DNA of 64,000 bases from a virus (lineage: Duplodnaviria > Caudoviricetes): IMG/VR virus record IMGVR_UViG_3300010340_000989, positions 32,001 through 96,000 of that record; one strand, given 5' to 3'. The notes beneath the pieces are model-generated. The model did no database searches. It had not been told where the DNA came from and saw nothing but the letters and a program-made list of their open reading frames with translations. Below, piece after piece: positions 1 through 64,000 of this stretch. Position 1 is the stretch's first letter; each line of letters opens with the position of its first letter. Both the position numbers and the translations under genes were made by a program.

Positions 1-1
1 A

Positions 2-1639
2 ATTCCTGGTTTAAATAGAAGTTTTAAACTTATTCTTGGAAATGGTGGTAGAGTTGAAAATGGATATACTTGGTCTGTTGCTTATAATGGGACAAGGCTT
101 GTTGAGTATGTTGAAGGTAGAGTTGAACCGCATGTTTTAGATTTCTTATGGTCTACAAGTAGCGTTCCTGAAGGTGAATATTCATTAGCTAAGTATATGT
201 TAGAAGAACCTCGTGATGATTTTCAAACAACTGGATCAGCATTTGGTAAAGATTTTACTAGTGTTAAAAGAATGATGGGATGGTTCGGTACAGTAAATTC
301 AATATCTTCACCAGGAATAGGTGGTTCTACTGTATTCCCTAGAGGTTCTATAATTTTTGTAAATGAAGTTTTTGTTTATTGTGAAGCTCAAACTACAACA
401 ACACCAGGTGTGACAATTTCCTTTGGTTTATCACAACCAACACTTGGAGGATCCTACGGAGCATCAATATCAAGTTGGAGTCCATCATTATCATCCTTTG
501 GTGTTTCTGATAGTAGAAAAATTCTTTTCCCTGAAAGATCATTAGGTGACTTTGTAACAGGAAGTGTTTATTACACAAATTCACCAGTTGGTATAATAAG
601 ACTTAATGAGCCTGCCATGGTTGTAATATCAATTGATGGTGGATCCTTAGAGGCTAATACATTTATAAAATGTATGGTTCCTTATATAGTTGATGAAGCA
701 TCATTTAATAGTATTTCAGGAACTAATTATATAGGATCACCAAGTGTATCTAGTGGTTCAGCTAGTTCAACAAACTCATTCTTACCTCTACCAGTTCCTA
801 AAATAAATTTAATGAAAGATACTCAATCGATTGATGTGTATGACTCATCTATTAACGGAATTTTTGCAACCCAGGCTATTGTACACAATTATCCAGTTTT
901 AATAAATATGGATTTCACTAGTGAGCATTTTAGTAATCCAGAAAATAGAATTTTTATTGAAATGGTTCATTATAAAAGAAAAACTAAAAAAGTTATTTAT
1001 GATGGGGAAATGTTGCCAATTGGAACAAAATCTAATGGAAAATCTTATGTAGTACCAGCTAAGCAAATAGCTGATATAGGTCAGGACACAAGTCTTCCAT
1101 GGGTAGCTGGTGGGTTTTGGTCAAGAGTTGGAGATTCTAATTGGAATAACTCTTTATTAGTACCTGCAAAAATTGGAATAGATAGACCTAATCATTATGA
1201 AATAACGAGTTATACTATGAGCACATATAATATATGGGAATATTTTACAGGTAGGTTTGAATTTTATAATGTTAAATATAGGGATGTAACAAATGCTGTT
1301 CAAGATCTTTATACATTAATACCCGCTTCAGGAAAAAGTAAAGGAGGTAAAAATTTACCAACCAGTAGATATTCCTATTCTCCTTATTATACACCATATT
1401 ATTGTGCATTTAGATATATACAATGGGTACCAAGTGCAAACGGTGGTAGAGGACAGATAGTATCCGGACCTCTTTCAAAAATTATTAAAGTAACTGGATT
1501 TAATTTCCCATTTCAAACAAATTATGTTAAAAGTGCTGAATTTGGAGTACCAGTCTGTGATATAAGTACTAATTGGACAACTGACTGGCCTGATTCTTAT
1601 AAAGAATTGAAATGTGATTGGGTAAGTAATATCCCATAA
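2..1639 (+). CDS. Putative virion structural protein, 5'-truncated by window edge
   Basis: Frame of ORF 197..1639 is open back to nt 2 (IPGLNRSFKL...); Ser/Thr/Gly/aromatic-rich, upstream of fibre-like genes. Confidence 0.55.
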   Translation: MPGLNRSFKLILGNGGRVENGYTWSVAYNGTRLVEYVEGRVEPHVLDFLWSTSSVPEGEYSLAKYMLEEPRDDFQTTGSAFGKDFTSVKRMMGWFGTVNSISSPGIGGSTVFPRGSIIFVNEVFVYCEAQTTTTPGVTISFGLSQPTLGGSYGASISSWSPSLSSFGVSDSRKILFPERSLGDFVTGSVYYTNSPVGIIRLNEPAMVVISIDGGSLEANTFIKCMVPYIVDEASFNSISGTNYIGSPSVSSGSASSTNSFLPLPVPKINLMKDTQSIDVYDSSINGIFATQAIVHNYPVLINMDFTSEHFSNPENRIFIEMVHYKRKTKKVIYDGEMLPIGTKSNGKSYVVPAKQIADIGQDTSLPWVAGGFWSRVGDSNWNNSLLVPAKIGIDRPNHYEITSYTMSTYNIWEYFTGRFEFYNVKYRDVTNAVQDLYTLIPASGKSKGGKNLPTSRYSYSPYYTPYYCAFRYIQWVPSANGGRGQIVSGPLSKIIKVTGFNFPFQTNYVKSAEFGVPVCDISTNWTTDWPDSYKELKCDWVSNIP

Positions 1640-1657
1640 AATATATATATAATAGAT

Positions 1658-1765
1658 GAAAAAATTAAGGGATTCCGCAGTTCATCAAAATATCTACGGA
1701 TATCGAAACGCTCATATGCCTACCTAAGGGTTCGGTATAAGTTCATCGGAATCCCTAATTTTTTC
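1658..1765 (+). ncRNA. Candidate structured RNA or DNA element (multi-stem)
   Basis: GAAAAAATTAAGGGATTCCG (1658-1677) pairs with CGGAATCCCTAATTTTTTC (1747-1765), 19 bp with one bulge; inner ATATC-TACG-GATAT hairpin and TATGCC/GGTATA stem; GC-richer than surroundings. Confidence 0.5.
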
Positions 1766-1781
1766 TGAAAAAATATCAATT

Positions 1782-4700
1782 ATGTCACATTATCCAAAAA
1801 TATTCGATTTCGTAGGTACTGGTGGTTCTGGGGTTGGTCCAGGATTAACTTTTTCTGGACAAAATTATGTCATAGTAAGGTCGGTTAATACAGGAGTTCC
1901 TGCTACGGATGGGGTAACTAATGGAACTGCTTTATTAAATGGATTAGCTCAATTAGATTTACTTGATTGGGGCACGCGATCTTTAGATAATATGGGATCA
2001 TTACTATTAACTCCCGGTATTTATAACTTAGTTGATCAAACAATTACTATGATTGATTTCATCAATATAGTTGGTATATCCACTAATCGTAGAGATACTA
2101 TTATTACCGCAGATTCAATGACATCAAATCAAAACCACATTTATTGGGGAAATGTAATAACTGCTGGATTGCAAAATGTCGAATTAATTGCTGATATTAG
2201 TCATAGCGCAATAATGTTAGGTGGTGATGATACATCATTTCCTATAGTTAGAAATGTTTATTTTGGAAGTGAAAATATATTTTACAATTCAAATTATGGA
2301 TTTAATAATTTAGTTGGGATATATGATAATTGTGAATGGATTAATGGAATTAATTACGCATTTATAGCAAATGAAAATATATCAGCAACAATAACTAATA
2401 TTAAAATGTCAAATGTTAGTAATGCATTTATAGCTGGCATTGATATCTCAGGAACAATAAATAATATCACAATACAAGATGTCGGGTTTGTATTCTATGC
2501 TGATGGTGATATATCCGGATCAATAAGTAATGTTAAAATAAATAATTCAAGTGGTTATATATGTTATGCTGGTTTATCAATCTCGGGAAAAATTGATAAT
2601 ATCATCGCGGGTGGTGTTTATGTTGGATTCTTTGCTATTTATATTTCTGGAAAAATAACTAATATTAGTATAGATACTAGTAGTTTTGCAATATTCTCTG
2701 CTATTAATGATATTTCTGGAATAGTAAATGACGTTGTATTGGGTAATGTTGGATCTCAGGCATTCGACGCTGGTAATATATCAGGAACAATAAATAATAT
2801 TACTATAAGTAATAGTTCTAATGCATTCTATGTAAGTAATAATCTTTCCGGAACTATAAATGATATTATCATTGATAATGCTAGTAGTGATGTATTTTAT
2901 GCTAATAATATATCAGGAATAATAACTAATATTATAATCGGTGAAGTTTCTAGTAATTATATATTTAATAGTGCTACTTTTTCAGGAACAATAATAGATG
3001 TTACGATGGGAGATGTTAATTTCGCCTTTCGTTTTACTAGTACAATTTCAGGGAAAATATCTGATGTCACAATAGGAAATGTTATAAATTACGGGTTTTT
3101 TAGTAATGGAGATATATCAGGGACAATAACTAATATTAAGATGGGTGATGTTAATTCATCATTCCTAACTTCTGGTGGTATATCAGGAACAATAACTGAT
3201 GTTACGATGGGTAACTCTAGTTACGCCTTTTCAGTAAGTGGTGATATATCAGGAACAATAACTGATGTTACGATGGGTAATATTGATAACTATGCATTCA
3301 CTGCTGATAACATAACAGGAACAATAACTGATGTTGTGATTGGTAATGTTAATTACATGGTTTCTACTAGTGGTGATATATCGGGAACAATAACTAATAT
3401 TATTTTAGGTAACACTATTATAGCATTTTATAGTGGTGGTAATATATCAGGAACAATAACTGATGTTACGATGGGTAATGTTTCTAATAAATCATTCGAT
3501 GCTGATAATATATCAGGAACAATAACTAATATTAATATGGGTGATATTCAAACATCATTTGATGGTATTATTTCAGGAACGATAAGTAATATCAACATGA
3601 ATAATGTTAGTTCTAATGCTTTTAATGGTGATGAGATATCAGGAACAATAACTAATATTAGTATAGGCAATGTTTCTGGTAATACTTTTAATACTGGTAC
3701 TTTTTCAGGAACAATAACTGGTATTAGCATGGGAAATATTACTAACGGATTTTACACCAGTGAAATTTTAGGAACAATAAATAATGTTATTATGGGTAAT
3801 GTTACTACCTATGCGTTTTTTAGTAATAATTTGGATGGAATAATAACTAATGTTACGATGGGTGATGTTAGTAATGCATTCTATTCTACTGGTAATATGT
3901 CAGGAATAATAACCGATGTTATTATGGGCACTATTAGTAATAATGCTTTCTATACCGATATTTCTAACTCAGCAACAATAATCAATATTACAATGGGTAA
4001 TGCTCCAAATTATGCATTCCATTCAATTGTTGATATTAGGAAATCTGCAATAATAAGCAATATTACAATGGGTAATGTCAATTATGCATTTCAAACAGGA
4101 GGTAATCTAGCTGGGAAAATAACTGATGTCATTATGGGTAATGTCGCTAACGCATTTTTAGCTAGTGCTGGTGATATTGCCGGATCAATAAGTAACATCA
4201 CAATGGGTGATGTTAGTAACATAGCATTTTATGCTGATTATCTAGGATTTATTGGTGGAATAATAACTAATGTTACGATGGGTGATGTTACAAATTATGC
4301 ATTCCGTTCAAAATTTAATAGTATTTCCGGAACAATAACTAATATTAAAATAGGTAATGTTATTGATACTGCATTTTTGGCTAATGGTGGAATTGACGGA
4401 ACAATAACTAATATTACGATGGGTAATGTTAGTTCTGGTTTTGTAATTAATTTTGATGGTATTTCCGGAACAATAACTGACATTATTATAGGTGATGGAA
4501 ATATTGGATTCTATGTAGAGGGTGGTGACATCTCCGGAAAAATAACGAATATTACGATGGGTAATTTTGCTACAGGAATATTTTCTGAAAATATATCCGG
4601 AGTAGTAAGTGATATAAAAATTAGTAATACAACTAATACATTTCAAATAGCCTACAGTATATCTGGGATAATAAATAATATTATAATTATGGGCACTGTT

Positions 4701-5660
4701 AGTAATGCATTTATATCTGGTGATATATCTGGAACAATAACTGATGTTATAATGGGTAATGTTTCTAAAGGATTTTATATCACTGTTGGTGAATTATCAG
4801 GAATAATAAATAATATTACCATGGGTGAGGTTGGATTAGGATTTTCTACTACTGGTGGTAGTATTTCGGGAACAATTAGTCATGTTAATATGAGAACTGC
4901 TACTAGTGCATTTAGTGTTATTTCTAGTGGTAATATATCTGGAACAATAACTGATGTTACGATGGGTGATGTTGATTATGGATTTCAAACTGAAGATGGT
5001 GATATATCTGGTACAATAACTAATGTTACTATGGGTAATGTTGCAGGATTAGCTGCATTTTATACAGGAAAAGGAGCTCCTTCAGGTAGTGATATATCTG
5101 GAATAATAACTAATGTTACTATGGGTAATTGTAATTCCGAAGCATTCTGGGCTAGTAGCGGTGATATATCTGGAATAATAAATAATGTCAGTATTGGTGA
5201 TGTTTATATAGCATTTCGAGGTGTTGGTTCTATCTCAGGAATAATTAATAATGTTAAAATGGGTGATGTCGATATAGCATTTAATGCTAATAATATTGAT
5301 ATATCTGGATCAATATCTAATGTTACCATGGGTAATTGTGGTAATTCATTCAAAAGTGATAGTGGATCTATCACAGGTAAAATACACTATGTCAAATCAA
5401 ATGGTAGTATTGTTACGGCTGGAAGTTTTACAGGAGAATTATTAAACTGTGAATTTGATTGTCTTGGAAAAGCTACAACCGTAATAAATGAAGTTGGTTC
5501 TACCGCAATAATTGAACGATGTAAATTACTATCTGATGCTGTCCCAACTATTTATTCATCAACATCTGTTAATGTTCAAATACTTTACACAATTATTAAT
5601 AATGGAACTACTAATATCACACCAATACCAGCTACTAATTATAATCTAAGTACTTGGTAA
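1782..5660 (+). CDS. Giant beta-helix/solenoid repeat protein, paralog 1 (putative fibre/adhesin)
   Basis: ~22-23 aa repeat ISGTITNITMGNVxxAF over ~1000 aa; N-terminal LLLxPGxYNL typical of parallel beta-helix starts. Confidence 0.7.
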   Translation: MSHYPKIFDFVGTGGSGVGPGLTFSGQNYVIVRSVNTGVPATDGVTNGTALLNGLAQLDLLDWGTRSLDNMGSLLLTPGIYNLVDQTITMIDFINIVGISTNRRDTIITADSMTSNQNHIYWGNVITAGLQNVELIADISHSAIMLGGDDTSFPIVRNVYFGSENIFYNSNYGFNNLVGIYDNCEWINGINYAFIANENISATITNIKMSNVSNAFIAGIDISGTINNITIQDVGFVFYADGDISGSISNVKINNSSGYICYAGLSISGKIDNIIAGGVYVGFFAIYISGKITNISIDTSSFAIFSAINDISGIVNDVVLGNVGSQAFDAGNISGTINNITISNSSNAFYVSNNLSGTINDIIIDNASSDVFYANNISGIITNIIIGEVSSNYIFNSATFSGTIIDVTMGDVNFAFRFTSTISGKISDVTIGNVINYGFFSNGDISGTITNIKMGDVNSSFLTSGGISGTITDVTMGNSSYAFSVSGDISGTITDVTMGNIDNYAFTADNITGTITDVVIGNVNYMVSTSGDISGTITNIILGNTIIAFYSGGNISGTITDVTMGNVSNKSFDADNISGTITNINMGDIQTSFDGIISGTISNINMNNVSSNAFNGDEISGTITNISIGNVSGNTFNTGTFSGTITGISMGNITNGFYTSEILGTINNVIMGNVTTYAFFSNNLDGIITNVTMGDVSNAFYSTGNMSGIITDVIMGTISNNAFYTDISNSATIINITMGNAPNYAFHSIVDIRKSAIISNITMGNVNYAFQTGGNLAGKITDVIMGNVANAFLASAGDIAGSISNITMGDVSNIAFYADYLGFIGGIITNVTMGDVTNYAFRSKFNSISGTITNIKIGNVIDTAFLANGGIDGTITNITMGNVSSGFVINFDGISGTITDIIIGDGNIGFYVEGGDISGKITNITMGNFATGIFSENISGVVSDIKISNTTNTFQIAYSISGIINNIIIMGTVSNAFISGDISGTITDVIMGNVSKGFYITVGELSGIINNITMGEVGLGFSTTGGSISGTISHVNMRTATSAFSVISSGNISGTITDVTMGDVDYGFQTEDGDISGTITNVTMGNVAGLAAFYTGKGAPSGSDISGIITNVTMGNCNSEAFWASSGDISGIINNVSIGDVYIAFRGVGSISGIINNVKMGDVDIAFNANNIDISGSISNVTMGNCGNSFKSDSGSITGKIHYVKSNGSIVTAGSFTGELLNCEFDCLGKATTVINEVGSTAIIERCKLLSDAVPTIYSSTSVNVQILYTIINNGTTNITPIPATNYNLSTW

Positions 5661-5682
5661 AAATTTGGGAAGTAATCTTACA

Positions 5683-5691
5683 TAATATATA
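5683..5691 (+). promoter_or_regulatory. Putative phage late promoter TAATATATA
   Basis: Motif recurs just upstream of many starts. Confidence 0.6.
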
Positions 5692-5696
5692 TTGAA

Positions 5697-8600
5697 ATGT
5701 CTCATTATCCAAAAATATTAGATTTTGTAGGTACTGGAGGAAGTGCTGGTTTAACTTTTTCTGGACAAAATTATGTCATAGTAGAATCAGTTAATACTGG
5801 AGTTCCTGCTACAGATGGAGTAACTAATGGAACTGCTTTATTAAATGGATTAGCTCAATTAGATTTACTTGATTGGGGCACGCGATCTTTAGATAATATG
5901 GGTAGTTTATTATTAATGCCTGGAATCTATAACTTAGTTGATCAGACAATCACTATGATTGATTTCATCAATATAGTTGGTATATCCACTAATCGTAGAG
6001 ATACTATTATTACCGCAGATTCAATGACATCAAGCCAAAACCACATTTATTGGGGAAATGGAATAACTGCTGGATTACAAAATGTCGAATTAATTGCTGA
6101 TGTTGCAAATGATGCAATAATGTTAAGAGGAAGAGAATTATCATTTCCTATTATTGAAAATGTTTATCTTGGAAGTGAAAATATGTGTTTTAATTTGTTC
6201 GGATCCTATGGATTTAGTGATCTAGTTGGTATTTGGAACAATTGTGAGTGGGCAACTGGGATTAATTATGCGTTTGTTGCGGAAAATATATTAGCAACAA
6301 TAACTAATATTATAATGGGTAATACGAATATTGCTTTCTATTGTGTGACTGGTAATATATCCGGAACAGTTAGTAACATTACTATGGGTGATGTCAATAA
6401 CTCGTTTTATACTGGAGGTGATATTTCTGGAACAATAAATAATATTAAAGTAGGTAATGCTTCTTCATCATTATTTTCTATTGGTGGTGAAATGTCAGGG
6501 ATAATAACTGATGTTATTATGAATGATGTTTATTTTGCATTCACAGTAAATGGTAATATATCAGGAATGATTAGTAATATTATTATTGGTAATGTTTCTG
6601 AAGATACATTTAATACAGGTAATATATCAGGAAATATAACTGATATTATAATGGGTAATATTGCGAATAACGCTTTCTATATTGTAGGCACTATGTCAGG
6701 AACAATAGCTAATATTACGATGGGTGATGTTACAAGTTCTGTATATGATGTTCTTGGTGATATGTCAGGAAAAATAACTAATATATTAATAGGGGATGTA
6801 TCAAATGCGTTTCATACATCTGGAAGTATAACAGGAATACTAACCGATATTAAAATGGGTAATGTTTCTGGTAAATCATTTCACGCTCAAGATAATATAT
6901 CAGGTACAATTACTAATGTAGTAATGGGTAATGTTAGTTACGAAGGATTCTATGCTCAATATGGTGATATCTCAGGAAAAATAACTGATATCAAAATAGG
7001 TACTATTTATGGTACATCATCTTTTACAGCCAACGGTAGTATCTCAGGAATAATAACCAATGTTACAATGGGTGATATTACTAATAATGGATTTTATGCT
7101 TATACCGATATTTCTGGATCAATATCTAATATTTTGATGGGTAATGTTCCAACTGGTAGATCATTCCAAGCCAATAACGATATATCTGGGACAATAACTA
7201 ATATTATAATGGGTGATGTTTTAGGAGAATATGCATTCTATGCTGGTAGTAATATTTCTGGATCAATAAGAGATATTATTATAGGTAGTGTTAGTAATAC
7301 ATTCTTTTCTGTTAATGAGATATCTGGTTCAATAAATAGTGTTATTATGGGTAATGTCACAAATAGGGCATTCTGGACTGGTGGAAATATGTCAGGAATA
7401 ATATCTGATGTTAAAATGGGTAATGTTACAGATTATGCTTTTTACATTGATAACTCACTCTCAGGAATAATAAATAATATTATAATTGGTAATGCTCAGT
7501 CAGTATTTCGATCTAATTCTTCAATATCAGGGACAATAACTAATATTATTATTGGTGATATTTCACAATATGTATTTTATGTTTTTGGATCTGGGGATAT
7601 ATCAGGTAAAATATGTAATATAACAATTGGAAATGTTTATAGAGCATTTAAATCTTATAACATTTCAGGAGAAATAACTAATATTATAATAGGAGAAGTC
7701 AATAATGCTGCATTCTATTCTTCTAATTCTATATCAGGAAAAATATCTGATGTTAAAATGAATGGTGTTTATAATGCATTCATTTGTGATAATTTATTAT
7801 CAGGGACTATAACTAATATAACAATGGGTACAGTTAGTAATTATGCATTCTATGTCACTGGTGGTGATTTATTAGGGTCAATATCTGATATTATAATTGG
7901 TAATGTTACTGGTTTTGTATTTCGATCTAACAATATTTTAGGAACGATAAATAATGTTGTTATGGGTGATGTTGATAATAGTGTGTTTTATACTGGAGGT
8001 GATATATCAGGAGTAATAAGAGATATTACTATAGGTAATGCTATTGAGTATGTATTTTACGCACCCAATGGTAGTATGTTAGGAACAATAAGTAGTATTA
8101 CAATGGGTGACGTTGGTAATACTGCATTCTATTCATATAATTCTATTTCAGGGACAATCACCGATGTTATTATGTATGATGTCAATTATGCTTTCCAATC
8201 TATTATTGGAGATATATCTGGAAATATAACTAATATCAAAATGGGTGAGGTTACTAGCTCATTTTTCTCTGTTAATATAACAGGTACAATTACTGATATT
8301 ACTATGGGTAATATCAGTAATATTGCATTCTATTCTAGTAATTCAATCTCAGGAACTATAAATAATATTAGAATGGGTAACATCTATAATGAAGCATTTA
8401 ATGCTGACAACATATCAGGAGTAATAACTAGTGTTGTGATGAAAAATGTTAGTGGTAATTATGCTTATTATGTAGTTGGTGATATATCTGGAACAATAAG
8501 TGATGTTATTATGGGTAATGTTTCATTTTATGCATTCCATTCTAATACTGGTAATATTTCCGGAACTATAACTAATATTACGATGGGTGATGTTGGTTAT

Positions 8601-9611
8601 CTATTTTATGCTGATGGTAATATTTCTGGAAAAATAGATAATATCACAATGAATAATGCCAATTATCCATTTTATGCTAATACTGGTAATATTTCCGGAA
8701 CTATAAATCATGTTACGATGGGTGATGTTTCAACTACATTCTACGCTAATAACATCTCATCTACAATAATGAATGTTAAAATGGGTAATGTGATTAAGTA
8801 TGCATTCTATGCTAATACTGGTAATATCTCAGGAAATATAACTAATATAACGATGGGTAATGTTTATAATGCATTTCATGCTCATGGTGATATATCAGGA
8901 ATAATAAGTGATATTATCATGTCTGATATTATTAATCCTAGTTTAGATCCTGGTAATGTATTTATCAGTATTTCTAGTAACATTTCGGGTGTAATAAATA
9001 ATATAATTATTGGTAATGATGGTAGATATATTTTTCATACTCAAGCTGGTGATATATCCGGAACAATAAGTAATATTATTGTAGGTGATGTCGAATCTAT
9101 ATTTTATTCTATTGGTAATATTTCCGGAACTATAACTAATATTAAAATGGGTGATGGAGAACAACCATTTCGTGCGACCAGTAATATTTCAGGAATAATA
9201 AATGATGTTATAATCGGTAGTGCTACTTTGGCATTTTATGCTATTGGTAATATATCAGGAACAATAAATAATATTAAAATGAGTAATATTACAAGTACTT
9301 ATTCATTTTATGCAAATAACATTTCATCAACAATGAGTTATGTTGAATCTAATGGATCTATTAATACAGGTGGTAGCTTTACTGGAAAATTAATAAATTG
9401 TGAATTCGATTGTAGAGGGAAAGGGATAACAGTAATTAATAATTTAGGATCTAATGCAATAATTGAGAATTCAAAATTATTATCAGATACAGGATTTTAT
9501 TCTATTTCAGCATCAGCATCTATTTCTGCTCAAATACTTTATACGATTACAAATGAAGGAATAGATCCTTTGATTACAGTACCTGTGACTAATTATAATT
9601 CAGACATATAA
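5697..9611 (+). CDS. Giant beta-solenoid repeat protein, paralog 2
   Basis: Same MSHYPKI N-domain, repeat and NCEFDC C-cap as paralog 1. Confidence 0.7.
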   Translation: MSHYPKILDFVGTGGSAGLTFSGQNYVIVESVNTGVPATDGVTNGTALLNGLAQLDLLDWGTRSLDNMGSLLLMPGIYNLVDQTITMIDFINIVGISTNRRDTIITADSMTSSQNHIYWGNGITAGLQNVELIADVANDAIMLRGRELSFPIIENVYLGSENMCFNLFGSYGFSDLVGIWNNCEWATGINYAFVAENILATITNIIMGNTNIAFYCVTGNISGTVSNITMGDVNNSFYTGGDISGTINNIKVGNASSSLFSIGGEMSGIITDVIMNDVYFAFTVNGNISGMISNIIIGNVSEDTFNTGNISGNITDIIMGNIANNAFYIVGTMSGTIANITMGDVTSSVYDVLGDMSGKITNILIGDVSNAFHTSGSITGILTDIKMGNVSGKSFHAQDNISGTITNVVMGNVSYEGFYAQYGDISGKITDIKIGTIYGTSSFTANGSISGIITNVTMGDITNNGFYAYTDISGSISNILMGNVPTGRSFQANNDISGTITNIIMGDVLGEYAFYAGSNISGSIRDIIIGSVSNTFFSVNEISGSINSVIMGNVTNRAFWTGGNMSGIISDVKMGNVTDYAFYIDNSLSGIINNIIIGNAQSVFRSNSSISGTITNIIIGDISQYVFYVFGSGDISGKICNITIGNVYRAFKSYNISGEITNIIIGEVNNAAFYSSNSISGKISDVKMNGVYNAFICDNLLSGTITNITMGTVSNYAFYVTGGDLLGSISDIIIGNVTGFVFRSNNILGTINNVVMGDVDNSVFYTGGDISGVIRDITIGNAIEYVFYAPNGSMLGTISSITMGDVGNTAFYSYNSISGTITDVIMYDVNYAFQSIIGDISGNITNIKMGEVTSSFFSVNITGTITDITMGNISNIAFYSSNSISGTINNIRMGNIYNEAFNADNISGVITSVVMKNVSGNYAYYVVGDISGTISDVIMGNVSFYAFHSNTGNISGTITNITMGDVGYLFYADGNISGKIDNITMNNANYPFYANTGNISGTINHVTMGDVSTTFYANNISSTIMNVKMGNVIKYAFYANTGNISGNITNITMGNVYNAFHAHGDISGIISDIIMSDIINPSLDPGNVFISISSNISGVINNIIIGNDGRYIFHTQAGDISGTISNIIVGDVESIFYSIGNISGTITNIKMGDGEQPFRATSNISGIINDVIIGSATLAFYAIGNISGTINNIKMSNITSTYSFYANNISSTMSYVESNGSINTGGSFTGKLINCEFDCRGKGITVINNLGSNAIIENSKLLSDTGFYSISASASISAQILYTITNEGIDPLITVPVTNYNSDI

Positions 9612-9635
9612 CAAATGTGGGTAGATTATCTTCTA

Positions 9636-9644
9636 TAATATATA
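9636..9644 (+). promoter_or_regulatory. Putative late promoter TAATATATA
   Basis: Upstream of 9670 start; overlaps a TATATTTG at 9641-9648. Confidence 0.55.
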
Positions 9645-9669
9645 TTTGAATAATAATAAAAATTCATAA

Positions 9670-12600
9670 ATGTCTCATTATCCAAAAATATTTGATTATG
9701 CCGGGAGTGGTGGAGGTGGAGGTTTAACTTTTTCCGGACAAAACTATGTTATAGTAGAATCGGTTAATACTGGAGTTCCTGCTACGGATGGAGTAACTAA
9801 TGGTAATAGATTATTAAATGGGTTAATCCAATTAAATTCTCTCGACTGGGGTACTCGATCTTTAAATAGTATGGGTAGTCTATTATTAATGCCTGGAACT
9901 TATAACTTAGTTGATCAGACAATCACTATGATTGATTTTACCAATATAGTTGGTATATCCACTAATCGTAGAGATACTATTATTACCGCAGATTCGATGG
10001 CAACAAATCAAAACCATATCTATTTTGGATCAGGTATAACTGCTGGATTACAAAATGTTGAATTGATTGCTGATGTTGCAAATGATGCAATAATGTTAGG
10101 AGGTGATGATACATCATTTCCTATTATTGAAAATGTTTATTTTGGAAGTGAGAATATGCTTGTTAATTCATTATTTAATTTTGGATTTAATAATTTGATT
10201 GGTAAATATGACAATTGTGAGTGGATTAGTGGGATTAATTACGCATTTTCATCTAATCAAGATATATCAGCAACAATAACTGATGTTAAAATGGGTGATG
10301 TTAGTTTCGGATTTTATGCTTTAGATAATATATCAGGAACTATTAGTAATATTAGAATGAATACTGTTAATATTGGATTTGTTTCAAATAATGGGGATAT
10401 ATCAGGGACAATAACTAATGTTATTATTGGTAATGTTAGCTCAGGATTTTATTCTTCATCAGATATCTCAGGAAAATTAACCAATATTAAGATTGGTGAT
10501 GTTATTAATTATGCAATAGGTTCAAGTGGTAATATCTCAGGAAAGATAAATAATGTCAGAATTGGTGAGGTTAGTACAGGAGCATTTTATGCTACTGGTA
10601 CTTTTTCTGGGATAATAACAGATGTCATAATGGGAAATGTCAGCGGTACAGCATTTCGTTCTCAAACTGGTAATATATCAGGATTAATAAGTGATGTTAT
10701 AATGGGTAATTTTGTTGGTAACGGATTTCGTGCTAATACTGGTGATATATCGGCGAAGATAACAAATATTACTATGGGTAGTGGTAATAATGCATTTTAT
10801 GCTGTTAATAAAATATCAGGAACTATGAGTAATATAACAATGGGTGATATTACTGGAATTGCATTCCGATCCGGTGCTTCTATAACAGCCGAAATAACAA
10901 ATATTAATATAGGGAATGTTACAGGCAAATCTGTATTTGAATCTAATAGTGATAATATATCTGGAAAAATTAATCATATTACTATGGGTGATGTTGGATA
11001 TGCGTTTAACACACCTTCTGGTGATATATCTGGAACAATAAGTGATGTTATTATGGGTGATGGTGATATTTCATTTTACTCACTTGGTATAATTTCAGGA
11101 GTAATATCTAATATTACAATGGGTAATTTTTCTAGCGCATTTTCTGCACTCTATGGTATTGAAGGTATAATTAGCAATATTACTATGGGTGATATTACTA
11201 ATTATGCCTTCAATACTGATGGTGATATATCTGCAAAAATAACTGATGTTATTATAGGTGATGTTACCACTGCATTTTTAGCTAATGATGCTAATATTTC
11301 TGGAATAATAACTAATATTTCAATGGGTAATGTTCTTAACGGTTTTTCTGGAAATTTCATATCAGGAACTATGAGTTATATTAAAATGGGTAGTTCTACA
11401 AACGCATTTTCTGCTGCTAATGATATATCTGGAACAATAACTAGTGTTATTATGGGAACTGTTAGTAGTTCATTTTACGCAAATGATTTTTCTGGCACAA
11501 TAAATAATGTTACAATTGGAACTGTTAGTACTAGTGCATTCAATATTATTAATGAAATATCAGGGAAAATAAGTAATATTAATATAGGAAATGTTACTGG
11601 CACCTATACATTTAATATTGGTACTTTTTCAGGAACAATAACTGATATTATGATGGGTGATGTTAGTTATGGATTTAGATCTATTGGTAATATGTCAGGT
11701 AAAATATCTAATATTACGATGGGTCATTCTATTTATGCCTTTCGATCTCAAAATGGTGATATATCTGGAATAATAACTGATATCATAATGGGTAGTGTTA
11801 GTGTAGCATTCTTCTCTCCAGGAAGTATTTCCGGAACAATAACTAATATTACTATGGGTGATGTTAGCACTTATACATTCTATACTAGTGAAGGTGATAT
11901 ATCTGGAAAAATAAACAATATCACAATGGGTGATGTTAATAGTAAGGCATTTTGGTCTTATACTGGTGATATATCAGGAACAATTACTAATATTACTATG
12001 GGTAATGTTGATTATGCATTTAGAACAGATAGTGGTACAATATCTGGTATAATAGGTGATGTTATAATGGGTGATGTTAATAATTATGCTTTTCTTAGCA
12101 ATAATGGTGATATATCAGGAACAATAACTGATATCATTATGAATAATGTTTCTATTACAGCATTTAATAGTAACCTTGCAAATATATCAGGTGTAATAAG
12201 TAATATTAGTATGTGTGGCGTTTCAGCGTCGGTATTTAATACATCAGGTGATATGTCAGGATCAATATCTAATATAATAATGGGAGATTGTGATAGTCCA
12301 TTTGATATATCAGGTGATATATCAGGAACAATAACTAATATCATAATGGGTATTAGCACCAATGCCTTTTCTGGATCTGATATCTCAGGTAAAATAAGTG
12401 ATGTAATTATGGGAACAACTAGTACATCATTTCTAACAACCACTGGTGATATATCAGGAGCCATTGATAATATCAAAATGGTAGGATTCGGAAATGGATT
12501 TCACTCAACAGGTAATATATCTGGAACAATAACTAATATTATTATGGGTGATGGTGATATTGCATTTTATGCGGAGACAGGGAATATTTCAGGGAATATA

Positions 12601-13554
12601 ACTAACATAAATATGGGATCTATTAGCGGCAATGCTTTTATTACTTCGGGGGATATATCTGGAAATATAATTGATGTTACAATTGGTACTACTCATTATA
12701 CATTTCAAAGTATCGATGTATCTGGAAATATTAAAAATATCAATACGAATGATGTACAGAATACCACATTTAATATTTCTAATCTAATTTCAGGAACAAT
12801 AACTGATATTATTATGGGTGATGTAAATACATCATTCACATTTAATTCATTAACTGGAATAGTAGCTAATATTATTATGGCGACGGTGAGTAGTGATGGG
12901 TTTCATGGAGGTGATATATCAGGTAAAGTATCTAATATTAAAATAGGTAATGTTTTGGGTACCGCTTTCTTTTTTGATACATTATCAGGAATAATAACTA
13001 ATGTTAATATTGGTAATGTTACTGAACAAATATTTTATGCTACCAAGGATATATCAGGAGAAATAAGCTATATAAATGCAGGAAATTGTAATAGTGGATT
13101 CTATTCTAATCTTGACATATCGAGTCAAATATCCAATGTTAATATGGGTATTATTTATAATTTTCCATTTTTTGCTAATGGTGATATCACCGGAATAATA
13201 AATTATATCAATGTATCTACTAATCCAACTTACTCATTTTATGCAAATAACATTTCATCAACAATGAGTTATATTAATTCTAACGGTGGTATTTATACCG
13301 GTGTAGATTTTAAAGGAAAATTAATAAATTGTGAATTCGATTGTAGAGGGAAAGGGATAACAGTAATTAATAATATTAATTCTAGCGCAGTAATTGAGAG
13401 ATGTAAATTACTTGCAGATTCTGGACAATATTCTATATCTGCTCCATCATCTACTAGTGTTAAAATAGTTTATACAGCTACAAATAGAGGATTTAATAAC
13501 GTCACATCATCGTTATCACCTAATTATAATATCAATAGTACGTCTATTATTTAA
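9670..13554 (+). CDS. Giant beta-solenoid repeat protein, paralog 3
   Basis: Same architecture as paralogs 1 and 2. Confidence 0.7.
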   Translation: MSHYPKIFDYAGSGGGGGLTFSGQNYVIVESVNTGVPATDGVTNGNRLLNGLIQLNSLDWGTRSLNSMGSLLLMPGTYNLVDQTITMIDFTNIVGISTNRRDTIITADSMATNQNHIYFGSGITAGLQNVELIADVANDAIMLGGDDTSFPIIENVYFGSENMLVNSLFNFGFNNLIGKYDNCEWISGINYAFSSNQDISATITDVKMGDVSFGFYALDNISGTISNIRMNTVNIGFVSNNGDISGTITNVIIGNVSSGFYSSSDISGKLTNIKIGDVINYAIGSSGNISGKINNVRIGEVSTGAFYATGTFSGIITDVIMGNVSGTAFRSQTGNISGLISDVIMGNFVGNGFRANTGDISAKITNITMGSGNNAFYAVNKISGTMSNITMGDITGIAFRSGASITAEITNINIGNVTGKSVFESNSDNISGKINHITMGDVGYAFNTPSGDISGTISDVIMGDGDISFYSLGIISGVISNITMGNFSSAFSALYGIEGIISNITMGDITNYAFNTDGDISAKITDVIIGDVTTAFLANDANISGIITNISMGNVLNGFSGNFISGTMSYIKMGSSTNAFSAANDISGTITSVIMGTVSSSFYANDFSGTINNVTIGTVSTSAFNIINEISGKISNINIGNVTGTYTFNIGTFSGTITDIMMGDVSYGFRSIGNMSGKISNITMGHSIYAFRSQNGDISGIITDIIMGSVSVAFFSPGSISGTITNITMGDVSTYTFYTSEGDISGKINNITMGDVNSKAFWSYTGDISGTITNITMGNVDYAFRTDSGTISGIIGDVIMGDVNNYAFLSNNGDISGTITDIIMNNVSITAFNSNLANISGVISNISMCGVSASVFNTSGDMSGSISNIIMGDCDSPFDISGDISGTITNIIMGISTNAFSGSDISGKISDVIMGTTSTSFLTTTGDISGAIDNIKMVGFGNGFHSTGNISGTITNIIMGDGDIAFYAETGNISGNITNINMGSISGNAFITSGDISGNIIDVTIGTTHYTFQSIDVSGNIKNINTNDVQNTTFNISNLISGTITDIIMGDVNTSFTFNSLTGIVANIIMATVSSDGFHGGDISGKVSNIKIGNVLGTAFFFDTLSGIITNVNIGNVTEQIFYATKDISGEISYINAGNCNSGFYSNLDISSQISNVNMGIIYNFPFFANGDITGIINYINVSTNPTYSFYANNISSTMSYINSNGGIYTGVDFKGKLINCEFDCRGKGITVINNINSSAVIERCKLLADSGQYSISAPSSTSVKIVYTATNRGFNNVTSSLSPNYNINSTSII

Positions 13555-13895
13555 CTATACAAATAACTTTCATATTTTTCCTCTTGATTTAAATCAATTT
13601 GAATATTGACTTCCTTTAAGGCAGTTTTAAATTGAGCAACTACTAAATTCATATGATCAAATTCTTCTTGATTTAATAAATTATCAATAACTAATTCTCT
13701 TTGATCTTCAATTGAAAATTTTGGACCGCATTCAATTTTTAAATCAATGGAATATCCAACTTTTCTTCTTAAAAAATTATTAATCATTTGATAATAAACA
13801 TTTTCCTCTTTTCTATACTTTTTAAATAAAAATATAGAAAAGATAACCATACGAGTTATGTGATTATGATTTATTTGTTGAACATCTAATTTCAT
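13551..13895 (-). CDS. Hypothetical protein with internal RxxxIDxLL motif
   Basis: ORF; QRELVIDNLL. Confidence 0.65.
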   Translation of the reverse strand: MKLDVQQINHNHITRMVIFSIFLFKKYRKEENVYYQMINNFLRRKVGYSIDLKIECGPKFSIEDQRELVIDNLLNQEEFDHMNLVVAQFKTALKEVNIQIDLNQEEKYESYLYS

Positions 13896-14128
13896 GATAA
13901 AATATTATCAATTTTTAAATCTCTAACTTCATCTTTACTTAAAAGATCTTTAAAATCAAATTTTGAATGACAGTCACCACAAGTAGGGTCACCATTTAAA
14001 GTAGAATAAACATTACCGGAAAGAGAAAGACATTTCGGACAATATAATTTACCAAAGGATTTCATCTCATTCATCTTTCTTATTCTATAATAAATCTCAG
14101 AGTGATTTCTACTTAAAATACCTTTCAT
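13892..14128 (-). CDS. Zn-ribbon protein with C-terminal RDxKI tag
   Basis: CPKC...CGDC; ends EVRDLKIDNILS; start moved to ATG 14128 because the track's TTG at 14185 lies inside a promoter motif. Confidence 0.65.
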   Translation of the reverse strand: MKGILSRNHSEIYYRIRKMNEMKSFGKLYCPKCLSLSGNVYSTLNGDPTCGDCHSKFDFKDLLSKDEVRDLKIDNILS

Positions 14129-14182
14129 ATATTTATCATATGAAAAAAAGCCTACATAGTTTATCAACTTTTGTATGTAATA

Positions 14183-14190
14183 CAAATATA
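14183..14190 (-). promoter_or_regulatory. Bacteroidota-type -7 promoter element TATATTTG
   Basis: Matches TAnnTTTG consensus, heads a minus-strand operon. Confidence 0.6.
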
Positions 14191-14212
14191 TACATGTATA
14201 TAAAATTAATTT

Positions 14213-14395
14213 ATGGCAAAAGATAAAATGATGAGTCTCAGAATGCCTGAGATTTTAATTGAAGAGTATAAAAAATTCTGTGAGGAAAATTCATTTACAA
14301 TGTCTAAAAGACTTAGAAAATTAATGGAATCAGATTTAGAAAGATGGAGAAAATATCAATATGATAAAAAGAAAGAACCTAAATCTACAGATTAA
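14213..14395 (+). CDS. Ribbon-helix-helix DNA-binding protein
   Basis: MMSLRMPEILIEEYKKFCEENSFTMSKRLRKLM fits Arc/CopG RHH pattern. Confidence 0.7.
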   Translation: MAKDKMMSLRMPEILIEEYKKFCEENSFTMSKRLRKLMESDLERWRKYQYDKKKEPKSTD

Positions 14396-14401
14396 TATAT
14401 A
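14393..14401 (+). promoter_or_regulatory. Putative late promoter TAATATATA
   Basis: Immediately upstream of 14406. Confidence 0.55.
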
Positions 14402-14405
14402 GTTA

Positions 14406-15161
14406 ATGATATTAGGGTTCAATAAATTTAGAATAAAAAAATATTGTTTTCTTTTAGGAATAAAAGACTATAAAATTAATAAAGATAATTCAATTGATGT
14501 GAATGAATCTGTTAATTTGACTGATTCTTGGACTAGAAATTCTGCTAATTATTCTTGGGACGATAAAAAAGGAAAAAGATGGTTTAGAGATAAATTACCT
14601 ATTAAATTTGGAAAAGTTAATGGAAACTTTAATATAAGTGGGTGTTTTTTAAAAACATTGGAAGGTTGCCCTACACATGTAGAAGGAAATTTTGATTGTT
14701 TAAGTAATAAAAATTTAGAATCTCTTGAAGGATCGCCTAAATTTGTAGGTGGTAAGTATAATGCAACTTCATGTAATATTAAATCTTTGAAAGGTATATC
14801 AAATAATATATCAGAATTATACTCTAGAAATAATCCTCATCAACATCTACATGATATTTCATTAAATTTAGGGTTTAATGATAATTTAATGGATCTTATT
14901 GATTTTCCAGATTTTCTAAAAGGTAATTTTTCATTCAGGGATTGTCCAGTTGAGGAAATTTTAAATTTATTTAATATAAGATCTGTATATAAGGGATCTG
15001 GAATTTTTGATACTGAGAATGAGAAAATAATTCATTTAATTAATGAATTTGATGTAATACAAGGTAAAAATATTATTGAGGATAGACTAATTGAAATTTA
15101 CCATATATTAGATTTGGAAATACCAAGCTCTTTTAATTTTAAAAACTATAATTTAACATAA
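14406..15161 (+). CDS. LRR-like (LxSLEGCP repeat) protein
   Basis: LKTLEGCP, LESLEGSP repeats; C-domain INEFDVIQG shared with 28583, 29220, 34879. Confidence 0.75.
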   Translation: MILGFNKFRIKKYCFLLGIKDYKINKDNSIDVNESVNLTDSWTRNSANYSWDDKKGKRWFRDKLPIKFGKVNGNFNISGCFLKTLEGCPTHVEGNFDCLSNKNLESLEGSPKFVGGKYNATSCNIKSLKGISNNISELYSRNNPHQHLHDISLNLGFNDNLMDLIDFPDFLKGNFSFRDCPVEEILNLFNIRSVYKGSGIFDTENEKIIHLINEFDVIQGKNIIEDRLIEIYHILDLEIPSSFNFKNYNLT

Positions 15162-15931
15162 TGTATTCAAAAATATACGACTTTTGTAAAGTTAAAAATA
15201 CCGGTTTAGCTTATAAAAATGGACTCGAACAAACTCCTCGTGTTCAATGGATAGTTAAATTATTAGAATCTAATAATATTGAATATATTATTGATGAATG
15301 GGGTTCAGTTAGTAATAAATTTTATAATATAATTTTACCAGGTAGTTCTGGTAAATTTGTCACAGCTCATCATGATATAGTTAATCCAGCATCTGATAAT
15401 GCTAATGATAATTCAGCTTCTGTTATTAATGCAATAATGACTAAAATAAATTTACCATCTACAACTGTAATTCTTTTAGATGGTGAAGAGATTGGTGGTA
15501 AAGGGTCACAAAGAGCATCTGAAAAAATAAATGCTGGTGAATATGGTAATTGTGATTGGATTTTAAATTTTGAATTAACTGGAAAAGGTGGTCATCATTT
15601 TTTTATTGGAAATAATAAAAATATTTTAAATGATCATATTAAATCTTTATTTAATTGTCCGGTAGTTCATACACCATTTAATGATTCAGTTATATTCAAT
15701 AATAATGGAATTATATCAACGGTAATAAATCCATTACCACCATTGAGTAAAGAAGAAAGTGAAATTAGGTCTTTTTTAAGAAGATCTCCAGAAGTTTTAT
15801 CATATGATGGAACACCACTTGATTTTTCTATTCTTTATAATTGCCATTCAATGAAAGACAGCTTAGATACAATTGATCCAAAAGACATGCAAGACTTTGT
15901 GGAAAAAGTTGCAATGAAAATATTATCTTAA
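15161..15931 (+). CDS. Peptidase M28 family protein
   Basis: TAHHD, ANDNSASV, DGEEIG, LNFELTG, C-terminal His: M28 Zn-ligand motifs. Confidence 0.8.
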   Translation: MYSKIYDFCKVKNTGLAYKNGLEQTPRVQWIVKLLESNNIEYIIDEWGSVSNKFYNIILPGSSGKFVTAHHDIVNPASDNANDNSASVINAIMTKINLPSTTVILLDGEEIGGKGSQRASEKINAGEYGNCDWILNFELTGKGGHHFFIGNNKNILNDHIKSLFNCPVVHTPFNDSVIFNNNGIISTVINPLPPLSKEESEIRSFLRRSPEVLSYDGTPLDFSILYNCHSMKDSLDTIDPKDMQDFVEKVAMKILS

Positions 15932-15934
15932 CTA

Positions 15935-16042
15935 ATGAAGAATGTAAAGTTATATGAAGAATTTATATCATTTCAATCACTTGTTAATCTTGTAAAAAAG
16001 ATTGGTGGTATTTTCTATATAAAAAATTGGACTAAATATTAA
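15935..16042 (+). CDS. Small protein with capsid-targeting-like N-terminus (not in ORF track)
   Basis: MKNVKLYEEFISFQSLVNLVKKIGGIFYIKNWTKY; stop overlaps next ATG. Confidence 0.5.
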   Translation: MKNVKLYEEFISFQSLVNLVKKIGGIFYIKNWTKY

Positions 16043-16443
16043 TGAGACATTTAAAAAAATTTGAAAACACACAAGAAGAAAATATCTTCAAAAGAGATGA
16101 AATAGGTGATATTATAAATGAATTCGCCGATTCTTTTGATATTGAAGAAGTTGATGATATAATCATATATCCAGATATAGATTCGTATGGTTCGGATCCC
16201 TCTACATTTTTAGGTGAATTATCTGAAATAGATCATGGTATAACCACATCTTTTAAAATTTATATTCCATATGATTATGATTATTCTGATTTTAATGACT
16301 TATGCAATACATATATCAAAACATTTAATACTCTTAAATCATTAAATGGTAAAATGGAAATGTTTAATGTTGAAATTTTAGAAGATTATTTTTTTATAGA
16401 TTTTGATTCAACTTCAATAGTAATAGGTTTACAAAAAATATAA
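16042..16443 (+). CDS. Putative internal head protein
   Basis: N-terminus MRHLKKFE; acidic. Confidence 0.6.
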   Translation: MRHLKKFENTQEENIFKRDEIGDIINEFADSFDIEEVDDIIIYPDIDSYGSDPSTFLGELSEIDHGITTSFKIYIPYDYDYSDFNDLCNTYIKTFNTLKSLNGKMEMFNVEILEDYFFIDFDSTSIVIGLQKI

Positions 16444-16448
16444 GTATA

Positions 16449-16868
16449 ATGAAACATCTTAGAAGATTTAATGAATCATATATTAATACAGATGAAATAA
16501 AAAATTATATCTATGATATTTTTTCTGATTTAGATGATTATAATATAAAAGTTCAATCTTGTAAAGAAGATATTGGTGTTCTTTATTTCAATGTAGTTAA
16601 AAAACATCTTGAGTTTCTATATAATAATTATGATATTACTGAAATTATAGAAATATCTATTAATAAAAAATATTATGAAGGATCATTAAATTATAAATAT
16701 TTTAAAGAGATGAGTGGATCTTTAATTAGTTATATGTTATCAGAAGACTTTGATTATATAATAGAACCTGTTTATCCACAATCAGTTGGAATTGGATATA
16801 AACTCAATAATATAAGTGAAATTGAAAATATGGAACTTGTGAGTCTAAATTTTAGATTTTTTCAATAA
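16449..16868 (+). CDS. Putative internal head protein (IxDI..L.D / SYxxSE.F family)
   Basis: MKHLRRFNES; SLISYMLSEDF. Confidence 0.6.
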   Translation: MKHLRRFNESYINTDEIKNYIYDIFSDLDDYNIKVQSCKEDIGVLYFNVVKKHLEFLYNNYDITEIIEISINKKYYEGSLNYKYFKEMSGSLISYMLSEDFDYIIEPVYPQSVGIGYKLNNISEIENMELVSLNFRFFQ

Positions 16869-16897
16869 TATAGAATATGAATTCAAAAGGTTATTAA

Positions 16898-17065
16898 TTA
16901 TGATAAATTATTTATCAATAAATTTTCTATAAAATCTCTTACCTTTATTTTTTCTCTACCACAATAATCCTTTACTTTTTTATGAATTTCTTTTGAAATT
17001 TGAAATGTAGATAGTTTTGAGTTATATTCTTTTTTCTGTAAAATATAGTTTTGATTTTTTTCCAT
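16898..17065 (-). CDS. Small RHH-like protein (not in ORF track)
   Basis: 55 aa, STFQISKEIHKKVKDYCGREKIKVRDFIENLL; divergent from GIY-YIG gene. Confidence 0.55.
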   Translation of the reverse strand: MEKNQNYILQKKEYNSKLSTFQISKEIHKKVKDYCGREKIKVRDFIENLLINNLS

Positions 17066-17117
17066 AGGGAGAAAATTTATTTTTATATATAATTATATAA
17101 AAATAAATTAAAAAGTT

Positions 17118-17853
17118 ATGAATAAGAGGGGAACTTGGACATACCAAAGATGTAAAGAATTGGCATCTCTATTTAATAGAAGAATGAACTTTTATAAGGA
17201 ATATAAAGTTGCTTATACAACCGCTAGTAAAAATGGATGGTTAGAAGAAATATGTAAACATATGGATTATAATCAAACTCCACCAGGAACCTGGATATGA
17301 TAAATGTAAATTAGAAGCAATTAAATATAACAGTAAATCTGAATTTCAAAAGAAAAATTACAATGTGTATCGAAGAGCTTATGATAATGGATGGATAGAT
17401 GATATATGTGTACACATGAAATCTATTGGTAATTTATATAAAAGAATGGTCTATGTTTATATTTTTGAGGATAAATTTTTTTATGTTGGTTTAACCTGTA
17501 ATAAAGAAAGAAGAAAGGAAGAGCATTTAAAAACAAATACATCAGTTTACAATCATATCAATAAGACCAAATCAAAATTTAAATATATTGATTTAACTGA
17601 TTATATAGACGTTAATGAATCTGTTATTAAAGAGAAATATTTTTTAGATAAATTTAAAAAGGATGGGTTGATTCCTCTAAATAAAAATAAAACAGGTGGA
17701 TTAGGAGGAGGTGTAAAAAAGTGGAATTATGACACATGTAAAGAAAAATCTTTATTATGTAAAGGTAGATATGAGTTTTCAAAAAAATTTGGAAGAGCTT
17801 ATAAGGAATCAAAGCTTAATGGGTGGATTGATGAATTTTTTCCAAAAAATTAA
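17118..17853 (+). pseudogene. Frameshifted GIY-YIG homing endonuclease
   Basis: VYVYIFEDKFFYVGLT...RRKEEH core; repeat GTW(T)YDKCK broken by a frameshift at ~17295 (ACC TGG A TAT GAT). Confidence 0.75.
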
Positions 17854-18695
17854 TAATTAAATATTATAATTTCTTTGGTTTCTTTTTTACTACCACTTTT
17901 ATTTATCTTTTCATAGTTGAAATTTAGCTCTTTATAATTAAATCCATCTGAAATAAGTTTATCTAGAATCCAAGTTTTTTTACCACCATGTTCTATTACA
18001 CCAGATATCATAAAAGATGAATTTAATTTGTTAATTTTATGACAAAAATCATATAAATTAATATCATCATTTTTATAATAAAAATTATTATATCCAGCTT
18101 CAGATATTTGTTTATCACCAATATTTCCATCTGTGTTTTTAATATATCCGTAAGGTGGATCCATATAGTAAAATGTATCTCTAGTAATAATCATTTCATT
18201 AAAATTTTTTGATGAAAAAGTTATTTTATCAGAGAATTTTCTGATATGTTGAATAAATTTTGAGACTTTTGTCTCGGTGTTGGAATTCCAAGATCTTTTA
18301 CCCCAAGTTTGATTAAATTTACCCCTTTGATTGAATCTAATCAAGTTAGAATTACAACTTAACATCAAAGCCCATAATTTAGAAGGAGTAGGGTTCAAAT
18401 TGTAACTATCTCTTAACTCAATAAAGTCTTTTTGGCTTATTTTTAAGTTTTGACAAATAGATTTAGTTTCAGTTATTATATCATCAGAATGTAATAATGC
18501 TTGATGAATGCCAATTAAATCTTTAATAACATCATTAGCAATTAATTTATCATATTTATCTACAACATTTGTATAAACAGAACCACCACCACAAAAAAGA
18601 TCAACAAAATAAGGTTTTGTATAATCAAATTCGGGTAATAGTTGTTCAAGTAGTTTAAACTTCGAACCAGTGTAGTTAAATGGTGTCTCTATCAT
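17850..18695 (-). CDS. dam: Dam-like (D12 class) DNA adenine methyltransferase
   Basis: PFNYTGSK, DLFCGGGSV, DPPY. Confidence 0.9.
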   Translation of the reverse strand: MIETPFNYTGSKFKLLEQLLPEFDYTKPYFVDLFCGGGSVYTNVVDKYDKLIANDVIKDLIGIHQALLHSDDIITETKSICQNLKISQKDFIELRDSYNLNPTPSKLWALMLSCNSNLIRFNQRGKFNQTWGKRSWNSNTETKVSKFIQHIRKFSDKITFSSKNFNEMIITRDTFYYMDPPYGYIKNTDGNIGDKQISEAGYNNFYYKNDDINLYDFCHKINKLNSSFMISGVIEHGGKKTWILDKLISDGFNYKELNFNYEKINKSGSKKETKEIIIFNY

Positions 18696-18903
18696 TTATA
18701 TCATTTATTTCTTTTATTAATTGTTTTTCAATTAATGATATTGTATCAATACCTGAAAGCGAACTAATATCATTAGCCATTGCGGCTGTCCATTCGGATC
18801 TAATTGATCTACCTATAGCTTGAATACTTATACTCTTCAAAAAAGGTTTTTTATTATTCTTAGCTTCTTTAACTTTTTTAATTAAATCTTTAATTTCATT
18901 CAT
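18676..18903 (-). CDS. Small protein resembling a segment of T4-like major capsid protein gp23
   Basis: IQAIGRSIRSEWTAAMANDISSLSGIDTISLIEKQLIKEI aligns without gaps to the gp23 A..R.L...YS.ELAQDL....G.D....L...L..EI block (from memory). Confidence 0.6.
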   Translation of the reverse strand: MNEIKDLIKKVKEAKNNKKPFLKSISIQAIGRSIRSEWTAAMANDISSLSGIDTISLIEKQLIKEINDINDRDTI

Positions 18904-19202
18904 GGTTGATAGATAGTATAATATGCTGTTAATTCATCACCTGGATTAATATCTATAAGTGTTTTTAATCTTAATTGTTTTATTTCATTATCAATAGATT
19001 CAATTATTTCACAGTTTGGAGTAATTGAATGATTAAAAAAACCACCAAGTGGTAATCTTATATAGTTATCTGGAAATCTTTCATCGTAGATGTGTGTCAT
19101 TCCAAGGTCTGTTTCAGATGGAATAAAATCAGTTGAAAATAATCCTAATCCTTCAATTTTTGAATCACTAATTGTTAAATTAGTTGGTAGTGGTCGATAC
19201 AT
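18900..19202 (-). CDS. SET-domain protein lysine methyltransferase
   Basis: SKIEGLGLF, FFNHSITPNC, DINPGDELTAYY. Confidence 0.9.
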   Translation of the reverse strand: MYRPLPTNLTISDSKIEGLGLFSTDFIPSETDLGMTHIYDERFPDNYIRLPLGGFFNHSITPNCEIIESIDNEIKQLRLKTLIDINPGDELTAYYTIYQP

Positions 19203-20067
19203 TATAGTTCATTATTAATAGTTCAGTTCCTTTAGTAGTTTCTTGGCCTTTCTTAGCTCCTGATATCTTATTAAATTCCTTTTCCTCCCAATGAAATTGG
19301 TCTCTTGGAAACCATTCCTCTAACTCTGGAAAATAATAGTATGATAATGACCACTTTGCTTCTAATTTTTTAATACAATCAGCTAATCTCTTATGTGTTT
19401 CTAATCCAAATTCATGATTACTATAATACTTTTCACAGTTATAGTATGGAGGATCTAAATAGAAATATGTTTCTGGACTATCATATTTTAACATTAAATT
19501 CTCAAAATCTATACTCTCAACATTTGTAATTTTATCTAGGTGATTTAATATATTCTTACCATGATTAGAACCATTCATTTTTTTTCTAAATGATTCAAAC
19601 TTACAGTTATATTTACCCTTCAAATCTATAAAAGAACTAGTTTCTGGCTTAGATCCAGAAAAAACTTGTGATAATACATATGAATATTTAACTGCATTTT
19701 GATAATCTGGATTATCCATATCTAATTTTGGTTGGTTTTTAAAAATATCTTTTTGATATTCATCAAACCATTTTTTAAATTTCGGATCGGTTGGGGATCC
19801 ATCTTTTCTTCTCTGCTGACATTCTTGACTTTCCAAGAATGTATAAAACTCTTTATATTTTCTAGCACAAGCAAATATATTAGCATTTAGAACATTAAAA
19901 TCATTATAGATTACTTTCTCTAAATCAGGATATTTATCTAAATCCATAGTTAAATAAACATTAAACATACCACTAAATGGTTCAGAAAATACTTTTATAT
20001 CTTTTGGGATAAAATCTACAATCCACTTACCCATTGAGCCACCTTTGGCACCCATGTAACTTATCAT
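19180..20067 (-). CDS. Second Dam-like (D12 class) DNA adenine methyltransferase
   Basis: ISYMGAK, EPFSGMFNV, IYNDFN, FYLDPPY. Confidence 0.88.
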   Translation of the reverse strand: MISYMGAKGGSMGKWIVDFIPKDIKVFSEPFSGMFNVYLTMDLDKYPDLEKVIYNDFNVLNANIFACARKYKEFYTFLESQECQQRRKDGSPTDPKFKKWFDEYQKDIFKNQPKLDMDNPDYQNAVKYSYVLSQVFSGSKPETSSFIDLKGKYNCKFESFRKKMNGSNHGKNILNHLDKITNVESIDFENLMLKYDSPETYFYLDPPYYNCEKYYSNHEFGLETHKRLADCIKKLEAKWSLSYYYFPELEEWFPRDQFHWEEKEFNKISGAKKGQETTKGTELLIMNYNVSTTTN

Positions 20068-20080
20068 CTATTTAATTATT

Positions 20081-20860
20081 TTATATTTTATTTCCTTTAC
20101 TCAAATTATCAAATGCCCATAACGGTTGTAAATTTTTAAGAGAATTTACAATATCAACTGGAGTTTCCGGATCATAAGATGAAACTGGTTTTATATGATC
20201 AATATGCCATTCTCCATAATTATCCCAACTCATACCTTCCACAAATAAGCTTTCAATATACTCTTTTAATTCTATTGATGAATATCCAAGAAGTTTAATT
20301 GTCTCATCATCTTTCTTCTTACCAAATCTTTTTAGTGTATTTGTTAATATTGTTCTCCATGCTAAAATATGAGGACATCTTTTTTTAATTGATTTATACC
20401 AATTTTTTCTGTGTTTCTTAGAAGATTCTGATTTAGAATATCTTTTTCTATACTCTTTTATTTTATCTGAATTATTTTCTCTCCAAATTTTATTATATTC
20501 CTTATTTTCCTCTTTATATTTTTTATAATATTCTTTTAAAGATTCTATATTATCCTCTCTATATTTTTTATTATATTCAGACATATAATCTTTATTATTA
20601 TCTCTCCATTTTTTATTTTTTTCTAAAATATAATCTTTATTTTTTAAGTAATTTTTTATTCTTCTATCTCTCTTAACATCCTTTGGAATTAATTTATTCC
20701 TTTCTTTATTTTTTTGTTTATATTCATCAGTCGATCTTCTCTCTTTTTCTTTAATAAGAATACAGGATTTACATTGTGATTTTAATCCATCTTTCGAACT
20801 TTTAAATTTGTGAAACTCGTTAAAATCTTTTTTTATCTTACATTTACTACAAGTTTTCAT
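20081..20860 (-). CDS. HNH homing endonuclease-like protein
   Basis: N-terminal CSKC..CKSC, basic repeats, WHIDHIKP...NLQPLWAFDNLSKGN. Confidence 0.85.
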   Translation of the reverse strand: MKTCSKCKIKKDFNEFHKFKSSKDGLKSQCKSCILIKEKERRSTDEYKQKNKERNKLIPKDVKRDRRIKNYLKNKDYILEKNKKWRDNNKDYMSEYNKKYREDNIESLKEYYKKYKEENKEYNKIWRENNSDKIKEYRKRYSKSESSKKHRKNWYKSIKKRCPHILAWRTILTNTLKRFGKKKDDETIKLLGYSSIELKEYIESLFVEGMSWDNYGEWHIDHIKPVSSYDPETPVDIVNSLKNLQPLWAFDNLSKGNKI

Positions 20861-20880
20861 AAAACTAACATTTTTATATT

Positions 20881-20889
20881 TATATATTA
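20881..20889 (-). promoter_or_regulatory. Putative late promoter TAATATATA
   Basis: Upstream of HNH gene. Confidence 0.5.
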
Positions 20890-20894
20890 AATTG

Positions 20895-21098
20895 TTAGTT
20901 TTCCCTCTTGTAAATTCTCTCTAAAAGTTCAAAAACATCAAAAGATTTTTCTCTTCTCATAAATTCGTCTAATCTTCCTTGAGGAATTCCTTTCTTTCTC
21001 CAAACCGAAAGAACTGGTCTAGACACATCAAAATAATTATCTATACTCTGACTATATTTCTTCTTTATAAAAAATTCTATGAACTCTATATCAATCAT
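20895..21098 (-). CDS. Small Cro-like HTH protein
   Basis: YFDVSRPVLSVWRKKGIP. Confidence 0.55.
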   Translation of the reverse strand: MIDIEFIEFFIKKKYSQSIDNYFDVSRPVLSVWRKKGIPQGRLDEFMRREKSFDVFELLERIYKREN

Positions 21099-21143
21099 TT
21101 TGATATAATATTTTTAACTTTTAGTTGAAATAATGGTAATTGT

Positions 21144-21767
21144 TTAGTCTTCTTTCTTCTTCTTTTTGAATCGACTTCTATATCCTTTGAAATTAGGATT
21201 CTTTTTAGGTTCTTTTAATCTAAATGTGACAACTTTTTTACCATTTATTGTTGGCATTCCTGTTTCATCTTTGTCAATCTTCTTGATAACAGTTTTCTTA
21301 TTTTTAAATCGTCCCATATATACAGTATCTCCAACTTCAACATCGATAGTTATTTTCTCAGATAAAGGTTTTTTCTCATACCAAAGTCCTAGTTCCAATA
21401 CTTGATTTGTAGTCAATGCTTTTTTTACTTCATCTAATAAATTAACACCGTCCCAATTAAAATTATCATAATCATCTCCATATTCACCAGGAACCTCTGA
21501 TAAGAAATATCCCTCATCTTCTAAAAATGAATTTAAATGATCAAGTAAAGGTAATAATAATCTAAGTTCTTTATGTGTGAAGTCTATAAAGGTAATATCA
21601 ACATATGAATTCTTAGTTTTGGATTTTTTAGAATCCCACAAATAGTTTATAATATTTAATTTCCCTGTTCCTAAATCAAAAAAATCTGATAATATTAATT
21701 TACATTCTTGTATAATATATTCTTCATTAGATTCTTTAATAAATTGAACAAATTTAGATATTTTCAT
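21144..21767 (-). CDS. Putative internal head protein with C-terminal SH3/KOW-like basic domain
   Basis: MKISKFVQFIKES; HLNSFLEDEGY; VEVGDTVYMGRFKNKK; TAATATATA at 21772-21780. Confidence 0.6.
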   Translation of the reverse strand: MKISKFVQFIKESNEEYIIQECKLILSDFFDLGTGKLNIINYLWDSKKSKTKNSYVDITFIDFTHKELRLLLPLLDHLNSFLEDEGYFLSEVPGEYGDDYDNFNWDGVNLLDEVKKALTTNQVLELGLWYEKKPLSEKITIDVEVGDTVYMGRFKNKKTVIKKIDKDETGMPTINGKKVVTFRLKEPKKNPNFKGYRSRFKKKKKED

Positions 21768-21777
21768 TAAGTATATA

Positions 21778-22041
21778 TTAGATACCTAGAATTGATAAAT
21801 TTAACTCACGAAGATCCATAATATCATCTTTGTGTAGTTCATATCCTCTATAATCACCATCATCTAAATCATCGAATATATAAAATACCCAGTGATCATT
21901 AAGAAATGTTCCAGTCCATATAAATGCTAGATTGTATATTTTATTTTTGGTAAGCAACTTCTTACCAAAGAATATTGATGATTCTTTAGCATAAATATCT
22001 TCACCAATATATTTAATCTTATTTATCTTCAAGTATATCAT
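21778..22041 (-). CDS. Small LTxxKxY-family protein with C-terminal tag
   Basis: LTKNKIY; ends LRELNLSILGI. Confidence 0.6.
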   Translation of the reverse strand: MIYLKINKIKYIGEDIYAKESSIFFGKKLLTKNKIYNLAFIWTGTFLNDHWVFYIFDDLDDGDYRGYELHKDDIMDLRELNLSILGI

Positions 22042-22543
22042 CTATTTTACCGTCTCGAGTTGCTGCCTTGCTAACAGTTTTTTTCAACTGCGTGATATAA
22101 TTATCATATTTATCATTTAATTCTTTTTCTGAGAAATATTTATTTCTTTTTTCTAAAAAGTCGAATATATCTTTTTGAATACTTTTTGATTCATCAACCC
22201 AACTAATAAAATAAAAAGAATCTACTTCTCTTGTGTAATAATTAGTATCATGAGAAATTATCATTTTTGTTAAATATTTATCTGACTCATATCCCCAAAG
22301 TGATGTTTCCGCCTTTTTAAAAATATCGACATGGAACTTAAATTGCATGTCTTTTTTTCTAATATCAAAACTATATTTAACAATTCTACCTTCAAATGTG
22401 GATTCACTATACTGTGGGTGAATATACTTAATAGATGATATATTATCCGGTCTGATCCACATATCATCTTCAAAAGAAATAACGGATTGATAAACTGTTG
22501 TTAATAAGTCTTTTAGTTTTTCATTTTTCATTTTATTCTTCAT
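22019..22543 (-). CDS. Hypothetical protein with C-terminal tag
   Basis: ends TRDGKIDDILEDK. Confidence 0.7.
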   Translation of the reverse strand: MKNKMKNEKLKDLLTTVYQSVISFEDDMWIRPDNISSIKYIHPQYSESTFEGRIVKYSFDIRKKDMQFKFHVDIFKKAETSLWGYESDKYLTKMIISHDTNYYTREVDSFYFISWVDESKSIQKDIFDFLEKRNKYFSEKELNDKYDNYITQLKKTVSKAATRDGKIDDILEDK

Positions 22544-22820
22544 TTAATATGTTTTTTAGTTTGGCTTCTCGAAAAATTTGAGTAAATTTTTTATTATCAG
22601 ATAGTCCAATTATCTCATGTCTTTTATAAGAATAAAGTCTATTTTGGTTCATTTCATAAAAAACAACATCTCCATCATAGAATTCAACATAAATAAATCT
22701 ATCATCTAGTAATTTAGAAAATTTTATCTTACTAATACTAGTGCCAGGATATTGTTCGTGTATTATATCCTTAATGTTCATGATTACATTTTTTATGGTG
22801 TCTATAATCTCTAATACCAA
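22533..22820 (-). CDS. Hypothetical protein with C-terminal tag (start may be the later Met)
   Basis: ends FREAKLKNILNEE. Confidence 0.65.
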   Translation of the reverse strand: MVLEIIDTIKNVIMNIKDIIHEQYPGTSISKIKFSKLLDDRFIYVEFYDGDVVFYEMNQNRLYSYKRHEIIGLSDNKKFTQIFREAKLKNILNEE

Positions 22821-23022
22821 TTACTAAAGATGTGATTCCAATTATAGCCCAGATAAAAGCCAAAATCGGATTATGCATTAATTCATCAATCCAAGATTGA
22901 TGTTCATGAGATTCCATTGAATATGTTATTAAAAACATAGATTGGACAAATTGAATAATATGTGTTATTCCGTGTAGTAAATTTAAAACTCCAACCGAAA
23001 TAAGAAATAGTGATTTATTCAT
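22771..23022 (-). CDS. Small two-TM membrane protein
   Basis: Two hydrophobic segments, His-rich loop and tail. Confidence 0.65.
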   Translation of the reverse strand: MNKSLFLISVGVLNLLHGITHIIQFVQSMFLITYSMESHEHQSWIDELMHNPILAFIWAIIGITSLVIGIRDYRHHKKCNHEH

Positions 23023-23206
23023 TATTTAATATGTTATTAAGTGATATTTCTCTATATTCATCTATATCATAGAAATTATTAAAATCTGTTGTAATGATCT
23101 TATTTCTATCCGAAACTATTTTATATCTACAAGGCTTTACTTCAAGAACTTCATATGATTTACCCTTTGTTAGGTTATCTGTTTGTTTTTTCGATATTAC
23201 TATCAT
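23015..23206 (-). CDS. Small LTxGKxY-family protein with C-terminal tag
   Basis: LTKGKSYEV; ends YREISLNNILNNE. Confidence 0.65.
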   Translation of the reverse strand: MIVISKKQTDNLTKGKSYEVLEVKPCRYKIVSDRNKIITTDFNNFYDIDEYREISLNNILNNE

Positions 23207-23450
23207 TTAAAATTTTATTAAGTTTATAGTCACGAATTTCTCTTTCAAATTTTATTCTCGAATATGTATATGTTGCTAATGTCCTAGACTTATGATTCAA
23301 AACTAATTTTATTGTAAATGATTCATTATAATTTTGATGAAAATACATAGCCTCAATAATTTCTTTATCTTTTAACTTGGTCTTTGATAGTGTATTTTTG
23401 ATAAACCCTTCATCAAATCCCATATTTTTTAGTTTATCATCTATCCTCAT
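23175..23450 (-). CDS. Hypothetical protein with C-terminal tag
   Basis: IRDYKLNKILND. Confidence 0.65.
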   Translation of the reverse strand: MRIDDKLKNMGFDEGFIKNTLSKTKLKDKEIIEAMYFHQNYNESFTIKLVLNHKSRTLATYTYSRIKFEREIRDYKLNKILNDSNIEKTNR

Positions 23451-23709
23451 TTAAAATTTTATTAATTTTATAATCTCTTATAACAGGATTAATTTTATCT
23501 AAAATAAGTTTAACATGACTGCCATTTCCACTAGTATATCCAGAATAATACTCTGAAGCATTAATATCCCAATCTTTAATTAAATTAAAAATCACCTCAA
23601 AAAGTTCTGATTCAATTTCGTCTCTTGATGGACTTGGCATACCTGTAATACCTGTATTAGGTTTGGATGGTATGGGTGGTGTCGGAAATTTATTAGCTTT
23701 TATATTCAT
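23437..23709 (-). CDS. Hypothetical protein with C-terminal tag
   Basis: ends IRDYKINKILNEDR. Confidence 0.65.
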   Translation of the reverse strand: MNIKANKFPTPPIPSKPNTGITGMPSPSRDEIESELFEVIFNLIKDWDINASEYYSGYTSGNGSHVKLILDKINPVIRDYKINKILNEDR

Positions 23710-23935
23710 TTGAGAGTATTATTTTAAATTTATTATCTCTTATCATTTCTTTTGTTAAAGGTTTTAACCTTTTTTGATCAGAACACCAAAAACATCTATT
23801 ACCTTCATGTTGATAATGAAATGTAAATGTATATGAACAATCTTCACAATAATATTCTTCACATTTATCACAAACATCTTCAAAGATATTAAGTGAATAA
23901 CAAATATGACAATATTTGACTTCTTCTGACATCAA
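23693..23935 (-). CDS. Cys-rich Zn-finger protein with C-terminal tag
   Basis: Four CxxC pairs; IRDNKFKIIL. Confidence 0.65.
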   Translation of the reverse strand: MMSEEVKYCHICYSLNIFEDVCDKCEEYYCEDCSYTFTFHYQHEGNRCFWCSDQKRLKPLTKEMIRDNKFKIILSNEYKS

Positions 23936-24087
23936 TCAACTTTTGAATCTGATAAAAAAACATCTAAAATTTTAAGTATAATGAGTTTTATTTCAGCTAA
24001 TTGACCTTCCTGATATTTTGTTTTTTCTTTTATAGATTCAAAAAAAGCTTTTCGTTCTAAAAGGTATTTATATATTTCCATTTCCAT
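23932..24087 (-). CDS. Small hypothetical protein (not in ORF track)
   Basis: 51 aa MEMEIYKYLLERKAFF...; fills operon gap, stop overlaps next start. Confidence 0.5.
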   Translation of the reverse strand: MEMEIYKYLLERKAFFESIKEKTKYQEGQLAEIKLIILKILDVFLSDSKVD

Positions 24088-24108
24088 TTTATATATCTTT
24101 AAGTTATT

Positions 24109-24471
24109 TTATTTACCATAAACAAACCAAATTGGCTTTACTGATGCAAACATTCCCCAATCCTCGCTACCTACCCCACATCTTTCGGTTGATATTTCAA
24201 AAGCTACTTTTGTAGAACCATCAGTATCTGGTTCGATACCATTTGGAACTTTGTTATTTTCCCACCATCCCCAAGCAAAATCAATAGTTTGTTGAATATT
24301 AAATTTATAGGGAAATTTTTCACATTTATCAGAATATTTGGATAAAAATAGTTCGTTATTTTTTATTTTATATCCATCACATTTTTGATCTATTTGATCT
24401 AAAAAAATAAGACGAAACGCTTGTTCAAAAGATTCTTTAGATGTATTCCTAACTATTACTTCTATATTCAT
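24109..24471 (-). CDS. Hypothetical phage protein
   Basis: ORF 120 aa, first in operon. Confidence 0.7.
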   Translation of the reverse strand: MNIEVIVRNTSKESFEQAFRLIFLDQIDQKCDGYKIKNNELFLSKYSDKCEKFPYKFNIQQTIDFAWGWWENNKVPNGIEPDTDGSTKVAFEISTERCGVGSEDWGMFASVKPIWFVYGK

Positions 24472-24484
24472 ATTTAATTTTTTT

Positions 24485-24511
24485 CAAATATAGTTAAAAT
24501 TTTAATATATA
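24485..24511. promoter_or_regulatory. Back-to-back promoters: TATATTTG (minus, 24485-24492) and TAATATATA (plus, 24503-24511)
   Basis: Both motifs in a 46-bp divergent gap. Confidence 0.6.
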
Positions 24512-24517
24512 ACAAAT

Positions 24518-24769
24518 ATGAATCTAATGAAATTTGAAAATTTTAAAAGCAGAGGCGAAATAAGAAAAGAAGCTGATCAACTTCTTGGTAATCTACATGC
24601 AGCCTTACTTGGTAATATTGCTTATGATAATAGAGAAAATATTAAAAAATCAGTAGAAAATATTAAAAATTCTAATATAAATTGGGATAAAGATGTTGTA
24701 AAATCTGTTAGAGAAAAGTATAATGAATTAATGAAAGCATTAGAATGGCATATGAATAATTGGAATTAA
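24518..24769 (+). CDS. Putative internal head protein
   Basis: MNLMKFENF; late motif upstream. Confidence 0.6.
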   Translation: MNLMKFENFKSRGEIRKEADQLLGNLHAALLGNIAYDNRENIKKSVENIKNSNINWDKDVVKSVREKYNELMKALEWHMNNWN

Positions 24770-24990
24770 ATTAAAATTGACAACTTTTTATCTCTATATT
24801 CAGTCAAACTTAAAAATCTATTTGAACAATAATAGAAAGATTCTCCAACATCATTAGTTATTAAATACTCTTTTAAATCTTTTATAGAATCAATATTTTT
24901 CGAAACAAAATATTTCTCACCGATTGTTAAATTAACTATATCACTTGATGCACCATCACAAACACCATTATTAATACAAACTACCCACAT
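24766..24990 (-). CDS. Small LTxGxKY-family protein with C-terminal tag
   Basis: VVCINN, LTIGEKY; ends YRDKKLSILI. Confidence 0.65.
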   Translation of the reverse strand: MWVVCINNGVCDGASSDIVNLTIGEKYFVSKNIDSIKDLKEYLITNDVGESFYYCSNRFLSLTEYRDKKLSILI

Positions 24991-25319
24991 AAACTATGTA
25001 TTTTTTGGGATCTGATAATATCTCTATTATAATAGAGATATAGTTTTTCATATTCAGGAATGTCACATTCTATCCAAATTGTTCTATCACTGCCATAAAC
25101 TATCTCTGGTAAATACTTTTCAAGAGGTTTGGCATTATAGTTAGTTCCTAATACATACCATTTGTTATCTATTCTCTTCCAATTCACTGATATACCAAAC
25201 CAAACAACCTCACCATTTTTATATTCGACTCTTTGTGTATTGTATGGTCTAATTGATGTGTTTTCAATTGAGTATTCAAATTCAAAATGTTCCGTTTTAT
25301 TTACTAGATTTATAGTCAT
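24981..25319 (-). CDS. Hypothetical protein with C-terminal tag
   Basis: ends IRSQKIHSLCG. Confidence 0.65.
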   Translation of the reverse strand: MTINLVNKTEHFEFEYSIENTSIRPYNTQRVEYKNGEVVWFGISVNWKRIDNKWYVLGTNYNAKPLEKYLPEIVYGSDRTIWIECDIPEYEKLYLYYNRDIIRSQKIHSLCG

Positions 25320-25680
25320 TATATAATTCTTTTATTTTATTGAATTTCTTATAATTTTCAAAAACATCTGATAAATCTGGATGAATTATAGAATCGACAT
25401 TTGATTTTGTAAAAAACGGATTTGTAGAGCATATAATTTTTTCCGAACTTCTAATAAATTGATATTGTTTTAGATACTTTTTCATAATTGTCGTGCAAAG
25501 TAGTTCATAATGTGAATAAAGTTTGTTCTTTTTAGTAAAAGGGAATAGTTTATAAACTTTTATAAGTTCTATAATTCTGGATTCATCATCAATATTTTCA
25601 AAATCAAAATTACTAAGATCTATAAAAGGTATATTATCACTTTTTAGTAAATTAAAAAACACTTCTAAAAAATTATTCAT
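25297..25680 (-). CDS. Hypothetical protein
   Basis: ORF in overlapping operon; weak tag KKFNKIKEL. Confidence 0.6.
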   Translation of the reverse strand: MNNFLEVFFNLLKSDNIPFIDLSNFDFENIDDESRIIELIKVYKLFPFTKKNKLYSHYELLCTTIMKKYLKQYQFIRSSEKIICSTNPFFTKSNVDSIIHPDLSDVFENYKKFNKIKELYNDYKSSK

Positions 25681-25982
25681 TCTATCAAAAAATCTATTTT
25701 ATATTCTCTTTCTAATGTGAGAATTTTTAACCAAGTTCCTGTTAAATCACTATTATTATAAATATATCCATCTATTTTACCATAATTGGATTTTTTAAAA
25801 TCTGATACTAATACATCTCTAATTTCATTCTCATTCGGACATTTAAAATTATTTTCTTCACAAGGTCTATCTAGTATATATGCGTTACTTAGATATAAGT
25901 AATCGGAAATAACTTTGAATACAGAATATTCTAAATTTTGATTATCAATATAAGTTAATTTAATTTTTTCAACTTTTATCAT
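25677..25982 (-). CDS. Hypothetical protein with C-terminal tag
   Basis: ends EREYKIDFLIE. Confidence 0.65.
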   Translation of the reverse strand: MIKVEKIKLTYIDNQNLEYSVFKVISDYLYLSNAYILDRPCEENNFKCPNENEIRDVLVSDFKKSNYGKIDGYIYNNSDLTGTWLKILTLEREYKIDFLIE

Positions 25983-26247
25983 TTAATAAATCATTAATTT
26001 TAATATCTCTGTTTTTAATAGTTGTTGGTGGTAGTTTTTTAACATCTTCAATTGTTTGAATAACTTGTTCAGGATTTAGATATCCCATAACATCATTTGT
26101 TATTGGAGTTTCATAACATATCTCATAATCTTCTTCTTCTCCAATTAAAATAGCGATTTCATATAAACCATTTAGACCACCATAAGAGAATTCATTTGAT
26201 ATTATACTAATACCATATCCATTTGAGTAAAAATATTTTTGATCCAT
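25969..26247 (-). CDS. Phage protein (NGYGISII...GLYEIA...TPITNDVMGYL) with C-terminal tag
   Basis: Domain resembles a widespread phage family; ends NRDIKINDLL. Confidence 0.7.
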   Translation of the reverse strand: MDQKYFYSNGYGISIISNEFSYGGLNGLYEIAILIGEEEDYEICYETPITNDVMGYLNPEQVIQTIEDVKKLPPTTIKNRDIKINDLLNDKS

Positions 26248-26319
26248 TTATGATTATATTTAAGATAAACTAATAGTTGTTATTCGATATATTTTATTAT
26301 TTTAATATATAACAAATAT

Positions 26320-27018
26320 ATGAAATATTTAAAAAGATTCAAACAAATTTGTAAGAAAAATCAATTTATTAAAGAATCTAATCAGAAATTCGATGGTGAT
26401 GATAGATGGGTGGAATATGATCCTGCAGATAGTGGAATATCAGCTAAACGAATATGGAGATACCCTATATCTAGTAGATTCAATTGTTTAGTAAGAATGA
26501 CGGGTCAGAATGGATTTTATGATTTTGTTTTTTATTTCGAAGATATAGAATTAGATCGAAGATATTTTATGGATTATCTATATAAGGAACCTATTTCATA
26601 TAGAGGTTATAGAAAATTAAATTCTAATAATGCGATAGAAATATGTAAAGATCAATTGGATTTTTATAAACAAATAGAGCTTTTCCCAACAGAAAATGAG
26701 ATAAAAGAGTCACTTTATGTTTTTAAAGATGAGGATATTTACTTAAATGAAGATGGTGAAATAAAATATGGATATAGATACGAAAAATCATCTGATCCTG
26801 ATAACTCTGATTTAGTAGAGTGGCATTATAGAAAATTCAATGCAGGATTTATATGTGCTTTCATTATGGAAAAATATGAAAACAAATTTCCAGATAATAT
26901 TTCATCGCTAATAAATGAATTTAAATTTAATATTGAGAATATTACTAACAATGAATATGAGATAGAATATTATATTGATACTAGAGGATTGGTAATAATA
27001 TTAGACCCATCATATTGA
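26320..27018 (+). CDS. Putative internal head protein, paralog of 29833..30483
   Basis: MKYLKRF...FIKES; shares PTExEIKE and DTRGL with 29833; TAATATATA at 26303-26311. Confidence 0.65.
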   Translation: MKYLKRFKQICKKNQFIKESNQKFDGDDRWVEYDPADSGISAKRIWRYPISSRFNCLVRMTGQNGFYDFVFYFEDIELDRRYFMDYLYKEPISYRGYRKLNSNNAIEICKDQLDFYKQIELFPTENEIKESLYVFKDEDIYLNEDGEIKYGYRYEKSSDPDNSDLVEWHYRKFNAGFICAFIMEKYENKFPDNISSLINEFKFNIENITNNEYEIEYYIDTRGLVIILDPSY

Positions 27019-27030
27019 TGGGTCTAATTT
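27001..27030. terminator. Hairpin terminator between convergent genes
   Basis: TTAGACCCATCA-TAT-TGATGGGTCTAA. Confidence 0.7.
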
Positions 27031-27033
27031 AAT

Positions 27034-27213
27034 TTAATTTTCTAATACTTTATCGATATTAGCTTCTCTAATTTTTGCTCGAATCCAAGAAGTATCTTTT
27101 TCTAAGTCACTATCTGTAATAGATAATTGATCCATAATTGTTTTTAACAGAAGATTTCTGTTTTCATAGTAATAGCTTTGTTTTTCTGACATTTCGCCTT
27201 CTTGTGAAATCAT
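27034..27213 (-). CDS. Small protein with C-terminal tag (not in ORF track)
   Basis: 59 aa MISQEGEMSEK...IREANIDKVLEN. Confidence 0.6.
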   Translation of the reverse strand: MISQEGEMSEKQSYYYENRNLLLKTIMDQLSITDSDLEKDTSWIRAKIREANIDKVLEN

Positions 27214-27249
27214 AATATTTATTTATTTTATTAGTTATAATTTTTATTT

Positions 27250-27495
27250 TTAAATAAGTTGATCTAATAATTGATCAATTATTAAATCTCTTTTATTTTT
27301 AATCCACTCTTTATATAACTCAATTTTAACTATTTCAAACCAATAACTGCCAGGAAATCCATGATTTCCTATTTTAATATCGATATACACATAACCAATT
27401 TTAAATGATTCACAAAATGTATCAAGACCATGATGATCGTTATAAGAACGACATTCTTGTAAAAATTTTGTCAATAACTTTTCATTAACTTCCAT
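27250..27495 (-). CDS. Hypothetical protein with C-terminal tag
   Basis: KRDLIIDQLL. Confidence 0.65.
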   Translation of the reverse strand: MEVNEKLLTKFLQECRSYNDHHGLDTFCESFKIGYVYIDIKIGNHGFPGSYWFEIVKIELYKEWIKNKRDLIIDQLLDQLI

Positions 27496-27619
27496 TGAGT
27501 CTTTTTATTTAATTAATTGAATTTTTTCTTTTTAACTCACATTCGAATTTATATAATTAAAATATTAAAAGTTTTATATATACATTATCATTGATAAATG
27601 TTAAAAAATAAATAAATTT

Positions 27620-27904
27620 ATGCATATAAAGAAATTTAACAATTTAGAACCACTAAATGAAGCAACTACTGAAAGTTATAAATACAAAAATGAACCTAAT
27701 CCTATTATTGATAAGTCTAAAAATTGGATAATTAATAACCCAAATCTTGCTAGAACAAAACCAGAAGATGCTGATTTTTTTAAAATTGAAGTTTTCGGAT
27801 ATAATCATAAAAAAGTTGCTGATGATCTTTATGAATCTCTTAAAGAGAGTGGATTTTTAGATAAATATCCTTTATTTTCAATAAAAATATCACCTATGCA
27901 ATGA
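27620..27904 (+). CDS. Putative internal head protein
   Basis: MHIKKFNNLEPLNE. Confidence 0.6.
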   Translation: MHIKKFNNLEPLNEATTESYKYKNEPNPIIDKSKNWIINNPNLARTKPEDADFFKIEVFGYNHKKVADDLYESLKESGFLDKYPLFSIKISPMQ

Positions 27905-28248
27905 TTTATATTAAAACATTTTTAGAAAGTAAAGGCAAGAGTATTGGAGAAGATAGAGATATTAAAGATATTATTCTTAATTTAAAGAATATATCAAAAG
28001 AAAGAAAAGAAGAAGCTCTAACTTTACTAAAACCATATACAAAGGCAGGAAATTCTAAGATAACAGAATTAAATCTTTCTAAAATTTTGATAGATAAGTT
28101 AGAAAAAGGTGGATATCCATCGGGATTTAGTATGGGTATTGATAAAAATGGATATTTTATTCATACACATAGAGCTCGTAGTAAAAGTTATGAAAGTCCA
28201 GACAAAATACCAGTAAAGGATATAAAATTTATAGACTCAACAGGATGA
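27901..28248 (+). CDS. Putative internal head protein
   Basis: MIYIKTFLES; HTHRARSKSY. Confidence 0.6.
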   Translation: MIYIKTFLESKGKSIGEDRDIKDIILNLKNISKERKEEALTLLKPYTKAGNSKITELNLSKILIDKLEKGGYPSGFSMGIDKNGYFIHTHRARSKSYESPDKIPVKDIKFIDSTG

Positions 28249-28586
28249 CAAAATTAGAATTTATAAATAATCAACATGATTATATACAAAAAACAATTCA
28301 AAATATTGAAGATGTTATTATTAATCGACAATCATCAACTTTCGAAACTAAAGAATCTTTAAATAATTTATTAGTTTATTTTAAAATTCACTTTTATACA
28401 GAAGAATTATTGATGAGTGGTGATCCAATTAATACTAAACATAAAATAGATCATAATGTTGTAATTTCATTTATCGAAGATGCTCTTAAAAAAGAACATA
28501 TAGAAGTTGAATCTATTCTTTTTTTAAAGAAATGGGGTGAAGAACATTATACAAATTTCGATAAACTTTTATTAGAAAATATATGA
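28245..28586 (+). CDS. Bacteriohemerythrin-like protein
   Basis: QH...HFYTEELLM...HKIDH...WGEEHYTNFD di-iron ligand pattern. Confidence 0.8.
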   Translation: MTKLEFINNQHDYIQKTIQNIEDVIINRQSSTFETKESLNNLLVYFKIHFYTEELLMSGDPINTKHKIDHNVVISFIEDALKKEHIEVESILFLKKWGEEHYTNFDKLLLENI

Positions 28587-29233
28587 AATCATATAAACAA
28601 TTTATTAATGAATCCAAAAACTCTATTGAATCTATTTGTGATAAATATGGTATAAAAAACTATACAATTAATTCTGATGGAAGTATTGATGTTGATGGTG
28701 ATGTTAATTTAAATTATAATAATTTAACTAAAATACCATTAAGGTTTAGAAATGTTGGTGGTGATTTTTATTGTCAATTTAATGAATTAACTACATTAGA
28801 GTATTGTCCTCAAAGTGTTGAAGGTAATTTTTATTGTTCTTATAACAAATTAACTTCATTACAAGGTTGTCCTAGAAAAGTTGTAGGTAATTTTTCTTGT
28901 TCTGATAATCAAATAGTTTCATTAGAAGGAATTTCTGAAAGTAGTATAGGTATTAATTTTTATTGTAATTCTAATAAAATTACTGATTTCAAAGGAGTAT
29001 CTGAATTTTTTGAAGGTGATCTTATATGTCAAGGTAATCCAATATATGAAATACATTGTCTATTTAACCATACACGCCAAAGTTCTATTCATTCAAGTTA
29101 CATTAAATGGATTAATGAATATGATGTTATACAGGGGAATAAAATAATTATGGATCGATTGGAAGAAGTTTATCATCAATTTAATATTGAAATACCAAAA
29201 AATATAACATTTAGGAATTATGAAATCATATAA
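28583..29233 (+). CDS. LRR-like protein with capsid-targeting-like N-terminus
   Basis: MKSYKQFINES; 22-aa LTSLxGCPxxVxGNFxC repeats. Confidence 0.75.
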   Translation: MKSYKQFINESKNSIESICDKYGIKNYTINSDGSIDVDGDVNLNYNNLTKIPLRFRNVGGDFYCQFNELTTLEYCPQSVEGNFYCSYNKLTSLQGCPRKVVGNFSCSDNQIVSLEGISESSIGINFYCNSNKITDFKGVSEFFEGDLICQGNPIYEIHCLFNHTRQSSIHSSYIKWINEYDVIQGNKIIMDRLEEVYHQFNIEIPKNITFRNYEII

Positions 29234-29846
29234 ACAATTTATAAAAGAGTCCAAAAACTCTATTGAATCTATTTGTAAAGAATATGGTATAACTAATTAT
29301 ACTATCAATGAAGATGGATCTATTGATGTTGATGGTGATGTAGATTTAAATAATTGTTTCTTAGAAAAGATTCCATTAAAATTTCGAAATGTTACTGGTC
29401 ATTTTAATTGTAGTCATAATAATTTAATATCATTAGAGGGTTGTCCAATAAGTGTTGGTTATAATTTTTTTTGTAAGTATAGTAAATTAACATCATTAGA
29501 AGGTTGTCCTAAAAATGTTGGTGGTAATTTTTATTGTGGTTATAATCAATTAACTTCATTAGAAGGTTGTCCCGAAAGTAGTGATATATTACATTGTGTT
29601 TTTAATAAAATAACAGATTTCAAAGGAATATCCGAATTTTTTGAAGGTGATCTTATGTGTCATGAAAATCCTATATTTGAAATATATGGTTTATTTAGAC
29701 AAAATTTTAATTGCATTAAATGGATTAATGAATTCGATGTCATTCGAGGAAATAAAGTGGTTATGGATTTATTAGAAGAAGTGTTTCACCAATTAAATTT
29801 GGAAATACCAGAAAATATAGAATTCAAGAATTATGAAATCATATAA
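29220..29846 (+). CDS. LRR-like protein with capsid-targeting-like N-terminus, tandem paralog
   Basis: MKSYKQFIKES; LTSLEGCP repeats. Confidence 0.75.
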   Translation: MKSYKQFIKESKNSIESICKEYGITNYTINEDGSIDVDGDVDLNNCFLEKIPLKFRNVTGHFNCSHNNLISLEGCPISVGYNFFCKYSKLTSLEGCPKNVGGNFYCGYNQLTSLEGCPESSDILHCVFNKITDFKGISEFFEGDLMCHENPIFEIYGLFRQNFNCIKWINEFDVIRGNKVVMDLLEEVFHQLNLEIPENIEFKNYEII

Positions 29847-30483
29847 ACAATTTATTAATGAATCGATAATTAATATTTATTTCCCATTATCTTGGAAAGA
29901 ATTAGATCCTAAAAAAGAAGGTATATCTGCTGATCAAATGTATAAAAGACCTTTATCAAAAAAAGGATTTTATTGTATGGTTTTAGTAAGGTCTGATGGT
30001 AAAACTCACACATTCTATATTGAAGATGATATGGGAACATACACATTTATGGATTATGTAGGTGAAAAATCTATAGCATTAGATATAAATAAGATTATAA
30101 CTCTACAAGAAGCTTATGAATTATGTGAAAGGCAATTAGATTATTATAATAAAATGGAAAAATTACCAACCGAAGAGGAAATAAAAGAATTCTTTTATAT
30201 TTTTTCAGATGAAAATATTGACACCACTAATTATGATATTAAATATGGTTATGAAAGTGGTAGAATATCAGATGAAAATAATTATGAAATGGTTTTGTAT
30301 CACAGACCAAGATTTAATAGTAATTTTATATGTGTTTTATCATTTAATGATGATGAATTCGATTTTACAAATATCGAAAGTATGATTCATGAATTTAAAG
30401 TTAATATTGAAGATATTAAAAATACTGATTATAAGATACAATATTTTAAAGATACAAGAGGTCTTTTAATTGTTATTAGTTGA
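29833..30483 (+). CDS. Putative internal head protein, paralog of 26320..27018
   Basis: MKSYKQFINES. Confidence 0.65.
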   Translation: MKSYKQFINESIINIYFPLSWKELDPKKEGISADQMYKRPLSKKGFYCMVLVRSDGKTHTFYIEDDMGTYTFMDYVGEKSIALDINKIITLQEAYELCERQLDYYNKMEKLPTEEEIKEFFYIFSDENIDTTNYDIKYGYESGRISDENNYEMVLYHRPRFNSNFICVLSFNDDEFDFTNIESMIHEFKVNIEDIKNTDYKIQYFKDTRGLLIVIS

Positions 30484-31224
30484 TTTAGTCAATTCTTTTT
30501 CCACTCTTTTTTTAGCTAATTCAAAATATTTTTCCTCAAATTCAATACCTATAAAGTTTCTGTTTAGATTTATACAAGCAATAGCTGTTGTTCCGCTACC
30601 CATTGTATTATCTAATACTAATTCACCTTCATTTGTATATGTTTTAACCAAATACTCAAAAAGTGGTATCGGTTTAATTGTTGGATGTAATCCACTTGTA
30701 TCTGTATTAAATTTTTGCCAACTTGATGGAACTCTTAAATCAGATAATTTATTTTTAGATCTACCTTCAAACTCTCTATAATTTTCTGATTTACTTTCAA
30801 ATTTAACATTATATTTTACTCTATCAAGACCAGATCCTGTTCTTTCTTGCATTTGTTTATTATAAGTCCATTTTCCTTTACTAAAGACTAATACCTGTTC
30901 GTGCTCTTTCATAGGTTCTCTTATTGTATTTGCAAAGTTACTGCCTCTATTTTTTATCCAAATCCATTCATGTTTAAAGTATTTTGGCTGACTCATAACC
31001 AATGCACTTGAAAATGGTTGTGATGCAGTTAATACAATAACACCCGTAGGTTTTAATAATTTCCAATATAGTTCCCACATTGGTTCAAAAGGAATTATTG
31101 CATCCCATTTATTACTTGTAGTTCCATATGGTAAATCTGCAAGTATCATATCAACTATAATACCCTCATTTACCATTTTTTGCATTTCTACAAGTGTCTC
31201 ACCTTGTCTTAAATCTATATTCAT
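30466..31224 (-). CDS. N4-C/N6-A DNA methyltransferase (beta class)
   Basis: DLPYG, HPTIKP, VLDNTMGSGTT, FIGIE. Confidence 0.9.
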   Translation of the reverse strand: MNIDLRQGETLVEMQKMVNEGIIVDMILADLPYGTTSNKWDAIIPFEPMWELYWKLLKPTGVIVLTASQPFSSALVMSQPKYFKHEWIWIKNRGSNFANTIREPMKEHEQVLVFSKGKWTYNKQMQERTGSGLDRVKYNVKFESKSENYREFEGRSKNKLSDLRVPSSWQKFNTDTSGLHPTIKPIPLFEYLVKTYTNEGELVLDNTMGSGTTAIACINLNRNFIGIEFEEKYFELAKKRVEKELTKSTNNN

Positions 31225-31733
31225 TATATTTTTTTAAAAACTAATTTACAACTAAGATTATGCGCTAATTTTCTTATAAATTGTGTATTAGCTTTAGTTT
31301 TGTGTATTAAAACTGGTTTTTTTATTATATCGAATGTGAAATCATCATTAATATAAATTAACCCCGCATATTCTGGAACTTCTTCTATACTTATTAATCC
31401 TCTTGGTGTTATGAAATTAAAATAGTTTGGAGATAAATACATCATTTCACCTGTTGAACCAACGATTGTATGATTCTCTTTAACCATTTGTGAATGTTTT
31501 TCTTTTATAAAGTCCTTTTTATAATCACCTCGACTTATCTTAATTTCATATTCATAAATATAATCTGATTTAGAAACTGATATAACATCACATTCGGATA
31601 AACCCATTCCAGTAAATCTTGTGGAGATAGGTGAATGTGATTTTTCATAAAGATACATTACAAAAGCTGCTGATATATCTTTAGATTTAGAGTTATCTCT
31701 TTTAATTTTATTGATAGATGATTTTCTTGACAT
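31224..31733 (-). CDS. MmcB-like PD-(D/E)xK nuclease
   Basis: ECDVI...EYEIKISRGDYKKD...PNYFNFITP...EVPEYAGLI. Confidence 0.75.
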   Translation of the reverse strand: MSRKSSINKIKRDNSKSKDISAAFVMYLYEKSHSPISTRFTGMGLSECDVISVSKSDYIYEYEIKISRGDYKKDFIKEKHSQMVKENHTIVGSTGEMMYLSPNYFNFITPRGLISIEEVPEYAGLIYINDDFTFDIIKKPVLIHKTKANTQFIRKLAHNLSCKLVFKKI

Positions 31734-31760
31734 TTAATTTATTTTCTAACTTTTTTCAAG

Positions 31761-32045
31761 TTATTCAAATCCACATAAACCATGTAAATCTTCTAAAGAA
31801 TCACAAGGTCCGTTACTAACTTGATATGATGGATCTAATAAATAATATTTTTTATTATCAATTCTATATGCAATATACTCAATATATTTTTCATATCCAT
31901 CGGATAATGAAATATTTTCATCATCAACTAAATCAAATAGATTATCACCAGTATCAATTACATCAATTATGAGCCATTTATCATCTATAATGTCTCCGAT
32001 TTTTGATTCTAAAATAATTTGATTGAATGATTTAATATATTTCAT
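31761..32045 (-). CDS. Putative internal head protein
   Basis: MKYIKSFNQIILES; TAATATATA at 32065-32073 (minus). Confidence 0.6.
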   Translation of the reverse strand: MKYIKSFNQIILESKIGDIIDDKWLIIDVIDTGDNLFDLVDDENISLSDGYEKYIEYIAYRIDNKKYYLLDPSYQVSNGPCDSLEDLHGLCGFE

Positions 32046-32083
32046 ATAAATTTGATTTTTATTATATATATTAACCTAATTAT

Positions 32084-32242
32084 TTAATAATGTGAAATAT
32101 TTGTTTCTTTAGAAACCACCCAAGATATTTCAGAATTTGTTATCTTAGCTGAGATAAATTCTGAAACATTTGATTCATCCTTTGAACAAGAATTAAATAA
32201 GCACATCATTAGTGCCATCATCATAATTTTAATTGTTTTCAT
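32084..32242 (-). CDS. Small lipoprotein (not in ORF track; possibly truncated)
   Basis: MKTIKIMMMALMMCLFNSC-SKDES: lipobox plus K-D-E export-like signal. Confidence 0.55.
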   Translation of the reverse strand: MKTIKIMMMALMMCLFNSCSKDESNVSEFISAKITNSEISWVVSKETNISHY

Positions 32243-32256
32243 AATTTATTTTTTAA

Positions 32257-32496
32257 TTACCAAACAATATAACCACCAAAATCACCATATAGACAAAGGT
32301 TATTTTTAAGTGTATCAAATTCTGTCTTTTTTAGAAAAACTACTTTTACATTATCAGAACAATTATTCTCCAAATTTACACTAAAATTAACAGAGTCTCT
32401 TGTTAAGACACTACCACAATTACAAGGTTCTTGTTCTTTATTACAAGATGATAAAATCAAAGCAATAAAGAACATAAAAAGATATTTTTTTTTCAT
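32257..32496 (-). CDS. Small lipoprotein
   Basis: MKKKYLFMFFIALILSSC-NKEQE; promoter TACATTTG 32519-32526. Confidence 0.7.
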   Translation of the reverse strand: MKKKYLFMFFIALILSSCNKEQEPCNCGSVLTRDSVNFSVNLENNCSDNVKVVFLKKTEFDTLKNNLCLYGDFGGYIVW

Positions 32497-32598
32497 TTTT
32501 AGTTTTAAAAGTTAAATACAAATGTAGATAATAAATATGAAAATACCAAATTTATTATCTACATTTATTATTAACCCTATCCAGAATTAAATATCTTC

Positions 32599-33027
32599 TT
32601 AGAAATTAAATATCAATTCTTCTCCTGTTATAAAATAGAAAAGATTTTGAAGATGATCTACGGTATCTATCTTAGTTGAGTAAATATCACCACCGAAGAA
32701 AAATGATGTTATTTCTTCTAAATCAAAATATCCATCAGACCATTCTTTACGCCAAATATTATTACCCTCCTTGGTGACATCAACAATTTTAAATCCAAAT
32801 TTAATCAACCACTCATGTTCAAGCGGTATTGAGAAGTAATTATCCTTAAAAAACCATTCAAATGATTCACTAGTTTCAACTTCTACTTGTTCAAAATCTA
32901 CTCCTAATGAGGAAATTGATATAACCTTACCAATTGTCCAAGTTTCCCTATTTTTAGGGTTTCCACTACTTGCTATTAGATTTCCAATTCTGATCTTATC
33001 AGAAGTAAGTTTTTTTAATGTCTCCAT
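32599..33027 (-). CDS. Conserved Bacteroidota-phage-type protein
   Basis: RIGN...IPL..EWL.KFGF...HLQNLFYFITGEEL. Confidence 0.7.
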   Translation of the reverse strand: METLKKLTSDKIRIGNLIASSGNPKNRETWTIGKVISISSLGVDFEQVEVETSESFEWFFKDNYFSIPLEHEWLIKFGFKIVDVTKEGNNIWRKEWSDGYFDLEEITSFFFGGDIYSTKIDTVDHLQNLFYFITGEELIFNF

Positions 33028-33030
33028 AAA

Positions 33031-33387
33031 TTAAAAAAATGATATGATAATTGTTGCAACAATTGTTGAAACAATTGGAATAATTAAATACCAAAAATAT
33101 TTTACTAACCATTTTCTCATAAATTTAAATACTTTATTTTCCAATTTATAACCACCTTTAGATATAAATTCACGGCCACTATGTTCTATCATGCCAGAAT
33201 ATTTATTATGATTAGTTCTTTTTATATACCCATCACTTACTAAAATATCGAAGTAGTATTTTGATTCGTTTATACTATTAATATCTGTTACATTTTTCCC
33301 ATATAAAGCTATATTTGATGCAACTTGCCCTCCCTTTTTAAAGCATTTTAACATAATATTTAGATTTTCACAATCTTTTTCACTCAT
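33031..33387 (-). CDS. Hypothetical protein with C-terminal TM helix
   Basis: ends YFWYLIIPIVSTIVATIIISFF. Confidence 0.65.
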   Translation of the reverse strand: MSEKDCENLNIMLKCFKKGGQVASNIALYGKNVTDINSINESKYYFDILVSDGYIKRTNHNKYSGMIEHSGREFISKGGYKLENKVFKFMRKWLVKYFWYLIIPIVSTIVATIIISFF

Positions 33388-33493
33388 AATTTAATTATTT
33401 ATTTTTAGTCAAATTTCTCTGATAATGTATATAATACAAATCTTTAACTTCCAAAAAAATAATAATCACTTTTATTACGAATTTTGAAAATTA

Positions 33494-34654
33494 TTAATAC
33501 AAATTTTTAAAAGAATCTGGTAGATATATATTTTCTAGAGATTTTTGAGTAAAACACAATCTACCTCCAACTTTGAACCCTATTTCATTCCAATCTATAT
33601 TATTTAAATATTCGGTTGCCTTTTTTATATCCATATCAAATTTAGGAAATATTGCTAAAACAGACCCATCATAATATTTACAATCATTTATAAAAAAAGG
33701 AGTTTTATCTCTTGTTTTACAATTTACATAAATCCTTTCAGAATTACTCTCATATAACCCTCGACCCCACTGCCACCAGTTATTCTCATTAAAACTTTTA
33801 ATTCTCCTATTAATTAGTTTATCTTTAAAAATTAAAAGATCTTTATGATTTATGTTATAAAACATCTTTTTCAATTTACCCGTTTTATTTGTAAATGAAC
33901 AAACAAATGATTGATTACCATTATCACTTGTAAATATCTCATCCATACCACTCACAGCACCCACTTTTACAAAGAATAAATCGCTAAATTTTATCAAATT
34001 TTCAGTATTGTAAAAGCTAATTTGACCATCATTTATTCTAAAATCTTTAACACCATCATTTGTTTTAGTTTTTCTAGAGAAGTTATCCTTTTCAAACCTC
34101 CAAATAACAACGGTTGGACTATATCCTTTAAATACAATACTATCACCATATTCATACCAATCGGTTATTGTCCCATTCTCATATAAAAAATTGTTTAATT
34201 TTATAGACGATGTAGCTTTTATAAATTCCCTTGGTGTTATAAGGATCATTTCACCATTTTTATCTAAGTGTTCTATACACTTTCTTATGAAATGAATATA
34301 TAAATTTGTTCTATTATCATAAGAGTTTAAATATGACTTAGATTGTATTTTAGACAATGTATCTTTACTTATATTCTTAAAAGAGACATAAGGTGGATTG
34401 CCGATAATTGTTTTATATTTTATTTCTTCATCATAATCGAAAAAATCCATTATTATAAAATCTAGTTGATTATTATCCGGATCTATCTCAATAGATGTTA
34501 TATTTCTATTTGAATTATTTTTAATAAACTTTGTAAAAGCACCATCACCAGCAGAAGGTTCTAAAATATCTTCATTTTTATCTGATAACTCAAGCATTAA
34601 TTTAACTATATTTTCAGGAGTATAAACTTGTCCTAAATTTTTTATCTTATCCAT
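33494..34654 (-). CDS. N6-adenine DNA methyltransferase (gamma class, TaqI/Eco57I-like)
   Basis: LGQVYTP, ILEPSAGDGAF, IIGNPPY, C-terminal target-recognition region. Confidence 0.9.
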   Translation of the reverse strand: MDKIKNLGQVYTPENIVKLMLELSDKNEDILEPSAGDGAFTKFIKNNSNRNITSIEIDPDNNQLDFIIMDFFDYDEEIKYKTIIGNPPYVSFKNISKDTLSKIQSKSYLNSYDNRTNLYIHFIRKCIEHLDKNGEMILITPREFIKATSSIKLNNFLYENGTITDWYEYGDSIVFKGYSPTVVIWRFEKDNFSRKTKTNDGVKDFRINDGQISFYNTENLIKFSDLFFVKVGAVSGMDEIFTSDNGNQSFVCSFTNKTGKLKKMFYNINHKDLLIFKDKLINRRIKSFNENNWWQWGRGLYESNSERIYVNCKTRDKTPFFINDCKYYDGSVLAIFPKFDMDIKKATEYLNNIDWNEIGFKVGGRLCFTQKSLENIYLPDSFKNLY

Positions 34655-34678
34655 ATATAATATGTTTTTTATTATATA

Positions 34679-34888
34679 TTAAAAATGTAAACTTAGTTTA
34701 CAATTTAGGAAATATACCAACCGATATTTGCCGCTTTTTAAAGAACTTTTATACATCTTTAATAGTTTGATAGTTGATAATTTATTTAATTCCTTATCAA
34801 TTTCAATTCCAGATAAATCTACTTTTTTATTTTCAGTTAGTAAAATACCACTTACATATCTATATTCAATACCATTAGATAACTTCAT
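34679..34888 (-). CDS. Small hypothetical protein
   Basis: Likely start MKLSNG at 34888, at the junction with the LRR remnant. Confidence 0.4.
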   Translation of the reverse strand: MKLSNGIEYRYVSGILLTENKKVDLSGIEIDKELNKLSTIKLLKMYKSSLKSGKYRLVYFLNCKLSLHF

Positions 34889-35433
34889 TAGAATATTGTC
34901 CAAAAAATGTTGGTGGTAATTTTAATTGTTATAACAATAAATTAACTTCATTAGAAGGTTGTCCCATAAATGTTGGAGGAGATTTTGCTTGTGATCATAA
35001 TAAAATAACATCATTGGAAGGTTGTCCCATAAATGTTGGTGGTGATTTTGATTGTAGTGGAAATCAATTAACTTCATTAGAATATTGTCCAAAAAATGTT
35101 GGCGGTAATTTCAATTGTTATGACAATCAATTAACATCATTAGATGGGTGTCCTCAAGCTATCAAAGGAGATTTTGATTGTGATAATAATCAAATAACAG
35201 ATTTTAAAGGAATATCCGAATTCTTTGAAGGGAGTTTTAGTTGCTATGATAACCCGATATTCGAAATCTATGAATTATTTAATGAATCAGTGAGTTGTAT
35301 TCAATGGATTAATGAATTCGATGTAATTCAAGATGGTAATAAAGTTATTATGGATCGATTGGAAGAAGTATTTCACCAATTAGGTATGGAAATACCAGAA
35401 GAAATAGAATTTGAGAATTATGAAATCATTTAA
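34879..35433 (+). pseudogene. 5'-truncated LRR-like gene
   Basis: Frame opens after TAG 34876-78 directly into ITSLEYCPKNVGG; lacks the MKSY N-domain of its paralogs. Confidence 0.7.
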
Positions 35434-35630
35434 TCACAATAATTAGCACAATCCTCTTTATCAAGATAGACTTTTTTACCTTGCTTTAAATAATAACATT
35501 CTCCAGATCGTTCTAACTTTAAATCTCCCTTTGTATAAAGTCTACAATCTGTTTCTCTTTTACTACAACTAACAAATAGTAGTAAAAATATTGTAAGTAT
35601 AAATTTATTCATTTTACCAAATTTTATCAT
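35430..35630 (-). CDS. Small lipoprotein
   Basis: MNKFILTIFLLLFVSC-SKRE. Confidence 0.65.
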   Translation of the reverse strand: MIKFGKMNKFILTIFLLLFVSCSKRETDCRLYTKGDLKLERSGECYYLKQGKKVYLDKEDCANYCD

Positions 35631-36315
35631 TTCTTAATCTTAATTCTTTAAAAATATCTTGACCAGTTTTAACCCATTGGTTCCAATTCATTCTGAGTTC
35701 AGCCTGATTAAATCCCAAAGCGCTTCCATTATTCCTTGTTACAAAAGACATAATACTTTCAGCACCTATTGAATGATGGTTATATTCGTTTTCACCACAC
35801 CCACAAGCCGTTGAACGACCATTATTGAACTCCCAAACCAATGGAATTAGTCCACAATCTTTGCAAGGCAACCACCATTGAGGATCTCCAACTTTAACAT
35901 AAGCGGGAATAGCTTTATATTTCTTACGATACTCAATCCATATATTCTTATATTCAATCTCTTCTTTCTTTTTCTCTAAGTTTTTAAGATAAGTTATGTC
36001 CGTAGCAATAAACAAGAGCATTGGATTATTGAATAATTCTTTATCTGGAATAGAATTTATAAATTCATCTCTAGTTAATTCTATAATTCTCCGATTTGGT
36101 TTATTTTTTATATGATGTAAAGCAGATCCTTTATCTTTCCAAAACTTGGCACAATAAATATACTCAGTTGATCTAGTTGGATTATGATAAACCAAATTTA
36201 CAGGATCACCAAATAACTCTGATAGTTTATTATCACGAGCAACTGATTTATCTTCTATTACTACACAATAAAAGGTATCTCTTTTACCAAGATAGATATC
36301 TATACTATTCATCAT
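35614..36315 (-). CDS. Hypothetical protein with Cys motifs and internal RDxKL motif
   Basis: ARDNKLSELF near N-terminus; CKDC...CGC. Confidence 0.7.
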   Translation of the reverse strand: MMNSIDIYLGKRDTFYCVVIEDKSVARDNKLSELFGDPVNLVYHNPTRSTEYIYCAKFWKDKGSALHHIKNKPNRRIIELTRDEFINSIPDKELFNNPMLLFIATDITYLKNLEKKKEEIEYKNIWIEYRKKYKAIPAYVKVGDPQWWLPCKDCGLIPLVWEFNNGRSTACGCGENEYNHHSIGAESIMSFVTRNNGSALGFNQAELRMNWNQWVKTGQDIFKELRLRNDKIW

Positions 36316-36515
36316 TCTTCTAGTTTTTGAATTAAAGGTATATCTGATCCAATTGGTATTAGAACTCTATAAGTAACACCATCGATAGAATATTCTTCTC
36401 TCATAACGTGTAACGAATTACCAACACTTGTAGGTTCATATTTTGAAAAATCAATTTGACAATCAATAACATCTACCCAATTTTTGGTAAATTGTTCAAG
36501 CCATTTATTGTTCAT
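36312..36515 (-). CDS. Hypothetical protein
   Basis: ORF in operon. Confidence 0.6.
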   Translation of the reverse strand: MNNKWLEQFTKNWVDVIDCQIDFSKYEPTSVGNSLHVMREEYSIDGVTYRVLIPIGSDIPLIQKLEE

Positions 36516-36517
36516 AA

Positions 36518-36787
36518 CTATTTAACTATCTTTTCTATTTTAAGATTTCTCAACTCTCTCTTATAAAAATCTGAAACATTGATAACACTTGGATCTGGAA
36601 TCTTCTTGGTTAGAATTCTAACAAGAATATCATCTGATAACCCAGTTATATCAAGACTAAACTTAGTTCGTTTAGATTTTTTAATGTGCAGAGTTGTTTC
36701 ATTCAGGTTATAGAACTTAATCTCTCCCGAATTTACCTTATTGTCTAATAAGGATTTAACTTTTGCTTTTATAAATATATTTTTCAT
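36518..36787 (-). CDS. Hypothetical protein with C-terminal tag
   Basis: ends LRNLKIEKIVK; TATATTTG at 36795-36802. Confidence 0.65.
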   Translation of the reverse strand: MKNIFIKAKVKSLLDNKVNSGEIKFYNLNETTLHIKKSKRTKFSLDITGLSDDILVRILTKKIPDPSVINVSDFYKRELRNLKIEKIVK

Positions 36788-36863
36788 CGAATTACAAATA
36801 TAAGGATTTTTTATTCCAAAAAAAAATATGATATGGAACTAACTTGATTACAATATATAATAT

Positions 36864-37748
36864 ATGAATAATTATTACATATATGTCTATTTAGACTCTA
36901 GAAAATCTGGTAAATTCATTTATCATGATATAGAATTTGATTTTGAACCATTCTATGTTGGAAAAGGAATAAATGATAGAATCAATAAAAGTATGTTTGA
37001 CTCTTTAAATAAATTAAAGTCAAATAAAGTCAATAAAATATTATCCGAGGGGTTTGAGATTATCTCAGTTAAAATATTTGAAAATTTATCAGAAATTGAG
37101 GCTTTTGATTTAGAGATAAGTATTATTAATAAAATAGGTAAATTTATATCAGGAAAAGGACCATTGACTAATATAAGTGACGGTGGATCGGGTGGAGACA
37201 ATATTAGCAATCATCCAAATTATGAGGTAATAATAGAAAAGATGTGTAATTCACAATCTGGAGAAAAAAATGGATTTTTTGGAAAAAAACATAGCATAGA
37301 AACTATAAAAAATCTTAGCAACTTAGGCAAAGAAAGAACTGGATTTAAAAATCCATTCTATGGAAAGAAACACTCAGATGAATCTAAGTCTTTGATTGCT
37401 GAAAAAAATAGGATTAATAATATTGGTGAGAGAAATCCTTTTTTTGGAAAGCAACATAAAGAAGAGACAAAAGATAAAATTAGAGAGCATAGAATTGGTA
37501 AAAAACTAAGCGATGATACTAGATTAAAAATAAGTGAATCTCTAAAAAAGTTAGATAAGTCTGGTCAAAAAAATCCAATGGCTACATTATATCAGATATT
37601 AAGTCCTAATAATGATATTATTGAAATAATTGGAATCATATCAATGAGAGATTTTTGCAAAGGAAAATTCAATTCAAACATCCTATTAAAAACTGGAAAC
37701 CACAATGGATATTCTTTAATAAAAAAAGTCAGGATTAACGAATCCTGA
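36864..37748 (+). CDS. GIY-YIG homing endonuclease with NUMOD3 repeats
   Basis: YYIYVY...FYVGKG...R, LTNISDGG, repeated NPFYGKKHS. Confidence 0.88.
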   Translation: MNNYYIYVYLDSRKSGKFIYHDIEFDFEPFYVGKGINDRINKSMFDSLNKLKSNKVNKILSEGFEIISVKIFENLSEIEAFDLEISIINKIGKFISGKGPLTNISDGGSGGDNISNHPNYEVIIEKMCNSQSGEKNGFFGKKHSIETIKNLSNLGKERTGFKNPFYGKKHSDESKSLIAEKNRINNIGERNPFFGKQHKEETKDKIREHRIGKKLSDDTRLKISESLKKLDKSGQKNPMATLYQILSPNNDIIEIIGIISMRDFCKGKFNSNILLKTGNHNGYSLIKKVRINES

Positions 37749-37753
37749 CTTTT
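37724..37753. terminator. Bidirectional intrinsic terminator
   Basis: AAAAGTCAGGATT-AACG-AATCCTGACTTTT. Confidence 0.8.
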
Positions 37754-37771
37754 AAGTAGTTTTAAGTAACT

Positions 37772-38662
37772 TTAAATTAAGTTCTTAATTTTCATTGCTC
37801 TCAGGAGTCTTGTCATTCCTAAGCCGAAGCCCCATCTTTCAATGAAATTAAGTGCAAAGAAGTCTTCCAATTCTGCCTCAACTCTTTCTTCACCAAACTT
37901 ATCAAAAAGAATATCAGCATATTCTCCATTACTAATAGTGTGAAAGTTATTTCTCATTCTAACCACATCAGAATCTCTTTCAGCTGCTCCGATTGTTTCT
38001 TGTCCACAGATGATAAAATCACACTTAGCATATATATTCTCACCATGTTTGTTTTGACCAATTGATCTCATATTCCAAAATGGACTTGTTCGTTGTGGGA
38101 AGTGTGTTATAGCAACTACATCACCATATTCTTTCCACATCATTTCTTCGTGCTCGGACTCTAAAATAGAAACACCATATTTCTCACAAAGCTCATCATA
38201 AGTAAAAAACTTAATGTCTTTAATATCTTTAACAAATCCTAAATGAACACATAAGCTGGAAAGTGTGTGTAGTAGATTTTTATAATCTCCGGTATGTTCT
38301 GCCTCAAACATTGGGAATATTTTATTATGACGACCTTCAATTGGATTTGGTTCATCTCTATAAGATGTAGTCAAACAAAAAACTCCTTCAAGTTCTGGTT
38401 CCTTCATTAAATCGTGTTCTAAAAACATTTGATTTGTCTGTATCATCGGCCAATCTGTTCCGGAAAAATTATATTTTGTAATTGTTTTTGGATCCTCACA
38501 AGCTGCTAAAATTGAAACTCTAGGTTGAGGAAAAGTTTCCTTAAAATTTCTAGACAAAAAAAATCCTCTTAACTTTTGTGTCATTCTGTCAAAGTCAAGA
38601 GGTTTAATCATTGGTTGATTGTAGGGTCTGATGTGTGTCTTTTCTTTCTTTTCTGTAATCAT
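37772..38662 (-). CDS. Class IIb aaRS catalytic core (Asn/Asp type) without anticodon-binding domain
   Basis: Motif 2 SYRDEP...RH...FPMFEAE; ETIGAAER; motif 3 GFGLGMTRL; only 296 aa. Confidence 0.8.
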   Translation of the reverse strand: MITEKKEKTHIRPYNQPMIKPLDFDRMTQKLRGFFLSRNFKETFPQPRVSILAACEDPKTITKYNFSGTDWPMIQTNQMFLEHDLMKEPELEGVFCLTTSYRDEPNPIEGRHNKIFPMFEAEHTGDYKNLLHTLSSLCVHLGFVKDIKDIKFFTYDELCEKYGVSILESEHEEMMWKEYGDVVAITHFPQRTSPFWNMRSIGQNKHGENIYAKCDFIICGQETIGAAERDSDVVRMRNNFHTISNGEYADILFDKFGEERVEAELEDFFALNFIERWGFGLGMTRLLRAMKIKNLI

Positions 38663-38707
38663 AATAGTTGTTTATCTTTTTATATATAAACAAAAATAAA
38701 AGTTTTA

Positions 38708-39547
38708 ATGTTTTTGAAAAAATTTGAAAATTTTGATAACAATTTTTGTGTATATATTTTTTTAAACCCATCTAAACCAGGTGAGTATAAATATGACGAA
38801 TATAAATTTGATTTTGAACCAATATACGTTGGAAAAGGTAGGAGTAATAGGCCAAAAAATCATATTTATAAATTTAAAAATGGTAGAACATATTTTTATA
38901 AAAAATTGATCAATTTGGTTGGCTCTGGATATGATCCTTTATGGATAATTATTAGAAATAATTTAACCGAAAAAGAGGCATTCGATGAAGAAATTAGATT
39001 AATTAAATTAATAGGTAGAAAAAATACAGGAGGTAGTTTATCAAATCTAACAGATGGTGGTGAAGGTCAAACAGGATATAAACATAGAGAAGAGAGTAAA
39101 TTAAAAACATCAAATAGTCTAAAATCCAATACTGAGTGGGTTAATAAAATGAAATCAAAAGAACATAGAGATAAACTAAGCAAATCTTTAATGGGACATG
39201 AGGGATATGGAAAAGGAATCGCGAGAAGTCAAGATGTGAAAGATAAAATAAGACTAAGTGTATCTGGTGATAAGAATCACTTTTTTGGAAAAACACACAC
39301 CGATGAATTAAAAAATAAACTTTCAATAAAAAATACCGGAAAAAATAATCCTAATTCTAAATTATATAGAATAGAACATAATGGTGAGATATTAACATTT
39401 GAAGGTAGATTGGAACTAAAAGAATATTTAAATAAATTTAATATTGATAATAATTTAAAGGGCCCTAATAGGGTTAGCTTTGATAATTTAATCAATCGTG
39501 GATACTCAAAAGATTTTAAACTATTATCTATTGATAAATTAAATTAA
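38708..39547 (+). CDS. GIY-YIG homing endonuclease with NUMOD3; capsid-targeting-like N-terminus
   Basis: MFLKKFENF; VYIF...IYVGKG...R; LSNLTDGGEG. Confidence 0.85.
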   Translation: MFLKKFENFDNNFCVYIFLNPSKPGEYKYDEYKFDFEPIYVGKGRSNRPKNHIYKFKNGRTYFYKKLINLVGSGYDPLWIIIRNNLTEKEAFDEEIRLIKLIGRKNTGGSLSNLTDGGEGQTGYKHREESKLKTSNSLKSNTEWVNKMKSKEHRDKLSKSLMGHEGYGKGIARSQDVKDKIRLSVSGDKNHFFGKTHTDELKNKLSIKNTGKNNPNSKLYRIEHNGEILTFEGRLELKEYLNKFNIDNNLKGPNRVSFDNLINRGYSKDFKLLSIDKLN

Positions 39548-39560
39548 TAAAATTTTTAAC

Positions 39561-39782
39561 TTAAAAATGACCATTATATTCAATATATTCCTCCTCTGAA
39601 ATCTCACAAGTATTTATGATAACGAAGTTATAATAACTCCTACTCCCATTTTCTTCTACTTCTGAAACTTGTTTAATAAATTTCATTGGACTGCCCTTAA
39701 TAACCTGATTCCATAGTGATGGATGTTCATGTATAGAAGACCTTCTTGACTTTGCTTGATAAGTGATAAAATAATATTTCAT
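39561..39782 (-). CDS. Hypothetical protein
   Basis: ORF 73 aa. Confidence 0.6.
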   Translation of the reverse strand: MKYYFITYQAKSRRSSIHEHPSLWNQVIKGSPMKFIKQVSEVEENGSRSYYNFVIINTCEISEEEYIEYNGHF

Positions 39783-40108
39783 TTTAATAATAAATTAATT
39801 TTCAAATTTCTAATTATTTGTTTATAAAAGTTGTGAGATTTATCAGTTGAAAAAAAGGTCTTTGCATTTCCAGGTACCCAAAGAGGATCTGATGATATTT
39901 TATATTTATCATTAAGATAATGTGTGAATGATACCATATCACCCATTTTATGGGTTTCAAGAACTTCTAACATTTCTTTATAATGTGGTAACTTATCAAA
40001 ACCACCAACCACATTAATTAAATGTGATTCATCTATAACTAGAAAGTTATAAACTGATTGTGAACATTCTAAAATTTCTAAGTCAGTTGCTGAGGTTGAT
40101 ATTGTCAT
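39779..40108 (-). CDS. Hypothetical protein with C-terminal tag
   Basis: ends IRNLKINLLLK. Confidence 0.65.
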   Translation of the reverse strand: MTISTSATDLEILECSQSVYNFLVIDESHLINVVGGFDKLPHYKEMLEVLETHKMGDMVSFTHYLNDKYKISSDPLWVPGNAKTFFSTDKSHNFYKQIIRNLKINLLLK

Positions 40109-40440
40109 TATCGTATTAAATAAACAAATCCACTCTTCGATTTGATAAATTTATCAGTTGTGAATTTATATTGAACTTTATAAACGAAACTCTTAGTAGA
40201 ATAGTAATAATCATAACCACCTAACCATTTATCACAAATATTATTAGTAGTAAATACCATTTTACCATCACTACTAAATATTCTTAATTCATAATATGAA
40301 AGTGTATCTGTTTCAGAACAGAAAGCACCAAAATGATCATTCACTCCATCATTATTTGGAGTGAATGAATTCGGAATAAAAATTTCCTGAGAATATGATA
40401 AGGTTGATAGTAATAAGAAGAATATCAATAAGTATCTCAT
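40108..40440 (-). CDS. Signal peptide plus stand-alone T9SS type-B (CHU_C/gliding-motility) C-terminal domain
   Basis: MRYLLIFFLLLSTLSYSQ then IPNSFTPNNDGVNDHF...W.G...SGFVYLIR. Confidence 0.8.
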   Translation of the reverse strand: MRYLLIFFLLLSTLSYSQEIFIPNSFTPNNDGVNDHFGAFCSETDTLSYYELRIFSSDGKMVFTTNNICDKWLGGYDYYYSTKSFVYKVQYKFTTDKFIKSKSGFVYLIR

Positions 40441-41012
40441 TTTCCTTCTTCCATTTTACTAATTTTATCTCTTAATTCAGCAGCAACCTCATACTCTTCA
40501 TTTGAAATTGCGTCTTCCATCATTCTACGAAGATCATCAACTGACATAAGATTTTCTTTCTTTTTAGTCTTTTTCTTTGGTTTATCAGGAACCACATTTC
40601 CAGTATCATCTGTTTGTATACCACAAGATGCAAGTACATCTTCTGTTACATATAATGGACAATCAAATGTTAGTGCCAAGGCTAAAGCATCACCAACGGT
40701 GGTTTCAATTTCCAAATCATCTACTCCGTTATTTGTCGATATACGTGAATAAAAAACGCCTTCTAATACTTGATAAATACAAGCTTCTTGACAATCAATT
40801 CTATAACCATCAGCAAGTATTTTAAATACATCATGGGTTAATGGTCGAGGCATTTTCAATGATTCAATTTTTATTGCTATTGTTTGAGCATCTTGAGCCT
40901 TGATAACGATTGGCAATTTTCTATGTCCGTTTACTTCTGATAAAACAACAACATAAGCATTAGGTTGACTTTGTGAATATGAAAGTCCTATTATTTTTAC
41001 TTCTCTTTTCAT
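40437..41012 (-). CDS. Bifunctional nuclease (DUF151) with UVR domain
   Basis: LPIVI, PRPLTHD, GVFYS, DALALA, AISNEEYEVAAELRD. Confidence 0.88.
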   Translation of the reverse strand: MKREVKIIGLSYSQSQPNAYVVVLSEVNGHRKLPIVIKAQDAQTIAIKIESLKMPRPLTHDVFKILADGYRIDCQEACIYQVLEGVFYSRISTNNGVDDLEIETTVGDALALALTFDCPLYVTEDVLASCGIQTDDTGNVVPDKPKKKTKKKENLMSVDDLRRMMEDAISNEEYEVAAELRDKISKMEEGK

Positions 41013-41287
41013 TTTAATATTGAGTTAATTTGGAAAAACCGTTGATATGAAATATCACAAGCTAAATTTTCACGTATCAAATATAATAATTCTATATTAG
41101 AAACCAATCTTTTTTTATAATAATATTTTCTTTTTTTAGAAAAATCTACAATTATAAATTCATATTCATTATATTTTTTGTTTTTTTTAAGTTTAGAATC
41201 ATGAGATATTTCTTTTATAGCAAAAAACATATTCCTTTCCTGTGAAAGGAATATGTGTTTTATTCCATTAATATCATCATTATTCAA
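41009..41287 (-). CDS. Hypothetical protein with tag variant
   Basis: ends QRFFQINSILK. Confidence 0.5.
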   Translation of the reverse strand: MNNDDINGIKHIFLSQERNMFFAIKEISHDSKLKKNKKYNEYEFIIVDFSKKRKYYYKKRLVSNIELLYLIRENLACDISYQRFFQINSILK

Positions 41288-41363
41288 TATATTAAATATT
41301 ATACTATAATTGTATGAATAATCAATCCCATTTTTTTTAATAAAATTAGATTAATTTCAAACA

Positions 41364-42017
41364 TCAATCTTGTAGCAATAGATCAGCTGCTGATGTCGCA
41401 GAAAAAGCACATGGTTTTGACCATACTCTATAATTCATACCCTTCAACCAAGGAACAAAAGCTCTATAAGCTAAGTTAGATTTGTTTTTAGATACACCTC
41501 TCTCATTGATAGTTCCTTCACTAGGGTTAAAATCTACGTGTATATCAACAAGTTTATAAACATTATTTTTTTCAAAATCTGTAAGAGATAAGTTTTTAAC
41601 AAATGCATCTTCTTGATGTGCTTGTAAATGATCATACTGTCCATCTGATTTAAGTAAATGAAATTTATATTTTTTCCTTTCAATTTCAGTTAAATCTTTT
41701 CTCTCATATGATCCATTAAGTTCGGTATTTAAAAATTCAGCAATATCATGACAGAACTGTGCTTCTCTTTGAAGTCGTTCAAAATTATCACGGATTTTAT
41801 CCATACTCTCTCTAAAAAAAACAACGTGCGCACCATTTCGTATATCTGTATTATAAAGCATTATAGTACAAGCATAGATTGTTCTCTTCCTTTTTTGAAT
41901 AGAATCACACCCAACACTGATTGTTGTTGATGGATCATTTTTTACATATTCTTTTAAATACTCTACGATGTCAGCGATGTATTCACCACCGAAACGTTTA
42001 AATCTATTTCTAAACAT
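41364..42017 (-). CDS. RNase H-like YkuK (DUF458) family protein
   Basis: VGCDS, ERL..EA, IHVDFN, KP.AFSATSAAD. Confidence 0.8.
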   Translation of the reverse strand: MFRNRFKRFGGEYIADIVEYLKEYVKNDPSTTISVGCDSIQKRKRTIYACTIMLYNTDIRNGAHVVFFRESMDKIRDNFERLQREAQFCHDIAEFLNTELNGSYERKDLTEIERKKYKFHLLKSDGQYDHLQAHQEDAFVKNLSLTDFEKNNVYKLVDIHVDFNPSEGTINERGVSKNKSNLAYRAFVPWLKGMNYRVWSKPCAFSATSAADLLLQD

Positions 42018-42018
42018 T

Positions 42019-42225
42019 TTATAATATATTTATTTTTAATATTGATTTCTTGACTAAATCGGGTGGTATAATAATAAATCCACCATCCTCAGTTGTCATT
42101 TCAAATCCTGACTCATGAAAATTTTTTGACATATCAACAATATTATTATATTGAATATCTGTTACTGATAAAATTTCACCAGAAAAAACACCATACTCAT
42201 TTATTATTTGTATTTGTATCTTCAT
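42019..42225 (-). CDS. Hypothetical protein
   Basis: ORF 68 aa. Confidence 0.65.
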   Translation of the reverse strand: MKIQIQIINEYGVFSGEILSVTDIQYNNIVDMSKNFHESGFEMTTEDGGFIIIPPDLVKKSILKINIL

Positions 42226-42237
42226 AGTTTATCTATG

Positions 42238-42270
42238 AAAAAAAAGAGCCTTTGTTTTACAAAGGCTCTT
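42238..42270 (-). terminator. Intrinsic terminator
   Basis: AAGAGCCTTTGT hairpin with T-run on minus strand. Confidence 0.8.
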
Positions 42271-42297
42271 ACTTTTTAAATATTCAAAACATTCCGA

Positions 42298-43413
42298 TTA
42301 TTTCTTAGTCGGCTTGTTGATATCCTTGATTACTCGTAGAACATCTTCAAATCCTAACAAGAAAGATTTAATCTTTGGTTTAGAAATATCAAGATTATTA
42401 TCAAGTATAAATAACAAGTAAGCTGTTAATTCATCCTGACCAACTCTTTTAAGGAATTTAGTCACGTTATTAAGTTGTTTATCACTAAACTTACCAAGAT
42501 CCATCTCTTTAAGAGATTGAATAAGTTCGGAATTCTTATCACGATTATATTTATTCAAATCAGCCTCTACACGATCATAATCATTGATTACATCATTGAT
42601 ATTGACATTCAACATATCTTCACAATACTGAAGGAATTTCATCGCTGAGTTTCCAACATATCCTGCTGCTACTTCTTTAAGAATTGGAAGGAACTCACGA
42701 GGACCAGATTCCATACCGAAGTTAGAAACAATGAAGTCACTCAAGAACGTCCAAGAACGTGGAGTAGCGTAAGCCTGTACTCCTTCAGCAGTTTTATACA
42801 AATTCTCTGGGTGAGCTTGTAAATAAGATACAACCATTCGGTGAACGTTATCTTTAGCGAATCCATCAACCCACTCTTGGAAAGATAATGTGTGTTTTAC
42901 GTGAATCAAACGGTTATTCAACGCTGAGTCAAACTCTTCTACGTCTGTACCATCTTCATCACCAAGGTTACCAGAAGACATCATCAATACAGTATCATTG
43001 AACTTAAAGTTAACACCAATCTGACGTTCAAGTAGAATTTGAAGAGCCGCGTTACGAACAGATTGAGAAGCTCGGTTCAACTCTTCAAAGTGGATAATTG
43101 TAGGTTGTTTATTCGCCTCAAGTGCCCAACGAGGTACAACGAAGTCAAGACATTTAACACCATCAACATCTGACACATTAGGGTATAATCCTACATCGGT
43201 TTCATCAACCATCGATAAACGAATATCCATATATCGGAAATTCATTTTCTTTGCGATAGAACGAGCAATCGCAGATTTAGCTACACCAGGTTTAGCTGTG
43301 ATGTAGAGTACACCAGACTTACCCCACATCATACGAAGATAAGACTGTTCACGTTTTGTTAGACTTGGAATCAGATCCAAGAATGATTGGGGCATCATTT
43401 TACTATTATCCAT
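42298..43413 (-). CDS. MoxR-like AAA+ ATPase
   Basis: Walker A AKPGVAKS, Walker B IIHFEELNRA, DSALNNR, TPRSW. Confidence 0.88.
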   Translation of the reverse strand: MDNSKMMPQSFLDLIPSLTKREQSYLRMMWGKSGVLYITAKPGVAKSAIARSIAKKMNFRYMDIRLSMVDETDVGLYPNVSDVDGVKCLDFVVPRWALEANKQPTIIHFEELNRASQSVRNAALQILLERQIGVNFKFNDTVLMMSSGNLGDEDGTDVEEFDSALNNRLIHVKHTLSFQEWVDGFAKDNVHRMVVSYLQAHPENLYKTAEGVQAYATPRSWTFLSDFIVSNFGMESGPREFLPILKEVAAGYVGNSAMKFLQYCEDMLNVNINDVINDYDRVEADLNKYNRDKNSELIQSLKEMDLGKFSDKQLNNVTKFLKRVGQDELTAYLLFILDNNLDISKPKIKSFLLGFEDVLRVIKDINKPTKK

Positions 43414-43439
43414 ATTTTTTGTTTTCTTGTTTATTTATA

Positions 43440-43447
43440 CAAATATA
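43440..43447 (-). promoter_or_regulatory. Bacteroidota-type promoter TATATTTG
   Basis: TTTG 18 nt upstream. Confidence 0.65.
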
Positions 43448-43483
43448 AAAATTATTTTCTAATTACAAATTATTTTGAATTTA

Positions 43484-43517
43484 TAATCTCACTTCATTGA
43501 ATTATGAAGTGAGATTA
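43484..43517 (-). terminator. Hairpin, probable terminator
   Basis: TAATCTCACTTCAT...ATGAAGTGAGATTA just after stop of 43523..44143. Confidence 0.65.
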
Positions 43518-43522
43518 ATTTT

Positions 43523-44143
43523 TTATCCTTTAACTACTTCTACGTTTTTAAGTGAAATAACTGGTTTTACTTCTTCCATAACTTTCTCAACTGAGCCATA
43601 ATTTTTCATTACATCAATTGTACCTTTTGCTACTGAGAAAGCAGTCACAGCTTTGATAATTTTACCTTTATCTTCATCAGAAATATCTTCACAGTTTTCA
43701 ATCAAAGTTGAAAGAACTTCACCATATTTCTCAATCATTTCATTATCGAAAGCGAAAGTTGTTTTTTCTTCAACAATTTCATCACCATACTCTTCACGAA
43801 GAGCTTCTGCTTTTTCAGGAGAAAGTGAAATATATTTATCAGAAGGAACAAACATAACTTGTGCAGTATCCTCACCAACAACAGTTTCTAACATCACAGA
43901 ACCTGGATTTTTACCAGTTTTTTGATACAGTTCTGACCATTTCTCTTTACCAAGATCTTTAATTTCATCAGAAATCATATCAGCTTTAGCTTTATCAGAC
44001 TTCATACGATCTTGAAGAATTTCAAGATTTTGAACTTTTTTGAAAAAAGAATCATTTTCAATTTTGATACGAACTTTAGTATCTTTCTTATCAGTTGTTT
44101 TAGTAACTGCTTTTGATTTTGCCTTTGAAAAAAGATTAGCCAT
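43523..44143 (-). CDS. Hypothetical protein, probably highly expressed early
   Basis: Two upstream promoters and own terminator. Confidence 0.75.
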   Translation of the reverse strand: MANLFSKAKSKAVTKTTDKKDTKVRIKIENDSFFKKVQNLEILQDRMKSDKAKADMISDEIKDLGKEKWSELYQKTGKNPGSVMLETVVGEDTAQVMFVPSDKYISLSPEKAEALREEYGDEIVEEKTTFAFDNEMIEKYGEVLSTLIENCEDISDEDKGKIIKAVTAFSVAKGTIDVMKNYGSVEKVMEEVKPVISLKNVEVVKG

Positions 44144-44178
44144 ATTTTTTTGAGTTTCGTTGTTGTTTGTTTGTTTTA

Positions 44179-44271
44179 CAAATATACGAAATTTTTCTAA
44201 ACCACCAAAATTTATTTTATTTTTTGATGAGTTTTATTGATTTCGTTTCTTTCTTTAGTTTTACAAATATA
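44179..44271 (-). promoter_or_regulatory. Tandem Bacteroidota-type promoters
   Basis: TATATTTG at 44179-44186 (TTTG 19 nt upstream) and 44264-44271. Confidence 0.7.
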
Positions 44272-44282
44272 AGGAAAAAATC

Positions 44283-44603
44283 TTAATAATCATCATCATA
44301 ATCATTACCTCTATAACGACGACCTGTATAATCATCACTATCGTCTATATCATCTATATCATCATCTATATCATCATCATCAAGATTATCTATATAAGGA
44401 TATACTTCTAATTTATCAAAAAAATGACATAAATCCTCAATTTCATCATCTGTTAAATCAATATCTTTAATTTTAAAAAGATATTGATCTTCTGAATTAT
44501 ACTCAATTTTTCCTTCTTCCAATAGAAAATCAAGTTTTTCAAATAGTTTTGTCTCATTCGAGCACTCGTCAAATGAATAACGTGTAAAAAGTTTTGAACT
44601 CAT
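44283..44603 (-). CDS. Acidic hypothetical protein
   Basis: Asp-rich tail with DDI repeats. Confidence 0.7.
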   Translation of the reverse strand: MSSKLFTRYSFDECSNETKLFEKLDFLLEEGKIEYNSEDQYLFKIKDIDLTDDEIEDLCHFFDKLEVYPYIDNLDDDDIDDDIDDIDDSDDYTGRRYRGNDYDDDY

Positions 44604-44616
44604 ATATTTAATTAAA

Positions 44617-45360
44617 TTATTTTAGTATTTTGTAAATTTCTGTAAGAGGCAATCTAGGTAAGTCAGTAGATTTTTTATACTTAGTAAGAATATAAAATTT
44701 ATTTTCCGATTCTAAATATCCAACATCCATTATTATATCACCACACAATACTTTTAAAAGATCATCTGAAATAGAAATAGGGATAATATCTAAATCTTTA
44801 GGTTCTTCAAAGTTTGAAATTTCTCTAACAAAATTGAAATTCTCTTTCTTATAAAATTCTTGCTTTAAAAGTTGTAAAAACTTTGATTTAATTTGCATAA
44901 CTTCATTTTTTCTAACCCCGAAAACATCTTTCCATTTAAATCCCAATGTGATGTGCATATCATGTTCTGATAATTTATACCTATCCCTTATAGCTTGTAA
45001 TTTATCTGATTTACCTACAACAAAATATGTAGTATTCTCATTTTTAGATGCTGTCCCCAATCCTAACAATTGTAAATCATCAATAGCATAACTAAATATT
45101 GATTGCAACGAATTAATAAAATTACTAATTCCCATTTCTTTTGAGAGTTTATTATAATCCATAACATTAATGACAGTCATGTGATAACCACCATCATTAT
45201 GATCTCTCTTTTGTTGATTATCAGTATAGATTTTATAATCCTCTTCTGATAAGACTTCTTTTAATTTGTTTAAGAATGGTTCAACGGTATTATGATCAAA
45301 TTTAATCCCTAAATAATTATTACCAATTGCATCCTTTAAATATGTTAAGTAAAATATCAT
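44617..45360 (-). CDS. 2H phosphoesterase
   Basis: Two HxT motifs: YHMTVI and MHITLGF. Confidence 0.8.
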   Translation of the reverse strand: MIFYLTYLKDAIGNNYLGIKFDHNTVEPFLNKLKEVLSEEDYKIYTDNQQKRDHNDGGYHMTVINVMDYNKLSKEMGISNFINSLQSIFSYAIDDLQLLGLGTASKNENTTYFVVGKSDKLQAIRDRYKLSEHDMHITLGFKWKDVFGVRKNEVMQIKSKFLQLLKQEFYKKENFNFVREISNFEEPKDLDIIPISISDDLLKVLCGDIIMDVGYLESENKFYILTKYKKSTDLPRLPLTEIYKILK

Positions 45361-45389
45361 TAATTTTATATTTTTGATTATATATAAAA

Positions 45390-45965
45390 TTATTTTAATA
45401 AAGTTACTGATCCATATTTAATAAAATAACTAGAATTTATTTTACATATTATTTTATAAACATATAAATCATCTTGAACCATTCTTCCCTTATAAGTTCC
45501 ATCCCATCCATAATCCGGATCATTTGATATAAATATACGTTCTCCCCATTTATTAAATATTTCTAATACAAAATCTTTAGAATCTACTTTTCCAAGTATT
45601 TTAAATGTATCATTTATATTATCACCATTAGGAGTAAAAGCAGAAGGTATCCAAATTAATTCACAAGGTTTAGATTCAATTATTACTTTTCTAACATCTC
45701 CTTGACATCCATATTGATTAAACTCAACAACACTTAATACAAAATTCATATTTGTATCTGGGAATAAAACTGTCACTTTATTATTATCCTGGGATAATAT
45801 TGTACCATTATTCAAATCCCACTTATAAGTAGAACCATCATTAAAATCGACATAGAATTTTTGTATCCTATCAACAGAATCACAGTTATTATAACTGATT
45901 GTTTGTGATTTAAGATTAAAATTAAATGAAAAAAGAAGGAATAGGGTCACTATCAATTTCATCAC
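45390..45965 (-). CDS. Secreted PKD/Ig-like protein with T9SS type-B CTD
   Basis: Signal peptide; GSTYKW...N.YGC; IPSAFTPNGDNIND...IFNKWGE...WDG...GSVTLLK. Confidence 0.85.
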   Translation of the reverse strand: MMKLIVTLFLLFSFNFNLKSQTISYNNCDSVDRIQKFYVDFNDGSTYKWDLNNGTILSQDNNKVTVLFPDTNMNFVLSVVEFNQYGCQGDVRKVIIESKPCELIWIPSAFTPNGDNINDTFKILGKVDSKDFVLEIFNKWGERIFISNDPDYGWDGTYKGRMVQDDLYVYKIICKINSSYFIKYGSVTLLK

Positions 45966-46013
45966 TTTACCTAATATTTTATGTATATATTACTAGGTAA
46001 ATCAATAAAAATA

Positions 46014-46562
46014 CTATTGCTTGTAAATTGGTGAAGTAATTGGGGTTGGGTTTACAATTATATTATAAGTTGCCACACCAGAACATCCATTTGGATCATT
46101 ATAAGTATATGTTACTGTTTGAGAACCAACTGATGGATTAAAAGTATTACCTACTACACCAACACCTGAAAATATACCACCTGAAGGATTACCAACTAAA
46201 TTTACTATTGGATCACCAGCACAAAATGGACCAATTGCATTTATTGTCACATTTGGACCAGAAACAACATCTATTAAACAATTGACTGGTAACCCAACAC
46301 AACCTTGAGCATTTGTCTCTGTAACTTGTAAAGTATATGAACCCACAACAGAACCCCAATTGATTATTACCAATGCTGATCCTTGACCTGATGCAATTGT
46401 TCCACCACCAGATAGTGTCCAGTTATATGTTGATCCTGGAGTATTGATTACAAAGTAATCTTGATTTTGAGAGTTTATACATACAACATCTGGACAAACT
46501 TGTGTTTGTGAAAACACAGTAGAAGATATTAAAACGAATAATAATAATAAAAGTTTTTTCAT
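46014..46562 (-). CDS. Secreted PKD/Ig-like protein lacking CTD
   Basis: Start at MKKLLLLLFV (46562); GSTYNW, PSGGIFSG, YTYNDPNGC. Confidence 0.75.
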   Translation of the reverse strand: MKKLLLLLFVLISSTVFSQTQVCPDVVCINSQNQDYFVINTPGSTYNWTLSGGGTIASGQGSALVIINWGSVVGSYTLQVTETNAQGCVGLPVNCLIDVVSGPNVTINAIGPFCAGDPIVNLVGNPSGGIFSGVGVVGNTFNPSVGSQTVTYTYNDPNGCSGVATYNIIVNPTPITSPIYKQ

Positions 46563-46623
46563 AAAAAAGAGGTTTAATTTTCCAATTATATATTGAAAAA
46601 TCAAACCTCCTTCCAAAATTAAA

Positions 46624-46872
46624 TTATTTTTCTGTCATTTCTATAAGTTCTAAAATTCTATCCTTATCTAATTCACACTGTTTAGCAGTTTTTATAATAA
46701 TTTCTTTACCACTTTCTGTTGATAAAAGTTTTTCAAAATTATCTTTATCTGAAATTAATTTAGATAAAGTCCAAAAAGCACCTAATTTATTTCTAAGCTT
46801 ATCCTGTACAGACTCTGTGGAAAAGTCATTATCGTGTTCGTTTTCTATCGATTCTGTAAATTTCTTAATCAT
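46624..46872 (-). CDS. Putative internal head protein
   Basis: MIKKFTES. Confidence 0.6.
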   Translation of the reverse strand: MIKKFTESIENEHDNDFSTESVQDKLRNKLGAFWTLSKLISDKDNFEKLLSTESGKEIIIKTAKQCELDKDRILELIEMTEK

Positions 46873-48062
46873 AACATTTGTTTAAATTTTTCTATTTCCA
46901 ATCTCTTGATTTCATCACCTAAAGCTTTATTTTTTTTAAAACCTTTAGATATCAAATCTTCGGAAGATACACTAGGAATATAGTCAATAAATCTAATAAA
47001 AATCTTATCATGAACTCCACAAGTATCCAACCAATCAATAATTTGATCAACTTCACAATGACATCTTACTTTTTTCTTATATAAATCAAGAGCATTCTCT
47101 GGTGTTAATTTTAACAAATCTAATAGAAATACAACTTTAGGAGCAGTATCATACTTATCCGCAATTTTATATGATTGTACCATTTTAGTCTTAAGATTTT
47201 TAGTATCTTCAAACTTAAATAAGTTAGCAATATATGATGTTAATTTATGAGCCTCTTCAATATTAGTATTGATTTTAGAACCTGGAAATACTTGTTCCCA
47301 CATATCAAATTCATTAAAAAATTCAAGATATTGTTTGTAGGATTTAGCTTGTTTAAAAGCTTTCAACATTTCTTCCCATATTCTTTCTTGAGAAACATCA
47401 TCTTTCGGACCAATTCCTTTAAGTCGATTATCTTTTTTAATAGCATCAGCTGTTTTATCTTCAATTTTACCACCTGTTCTAGCAGCAAATCTAAAAACTC
47501 TTAAAATTCTAAGTCTATCTTCAATAAATCTTTGACTAGCGTCACCAACAGCTCTAATTATACCATTTTTGATATCATCAACACCACCTACTAAATCAAT
47601 AATTTGTTTCTTTTTAATATCATAGAACAAAGCATTAATAGTTAAGTCTCTTCTATTACAATCATCTTCTATTGTAACATTATCTCCCATTTCCACTTTC
47701 TGATCATCACCTTTTGTATCTCTTCCACCTGAGATATCCTTTCTATATGACGCAATCTCATATCCAGTTGGTTCATCTTTGGTAAAAACCCTCAATACTC
47801 CAAAGTTTTTACCTTGTTCATCAGATACATTAAACCCCTTCAATATCTCTTTAGATTCGTTTGGTAAGGCATTTGTCACTAAATCATAATCTTTAGGAGA
47901 AATTCCTTTCACAAAATCTCTAACAGCACCACCTACTAAGAAAATATCTTTACCAGCCTTTATATAAGCATTAGATATTTCTATAATATCATTTGGTAAA
48001 GGAATATCAGTAGATATTCTATTTTTAAGGCTTTCACAGAAGAGTTTGTATCTAGTTATCAT
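46869..48062 (-). CDS. cca: CCA-adding / poly(A) polymerase family nucleotidyltransferase
   Basis: VGGAVRD, DYD, RRDLTINAL, EDRLRILR, SQERI; likely start MITRYKLFCES. Confidence 0.88.
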   Translation of the reverse strand: MITRYKLFCESLKNRISTDIPLPNDIIEISNAYIKAGKDIFLVGGAVRDFVKGISPKDYDLVTNALPNESKEILKGFNVSDEQGKNFGVLRVFTKDEPTGYEIASYRKDISGGRDTKGDDQKVEMGDNVTIEDDCNRRDLTINALFYDIKKKQIIDLVGGVDDIKNGIIRAVGDASQRFIEDRLRILRVFRFAARTGGKIEDKTADAIKKDNRLKGIGPKDDVSQERIWEEMLKAFKQAKSYKQYLEFFNEFDMWEQVFPGSKINTNIEEAHKLTSYIANLFKFEDTKNLKTKMVQSYKIADKYDTAPKVVFLLDLLKLTPENALDLYKKKVRCHCEVDQIIDWLDTCGVHDKIFIRFIDYIPSVSSEDLISKGFKKNKALGDEIKRLEIEKFKQML

Positions 48063-48081
48063 AATGTAAATATACAAAAAA

Positions 48082-48867
48082 TTAACGAATCAATATATGA
48101 GATGCTGGAATTTTTCTCAAATCAGTAACTATACGATCCTGACTAATTCCGTAATCACTGTATATTTCTAATCCTTGAATAATTTCTTTTTCAACTAACT
48201 CATATAGATTTGAATTATCAGTTGAAGACTTATTCAAATCTGAATTCTCATCAAAAATATCCATAAATATTTTCTTCAATTGCTGTCTAGTTTTCATACC
48301 TGAAATTTGAACCTCGGCTACCGAATCATCATAACTATCTAGTTGGATTTTTGAGAAACTGGTTTTACCATTGACCACGGTATAATCGACGCTAAACCAA
48401 AATCCCCAGAAAAATCCGTTATAAAAATCTAAATCTTCAAAATTATCTGAAATATTTTTGATATCATCTTCACTAGTCGGGATCAACCCAACAGAGAATC
48501 GTATTGAAATTGTCCTATTATCTTGTTCTTCATCATGCCAGAATTCCTGCAAATCTGTAAATTCTGGACATATTTCTAAGTAAAACTCAACATTTCCACC
48601 TCTATATGAGTCTTCAGAACCAGGTGAATAGAGATCAAATCTAAATGTTCCAAATTTAGAATATTTATCTACTTTTCTTTTCCATTTATCCATCGATTCT
48701 CTCATTTCCATATCACCAGCATGAGATTTTAATTTATCAGCTCTTTCGGCAGCATTAATACTTCTAGCTAATCTTGGATCATCTTTTACTATTTTTTGTA
48801 GTTTTCTAGAGGCTCTCATATATGTTGAAGAGTTGAGTTCTTCGTTAAATCTTTTTAAATGTTTCAT
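48082..48867 (-). CDS. Putative internal head protein
   Basis: MKHLKRFNEEL; TY..A...L...R...L shared with next gene. Confidence 0.65.
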   Translation of the reverse strand: MKHLKRFNEELNSSTYMRASRKLQKIVKDDPRLARSINAAERADKLKSHAGDMEMRESMDKWKRKVDKYSKFGTFRFDLYSPGSEDSYRGGNVEFYLEICPEFTDLQEFWHDEEQDNRTISIRFSVGLIPTSEDDIKNISDNFEDLDFYNGFFWGFWFSVDYTVVNGKTSFSKIQLDSYDDSVAEVQISGMKTRQQLKKIFMDIFDENSDLNKSSTDNSNLYELVEKEIIQGLEIYSDYGISQDRIVTDLRKIPASHILIR

Positions 48868-48882
48868 TTTAAATAATTTTTT

Positions 48883-49680
48883 TTAGTGGGAAATCCTTTT
48901 GAAGGCTTCTTTAGGATCTTCATTATATAATTTATTAGTATTAATATTTTTAAATTCATCTAATATCATCTCTACATCTGATATTTCAATTGTAGATATT
49001 ATATTAGGAAGAATTTCAAACATAGCTTCTGAATTAGTCATATATTTATCATCGTCTTCATTTTTATATCCAGTATAAACTTTTATTTCATTAGTTAATA
49101 CTTTTCTAAGAATATTTCTAAAATTATTAGCAGATTTTCTATCACTAAACATAGTGCCAAGCTCACCATAAGTAAAAATCGTTATCGGAGAAACTCTATC
49201 TATATTACCATTCTCATTTAGATTAAAATGTGTATGTAATTCCATTGGCCAAAACTTATAAGAACTAAGTTCGCATTCATCTTTAAATAAATCTATATAT
49301 TCTGGTTTAATTTTAGATAACTCTGATTCATTTATTTCAAACGAAATAGTAATAGATACTGGTAAAATATTAGTACTTTTATGATATTCAATATCATCTT
49401 TTAACAAATCCAGATTAAGTTCAATCTTGTTAAGTTTAGCTTTTATTGGAGTATCAGAAATAATGCCACTTGTTATTCCTTTTCTTGATGTTGCTGTTGC
49501 TGGGTAAGAAGTCATCCATTTAATCCAAATATTGAATTCACCAACATCACCAAGCTTACCTTTCTTAGCCCAGTCAATTAGTTTTTGTCCCCTTTCAAGA
49601 TGTCCTACCTTTTTAAGATTATCACCAGCATTTATATAAGTTTCTATATTAAGTTCTTCAAATTTTTTTAAGTGCCTCAT
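48883..49680 (-). CDS. Putative internal head protein, distant paralog of 48082
   Basis: MRHLKKFEEL. Confidence 0.65.
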   Translation of the reverse strand: MRHLKKFEELNIETYINAGDNLKKVGHLERGQKLIDWAKKGKLGDVGEFNIWIKWMTSYPATATSRKGITSGIISDTPIKAKLNKIELNLDLLKDDIEYHKSTNILPVSITISFEINESELSKIKPEYIDLFKDECELSSYKFWPMELHTHFNLNENGNIDRVSPITIFTYGELGTMFSDRKSANNFRNILRKVLTNEIKVYTGYKNEDDDKYMTNSEAMFEILPNIISTIEISDVEMILDEFKNINTNKLYNEDPKEAFKRISH

Positions 49681-49696
49681 TGTTTATAAAATTGAA

Positions 49697-49714
49697 TTTT
49701 AATATATATTAAAA
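49697..49714. promoter_or_regulatory. Palindromic bidirectional late-promoter motif
   Basis: TTTTAATATATATTAAAA perfect palindrome between divergent tagged genes. Confidence 0.65.
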
Positions 49715-49953
49715 TGAGATACTTGAAATTTTTTGAAGCATTTAAATATAAAAACTTTACTCTACAAGACATAATAGATTGTATTCAAAGTAAAGGATTT
49801 ATTTATGCAACTATTATTAATAATTTACCTGATAATGATCCAGATATGGCAATTAACCCAATGAGTGTAGATGATGACGGTTTAATTACGGTTGAAATTG
49901 ATGGAAAAGAATATGAAGTTGAATTAAAAAATGTTGAAAAAATAGAATTTTAA
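49714..49953 (+). CDS. Putative internal head protein
   Basis: MRYLKFFEAF. Confidence 0.6.
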   Translation: MRYLKFFEAFKYKNFTLQDIIDCIQSKGFIYATIINNLPDNDPDMAINPMSVDDDGLITVEIDGKEYEVELKNVEKIEF

Positions 49954-50429
49954 TGATTAAAAGTTGGGAATTGTTTTTAGAATCAAATAACAGGGATCAA
50001 GAAATACTTGATAATATTAGGGATATTCTTATATCTCTTAAAGTAGATCATTCTATTAGAGTTTTAATAAGAAGCTATGTAGAAGAGTTTGGTAAAGTTA
50101 TGGTTTCTTTTATAATAGAAGGAAAAATTGGAATAGAAGAAGTTCAAACTATATTACACTTGGATAGTTATTTAAAAAGCGAAGAGTTTGATCCTAAGGC
50201 AAAATCTAATAAGATAAATGAATTAGATGTTGTTGTTCAAAGAAAAAGTGGGAAACTTGATCAGTATTCTATTAGCAAATTGCTAACAATGCTAAACGGT
50301 GTAAATAAAGATGTTATTGACTTGACTAGAATTGAGTTTCAATACTATCTACCAGATTATCTTAGATATTATAATGATAAAAACGGAAATATTTTTAAAA
50401 TTGGAGATTTGATTATTTATTTACATTGA
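49953..50429 (+). CDS. Putative internal head protein (HLxSYLxSEEF family)
   Basis: MIKSWELFLES. Confidence 0.65.
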   Translation: MIKSWELFLESNNRDQEILDNIRDILISLKVDHSIRVLIRSYVEEFGKVMVSFIIEGKIGIEEVQTILHLDSYLKSEEFDPKAKSNKINELDVVVQRKSGKLDQYSISKLLTMLNGVNKDVIDLTRIEFQYYLPDYLRYYNDKNGNIFKIGDLIIYLH

Positions 50430-50469
50430 GAACTATATTAAAAAATAGCAAGCAAACAATAACTGAATT

Positions 50470-50994
50470 ATGATTAAGGACTGGAAATTATTTTTAGAAT
50501 CAAATAACAGAGATCAAGAAATACTTGATAATATTAGGGATATTTTGTTGTCCTTAAATGATAGTTGTGACCTTATAAGAGTCTATATACCATCTTTTAT
50601 AGAAGAATTTGGCAGAGTTAAGGTTCATTTTATAATAGAAGGTAAAATAGGAATAGAAGAAATTCAAGTAATAAAACATTTAAATTCATATTTAGAAAGT
50701 GAAGAATTTAAATGTTCAATACCTAGAAGAGGAACAGATAATAGATTTAACCAGGCAGACTGGTTTAAAGAATTGAATGTTATTGTTCAAAGAAGAGAAG
50801 GTGGTGTATATAAATATTCTCTTAATGAAATAATAAGATTATTAAATATGGAAAATTCCATATTTAATAAAAAACCAGTATATAATTTAGTAAGAATTGA
50901 TTTTGCGTACTATGTACCAGATTATCTTAATGATGGAAATATTTTCCAAATTGGACAAGGAAAAGATTTAATAAGAAATAATATATATGGTTAA
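50470..50994 (+). CDS. Putative internal head protein, recent tandem paralog of 49953
   Basis: MIKDWKLFLES; near-identical 5' DNA. Confidence 0.65.
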   Translation: MIKDWKLFLESNNRDQEILDNIRDILLSLNDSCDLIRVYIPSFIEEFGRVKVHFIIEGKIGIEEIQVIKHLNSYLESEEFKCSIPRRGTDNRFNQADWFKELNVIVQRREGGVYKYSLNEIIRLLNMENSIFNKKPVYNLVRIDFAYYVPDYLNDGNIFQIGQGKDLIRNNIYG

Positions 50995-51475
50995 GAACTG
51001 GAAGTTATTTTTAGAAGCATTCGATCCATTCGAAGGAGATCCATTTAGAGAAGAAATTCTAAATAATGTTAATGATATATTATCTGGATTAAAAGATAAT
51101 GGATTTTATATTGATATCGTCTATGGATTTTCTTTCACTATAAATAATAAACTCTTAATTAACATAAAAGGTAAGGAATTTCCGTTTAGACCGGATGGTA
51201 TTGAATCATTATTTATATCATCAGATGATTTTCAATCAATAATACACTTAAACAACTATTTAATAAGTGAGGAGTTTGAACCTATTTCAAATAATATACT
51301 TAAAGAATTAGATATTAAATTTAACACATTTAAATCGGACAATCTAAACTCTGAAATGAAGAGAATGTCTTATCCAATTAGTAGATTGGAATATTCTTTA
51401 AAGAAAAATGGTATGAAAATTAATTTCATATATTTTGAATACATCCTACCAAAATTTGCTAAATTATTCAGATAA
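50987..51475 (+). CDS. Putative internal head protein (same family)
   Basis: MVKNWKLFLEA; HLNNYLISEEF. Confidence 0.65.
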   Translation: MVKNWKLFLEAFDPFEGDPFREEILNNVNDILSGLKDNGFYIDIVYGFSFTINNKLLINIKGKEFPFRPDGIESLFISSDDFQSIIHLNNYLISEEFEPISNNILKELDIKFNTFKSDNLNSEMKRMSYPISRLEYSLKKNGMKINFIYFEYILPKFAKLFR

Positions 51476-51491
51476 AAATATATTCAATTAA

Positions 51492-52244
51492 ATGATAGAT
51501 AGATTTAAAAACTTTCTAAAAAGAAAAAATAAAAATGAATTCGACTCTAAATCCACAAAGGATATTATAAACGATATAGTAACACCCTTAGAGGATATTA
51601 ATGGTGTTACTATTAACATATCACAAGGTAATGTGATTCAAAGTGATTCAAAATTATTTTTAGTTAAATATAATTTTCACTTAACAAGTGATGTAGATTT
51701 GGAAGAATTTAAAAATGAAATATTAAATTGTAAATCACATATTGAATCAGAGGATCTAGTTATGTATTTATCAATTTCAACAAGGAAAAATGGGAAAAAT
51801 ATCAGTTATGCTGGAAGAATAAATATTTATACAAATGATAGTTTCAAAAATTACAGACTTCAATCATATAATTTTCAAAATATTATTAATTTCCTAAATT
51901 TCTTGAAAATAAGTAATGATATATTTAGTAATATTAAAAATAAATACTCTATCGAAAACCATATAAGTGGTCTCGATGATATGATATATGTTCAAATAAC
52001 TAAAGGAATTAGAGACGGTGTGGAAATTCCATATAATTTTATAGAAATTAAAGATAATGTGCTAACTTTTTTAGATATGATAAAAAAACATAATTTAATA
52101 TTTAGATTAGCTTTCGTATCCGAAAATAACACAGGTGGGTTTTCTTCTGAAGAACCATCATATGATGATATAAAGAATGGATTATATGATAAAAGACAAG
52201 TAAGTATATTAACAATATACGAACAAACCATTTTAACCTCATAG
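51492..52244 (+). CDS. Hypothetical protein related to the same family
   Basis: MIDRFKNFL; DIINDIVTPLED; SHIESEDL. Confidence 0.6.
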   Translation: MIDRFKNFLKRKNKNEFDSKSTKDIINDIVTPLEDINGVTINISQGNVIQSDSKLFLVKYNFHLTSDVDLEEFKNEILNCKSHIESEDLVMYLSISTRKNGKNISYAGRINIYTNDSFKNYRLQSYNFQNIINFLNFLKISNDIFSNIKNKYSIENHISGLDDMIYVQITKGIRDGVEIPYNFIEIKDNVLTFLDMIKKHNLIFRLAFVSENNTGGFSSEEPSYDDIKNGLYDKRQVSILTIYEQTILTS

Positions 52245-52250
52245 AAAATA

Positions 52251-52281
52251 AAAAACCCCAGTTAAAGTAACTGGGGTTTTT
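52251..52281. terminator. Bidirectional intrinsic terminator
   Basis: AAAAACCCCAGTTA-AAG-TAACTGGGGTTTTT. Confidence 0.85.
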
Positions 52282-52282
52282 C

Positions 52283-52351
52283 TTAGTGTGTATTTTCTAT
52301 ACAAATTTGTTTTATCTTATTATTAGTTCTACCAAGAACCCGACCTTTCAT
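52283..52351 (-). pseudogene. Duplicated remnant of the VWA gene 3' end
   Basis: MKGRVLGRTNNKIKQICIENTH vs VKGRVL(IISVGTKVPI)GRTNNKVKQICIENTH at 54014. Confidence 0.8.
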
Positions 52352-52355
52352 TTTA

Positions 52356-52994
52356 TTACCATCCATCATTGGATATTTTTTTATACATTGATTTTATAAA
52401 TTCGTCTATAAGTGAAGTAGTTATTATATCTACATCTTTATAAACGTTTAATATAAATTTATTTTTCCATACATCCGACTTGTAAAATGTTTCTAAATTA
52501 TCATTAGACTTTATTGATCTAGAACGAATTTCACAATAAAAATCAGATATATCAATTTTACACTTACCATTTTTAATATAAATTTTTAAAGTGTGTCTGA
52601 TTATAGCATTTGTTTCATAATATCCATCTAAGTCATATACCCCTTTAACAATTATTAATCCATTTTCTTTATCATCCAATTGAATTACATCATTAGATGA
52701 TTTGTAGTTTTCTGTGATAAATATTTTTGATCTTAAATATATTTCTTCTGATTTAACTGAATCAAGATTCAATATTTTTTGATATAATATTTTTTTATTG
52801 GAAATGGGAAATTTTACAACTTCCCTATTAATTGTTGTTAGTGAATCATATTTAAAAAATGTGCTATAAAAATGATTGTTTTCTTTCTCTATATAATTTC
52901 CGGTTTTCGGTTTCAACCACTCTTTAAATTTACTCTCTTGTGAATAAGATAAAAATGGTAATAATAAAATAAGAATGAATAATAGTTTTTTCAT
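52356..52994 (-). CDS. Secreted DUF4468-like (TBP-like fold) protein
   Basis: Signal peptide; YKSSNDVIQLDDKENGLIIVKG; IKNGKCK. Confidence 0.7.
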   Translation of the reverse strand: MKKLLFILILLLPFLSYSQESKFKEWLKPKTGNYIEKENNHFYSTFFKYDSLTTINREVVKFPISNKKILYQKILNLDSVKSEEIYLRSKIFITENYKSSNDVIQLDDKENGLIIVKGVYDLDGYYETNAIIRHTLKIYIKNGKCKIDISDFYCEIRSRSIKSNDNLETFYKSDVWKNKFILNVYKDVDIITTSLIDEFIKSMYKKISNDGW

Positions 52995-53025
52995 AAAAGG
53001 AAGGACAGATTTTAATATATAGAAT

Positions 53026-53163
53026 ATGAGAAGGTGTAAATATAGGAATTGTTTAAATGAAATACAAGGAAGAGCAAATAAAAAGTTTTGTAAAATTCAA
53101 TGTAAAAGAAATGAATTGAAATATAAGCAAAGAGATAAAAATAAATTAAAGGATGATTTGTGA
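53026..53163 (+). CDS. Small Cys4 Zn-finger protein (not in ORF track)
   Basis: MRRCKYRNC...KKFCKIQCKR; TAATATATA at 53013-53021. Confidence 0.55.
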   Translation: MRRCKYRNCLNEIQGRANKKFCKIQCKRNELKYKQRDKNKLKDDL

Positions 53164-53980
53164 AATTTGTTTATTTGAAGTTAGAGACAGGAAACATTTA
53201 TCAATTCATATTTTACATTCACATCAAAATATGACATCAAAAACCTATTATGATGAATTTTTAAAAGTTAATGATGAGGATATATGTATAAATTGTGATA
53301 ATGTTGTTAAATTTGAAAATTTAAATTTGGGATATTTAAATAAGAAAAAAGAAAAGAAATTTTGTTCAGTATCTTGTGCTAAATTGTCACCTATGGTTAG
53401 TCAAAAACAAAAAGATACTTGTCTAAAAAAATATGGAAATAGTAATTTTAGAAATCCTGAAAAGAACAAAGAAACATGCTTATCTAGATATGGTGTAGAA
53501 AACGTTCTATGTAAAGGAACTATTTTCTCAGAAAAAAGGGATAATGTGATCCAAGAAAAGTATGGTGTGGTAAACATTTTCCAGGTTAAAGAAATTAGAG
53601 ATAGAATTAGAGAAAAAAGAAATAAAACTGGCGATTGGATAGATTACGAGAATGATAGATATTCAACTTATAAAGAATTCTATAGAATATCTTGGAATTA
53701 TTATAAGTCAGTAAAATTAAAATTTTTGGAAATGTGGAATGGATATGACTTTTATGATGGTGAATATATAAAAAATAATTTATTACTCGATTCAAACGAT
53801 GGTGATTATCCTTCTATAGATCATAAAATATCAATAAGAAAATGCTTTGATTTAAATAAATCCCCTATAGAAGCTTCTAATTTTGATAATCTTTGTGTTA
53901 CTAAAAGAAGATTAAATTCTTCTAAAAAGAATATTGATATTTTAATATTTCAAGATAAAATAAAAAACTCGTCCAATTAG
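53153..53980 (+). CDS. HNH homing endonuclease-like protein
   Basis: C2H2 finger, TCL.KYG repeats, SIDHKIS...NLCVTKRRLNSSK. Confidence 0.8.
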   Translation: MICEICLFEVRDRKHLSIHILHSHQNMTSKTYYDEFLKVNDEDICINCDNVVKFENLNLGYLNKKKEKKFCSVSCAKLSPMVSQKQKDTCLKKYGNSNFRNPEKNKETCLSRYGVENVLCKGTIFSEKRDNVIQEKYGVVNIFQVKEIRDRIREKRNKTGDWIDYENDRYSTYKEFYRISWNYYKSVKLKFLEMWNGYDFYDGEYIKNNLLLDSNDGDYPSIDHKISIRKCFDLNKSPIEASNFDNLCVTKRRLNSSKKNIDILIFQDKIKNSSN

Positions 53981-53990
53981 ACGAGTTTTT
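53963..53990. terminator. Bidirectional intrinsic terminator
   Basis: AAAAACTCGTC-CAATTA-GACGAGTTTTT. Confidence 0.8.
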
Positions 53991-54013
53991 TATTTCTGAA
54001 CTTTTTCGAACTA

Positions 54014-55591
54014 TTAATGTGTATTTTCTATACAGATTTGCTTTACTTTATTATTAGTCCTGCCGATTGGTACTTTTGTACCAACTGATATAATCAAAAC
54101 CCTTCCTTTGACTTTAGAAAAATCAAGATGATCGCAATAACCATCCGTGAGCAAAACCGTATTGAAATCATTATAATGATCAACTACATAATCAACAGAT
54201 GGTTGTAATACGGTACCTCCAAGACCATGAATTTTCATAGTTTCAAGTTTTTTCTTACTCTTGAAATTCTCAACCCATTTTACTTCGGTATCACCTTGAA
54301 TGAAGTTAATTTCAATATCATTACGATAAACATAAGAAAGAACTCTTTCAAATGTACCTTGACCACCCATTGATCCTGATGTATCAAGAATTACGTTTAC
54401 TTTACTCTTAATCTTACGATTACCTTTCAATCCTGGAATTTGACGACGATTTGGTTTAACAATTGTTTTATGTTTGATGTGTCCAAAAATCATATTAGAA
54501 ACAGAACGTTTGATTTCTTTCAAATAATCTTTACGTTGTTTACGAAGTTTGTTAAGAGTTGTCTCAACATTTCCAGCTGAAAGACCACGAGATGCAAGTC
54601 GATCCATTACGTCACGAACCATAGCCTCACGCATTTCTTCGGGTACATCATCTCCAATGTGTTTATCAAGGTATTCGCCAGTACCATTCTCCAAATCTTG
54701 GAAGATTTGATCAGTACTCCAAGTATCCATAGGATCTCCTTTACCAGCTGGATTTTTACCATAAGGCCCATATGATGGTTTACCAGACGCATCTTTACCA
54801 CCTTCATTACCAGTTCCACCACAGTCTGGACAAGACTCACCTTGGCCACCCCCACCATTACCGTTCTGACCTTGTCCCTGACCTTGACCTGGTTGTTGAC
54901 CTTGTCCCTGACCTTGACCTGGTTGTTGACCTTGACCTTGTCCCTGACCTTGAACTGGTTGTTGACCTTGACCTTGTCCCTGACCTTGACCTGGTTGTTG
55001 ACCTTGACCTGGTTGTTGACCTTGACCCGATTTATTATCTTTTTTACCAGTACCATTACAAGTTTGGCATTGTGAGTTCTTACATTTGCCTTCTTTTTGT
55101 TTCTTTTGAAACTTATCTTTCTCTTCTTTCAACCACTCATATAACTCCTCAAAGATAAGTTTGCCTGGATAATCTTTTGGAATGAATAAAGCCATGTTTT
55201 TACCATCTTTATTCTTAGGGATTTCTACGAAAGAATGTGAAATATCTTCCCAAATAACATGATTAATAATCATATCTTGAGCAATATTAGACAATTTATG
55301 TTCGTACTGACCAGTAATAGTTCTACGTGGGTGATTAAACAAAAGGTGAAAATCCTCATGTAGAGTAATGAAGTTTACTTCTTTTTGAGACATATCCTCA
55401 AGGAACTTTGGAGAGTAGAAGAAATTCATACCCTTTGAGGTTACATTTACCGCACAAGTTCCAATAGAGTCTTGCTCATGAAAACTAATGTGTAAGTTGA
55501 ATTCTCCATAATATGGAAGATTAACCTTTGTATCAATCAACATTGTCTGAATTGAATTCAGTAATTTCTCATGTATATTCTTTACTATCAT
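54014..55591 (-). CDS. DUF2201-type metallopeptidase + VWA domain protein (MoxR partner)
   Basis: HEDFH, NIAQD.IN, MIDAS DTSGSM, GLGGT, LTDGY. Confidence 0.88.
   Translation of the reverse strand: MIVKNIHEKLLNSIQTMLIDTKVNLPYYGEFNLHISFHEQDSIGTCAVNVTSKGMNFFYSPKFLEDMSQKEVNFITLHEDFHLLFNHPRRTITGQYEHKLSNIAQDMIINHVIWEDISHSFVEIPKNKDGKNMALFIPKDYPGKLIFEELYEWLKEEKDKFQKKQKEGKCKNSQCQTCNGTGKKDNKSGQGQQPGQGQQPGQGQGQGQGQQPVQGQGQGQGQQPGQGQGQGQQPGQGQGQGQNGNGGGGQGESCPDCGGTGNEGGKDASGKPSYGPYGKNPAGKGDPMDTWSTDQIFQDLENGTGEYLDKHIGDDVPEEMREAMVRDVMDRLASRGLSAGNVETTLNKLRKQRKDYLKEIKRSVSNMIFGHIKHKTIVKPNRRQIPGLKGNRKIKSKVNVILDTSGSMGGQGTFERVLSYVYRNDIEINFIQGDTEVKWVENFKSKKKLETMKIHGLGGTVLQPSVDYVVDHYNDFNTVLLTDGYCDHLDFSKVKGRVLIISVGTKVPIGRTNNKVKQICIENTH
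54866..55028 (-). repeat. Tandem Gly-Gln coding repeat
   Basis: GGTCAAGGTCAACAACCA / GGTCAAGGTCAGGGACAA units. Confidence 0.9.
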
Positions 55592-55609
55592 TTTCTTTTA
55601 TTATTTTTA

Positions 55610-55640
55610 CAAATATAGTTATAACTTACTAATAAACAAA
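55610..55640 (-). promoter_or_regulatory. Bacteroidota-type promoter
   Basis: TTTG-N19-TATATTTG. Confidence 0.7.
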
Positions 55641-55641
55641 A

Positions 55642-56115
55642 TTAATTATTCATTTCATCCAAAATGGATTGTAAATGTGTAGCAACCTTTATCGTTTTCA
55701 ACGATTGTTTAGTCTTCATTCTCTTATGAATCTCTTTATTAAAACGAGTAACTATTGTTTTAGTAAACTCATTTGGAAAAGGAATTTCTACAAATCCTGA
55801 TAATTCTTTATTATCATTTTTATACTCTACTAAAGAAATAGAATAAGTCTCGGTATTTGATGATTTACTTGGTCGAAGTATAATCAAATATTTTGAATTT
55901 TCAATATGAAAAACTTGATCTATATTACTTATTCTAAGTTCCGTAGTAGGTTCATTTATCATCCTCATACATATATCAAAAAGTGGTTTTTGAATCTCAT
56001 TCATAGTCACCTTTATATCCATAGTTTTAGCTGCTGTTTTAAACAATTTTCTAATTCTAACAGCTAGTCTACAGAATTTATACATAAACCATCTTTTAAC
56101 TGTTTTCTTTGTCAT
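55642..56115 (-). CDS. Hypothetical protein
   Basis: ORF 157 aa. Confidence 0.7.
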   Translation of the reverse strand: MTKKTVKRWFMYKFCRLAVRIRKLFKTAAKTMDIKVTMNEIQKPLFDICMRMINEPTTELRISNIDQVFHIENSKYLIILRPSKSSNTETYSISLVEYKNDNKELSGFVEIPFPNEFTKTIVTRFNKEIHKRMKTKQSLKTIKVATHLQSILDEMNN

Positions 56116-56120
56116 AAAAA

Positions 56121-57842
56121 TTATTTAATAATGTCTGTTGGTTCATTAAAGGTAATGAAATCCTTAAACTTTGTATCATTTTCAATATTCTCAATATGTT
56201 GTTTTGCAACATCTTTAATTCCGATTTCTTCAGCCATTTTTAAAATATCCTGTTTCATATCTGTCACATCTTGTGTCTTTTCTTCTTCTTTACTCTCATA
56301 AGAGTTAGATCCACTAACTCTATCAAATTCTGGATTTTGTTCAAATCCCATACGAATCATCTTATCAACTAATTGATGCCAAGTCATATCACCACGATAC
56401 TCGAACTCAGTAGGTGAAATCATAGTTACTTTACCCAGTAAATCAATTTTATTAATTTTTTGATAAACTTCTCGGTCAACTGATTTAGATTCATCAACTT
56501 GACCTTGTTTTTGAATCTTAATTGTATAATACCCTTTAGTCAACATTTGAATAACCACTGGTGTATTAAGTTTCAAAATAGGTGCAATTTTTTCAACAAC
56601 TGCAACCAAATTTTCATCTGGATCAATACCAGTTTTATTTTCTGTTGATACAAAGAAATCATAACCAATTGGTAATTCTTTTGGTTGTAATGAAATAAGA
56701 CGGCTATTTAGAACTTTCAAATCATCAGAAGATGATACGATTCTAGATTCAGCTTGTTTAACATCCATTTTCAACTTAGAGATTTCTTTCTCGGTCTTTT
56801 CAATACGGTTTTTTAGTTCTTCGACTTTTTCAGCATTCATTTTTTCAAATGACTCACGCATATATCGTTGAGACGCAGTTTCTTTTATTTCAGGAATTGA
56901 TTCTATAATTTCTTCATCAGATTCACCCTCAAATTCTCTTTTTAATTCTTCATCTGTTTCTGAACTAAAAAGAGCATTAAGGATAGACATTCCTGATTCA
57001 GAAACATCTGTTTGTTTCTGATTTTCTTTATCAAATAGTGAAAATAACATATCAATTGGTTTTTTGTGTTCTACTTCAAGGTAACAAGGCTTAGCATCTT
57101 CATCTTGAAAATTAAGACCAGCCACAACAAACTTTTGTGTATATCCAGTTACATCACGATCATCAATATCATCGATGAAACGTTGAATCATTTCTGGGGT
57201 TGAAAAGGTAGTATCCATTTCTTCAAAATTGATAGTTCCTTCATCACAAATAGTGATTTTAAAAATAGATCCTTCTAACATACCGGATAATTGTTCTCCT
57301 TTAATAAAGGCAACATTATTCAATAGTCGAATTCTCCCTTGAAGACCAGTAACAAAATTTAAAAATTTTCGTTTTGGTTTGTATTTACCAATAACCACTT
57401 CCTTATCCACCTCAGTTTGTTCATCAGTTTTATTCTTTTCATCAAGAATAACATAACCATCACCATCTAATTCAAGTGCATTAGATACTTTATCAATATT
57501 TTCTAAATTATTTTTAGAACTTAGAATTTCATCAATAGTTATCTTTGTTAATATATCAGTTTTAACTTCATCAGAAACCGCCCAACAATCTTCTCCTGTA
57601 ATTGGATCTTCAAAAATATCATTTTTCTCAGCAAATTCTTTTGCTTTTTCAAGCCATTTTGTAGTATTAAACTGATCAAAAAATTCTTGATCCTGAGGTT
57701 TAACATAGACATTCATGTTTCCGTCTTGTATATCTACTTGAAACATCAGTCCTTCAAGTAATCGTTCAGCGACTGAATATCCATCAAATTGTGCAGTTTT
57801 TATAGTCTTACCTGACTCTGTTTCGAAGTGTTTAAATTTCAT
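56121..57842 (-). CDS. Acidic coiled-coil hypothetical protein
   Basis: Coiled coil EKVEELKNRIEK...; duplicated LEG.(M/I)F module. Confidence 0.75.
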   Translation of the reverse strand: MKFKHFETESGKTIKTAQFDGYSVAERLLEGLMFQVDIQDGNMNVYVKPQDQEFFDQFNTTKWLEKAKEFAEKNDIFEDPITGEDCWAVSDEVKTDILTKITIDEILSSKNNLENIDKVSNALELDGDGYVILDEKNKTDEQTEVDKEVVIGKYKPKRKFLNFVTGLQGRIRLLNNVAFIKGEQLSGMLEGSIFKITICDEGTINFEEMDTTFSTPEMIQRFIDDIDDRDVTGYTQKFVVAGLNFQDEDAKPCYLEVEHKKPIDMLFSLFDKENQKQTDVSESGMSILNALFSSETDEELKREFEGESDEEIIESIPEIKETASQRYMRESFEKMNAEKVEELKNRIEKTEKEISKLKMDVKQAESRIVSSSDDLKVLNSRLISLQPKELPIGYDFFVSTENKTGIDPDENLVAVVEKIAPILKLNTPVVIQMLTKGYYTIKIQKQGQVDESKSVDREVYQKINKIDLLGKVTMISPTEFEYRGDMTWHQLVDKMIRMGFEQNPEFDRVSGSNSYESKEEEKTQDVTDMKQDILKMAEEIGIKDVAKQHIENIENDTKFKDFITFNEPTDIIK

Positions 57843-57860
57843 ATTAGAATTTTAGAAGTA

Positions 57861-57891
57861 CAAATATAGGTATAAAATCTTACTTATCAAA
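57861..57891 (-). promoter_or_regulatory. Bacteroidota-type promoter
   Basis: TTTG-N19-TATATTTG. Confidence 0.7.
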
Positions 57892-58251
57892 AATTTTGTT
57901 TAGTTTTAAATCTCTGACTTCATCTTTAGTATAAAGTTTTGGCAAAGATTCGCCATTATCGGTAACTCGATTATTATTGAGTCTTTCTTTAAAAAAATTC
58001 AAATCAGTATCTTCATTTGGCAAAGAACCATTATGTATTTTTAAAATATTTTTAATTTCATAAATGAATGGAGAAAAATTTTGACATACTGTTAAATCTT
58101 CTTCATCATGATTATCAATACAAGTCTCTAACAAAAAATATAACTCACTTTTTGAAAGTTCTTTCATTTTTTCTCTTTGATCAGAAACATTAAAGTTTTT
58201 ATAAATCTCAACAAACAATTGAGATACTATTAATTCATTTTTTTCGTACAT
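57880..58251 (-). CDS. Hypothetical protein with C-terminal tag
   Basis: ends KDEVRDLKLNKIFDK. Confidence 0.7.
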   Translation of the reverse strand: MYEKNELIVSQLFVEIYKNFNVSDQREKMKELSKSELYFLLETCIDNHDEEDLTVCQNFSPFIYEIKNILKIHNGSLPNEDTDLNFFKERLNNNRVTDNGESLPKLYTKDEVRDLKLNKIFDK

Positions 58252-58740
58252 TTATATTCCTAGTTTTGTTAATTGATATTCTCGATATTCTTGTTTCCCA
58301 ACAGATCCTAGCTCATAAGCTCTTCTGAAAAAAACTTCAAATAAATGTTCATGCCCCATTTCTTTTGCAGCCATTGCCCTATTTATACTCTTAAATTCAT
58401 CTGTAATACGATTGGCTTGTGTTTGAGCTAACATAATTTGCTTATCCTGATCGTTGGATTTAGAAATTATATCTTCAATTCGTTTGAAGTTTTTTTGAAT
58501 TTCACTTTTTGATTGTCCGTTGTATTTCATAGTTTTTGTTAAAAATACTTTTAAAAATAAATCAAAGCTTTTTTGTCCTCTTTCATTCTTATGACCAGAT
58601 TTATTAGTATGTTGTGATTTGATCCAAAACCAATTAAGCATTTCAAATTCATGTTTTATTTCATCTCTATTTTTCAAAAATATTTGATATTTTTTTATCT
58701 CGATATTCTTGTATAGATAATTTTTTTGAAATGTTGTCAA
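58252..58740 (-). CDS. Hypothetical protein with C-terminal tag (true start probably downstream)
   Basis: ends YREYQLTKLGI; annotated 5' end overlaps upstream gene by 74 nt. Confidence 0.6.
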   Translation of the reverse strand: MTTFQKNYLYKNIEIKKYQIFLKNRDEIKHEFEMLNWFWIKSQHTNKSGHKNERGQKSFDLFLKVFLTKTMKYNGQSKSEIQKNFKRIEDIISKSNDQDKQIMLAQTQANRITDEFKSINRAMAAKEMGHEHLFEVFFRRAYELGSVGKQEYREYQLTKLGI

Positions 58741-59062
58741 TTTTATCTATAGATTTTTGATCTGATGGTTTTAAAGAATTAAAATAAAAATTACACAAAT
58801 ATTCTCTAATACTCATCATAGGATCTATAAAATTATGTTCATAAATAGTCAAATTTAAATCCTTTGAACTTAGAGTTATCCAACCTTTACTTAAAGTCCA
58901 ACCCGTATCTATTTCTAATTTCCAAGTAACATAAAACTCAAATTTAACATCATCAATCACAATAGACATACAAACGTTATTGACCGGCTTCCAAATTACT
59001 CGACCATTTATAGTTTGTTCTGATAGATTTTCTATCATTATTTGTAGTGAATCTTTAATCAT
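58667..59062 (-). CDS. Hypothetical protein with C-terminal tag
   Basis: ends YRDKKISNIFEK. Confidence 0.7.
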   Translation of the reverse strand: MIKDSLQIMIENLSEQTINGRVIWKPVNNVCMSIVIDDVKFEFYVTWKLEIDTGWTLSKGWITLSSKDLNLTIYEHNFIDPMMSIREYLCNFYFNSLKPSDQKSIDKIDNISKKLSIQEYRDKKISNIFEK

Positions 59063-59122
59063 TATTTATATTTATAACTTCATGAAACATCATGATAACC
59101 TTAAAACATAAATATATAACAT

Positions 59123-59875
59123 ATGAAGATATTTACCAAGAAATTTTTTAACTATTTAAAAAGTAAAGATTCTAAAGGATCTAAAATATTGTTTTTAACA
59201 ACATCAAATCGTTGGTCAGGTGAAAAAGAACTACCAAAATCATCGGAATTAGCTATTGAAATAAGAAATAAATTAAAAAACTGCGAGGTTATAGATATTT
59301 CAAAATTAAAGATATTTCCTTGTGAGGGAAATGTTTCTAAAAATGGTGGAAATAATTGTGGTATAAAAGACGCTATGTTAAAAGATGATAAGAAAAATCC
59401 ACATAAAATTGTCAGATGTTGGGCTTCTGTTAATAACCCAACAGATGAAATGTACATTGTTGCTAACAAAATATATGAATCAGATATCATAGTATTTTTT
59501 GGATCTATTAGATGGGGTAAAATGAATGCAGTTTATACTCAACTTATTGAAAGATTAACTTGGTTAGAAAATAGACACGCTTCATTAGGTGAATCTAATT
59601 TATTGAAAGATAAAGAAGTTGGAATCGTAGCAATGGGTCATAATTGGAACGGTCAAGATGCTGTTGAACTTGAAAAAGAAGTTTTAAAATATTTTGGATT
59701 CCAAACACCAAAAGAACTATCATTTAATAGACAATGGACGACTGATCCTACTGATGAAAGTCTAAAAGGATATAAACAAGACTATAAAGACTTCTTAAAA
59801 GAAAAGACTCTCTTAGATAGTCTAAAAGAGTCGTATAGAGATTTCTCGGATTGGATTAATAATAAATTTAGTTAA
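59123..59875 (+). CDS. Flavodoxin-fold NAD(P)H-dependent FMN reductase / iron-sulfur flavoprotein-like
   Basis: LFLTTSNR...S, IFPCEG...C...C, DEM, SDIIVF, LIERL. Confidence 0.8.
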   Translation: MKIFTKKFFNYLKSKDSKGSKILFLTTSNRWSGEKELPKSSELAIEIRNKLKNCEVIDISKLKIFPCEGNVSKNGGNNCGIKDAMLKDDKKNPHKIVRCWASVNNPTDEMYIVANKIYESDIIVFFGSIRWGKMNAVYTQLIERLTWLENRHASLGESNLLKDKEVGIVAMGHNWNGQDAVELEKEVLKYFGFQTPKELSFNRQWTTDPTDESLKGYKQDYKDFLKEKTLLDSLKESYRDFSDWINNKFS

Positions 59876-60083
59876 ATGCCATAAGTATCTTTTTACCAAG
59901 AACAATATCAACTATTTTAGTATCTTCAATATCCATCTTACGATAGTTTTTTAAAATATTAACATAATCAGATTTATCTTCATTAGATTGAAGAATGTTT
60001 GATAAAGAATCACACATAGAAGTCAATGTATTATCATACTTAGTTAATACATTCCAAAGTATATTTCTTTCTGTGTTTGTCAT
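59868..60083 (-). CDS. Hypothetical protein
   Basis: Promoter TTTG-N20-TATATTTG at 60088-60119. Confidence 0.6.
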   Translation of the reverse strand: MTNTERNILWNVLTKYDNTLTSMCDSLSNILQSNEDKSDYVNILKNYRKMDIEDTKIVDIVLGKKILMAFN

Positions 60084-60109
60084 ATGACAAATATACGGAG
60101 AAAGAACAA

Positions 60110-60439
60110 CTAAACCAAAATTTTATCTATCTTGTTTTCTCTATAATTACTGATAATTTTAGTAATTAATTCATCTTTATCTTTATAAGAAACACCAGTC
60201 AATTCAGATATAACAGCAACAAACATAAGAGATACGTCACTCTCACAGTCAATCTTTTTCCACTCACCATTAAGTCTGAAAAATACCTCTCCATCATTAG
60301 TTATTTCTAATAACTTTTCATTACTTGGTGAATTTATAGTAAGAGTATTTGGTGATTGAATATATGATAATGTGTTATTGTTTGTAAAATTTGATATATC
60401 AATTGAATTAGATTGTGTCATATATGTTATATGACACAA
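60110..60439 (-). CDS. Hypothetical protein with C-terminal tag
   Basis: ends YRENKIDKILV. Confidence 0.65.
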   Translation of the reverse strand: MCHITYMTQSNSIDISNFTNNNTLSYIQSPNTLTINSPSNEKLLEITNDGEVFFRLNGEWKKIDCESDVSLMFVAVISELTGVSYKDKDELITKIISNYRENKIDKILV

Positions 60440-60467
60440 TCATAACTAAGTTATAGTATCGATAAGA

Positions 60468-60668
60468 CTATTTGATAATATCATTCATTTCAATTACTCC
60501 ATAGTAATCTCTGTTATCATTTTGTGAAAAATTCTTCCCTGATGCTAGATATTTATCGATTGCTTCTTCACTATTATTAGCTAATACTAATTTAGAGTAG
60601 TAAACACTATATGATTCACGATCACCTCCATCATCACCTATCCAAAAACATAAATAAAACTTTTCCAT
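60468..60668 (-). CDS. Hypothetical protein
   Basis: VLANNSEEAI small phage-type domain. Confidence 0.6.
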   Translation of the reverse strand: MEKFYLCFWIGDDGGDRESYSVYYSKLVLANNSEEAIDKYLASGKNFSQNDNRDYYGVIEMNDIIK

Positions 60669-61027
60669 TATTTGATGTAGTTTTTATATTTTTGATTATA
60701 ACTAACTGGTATTGACTCACATCTTTCAAGTCTCTCTTTTAATAGAAGCATTTTAAAGGACTTAGAACTATTAAACAGAGATTTTTTCTCAATCTTATAT
60801 AAATCAATTATTCTATTCTCAACAAAATAAACATAATAAGCACTATATCTTTGTCGAGAATCTGCTACTTTCTCAATAGACTCTAGATTTAGATCGATAT
60901 CTGGGATTCGATTCTTGAAATTTCTAGCAATATTATAAAAATGTTGACGAGTCTCGTCATATCCATTTGAGATTAACATTTTTGAAATGTTATTATCAAT
61001 GTGATTTTTAATTGTCTCCGCTTTCAT
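60668..61027 (-). CDS. Hypothetical protein
   Basis: ORF in operon. Confidence 0.6.
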   Translation of the reverse strand: MKAETIKNHIDNNISKMLISNGYDETRQHFYNIARNFKNRIPDIDLNLESIEKVADSRQRYSAYYVYFVENRIIDLYKIEKKSLFNSSKSFKMLLLKERLERCESIPVSYNQKYKNYIK

Positions 61028-61430
61028 TTTCTAATATTTTACTAATTAAATAGTCTCTCGACCAACTTTTATCATCAAAGATAAATCCACTATACAATCC
61101 TGAAATTAAATAACCATCAATTGTAAGAAGACCACCTCTTCTTTGCAAAGATATGAATTTTTTCTTAATTTTCCAATTTTGAGACAATATTTGAAGGAAT
61201 CGATCCTTAAAAGGTATTAGATAATAAGTAGGTAACTCATTAGAATGTCTACGCTCATCTGGATCGATTCTATATCTAACCTTTATTCTTAAAGTATCAA
61301 TTATTCTAATTGAACCCTCATGAGCAGCAAATATAGGAACTTTATAGTCTATTTGTATTTTATAATCAGATAGTTTTCTGATTCTAAACCGACCATCCTC
61401 GTTTTTCAATTCTTCTATAATTGGGTTCAT
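61008..61430 (-). CDS. Hypothetical protein with C-terminal tag
   Basis: SRDYLISKILE. Confidence 0.6.
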   Translation of the reverse strand: MNPIIEELKNEDGRFRIRKLSDYKIQIDYKVPIFAAHEGSIRIIDTLRIKVRYRIDPDERRHSNELPTYYLIPFKDRFLQILSQNWKIKKKFISLQRRGGLLTIDGYLISGLYSGFIFDDKSWSRDYLISKILENESGDN

Positions 61431-61938
61431 CTTTTATTTTCTGTAAGTATGAGATTAGTTTAAGTAATTCAGTATCATCTGAATCATCTGTAAATTCCTT
61501 TATTAAAATTAAGTTACCATAGTTATTAACAGCGGTTTCTTTTTTATCATCAATTATTAAAATATTATTTAAATCATATCCACTCTTCTTCAATTTATTA
61601 AGATTTTTTATGCCATAGTAATCCGAGTAATCGTAACTAAGTTTGATAGTACATTTATCTTTTGTATAAAAGAACTTTAATGATGATTCTAATATTCCGA
61701 TGTTTTTTATAATTTCTTTTGCGTAATCTTCTCCTGCTGCAGTCCAGATTGCAACATCAAAATTTTCATAAGCAAAATCTAAAAACTGATCAAGATAAGG
61801 ACGTTTTTTAGTATAATATAAAGATTTTCCATTTCCTTTAAACTTAAAATCATAATCATACTTATCTGCATATTCATCTGGAACATTTTCAGTATGGATT
61901 AGAGTTTCATCAATATCAAGAATTAAAAGAGGTTTCAT
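61384..61938 (-). CDS. HAD phosphatase, FCP1/SCP (NIF) family
   Basis: LILDIDETLIH, KRPYLDQFL, WTAAGEDYA, IIDD. Confidence 0.88.
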   Translation of the reverse strand: MKPLLILDIDETLIHTENVPDEYADKYDYDFKFKGNGKSLYYTKKRPYLDQFLDFAYENFDVAIWTAAGEDYAKEIIKNIGILESSLKFFYTKDKCTIKLSYDYSDYYGIKNLNKLKKSGYDLNNILIIDDKKETAVNNYGNLILIKEFTDDSDDTELLKLISYLQKIKDEPNYRRIEKRGWSV

Positions 61939-61941
61939 TTA

Positions 61942-62532
61942 TTATATATTTTTTAAATACTTTTTATTCACAAAATAGAGTAAAAACCCAGTTAATGCAC
62001 CACCTACGTGTGCCCAATGTCCTACACCATCTGATGTTGAAAACATACCAAGTAATACTTCTATGACAATCAATGCACCAACCATATATTTTGCTTTGAT
62101 TCCAATTGGGATAAAGAATAAATATAGTTTTTCATTTGGATGAATGATTGAGAATAATACAAGCAATCCAAATAAAGCACCAGATGCGCCAACCATAGGT
62201 ATATTTACACTATTTGTTAATGACATATGTAATAGTGCAGAACCTATTCCACATAGTAAGTAAAATGGTACAAACTTCTTCTCACCAAGAAATTTCTCAA
62301 CGAATGGACCTATACTTAGTAGAGCTAACATATTAAATATAATATGAATAAATCCAGCATGTAAAAATTGATGTGTGATAAGTTGCCAAGGATAAAAGTT
62401 ATCACCTTTATATGACCATTGTGCAAAATATTCAAATACACTGAAATTTATACAAGCTAATATTAGCGTGAGTGAAAAAGCCAGTACATTGATCCAAAAG
62501 ATTTTTTTAATTAGAGGTGTTCCTTCAAACAT
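61942..62532 (-). CDS. Rhomboid intramembrane serine protease
   Basis: WQLITHQFLH, HIIFNM, GASG, AHVGG; promoter TATATTTG 62551-62558. Confidence 0.92.
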   Translation of the reverse strand: MFEGTPLIKKIFWINVLAFSLTLILACINFSVFEYFAQWSYKGDNFYPWQLITHQFLHAGFIHIIFNMLALLSIGPFVEKFLGEKKFVPFYLLCGIGSALLHMSLTNSVNIPMVGASGALFGLLVLFSIIHPNEKLYLFFIPIGIKAKYMVGALIVIEVLLGMFSTSDGVGHWAHVGGALTGFLLYFVNKKYLKNI

Positions 62533-62568
62533 ATTTTTTTATTTAGAACACAAATATACAAATAAAAT

Positions 62569-62928
62569 CTAAGATAACAAGTTTTTTATTTTCACATCAC
62601 GTTGAATATTCTTTATTATATTCAGTTTTTCCATATGATCTTCATATATTTGTGATGATGGATCCATCAAAGTCCTTGATGTCCATCTTTTTAACTTTTC
62701 AGTTAAATAAATTAATTCAATTTCAGTAATTTCTTTAGAATTATATTTCAACCAATCTTTTTGTATATAATCTGGCATTTTCTCAATATCATTGAATTTA
62801 TCTAAAGAATCTGTTAATATCATATATCTATCATCATTCTTAATTATAAGATGCACTATCTTAACTAGTGATTGATCATCATAGTATTCAAGATGAGTCA
62901 CATATTCACCAAATGGTAGGTCTTTCAT
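62569..62928 (-). CDS. Hypothetical protein with C-terminal tag
   Basis: ends QRDVKIKNLLS. Confidence 0.7.
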   Translation of the reverse strand: MKDLPFGEYVTHLEYYDDQSLVKIVHLIIKNDDRYMILTDSLDKFNDIEKMPDYIQKDWLKYNSKEITEIELIYLTEKLKRWTSRTLMDPSSQIYEDHMEKLNIIKNIQRDVKIKNLLS

Positions 62929-64000
62929 TTGAATTTCTTTTTAAGTTCAGATAAATCATCAATATACATATCTTTTGGTTCTATAAGTTTAAGTTTTTCA
63001 ATTTCTTCTTTCTTAGAAGCAAAATCTTCTTTCAACTTATCAAACATTTCTTTAGTTAAAGAATAGATTGCCATTCTTAAAAGATAATCATAAGATCCAT
63101 CTATCATTTCAATAGCTAGTGATTCTATTTGAGATATAATCTCTTCTTTAGATTTGTTATTAACAATAATCTTACCATCTAAAATAGCTTTGATAAATTT
63201 ACCACGGTTTCCTAAAATTTTAAGCTCATATTGTAACTTATTAAGTTGATGATCTTTTCTAATTTGATAATATGATAATCTAAAATCAACAAAGTATTTT
63301 ATGATATCATCAACACTTTCGAATATTTTTAATTTTCCAGTTTCATCAAGTGTATTGAAATTCTCAGTCTCTGATTCTACTAATTTCAGTAAGTTAAATA
63401 GTTTATCATCTGAAAGTGTATCTAAACCAGCTCTTGTAAATTTAATTGTGTAATCGACATTATCTTTACAATTATCTTCATAAGATACAATATCTTTATT
63501 TTCCACTAATTTATCAAGTATTTCTTCATATTTTTCATATGTCATTGAAGGTGGTAGTTCTGTTATTTTAACAGTAGAGGAATTAGCTCTTTCAAATTTA
63601 CCTCTTATATACCATTTCTTACTATTTTCAGTATCTTGTGTATAAGTACCTGTAAATCCAATTAGAGATGGTTTAACAGTAGTAATTTTTTTACCATTTA
63701 AGTATTTAACACAAACATCTATAATTTCTTTAACATCTCTATTTAATATATTAGAAGCAAATCCAACTGCAATACCAGAACCACCATTTATTAAAACCGT
63801 TGGAATAATAGGTAAAAAGAATTTGGGTTCAATTTTTTCACCTTCTTCTTCTTTATATTCAAGTAATTCAAAATCTTTATACATAAGTCTAAAATTAGGA
63901 CTTAATTTAGTACCAATATATCTTGGAGCACCAGCTTGTGGAGATCTTAAAGATCCGAATTGACCATCTTCTTCTAAGAGTGGAGCATTGTTTTTAAATT
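62925..64000 (-). CDS. Type II topoisomerase, gp52/GyrA-like subunit (5' part outside window)
   Basis: Frame open to window end: GQFGSLRSPQAGAPRY (catalytic Tyr), EP.FFLPIIP.VL.NG..GIAVGF, ITELP. Confidence 0.92.
   Translation of the reverse strand, partial: FKNNAPLLEEDGQFGSLRSPQAGAPRYIGTKLSPNFRLMYKDFELLEYKEEEGEKIEPKFFLPIIPTVLINGGSGIAVGFASNILNRDVKEIIDVCVKYLNGKKITTVKPSLIGFTGTYTQDTENSKKWYIRGKFERANSSTVKITELPPSMTYEKYEEILDKLVENKDIVSYEDNCKDNVDYTIKFTRAGLDTLSDDKLFNLLKLVESETENFNTLDETGKLKIFESVDDIIKYFVDFRLSYYQIRKDHQLNKLQYELKILGNRGKFIKAILDGKIIVNNKSKEEIISQIESLAIEMIDGSYDYLLRMAIYSLTKEMFDKLKEDFASKKEEIEKLKLIEPKDMYIDDLSELKKKFK

Follow-up and report, generated by a model that had tools for sequence, protein, structure and literature searches.

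Close to one in six proteins of a giant Bacteroidota phage end in the same short peptide, and we see an approximately even chance that this tail is a portable docking helix with one common partner, most likely a host protein or one derived from the host. The C-terminal motif, [ILV]-R-[DE]-x-K-[IL]-N-x-[IL]-[LG]-x(0-4)-stop, was detected with a tail HMM in 41 of the ~247 proteins of the 164,996-bp record (16% of genes), including 32 of the 112 genes of ≤150 aa. The gene set comprises 247 calls made with our own longest-ORF greedy procedure. A literature search found no published description of the tag, in agreement with a previous sequence-only reading of the window, the whole 64,000-nucleotide stretch of this genome that was analysed.

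The tail HMM was trained on its own hits; the independent test compares a strict regular expression, R[DE].K[ILV]..[ILV][LFIV], with shuffled sequences. Across the 247 gene calls of the whole record it matched 19 C-termini (≤10 aa from the protein end) and two internal sites. Whole-protein shuffles gave 0.015 expected C-terminal matches, and shuffles of the last 30 residues gave 0.034, with a maximum of one. The excess over shuffled controls, proposed earlier as a check on the motif, is therefore 19 against ~0.03. All 118 aligned tails keep the arginine. Most commonly the 9-mer stands one residue from the stop (range 0–11), and the trailing residues vary. Codons at motif positions are mixed, with arginine encoded by AGA (33), CGT (3) and CGA (3), in line with genome usage, and Ile/Leu by eight kinds of codon. 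Selection thus acts on the peptide and not on the DNA, as had been supposed.

Within the window, every quoted peptide is present at the end of its minus-strand ORF (Table 1). Of the 23 C-terminal cases listed by the sequence-only reading, 21 hold up at 9.4–19.7 bits, with motif ends 0–9 residues ahead of the stop, but those at 24981 and 41009 are degenerate. Of its two internal copies, the one at 35614 fits the strict pattern, whereas the one at 13551 is weak (4.6 bits). Its statement that all carriers lie on the minus strand is true of the window, but four plus-strand carriers occur elsewhere in the genome. An N-terminal leader, M[KR]x[ILVFY][KR]x[FY] (MK.LK.F..E-type), starts 23 genes, and no gene has both tags, as the same reading had it.

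Table 1. Tagged proteins and related cases in the window, with tail HMM scores.
Position	Strand	Length (aa)	Tail or motif	Bits	Remarks
13892..14185	-	97	LSKDEVRDLKIDNILS (nt 13898-13942)	18.1	CxxC..CxxC body (Zn-ribbon motif)
21778..22041	-	87	MDLRELNLSILGI	9.4	'LGI' variant
22019..22543	-	174	ATRDGKIDDILEDK	11.6	No Pfam or PHROG match
22533..22820	-	95	IFREAKLKNILNEE	16.1	
23015..23206	-	63	EYREISLNNILNNE	15.7	
23175..23450	-	91	EIRDYKLNKILNDSNIEKTNR	19.5	Motif ends 9-10 residues ahead of stop
23437..23709	-	90	VIRDYKINKILNEDR	19.7	
23693..23935	-	80	MIRDNKFKIILSNEYKS	15.9	CxxC..CxxC body
24766..24990	-	74	EYRDKKLSILI-stop	13.5	Followed by convergent gene
25677..25982	-	101	LEREYKIDFLIE	12.4	
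25969..26247	-	92	KKLPPTTIKNRDIKINDLLNDKS	15.8	phrog_4074 body
27034..27213	-	59	KIREANIDKVLEN	14.9	Followed by convergent gene
27250..27495	-	81	NKRDLIIDQLLDQLI	11.6	
36518..36787	-	89	ELRNLKIEKIVK	15.1	Asn at position 2; kept in strains L007 and L008
39779..40108	-	109	IIRNLKINLLLK	17.7	
57880..58251	-	123	LPKLYTKDEVRDLKLNKIFDK	18.8	Helical body, variable linker
58252..58677	-	141	GSVGKQEYREYQLTKLGI	15.4	All-helical; true start 58677
58667..59062	-	131	EYRDKKISNIFEK	16.4	
60110..60439	-	109	NYRENKIDKILV	17.6	
61008..61430	-	140	WSRDYLISKILENESGDN	15.8	
62569..62928	-	119	IQRDVKIKNLLS	12.2	
24981..25319	-		IRSQKIHSL	-0.9	Listed case, unsupported
41009..41287	-		QRFFQINSIL	-1.1	Listed case, unsupported
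35614..36315	-	233	ARDNKLSELF	7.5	Internal, N-proximal (residues 27-35); strict regex; conserved in L007 and L008

The bodies that precede the tail differ, as had been claimed. All 41 in this record are singletons without mutual BLAST similarity, and 119 carriers drawn from many phages form 100 clusters, with a Pfam domain in only one of the 119. Carriers are 59–287 aa long; three have Zn-ribbon motifs and two modelled with AF2 are all-helical, and the presence of several unrelated folds is in part demonstrated.

Sequence comparison shows the tail to be an add-on to these bodies. In Polaribacter phage Freya_2, Synechococcus phage S-CREM1 and a Vibrio phage, homologues of the phrog_4074 body at 25969 all stop exactly at the point where its 20-residue tail starts; these cultured phages supply the tail-less relatives that the earlier reading had suggested looking for. 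In an alignment of the 123-aa family (57880), the body is conserved and the tail invariant, but the linker between them varies and is rich in gaps; Pro/Gly linkers occur in other carriers too. Together, the tail-less homologues and the variable linker show that the tail is portable. A 573-aa protein of the window is untagged, and its orthologue in the sister phage LR745206 has an additional C-terminal domain and the tag, so that the tag has been gained or lost between relatives. For the 58252 protein, the tail is retained in the best 120 of 698 homologues. AF2 models of the 57880 and 58252 proteins reached pLDDT 83 and 87.5, respectively. The tail helix (109–117 in the former) has a fairly high pLDDT in both, 75–90, and may therefore be packed against the body instead of free.

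The tag is virus-specific and terminal. When its DNA pattern was run against viral contigs and cellular genomes, 44 of the 66 viral matches coincided with ORF ends, versus 9 of the 120 cellular ones (Fisher p = 1.6e-17). Tag-bearing phages range from 32-kb temperate-type phages to genomes of >600 kb; that the tag is not confined to huge phages is a new finding here. Phages of 32–37 kb, 99–100% complete by CheckV, carry 3–6 tags each, in genes that adjoin integrase or early genes. In the giant phage, the mostly small carriers are scattered over non-structural regions, on the other strand from the fibre genes and the N-tagged set. Most likely they are accessory proteins of the early or middle phase, with the early timing read solely from strand segregation.

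In the mechanism that we propose, the tag would be a portable, free-standing C-terminal helix of ~14–18 residues. Its sequence starts with an S/T-x-x-E type N-cap, runs through a core of K-x-x-[ILV]-R-[DE]-x-K-[IL]-N-x-[IL]-[LG] and reaches the stop after a further 0–4 residues (rarely up to 11); a variable, often Pro- or Gly-rich linker joins it to the body. A helical wheel places the conserved residues on one predicted face, with the Arg, which is never substituted, at the centre of an Ile/Leu stripe. Through this face, every carrier may dock on, or be tethered to, one and the same partner.

The sequence-only reading had named phage-encoded hubs, a scaffold or a MoxR/VWA chaperone, as possible readers; as stated, neither is supported. 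ClpC, Hsp70 and VWA peptidase are absent from the near-complete 32–37 kb tag-bearing phages, so phage-encoded hubs of this kind cannot be the reader common to all; VWA peptidase is absent from the tag-bearing 32–38 kb genomes G015, G022, G030 and G025. A client tag for a MoxR–vWA–metallopeptidase system was rejected, the reader pair not being present wherever the tag is. The protease–scaffold protein of LR745206 lacks the tag. Small phages and this phage have in common only collagen repeats, GIY-YIG and methylase-like genes. Tag-bearing phages have no plausible reader gene in common, which makes a conserved Bacteroidota host protein the most likely partner; alternatively, the partner may be a host-derived protein of which giant phages carry their own copy, such as ClpC. 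Of the readings first offered, we favour the host machine and the degradation signal. CheckV completeness can err for linear contigs, and the small records might then miss a reader gene; small and giant phages might also use different proteins to read their tags. A short helix could also act without any reader.

Host ClpC is a candidate reader. Flavobacteriia and Cytophagia genomes encode full-length ClpC, 68–69% identical to the phage copy, which lacks the N-domain. The tail might instead send early proteins to a Clp-type or another AAA+ protease to be degraded and so limit their lifetime, a reading we hold to be possible but rather unlikely. Candidate proteases are host ClpC/ClpP, ClpXP, Lon and FtsH and, in giants, their own N-domain-less ClpC with phage or host ClpP. 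Consistent with such a timer, the motif is terminal and carriers are small and on the non-late strand; the tag-rich giants G000, G002, G010 and LR745206 encode N-domain-less ClpC with a VGF ClpP-docking loop, G002 encodes ClpP, and the full-length host ClpC is 68% identical. However, although the 9-mer most often stands one residue from the end, its 0–11 residue range and the variable trailing residues seem to fit poorly with tags read at a free C-terminus. A predicted helix with one conserved face is also more typical of domain docking than of pore-loop engagement, and ClpC homologues occur in LR756501 and LR756504, where tag enrichment is little or none.

Known adaptors offer a partial parallel. 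The SspB-type XB tether combines a folded body, a flexible variable linker and a short conserved C-terminal peptide, an architecture also seen in the 123-aa family alignment. Like the phage tag, the XB and ssrA peptides are terminal, basic and hydrophobic, with a Clp-type unfoldase to hand, as both phage and host have here. In sequence they are unlike the tag, which is predicted to be helical and can have as many as 11 residues after it. XB binds the ClpX N-domain, whereas the phage ClpC has no N-domain and tag–Clp binding is putative. SspB is one adaptor, whereas the phage tag sits on ~16% of the proteome.

Oligomerisation, in which the tails of different carriers would pair or bundle into mixed assemblies of accessory proteins, has a small probability in our estimate. 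It would suit the amphipathic nature of the helix, with its Ile/Leu stripe, and small phage regulators, lambda CII among them, often oligomerise through a C-terminal helix. Yet the hydrophobic positions span only ~1.5 heptads, the invariant Arg and a Lys fall within the hydrophobic face, and one self-pairing helix on forty proteins would scramble them.

A role in capsid loading, with the tail as a C-terminal counterpart of the T4 capsid-targeting sequence (CTS), an encapsulin cargo peptide or a scaffold coat-binding helix, is a slim prospect. In its favour, this phage combines a T4-type head module with a second large set of proteins, tagged at the N-terminus, and the 'LGI' ending loosely resembles encapsulin cargo peptides. 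Like the tag, the T4 CTS (internal proteins, Alt) puts one short address peptide on unrelated proteins, and the N-terminal tag of this phage is CTS-like. The CTS, however, is N-terminal, belongs to late packaged proteins and is cut by the head protease after [LI]-x-E; the phage tag is C-terminal, is encoded on the other strand, has no cleavage motif and is never found with the N-tag. Moreover, the LR745206 protease–scaffold fusion ends in AIMERFKSI, and tagged genes of small phages lie outside the head module. A scaffold- or encapsulin-type interior docking peptide was rejected, the LR745206 scaffold having no such peptide and the carriers lying in non-structural regions.

Two further candidates were rejected. 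A PDB profile search with the tag returned only kinase loops, at E ~1, but the kinase catalytic loop [HY]RDLKxxN[IL]L belongs to a fold of ~250 aa, and the carriers, at 59–287 aa, have no Pkinase match. Clamp-binding peptides (T4 gp43/gp33/gp55; PIP box) share with the tag a short C-terminal form, h-x-x-h-h spacing and several proteins on one hub, but tag carriers are far more numerous than any known clamp clientele. The C-terminal half of the LR745206 DNA polymerase ends in VVMDIFGGFK, which is T4-like and not the tag, and no gp45-type clamp was detected in this record or LR745206.

Descent of all carriers from a single old gene, with diverged bodies and only the C-terminal helix constrained, is very improbable. 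Carriers do form tandem runs, and the neighbours at 23175 and 23437 have near-identical tails (IRDYK[LI]NKILN), but the tail-less phrog_4074 homologues in distant phages, the range of body sizes and types, and the 573-aa orthologue pair that differs in tag presence all argue against it. A nucleotide by-product, either an A-rich, Shine-Dalgarno-less leader laid over the 3' end of the preceding gene or boundary recombination sites, is largely refuted: sequences upstream of start codons are ~55% A with almost no G and no Shine-Dalgarno motif, which would push C-termini towards Lys, Asn and Ile, but shuffling the last 30 residues abolishes the motif, its codons are mixed, spacing to the next gene is equal in non-carriers, and the tags at 24766 and 27034 precede convergent genes, leaving the 3' end at 24766 no downstream start to serve.

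Docking to a common partner, the reading that we prefer, has precedents elsewhere. The MIM1 helices of ESCRT-III are C-terminal and amphipathic with conserved Arg/Leu, and are read by the MIT domain of the AAA+ ATPase Vps4; here, the phage ClpC lacks an N-terminal docking domain, no MIT-like protein is known and the organisms are unrelated. The C-terminal translocation signals of Dot/Icm effectors and poxvirus ANK/PRANC adaptors likewise bring unrelated effector bodies to one machine through one terminal module, but those modules are longer or compositional and have known readers, whereas the phage tag is a fixed 9-mer with a putative reader. A more specific version, which we regard as quite unlikely, is an adaptor handle common to Bacteroidota phages, megaphages and small temperate ones alike: each body would grip a different host target and the tail would plug into a host ClpC/ClpP-type AAA+ protease, with giants carrying a deregulated, N-domain-less copy. 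If so, each small tagged protein would be a natural PROTAC-like degrader, with targets such as defence proteins, and the tagged share of the phage proteome would amount to a degrader library.

The C-terminal tag stands far above chance. Every peptide quoted in the sequence-only reading was found where it had been placed, and a profile built from tag-bearing C-termini (the tail HMM) scored 21 of its 23 C-terminal cases at 9–20 bits; the cases at 24981 and 41009 did not score in this way. Among the 247 genes called in the full record, the strict pattern R-[DE]-x-K-[ILV]-x-x-[ILV]-[LFIV] gave 21 matches, of which 19 lay within 10 residues of a C-terminus. Shuffled controls of the kind the earlier reading had proposed gave 0.015 expected C-terminal matches when each whole protein was shuffled and 0.034 when only the last 30 residues were, against the 19 observed. 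With the tail HMM we counted 41 carriers, that is, proteins ending in the tag, which account for 16% of the record's genes and 29% of those of ≤150 aa; their median length is 97 aa, and 37 of the 41 lie on the minus strand.

Selection is on the peptide rather than the DNA, as the sequence-only reading had suggested. Because genes abut or overlap and an A-rich, G-poor leader precedes every start, all C-termini are biased to Lys, Asn and Ile. This bias cannot make an ordered motif, and the local shuffle rules out a composition or leader artefact as its source. Arginine codons within the motif are mixed (AGA 33, CGT 3, CGA 3) and match usage genome-wide, while eight codons, belonging to three families, serve the two Ile/Leu positions. 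Non-carriers and carriers are equally spaced from the gene that follows, and some tags (24766, 27034) stand before a convergent gene. Mixed codons, the local shuffle, equal spacing and tags before convergent genes thus all place the peptide under selection.

The bodies that carry the tag differ, as had been claimed from the sequence. No BLAST similarity links the 41 carrier bodies, and 119 carriers from many phages fall into 100 clusters. Pfam searches of 30 carriers of the record and then of the 119 returned a single match, a NUMOD4 (homing-endonuclease-type) protein ending in YYRDNKINLILTP, and PHROGs searches of 20 carriers returned only phrog_4074. Homologues of the phrog_4074 body in Polaribacter phage Freya_2, Synechococcus phage S-CREM1 and a Vibrio phage stop at the very point from which the window protein runs on as PPTTIKNRDIKINDLLNDKS, so that tail-less relatives of a body, which the earlier reading had suggested looking for, do occur in other phages. 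The 123-aa carrier family (31 sequences, 47–78% identity) combines a conserved body, a variable linker rich in gaps and, last, a near-invariant LPxxYT[KR][DE]EVR[DE]LKLNKIFDK. A 573-aa window protein is untagged, and its orthologue in the sister huge-phage genome LR745206 is extended by a further C-terminal domain, at the end of which the tag stands. Unrelated bodies, tail-less homologues, the variable linker before an invariant tail and the orthologue difference together show that the tail is an appended module. The 141-aa carrier has 698 relatives, and YREYQLSKLGI-type tails are retained in 120 of the 120 best of these. The islets of small tagged genes vary from strain to strain of the window phage. 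A 72-aa tagged gene in one strain (L007) corresponds to a 144-aa ORF in another (L008), whose 3′ extension leaves the tag internal, 80 residues from the end.

Alignment of 118 non-identical tails from the window phage and ~45 other phage contigs gave the consensus K(-4)-[SQ]-[EK]-[ILV]-R-[DE]-x-K-[IL]-N-x-[IL]-[LG], mostly followed by 1–4 more residues. The arginine is unreplaced in all 118. Many tails are preceded by Pro/Gly-rich linkers and by S/T-x-x-E, a helix N-cap box. On a helical wheel computed from the consensus, the conserved positions I-1, K3, I7, R0, I4, L8 and D1 form one contiguous face and the variable residues the other. AF2 models of the 123-aa and 141-aa carrier families each predict a helical body with a terminal helix over the tag (model pLDDT 83, helix at residues 109–117; model pLDDT 87.5, helix at residues 128–138 after a GSVG loop); Foldseek returned no PDB match for the 123-aa model. 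One tail, VRDLKIDNIL, resembles the kinase catalytic loop [HY]RDLKxxN[IL]L, a likeness we judged coincidental, since a kinase fold is absent from the carriers; when the tail was searched as a profile against the PDB, only chance matches to such loops came back.

Another 23 genes, of which 20 lie on the plus strand, bear a second tag at the N-terminus (M-K-x-L-K-x-F...). None of the 23 has the C-terminal tag, which agrees with the earlier statement that no carrier bears the N-terminal one. This leader, seen as MKYLKRFE, MKHLKRFN or MKSYKQFINES and often in tandem runs, resembles the T4-like capsid-targeting leader. The T4 capsid-targeting sequence is also the closest phage precedent for a shared address peptide, although the C-terminal tag lacks its defining features. 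The closest known architecture is that of SspB-type adaptors, in which a body and flexible linker end in a short C-terminal tether.

Several traits suggest that the source is a giant, T4-related Bacteroidota phage. The record (164,996 bp, with the window at bases 32001-96000; 27% G+C, CheckV completeness 52%) encodes a 371-aa protein identical to one on a 479,895-bp metagenome scaffold, which makes it a piece of a ~480-kb phage; its nearest GenBank records are the uncultured huge phages LR745206 and LR756502 (634–642 kb). The evidence comprises a T4-type head module in LR745206, genes for gp32, topoisomerase II and Rnl1, a T9SS CHU_C domain, a TonB-dependent receptor and PnuC, and leaders that are ~55% A and <10% G in the 20 nt upstream of starts genome-wide. 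No Shine-Dalgarno signal was found upstream of starts (5% of genes against a 10% background, whole genome); A-rich leaders of this kind are the Bacteroidota style of translation initiation. Three tandem ~1300-aa paralogues, all starting MSHYPKI[FL]D, follow two collagen-repeat proteins (1138 and 1534 aa), and these are probably fibres.

The tag is a feature of phage rather than cellular genomes. Using a degenerate DNA pattern for R-D-x-K-I-N-x-I-L, we scanned 2.9 million viral contigs and 596 Gb of bacterial and archaeal genomes. The viral contigs gave 66 matches, 44 of them at an ORF end, versus 9 of 120 among the matches listed for the cellular genomes. Those listed cellular matches were isolated and formed no tag cluster, which speaks against mimicry of host proteins ending in the motif. 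With a looser DNA pattern, counted alongside its reverse as a control, enrichment per genome was evident in this record (20 vs 2), G002 (476 kb; 41 vs 3), G010 (385 kb; 23 vs 1) and LR745206 (64 vs 3). Little or no excess was seen in LR756501, LR756504, G011 and G023, and there was no enrichment in the cultured Tenacibaculum phage PTm1, Polaribacter phage Freya_2 or Nonlabens phage P12024L. A tblastn search of cultured phages with a 22-aa tail gave no match, the query being too short for such a search. Two small proteins of LR756501 (735 kb) end in [MV]DPYGEENWD(K), which may be a different shared C-terminal peptide in a phage with little or none of the R-D-x-K-I tag.

Small phages carry the tag as well. 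In G015 (32.4 kb) and in G030 (32.1 kb), six of the 48 genes are small and tagged; in G022 (36.8 kb), which is flagged as a provirus, the number is three or four. CheckV completeness is 99–100% for all three. The tagged genes adjoin a probable integrase, named by position and size only, or sit in the early region, and the same 'LGI/LGL' variant is seen among them. Nonlabens and Riemerella phages have the terminases nearest to that of G030, which makes Flavobacteriia the probable hosts of the small tag-bearing phages.

The best-supported account is that the tag is a portable docking or tethering helix for one partner (its reader), probably host-encoded or host-derived. Docking may deliver the carriers, deliver their bound targets or mark the carriers for degradation. 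A ClpC-type unfoldase is a consistent candidate reader: small phages would use the host's own enzyme, and giants a deregulated copy that they encode themselves. The phage ClpC has ~40 acidic residues in place of the N-domain and keeps both AAA modules, the UVR middle domain and the VGF ClpP loop. Full-length ClpC of Flavobacterium, Lutibacter, Algoriphagus and Cyclobacterium (Flavobacteriia and Cytophagia) is 68–69% identical to it, and the related G002 encodes ClpP; on these grounds the unfoldase stays a candidate. G010 (95% complete) encodes no ClpP, and ClpC homologues also occur in relatives with few tags. Weighed with the host's own ClpC, these homologues leave ClpC as such neither favoured nor rejected. 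In G011 (676 kb), considered as a tag-rich case without ClpC, there were 6 strict matches and the control gave 5, so it is not evidence. A complex prediction pairing the N-domain-less ClpC with the 123-aa carrier family gave no answer (score 0.00) and counts neither for nor against.

A phage-encoded reader common to all tag-bearing phages appears unlikely. The phage encodes ClpC, an Hsp70 with a probable DnaJ, and a VWA-MoxR pair, the last known from T4-like jumbo phages as a MoxR-like ATPase with a vWA-HExxH peptidase (PMC7824862). None of these is present in the small tag-bearing phages, which share with the window phage only collagen repeats, GIY-YIG and methylase-like genes. The MoxR/VWA chaperone that the sequence-only reading had offered as a hub therefore fails as a common reader. 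Another of its proposals, a phage scaffold, fares no better: scaffold mimicry is rejected, as the protease-scaffold protein lacks the tag. A clamp-binding role is dismissed because the C-terminal piece of the sister-phage DNA polymerase ends in VVMDIFGGFK, a T4-like clamp-binding tail, and not in the tag.

Features discussed in the text and their locations
Feature	Location	Strand	Remark
phrog_4074 carrier	window 25969-26247		
123-aa carrier	window 57880-58251		
141-aa carrier	window 58252-58677	-	
Untagged 573-aa protein	window 56121-57842		
Tail VRDLKIDNIL	window 13898-13942		
NUMOD4 carrier, 254 aa	L048 8796-9557	-	38-kb IMG/VR contig
72-aa tagged gene	L007 18169-18387		
144-aa ORF, tag internal	L008 17145-17579		
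N-tagged genes, M-[KR]-x-[ILVFY]-[KR]-x-[FY]	window 14406-62483 and genome-wide	mostly +	
N-domain-less ClpC	genome 149615-151729 = L006:1618-3729	-	
Hsp70 (DnaK type), 621 aa	genome 109818-111683	+	
Probable DnaJ-like protein, 344 aa	genome 114921-115955	+	called from its N-terminal sequence MSKDYYQILEV... only; tagged carrier directly upstream
vWA protein (MIDAS DTSGS)	window 54014-55591	-	fused to N-terminal HExxH metallopeptidase via Gly/Gln-rich linker with CxxC pairs; six tagged genes upstream, same strand
Weak MoxR-like AAA_5 ATPase	window 42298-43413	-	11 kb from vWA gene
MSHYPKI[FL]D paralogues and collagen-repeat proteins	window 1782-13554; genome 25585-33639	+; +	
Family B DNA polymerase, two ORFs (474 and 513 aa)	LR745206 130568-131992; 232803-234344	-; +	~100 kb apart
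[MV]DPYGEENWD(K) proteins	LR756501 46539-46901; 47860-48027	-; -	

We found no paper describing the tag, and the earlier reading likewise knew of none. The new findings are the homologues without a tail, the viral–cellular contrast, small phages that lack all of the phage-encoded candidates, and the relationship to host ClpC. Small early genes of large phages are mostly functional dark matter; one peptide on 10–30% of them would open hundreds of orphan proteins to experiment by the same route, and once the reader is pulled down, every carrier would be placed in a pathway. Few genetic tools exist for Bacteroidota, where the tag could serve as a portable targeting or destabilising tag for proteins; it also offers a simple sequence marker for predicting the hosts of uncultured phages. 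Its presence in phages of very different size, with only the host phylum in common, points to a host hub that Bacteroidota phages exploit systematically.

Follow-up and report, generated by a model that had tools for sequence, protein, structure and literature searches.

The T4 capsid targeting sequence and other loading signals

The internal proteins IPI-III and Alt of bacteriophage T4 carry a leader that is cut off by the prohead protease gp21 (Mullaney and Black, 1996, as cited in PMC9026906 and PMC3012670). In the IPIII leader, MKTYQEFIAE, residues 4 and 7 act in targeting and residues 8 and 10 in processing, and Asp at position 10 stops cutting (PMC9026906; 10.1101/2021.01.19.427310). The T4 internal proteins are highly basic (10.1101/2021.01.19.427310). 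Giant phages of the phiKZ-like group (phiKZ, 201phi2-1, SPN3US) also have large capsids, many internal proteins and N-terminal propeptides cut after Glu by a gp21-related protease; these propeptides are mostly 80-160 residues long, share no 10-mer and are cut at S/A/G-x-E, and about 8-19 proteins are processed (PMC5694885, PMC10052503). Encapsulin cargo-loading peptides and the P22 scaffold tag are short terminal peptides that load unrelated proteins into an HK97-fold shell. A literature search of limited coverage found no paper that connects huge phages or megaphages with a capsid targeting sequence.

A recurrent N-terminal leader

The window analysed here is a 64,000-nt stretch (positions 32,001 to 96,000 of IMG/VR record IMGVR_UViG_3300010340_000989) of a 165-kb contig from a giant, uncultured phage. 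Among its ~100 ORFs, 21 (about 1 in 5) start with a leader of 9-14 residues, consensus M-[KR]-x-[LIY]-K-x-[FY]-(0-2 residues)-E-[SN]; throughout the set, L, I or Y occupies position 4 and F or Y position 7. The whole contig has about 40 leader ORFs out of 244. The preliminary description had listed about 20 such genes. The set is real, and all 19 N-termini that it quoted are present in the window at the starts it gave; the number was an undercount, and the ORFs at the edges of the interval that it delimited, 14406-15161 and 51492-52244, have no convincing motif. The leader genes of the window and two doubtful members are as follows.

15935..16042, plus strand: 35-codon ORF with leader MKNVKLYEEF, probably the remnant of a leader gene
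16042..16443, plus strand: leader protein of 133 aa, MRHLKKFEN, without known family; TATATAAAA element upstream
16449..16868, plus strand: leader protein of 139 aa, MKHLRRFNES
21144..21767, minus strand: leader protein of 207 aa, long form ...FVQFIKES, without family match; TAATATATA immediately upstream
24518..24769, plus strand: leader protein of 83 aa, MNLMKFENF; TTTTAATATATAA upstream
26320..27018, plus strand: leader protein of 232 aa with two consecutive leader-like segments (MKYLKRF ... QFIKES)
27620..27904, plus strand: weak leader, 94 aa, MHIKKFNNLE
27901..28248, plus strand: leader protein of 115 aa, MIYIKTFLES
28583..29233, plus strand: leader protein of 216 aa, MKSYKQFINES, with a weak LRR-like body
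29220..29846, plus strand: paralog of the 28583 gene (64% identity), leader MKSYKQFIKES
29833..30483, plus strand: leader protein of 216 aa; first 32 nt those of 28583, body unrelated
31761..32045, minus strand: leader protein of 94 aa, MKYIKSFNQIILES
38708..39547, plus strand: GIY-YIG / NUMOD3 endonuclease, leader MFLKKFENF, nuclease domain from residue 15
46624..46872, minus strand: leader protein of 82 aa, MIKKFTES
46869..48062, minus strand: CCA-adding tRNA nucleotidyltransferase, leader MITRYKLFCES
48082..48867, minus strand: leader protein of 261 aa, MKHLKRFNEE
48883..49680, minus strand: leader protein of 265 aa, MRHLKKFEEL, N-terminal subfamily of 48082
49714..49953, plus strand: leader protein of 79 aa, MRYLKFFEAF; the ortholog in the relative LR756502 is 58% identical
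49953..50429, plus strand: leader protein of 158 aa, MIKSWELFLES, first of three tandem paralogs
50470..50994, plus strand: leader protein of 174 aa, MIKDWKLFLES, second tandem paralog of 49953
50987..51475, plus strand: leader protein of 162 aa, MVKNWKLFLEA, third tandem paralog of 49953
51492..52244, plus strand: doubtful member, MIDRFKNFLKRK..., Glu out of register or absent
56121..57842, minus strand: doubtful member, MKFKHFETES; the first 137 residues are missing from the LR756502 ortholog, and a TAnnTTTG-type element stands upstream instead of TAATATATA

The leader was found at the N-terminus of 29 proteins, compared with 4.0 expected from the rate elsewhere in the same proteins, using a loose regular expression ([LIVYWM][KRE]x[FY]x(0-2)E, starting within the first 10 residues). 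Counts made independently of this expression agree: K occupies position 2 in 29% of ORFs versus 9% in bulk, L at position 4 and F at position 7 are enriched (p 6e-6 and 2e-6), and positional enrichment is restricted to residues 2-11. At the end of the leader, [ILVMFY]-N-E-[NS] is enriched 9.5-15 times at N-termini and [ILVMFY]xE[NS] 2.3-3.2 times, and the Asp control of the same motif is not enriched (0.7-1.3 times).

The preliminary description had likened these N-termini to the T4 signal, and the comparison stands at the level of single positions, since those constrained are the T4 targeting (4, 7) and cleavage (8, 10) positions, with Glu preferred over Asp. The 28583 leader is identical to the T4 signal at positions 1, 2, 4, 7, 8 and 10. 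Among 116 orthologs of the CCA-adding enzyme, Tyr is kept in 115 and Phe in all 116, followed by I, V or L and, in nearly all, by Glu and then N or S; the intervening positions are free. As in T4, the leader has about 10 residues, lies right after Met, is hydrophobic or aromatic at positions 4 and 7 and ends in hydrophobic-x-Glu. The residue after the predicted cut (P1') differs, being Ala in T4 and, as read from sequence, Ser or Asn here. A phiKZ-type propeptide (~100 residues, S/A/G-x-E) was considered and rejected: the leader has 9-14 residues with a hydrophobic or aromatic P3, and this phage clade is not phiKZ-like.

The same start could in principle act as RNA, as an AT-rich unstructured stretch that helps late, nearly leaderless mRNAs to be translated in a host that lacks Shine-Dalgarno pairing. 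The promoter-like element indeed lies only 6-27 nt from the ATG, and no Shine-Dalgarno sequences were found upstream. However, the Ser, Leu and Lys codons of the leader track bulk usage, with Ser encoded from both of its codon families and Leu by four codons, and what is fixed is an aromatic residue and a Glu rather than a base pattern. Synonymous codons that vary as in bulk genes argue that it is the peptide which is conserved; as far as codons can tell, selection acts on the leader peptide and not on RNA. On the strength of codon usage we reject an effect at the RNA level, which we regard as extremely improbable.

Portability of the leader and its clients

When the first 16 residues were removed, the 41 tagged proteins of the contig fell into 35 BLAST clusters, with only 4 small paralog groups (10 of the 41 proteins). 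The tagged set as a single paralogous gene family was rejected, homology past the shared start being confined to those small groups. The leader precedes five different known folds, and on these clients it is an extension missing from the family profile; the client domain starts at residue 38 in the CCA-adding enzyme, 15 in the GIY-YIG protein, 24 in the Rnl1 RNA ligase and 45 in the 2H phosphoesterase. In the AlphaFold model of the CCA-adding enzyme, a detached leader helix (residues 2-13) is joined by a 10-residue coil (14-23) to a domain starting at residue 24.

Neighbouring genes illustrate both exchange and duplication. The 28583 and 29833 genes have an identical 32-nt leader start and unrelated bodies, which reads as a cassette-like exchange at the leader; the bodies of the 26320-27018 and 29833-30483 proteins are 41% identical. 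The N-terminal ~40 aa of the 48082 protein are found again in a relative, among other places in the ORF immediately upstream of its portal gene; no match to the 48082 protein turned up in a protein atlas. It was also observed that a second acidic helix ~10 residues past the leader is common to many small members.

These features could mean that the shared start was inherited or copied, as the conserved first helix of a huge, fast-diverging multigene family spread by recombination between neighbours. The tandem arrays of leader genes do include true paralogs, the second acidic helix is what common descent might leave, and identical 32-nt leaders on neighbouring genes indicate recombination at the site. 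Against this, the leader sits on clearly different folds, outside their family profiles, and the 116 CCA orthologs fix only the four positions relevant in T4. Furthermore, homologs in the 642-kb relative LR756502 exist for only 16 of the 41 tagged proteins, yet 124 of its 972 ORFs (15 expected) carry the leader. We consider inheritance of the start decidedly unlikely.

The tagged proteins are acidic: their median pI after the leader is 4.9, compared with 6.05 for other proteins, and 83% are below pI 6. T4 internal proteins are small and basic, whereas the clients here have an acidic pI, with RNA-repair enzymes and nucleases among them. A homing-type nuclease and a primase-like Toprim fragment are also among the clients, and neither has an obvious role inside a capsid. 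Internal hydrophobic-x-E-[SN] sites were only weakly, and not significantly, depleted in tagged proteins (O/E 0.85-0.91 versus 1.13-1.30 in others); one control pattern behaved in the same way.

Head genes, late promoters and a predicted head-loading address

The preliminary description proposed looking for a gp21-like protease in the genome. No protease, scaffold or capsid gene was found in this 165-kb contig (estimated by CheckV as 52% complete), and because the contig is without a head module the protease and scaffold were seen only in relatives (identity to this phage 72% for the topoisomerase, only 40% for the CCA enzyme). There, a portal (phrog_213, E 2e-57), a head maturation protease (phrog_207, E 2e-30) and a gp23-like capsid protein were found. 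The relatives' protease scored 20-25 bits with Pfam S77, under the cut-off of 27 (a Lak phage scored 57.6 bits). With a model of the protease domain (pLDDT 54), the top three Foldseek hits were T4 gp21 (5JBL; E 8e-6, TM 0.51-0.55); by sequence, the whole protease-scaffold profile did not find T4 gp21 in the PDB. On this basis, namely PHROGs, sub-threshold Pfam and a fold search on a low-confidence model, the relatives' protease is assigned to the T4 gp21 type; it is fused to a scaffold, which sets the clade apart from T4.

In 77 head modules, the protease starts with M-K-P-x-L-I-x-E-N and its domain ends with an invariant N-E-S, the scaffold contains about 12 repeats of YSEY[ILV]AE[NH], and the capsid protein has an invariant ...INE-NAY ~43 residues in. 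Read from these sequences, the protease start and boundary, the scaffold repeats and the capsid N-terminus, as presumed cut sites, share the hydrophobic-x-E-[NS] form of the leader end. Scored with a strict matrix derived from 607 scaffold repeat units, leaders did not outrank other windows (1 in the top 20 versus 0.9 expected); a class-level repeat does pick leaders, in the long-form subset only. Since the strict profile misses them, the leader resembles the scaffold repeat only at the level of residue classes and only in its long form.

Leader genes belong to the late (head-gene) promoter class. In this contig 32 of 41 lie in units headed by TAATATATA, compared with 36% of other genes, and in the relative 112 of 124, compared with 33% (p 2e-35). 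In the relative, TAATATATA lies ahead of the genes for portal, protease-scaffold and capsid; in this contig it lies ahead of the tail-fibre genes. A C-terminal tag, carried by non-late genes, was found together with the leader on none of the 41 proteins here and on 2 of 124 in the relative (p 2e-5).

The leader might instead be a genuine portable address that is read by something other than the prohead, such as DnaK/DnaJ/ClpB-like chaperones of the phage or a compartment or other assembly formed late in the cytoplasm, or it might serve regulated turnover. Genes for an Hsp70, a DnaJ and a 704-aa Clp/AAA+ protein are present on the contig; Hsp70s bind basic-hydrophobic segments like the start of the leader; and the clients are acidic enzymes, not DNA-binding internal proteins. 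Such a partner would nevertheless leave unexplained the conserved Glu-[SN] end with its preference for Glu over Asp, the match to T4 targeting and processing residues, and the site form common to the protease boundary, the scaffold repeats and the capsid N-terminus. We consider a non-prohead partner unlikely.

We therefore return to head loading. Like the T4 signal, the leader is portable across unrelated proteins and lies in recombining gene arrays. Further parallels with T4 are the clade's gp21-type protease and gp23-type capsid protein and its late promoter, which is similar to T4 TATAAATA. T4 tags a handful of proteins; here 13-17% of ORFs are tagged (about 40 per 165 kb; 124 in the 642-kb relative). 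Encapsulin and P22 tags differ in being C-terminal, uncleaved and carried by one or few clients. We lean towards the leader being a T4-type N-terminal address for head loading, trimmed by the protease and used on a much larger scale; leader proteins are probably packed into the virus particle. Late in infection, many unrelated proteins would be made, each starting with a short amphipathic helix, whose hydrophobic residue at position 4 and aromatic residue at position 7 would dock it on the prohead scaffolding core. The gp21-type prohead protease, fused to the scaffold in this clade, would cut after Glu, and the mature protein would be retained in the head with the DNA and would probably enter the next cell with it. 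Packaging, trimming and ejection in greater number than in T4 had been proposed in the preliminary description; the comparison with the T4 leader, portability, the late class and a gp21-type protease in relatives support this in part, and it is weakened by the absence of the protease from the contig and by clients that are acidic, unlike those of T4. Acidic proteins seem awkward companions for packed DNA, which counts against head loading. A set of over 100 different clients in one genome would, to our knowledge, be without precedent, which also counts against it, as do the homing-type nuclease and Toprim clients, the strict repeat profile that misses the leaders and the non-significant depletion of internal sites.

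More tentatively, and with somewhat more doubt than belief, we suggest that in this megaphage clade the T4-like leader may be a general cargo-loading address for more than 100 proteins, about one in seven genes. The capsid would deliver with the DNA a preformed set of enzymes, among them nucleases and the tRNA and RNA repair enzymes CCA-adding enzyme, Rnl1 ligase and 2H phosphoesterase. Long-form leaders may copy one scaffold repeat, so that their clients would co-assemble with the scaffold and be freed by the same cut. The leader and the mutually exclusive C-terminal tag would place much of the proteome under one or the other of two address labels.

If the head-loading reading is true, a signal used by a handful of T4 proteins would be an organising principle for a large share of the megaphage proteome, and virion cargo among the unknown genes of 600-kb phages could be read from sequence. 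Large capsids would also gain a very short loading tag of natural origin. Finally, this reading would suggest that RNA-repair and anti-signalling enzymes would be delivered pre-made, blunting host defences at entry.

The leader peptide and its carriers

About 40 of the 244 ORFs of the source contig (164,996 bases, 27% G+C, estimated to be 52% complete) start with a leader, an N-terminal peptide of about 10 residues of the form M-[KR]-x-[LIY]-K-x-[FY]-(0-2 residues)-E-[SN], which resembles the T4 capsid targeting sequence. The window spans bases 32001–96000 of this IMG/VR virus contig. The preliminary description had placed about 20 such genes in the window, where 21 were counted here. Each peptide that it listed was present at the start it gave, but the ORFs at both edges of its interval were unconvincing as members, and the set is larger overall. 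A loose regular expression for the leader matched 29 N-termini, compared with 4.0 expected from its rate elsewhere within the same proteins; a positional count made without it showed strong enrichment of K at position 2, L/I at 4, K at 5 and F/Y at 7.

Shared ancestry alone fits these proteins poorly and is an improbable explanation of the leader: with the first 16 residues stripped, the 41 tagged proteins fell into 35 BLAST clusters. The genes at 28583 and 29833 have leaders identical over 32 nt and diverge completely beyond. Gene 26320 carries two successive leader-like segments. No more than 16 of the 41 have homologs in the 642-kb relative LR756502, yet its genome contains 124 leader ORFs. 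Similar cassette-like behaviour has been described for T4 internal-protein loci (PMC3012670, PMC9026906), which the leader genes resemble in this respect. Choice among synonymous codons in the leader follows the proportions of bulk genes, in the contig and in LR756502 (both Ser codon families, four Leu codons); what is conserved is therefore the peptide, and a role at the RNA level, a poor fit, is very improbable.

Most tagged proteins had no family match, and those with one were varied enzymes. In every one of the latter the leader lies ahead of the profile-matched region.

Features carrying the leader
15935 (start): leader peptide, heading a 35-codon ORF only
38708–39547: GIY-YIG/NUMOD3 endonuclease
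46869–48062: CCA-adding tRNA nucleotidyltransferase, domain from residue 38 (family profile)
Outside the window: T4 Rnl1-type RNA ligase
Outside the window: 2H phosphoesterase, weak similarity to Acb1
Outside the window: Toprim/primase-like fragment

The contig also encodes collagen-like tail fibres, a split T4-style topoisomerase II, numerous small ORFs and, outside the window, an Hsp70 (DnaK-like), a DnaJ-like protein (both assigned by N-terminal sequence only) and a 704-aa Clp-type ATPase (phrog_4871), at contig bases 109818–111683, 114921–115955 and 149615–151729. The large topoisomerase II subunit is 71–72% identical to those of the uncultured phages LR756502.1 (642 kb) and LR745206.1 (635 kb), and more distantly related to those of another 636-kb genome, Lak megaphages and cultured jumbo phages. 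No tRNA genes were found in the window. Four DNA methyltransferase genes (two D12, one N4/N6 and one Eco57I-type N6) lie within 17 kb on the minus strand (17850–18695, 19180–20067, 30466–31224 and 33494–34654). The same strand encodes a MoxR-like AAA+ ATPase (42298–43413; weak AAA_3/AAA_5 matches) and a 525-aa HNH endonuclease (phrog_1314, 54014–55591); in the locus of the latter, an overlapping frame encodes a short peptide, NNQVKV, as a direct repeat.

Leader constraint and the head module of relatives

A database search with the CCA-adding enzyme returned 120 metagenome orthologs (68–96% identity, some on contigs >600 kb), nearly all of which start with the leader. In the 116-sequence alignment, the leader Tyr was retained by 115 members and the Phe by every one; the residue after Phe is I, V or L, and two residues further on comes Glu, followed by N or S. 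The positions between these fixed ones are among the most variable of the whole enzyme. In the AlphaFold model, residues 2–13 form a low-confidence helix, followed by a 10-residue coil and a well-modelled domain from residue 24. The leader of T4 IPIII is MKTYQEFIAE (10.1101/2021.01.19.427310); its residues 4 and 7 act mainly in targeting and residues 8 and 10 in processing, which is blocked by Asp at position 10 (PMC9026906). In agreement with this preference for Glu over Asp, [ILVMFY]-N-E-[NS] was enriched at N-termini 9.5 times in the contig and 15 times in LR756502, whereas its Asp version showed no N-terminal enrichment in either.

The gp21-like protease that had been proposed to trim the leaders was not found in the contig, where neither the T4 protease families nor the T4 capsid families had a match. 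With only about half of the genome present, this was to be expected; a predicted head maturation protease was seen in relatives. In LR756502, the portal gene is followed by an ORF of 699 residues that matches Peptidase_S77 below threshold, and then by a gp23-like capsid gene. This module was also retrieved from 80 IMG/VR contigs; in these, the long ORF hits the PHROG "head maturation protease" with E 2e-30, and a portal match was obtained with E 2e-57. AlphaFold modelled the protease domain poorly (pLDDT 54), yet comparison of the model with the PDB ranked the chains of T4 gp21 in the first three places and herpesvirus proteases next.

In the 77 copies compared, the protease starts with M-K-P-x-L-I-x-E-N and its domain is closed by an invariant N-E-S, mostly preceded by L or I; then come some 12 repeats in tandem, each of 14 residues and beginning with YSEY[ILV]AE[NH]. 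About 43 residues into the capsid protein lies an invariant ...EYAE[FY]H-x-INE-NAY. All these sites have the form hydrophobic-x-Glu-[NS], as does the leader end. A sequence resembling such a site also lies close to the N-terminus of T4 gp21, whose C-terminus is processed (PMC9026906). One or two leader genes lie directly upstream of the portal gene, inside the head module of relatives, and further on, past the capsid gene, the peptidase gene is followed by a leader gene with an acidic product.

We consider it fairly probable, from these sequence patterns, that the leader is of the T4 type, serving to load proteins into the head and trimmed off by the protease, and that this megaphage clade uses it on a very large scale. 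Ejection of the tagged proteins into the host would be a further, putative step. The presumed link between protease and leader is drawn only from relatives, which counts against head loading.

The leader may, in some cases, also mimic the scaffold repeat. A strict matrix built from the repeats failed to pick out leaders. The residue-class pattern [YF]xx[YF][ILVM]xE[NSH], outside the scaffold, occurred almost solely at N-termini (7 versus 0.05 expected in the contig, 11 versus 0.4 in LR756502). Since it covers only long-form leaders, such as those at 28583–30483 and of the CCA enzymes, mimicry stands as a hypothesis for this subset, and the cut-site form that they share provides a firmer link.

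In Lak phages, the N-proximal motif seen on several proteins is a different one, K-x-L-[IL]-E-[SN]-L-F-D-D-x-D-D (L038, Lak-A1 26001–76000, TAG read as Gln), and INES and LNES occur immediately after the protease domain of their protease-scaffold. Together these may represent a variant of one system that is specific to the clade.

Expression class and putative cargo

A late-type element, consensus tTTAATATATAa, lies 6–27 nt ahead of many start codons; transcription units headed by it are called TAATATATA units. In LR756502 it is found ahead of the genes for portal, protease-scaffold and capsid, and in the contig ahead of those for the collagen-like tail fibres and the large paralogs 5697 and 9670. 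Leader genes are in element-headed units in 32 of 41 cases in the contig, compared with 36% of other genes, and in 112 of 124 in LR756502, compared with 33% (p 2e-35).

A second tag, R-[DE]-x-K-[IL]-x-x-[IL]-[LF], was observed at or near the C-terminus of 28 of 244 proteins in the contig and 115 of 972 in LR756502. Its genes are almost never in TAATATATA units (2/28 and 10/115), and leader and C-terminal tag were found on one protein in no case in the contig and in two of 124 in LR756502.

C-terminal-tag genes in the window
13551–62928: mostly minus strand

Two collagen-like tail-fibre genes are directly followed by a tandem array of three paralogs (1782–13554, plus strand), each about 1300 aa long and with a common N-terminus. 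The only paralog scanned, 1782–5660, had no Pfam or PHROG match; the three are probably structural, as the element precedes two of them. An M28-family peptidase gene (15161–15931, plus strand) follows ORF 14406–15161, itself preceded by the late-type element; relatives encode a 452-aa peptidase (phrog_4191) two genes downstream of their capsid gene (L042:10709–12064).

Tagged proteins are acidic (median pI 4.9 versus 6.05 for others, p 1e-6), unlike T4 internal proteins, whose charge character is opposite. Depletion of internal hydrophobic-x-E-[SN] cut sites in tagged proteins was not significant. As cargo, a homing-type nuclease and a primase fragment would be unusual, and the number of clients would be unprecedented; all of these points, acidity and lack of significant depletion included, count against head loading. 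The main alternative, that the leader is an address for a partner other than the prohead, is unlikely, although less so than shared ancestry alone.

All three RNA-repair-type enzymes of the contig carry the leader, namely the CCA-adding enzyme, the Rnl1 ligase and the 2H phosphoesterase (the last two at L003:14412–15674 and L005:5814–6353). Its presence on such enzymes would be consistent with their arriving ready-made to counter defences that cut tRNA or use cyclic nucleotides.
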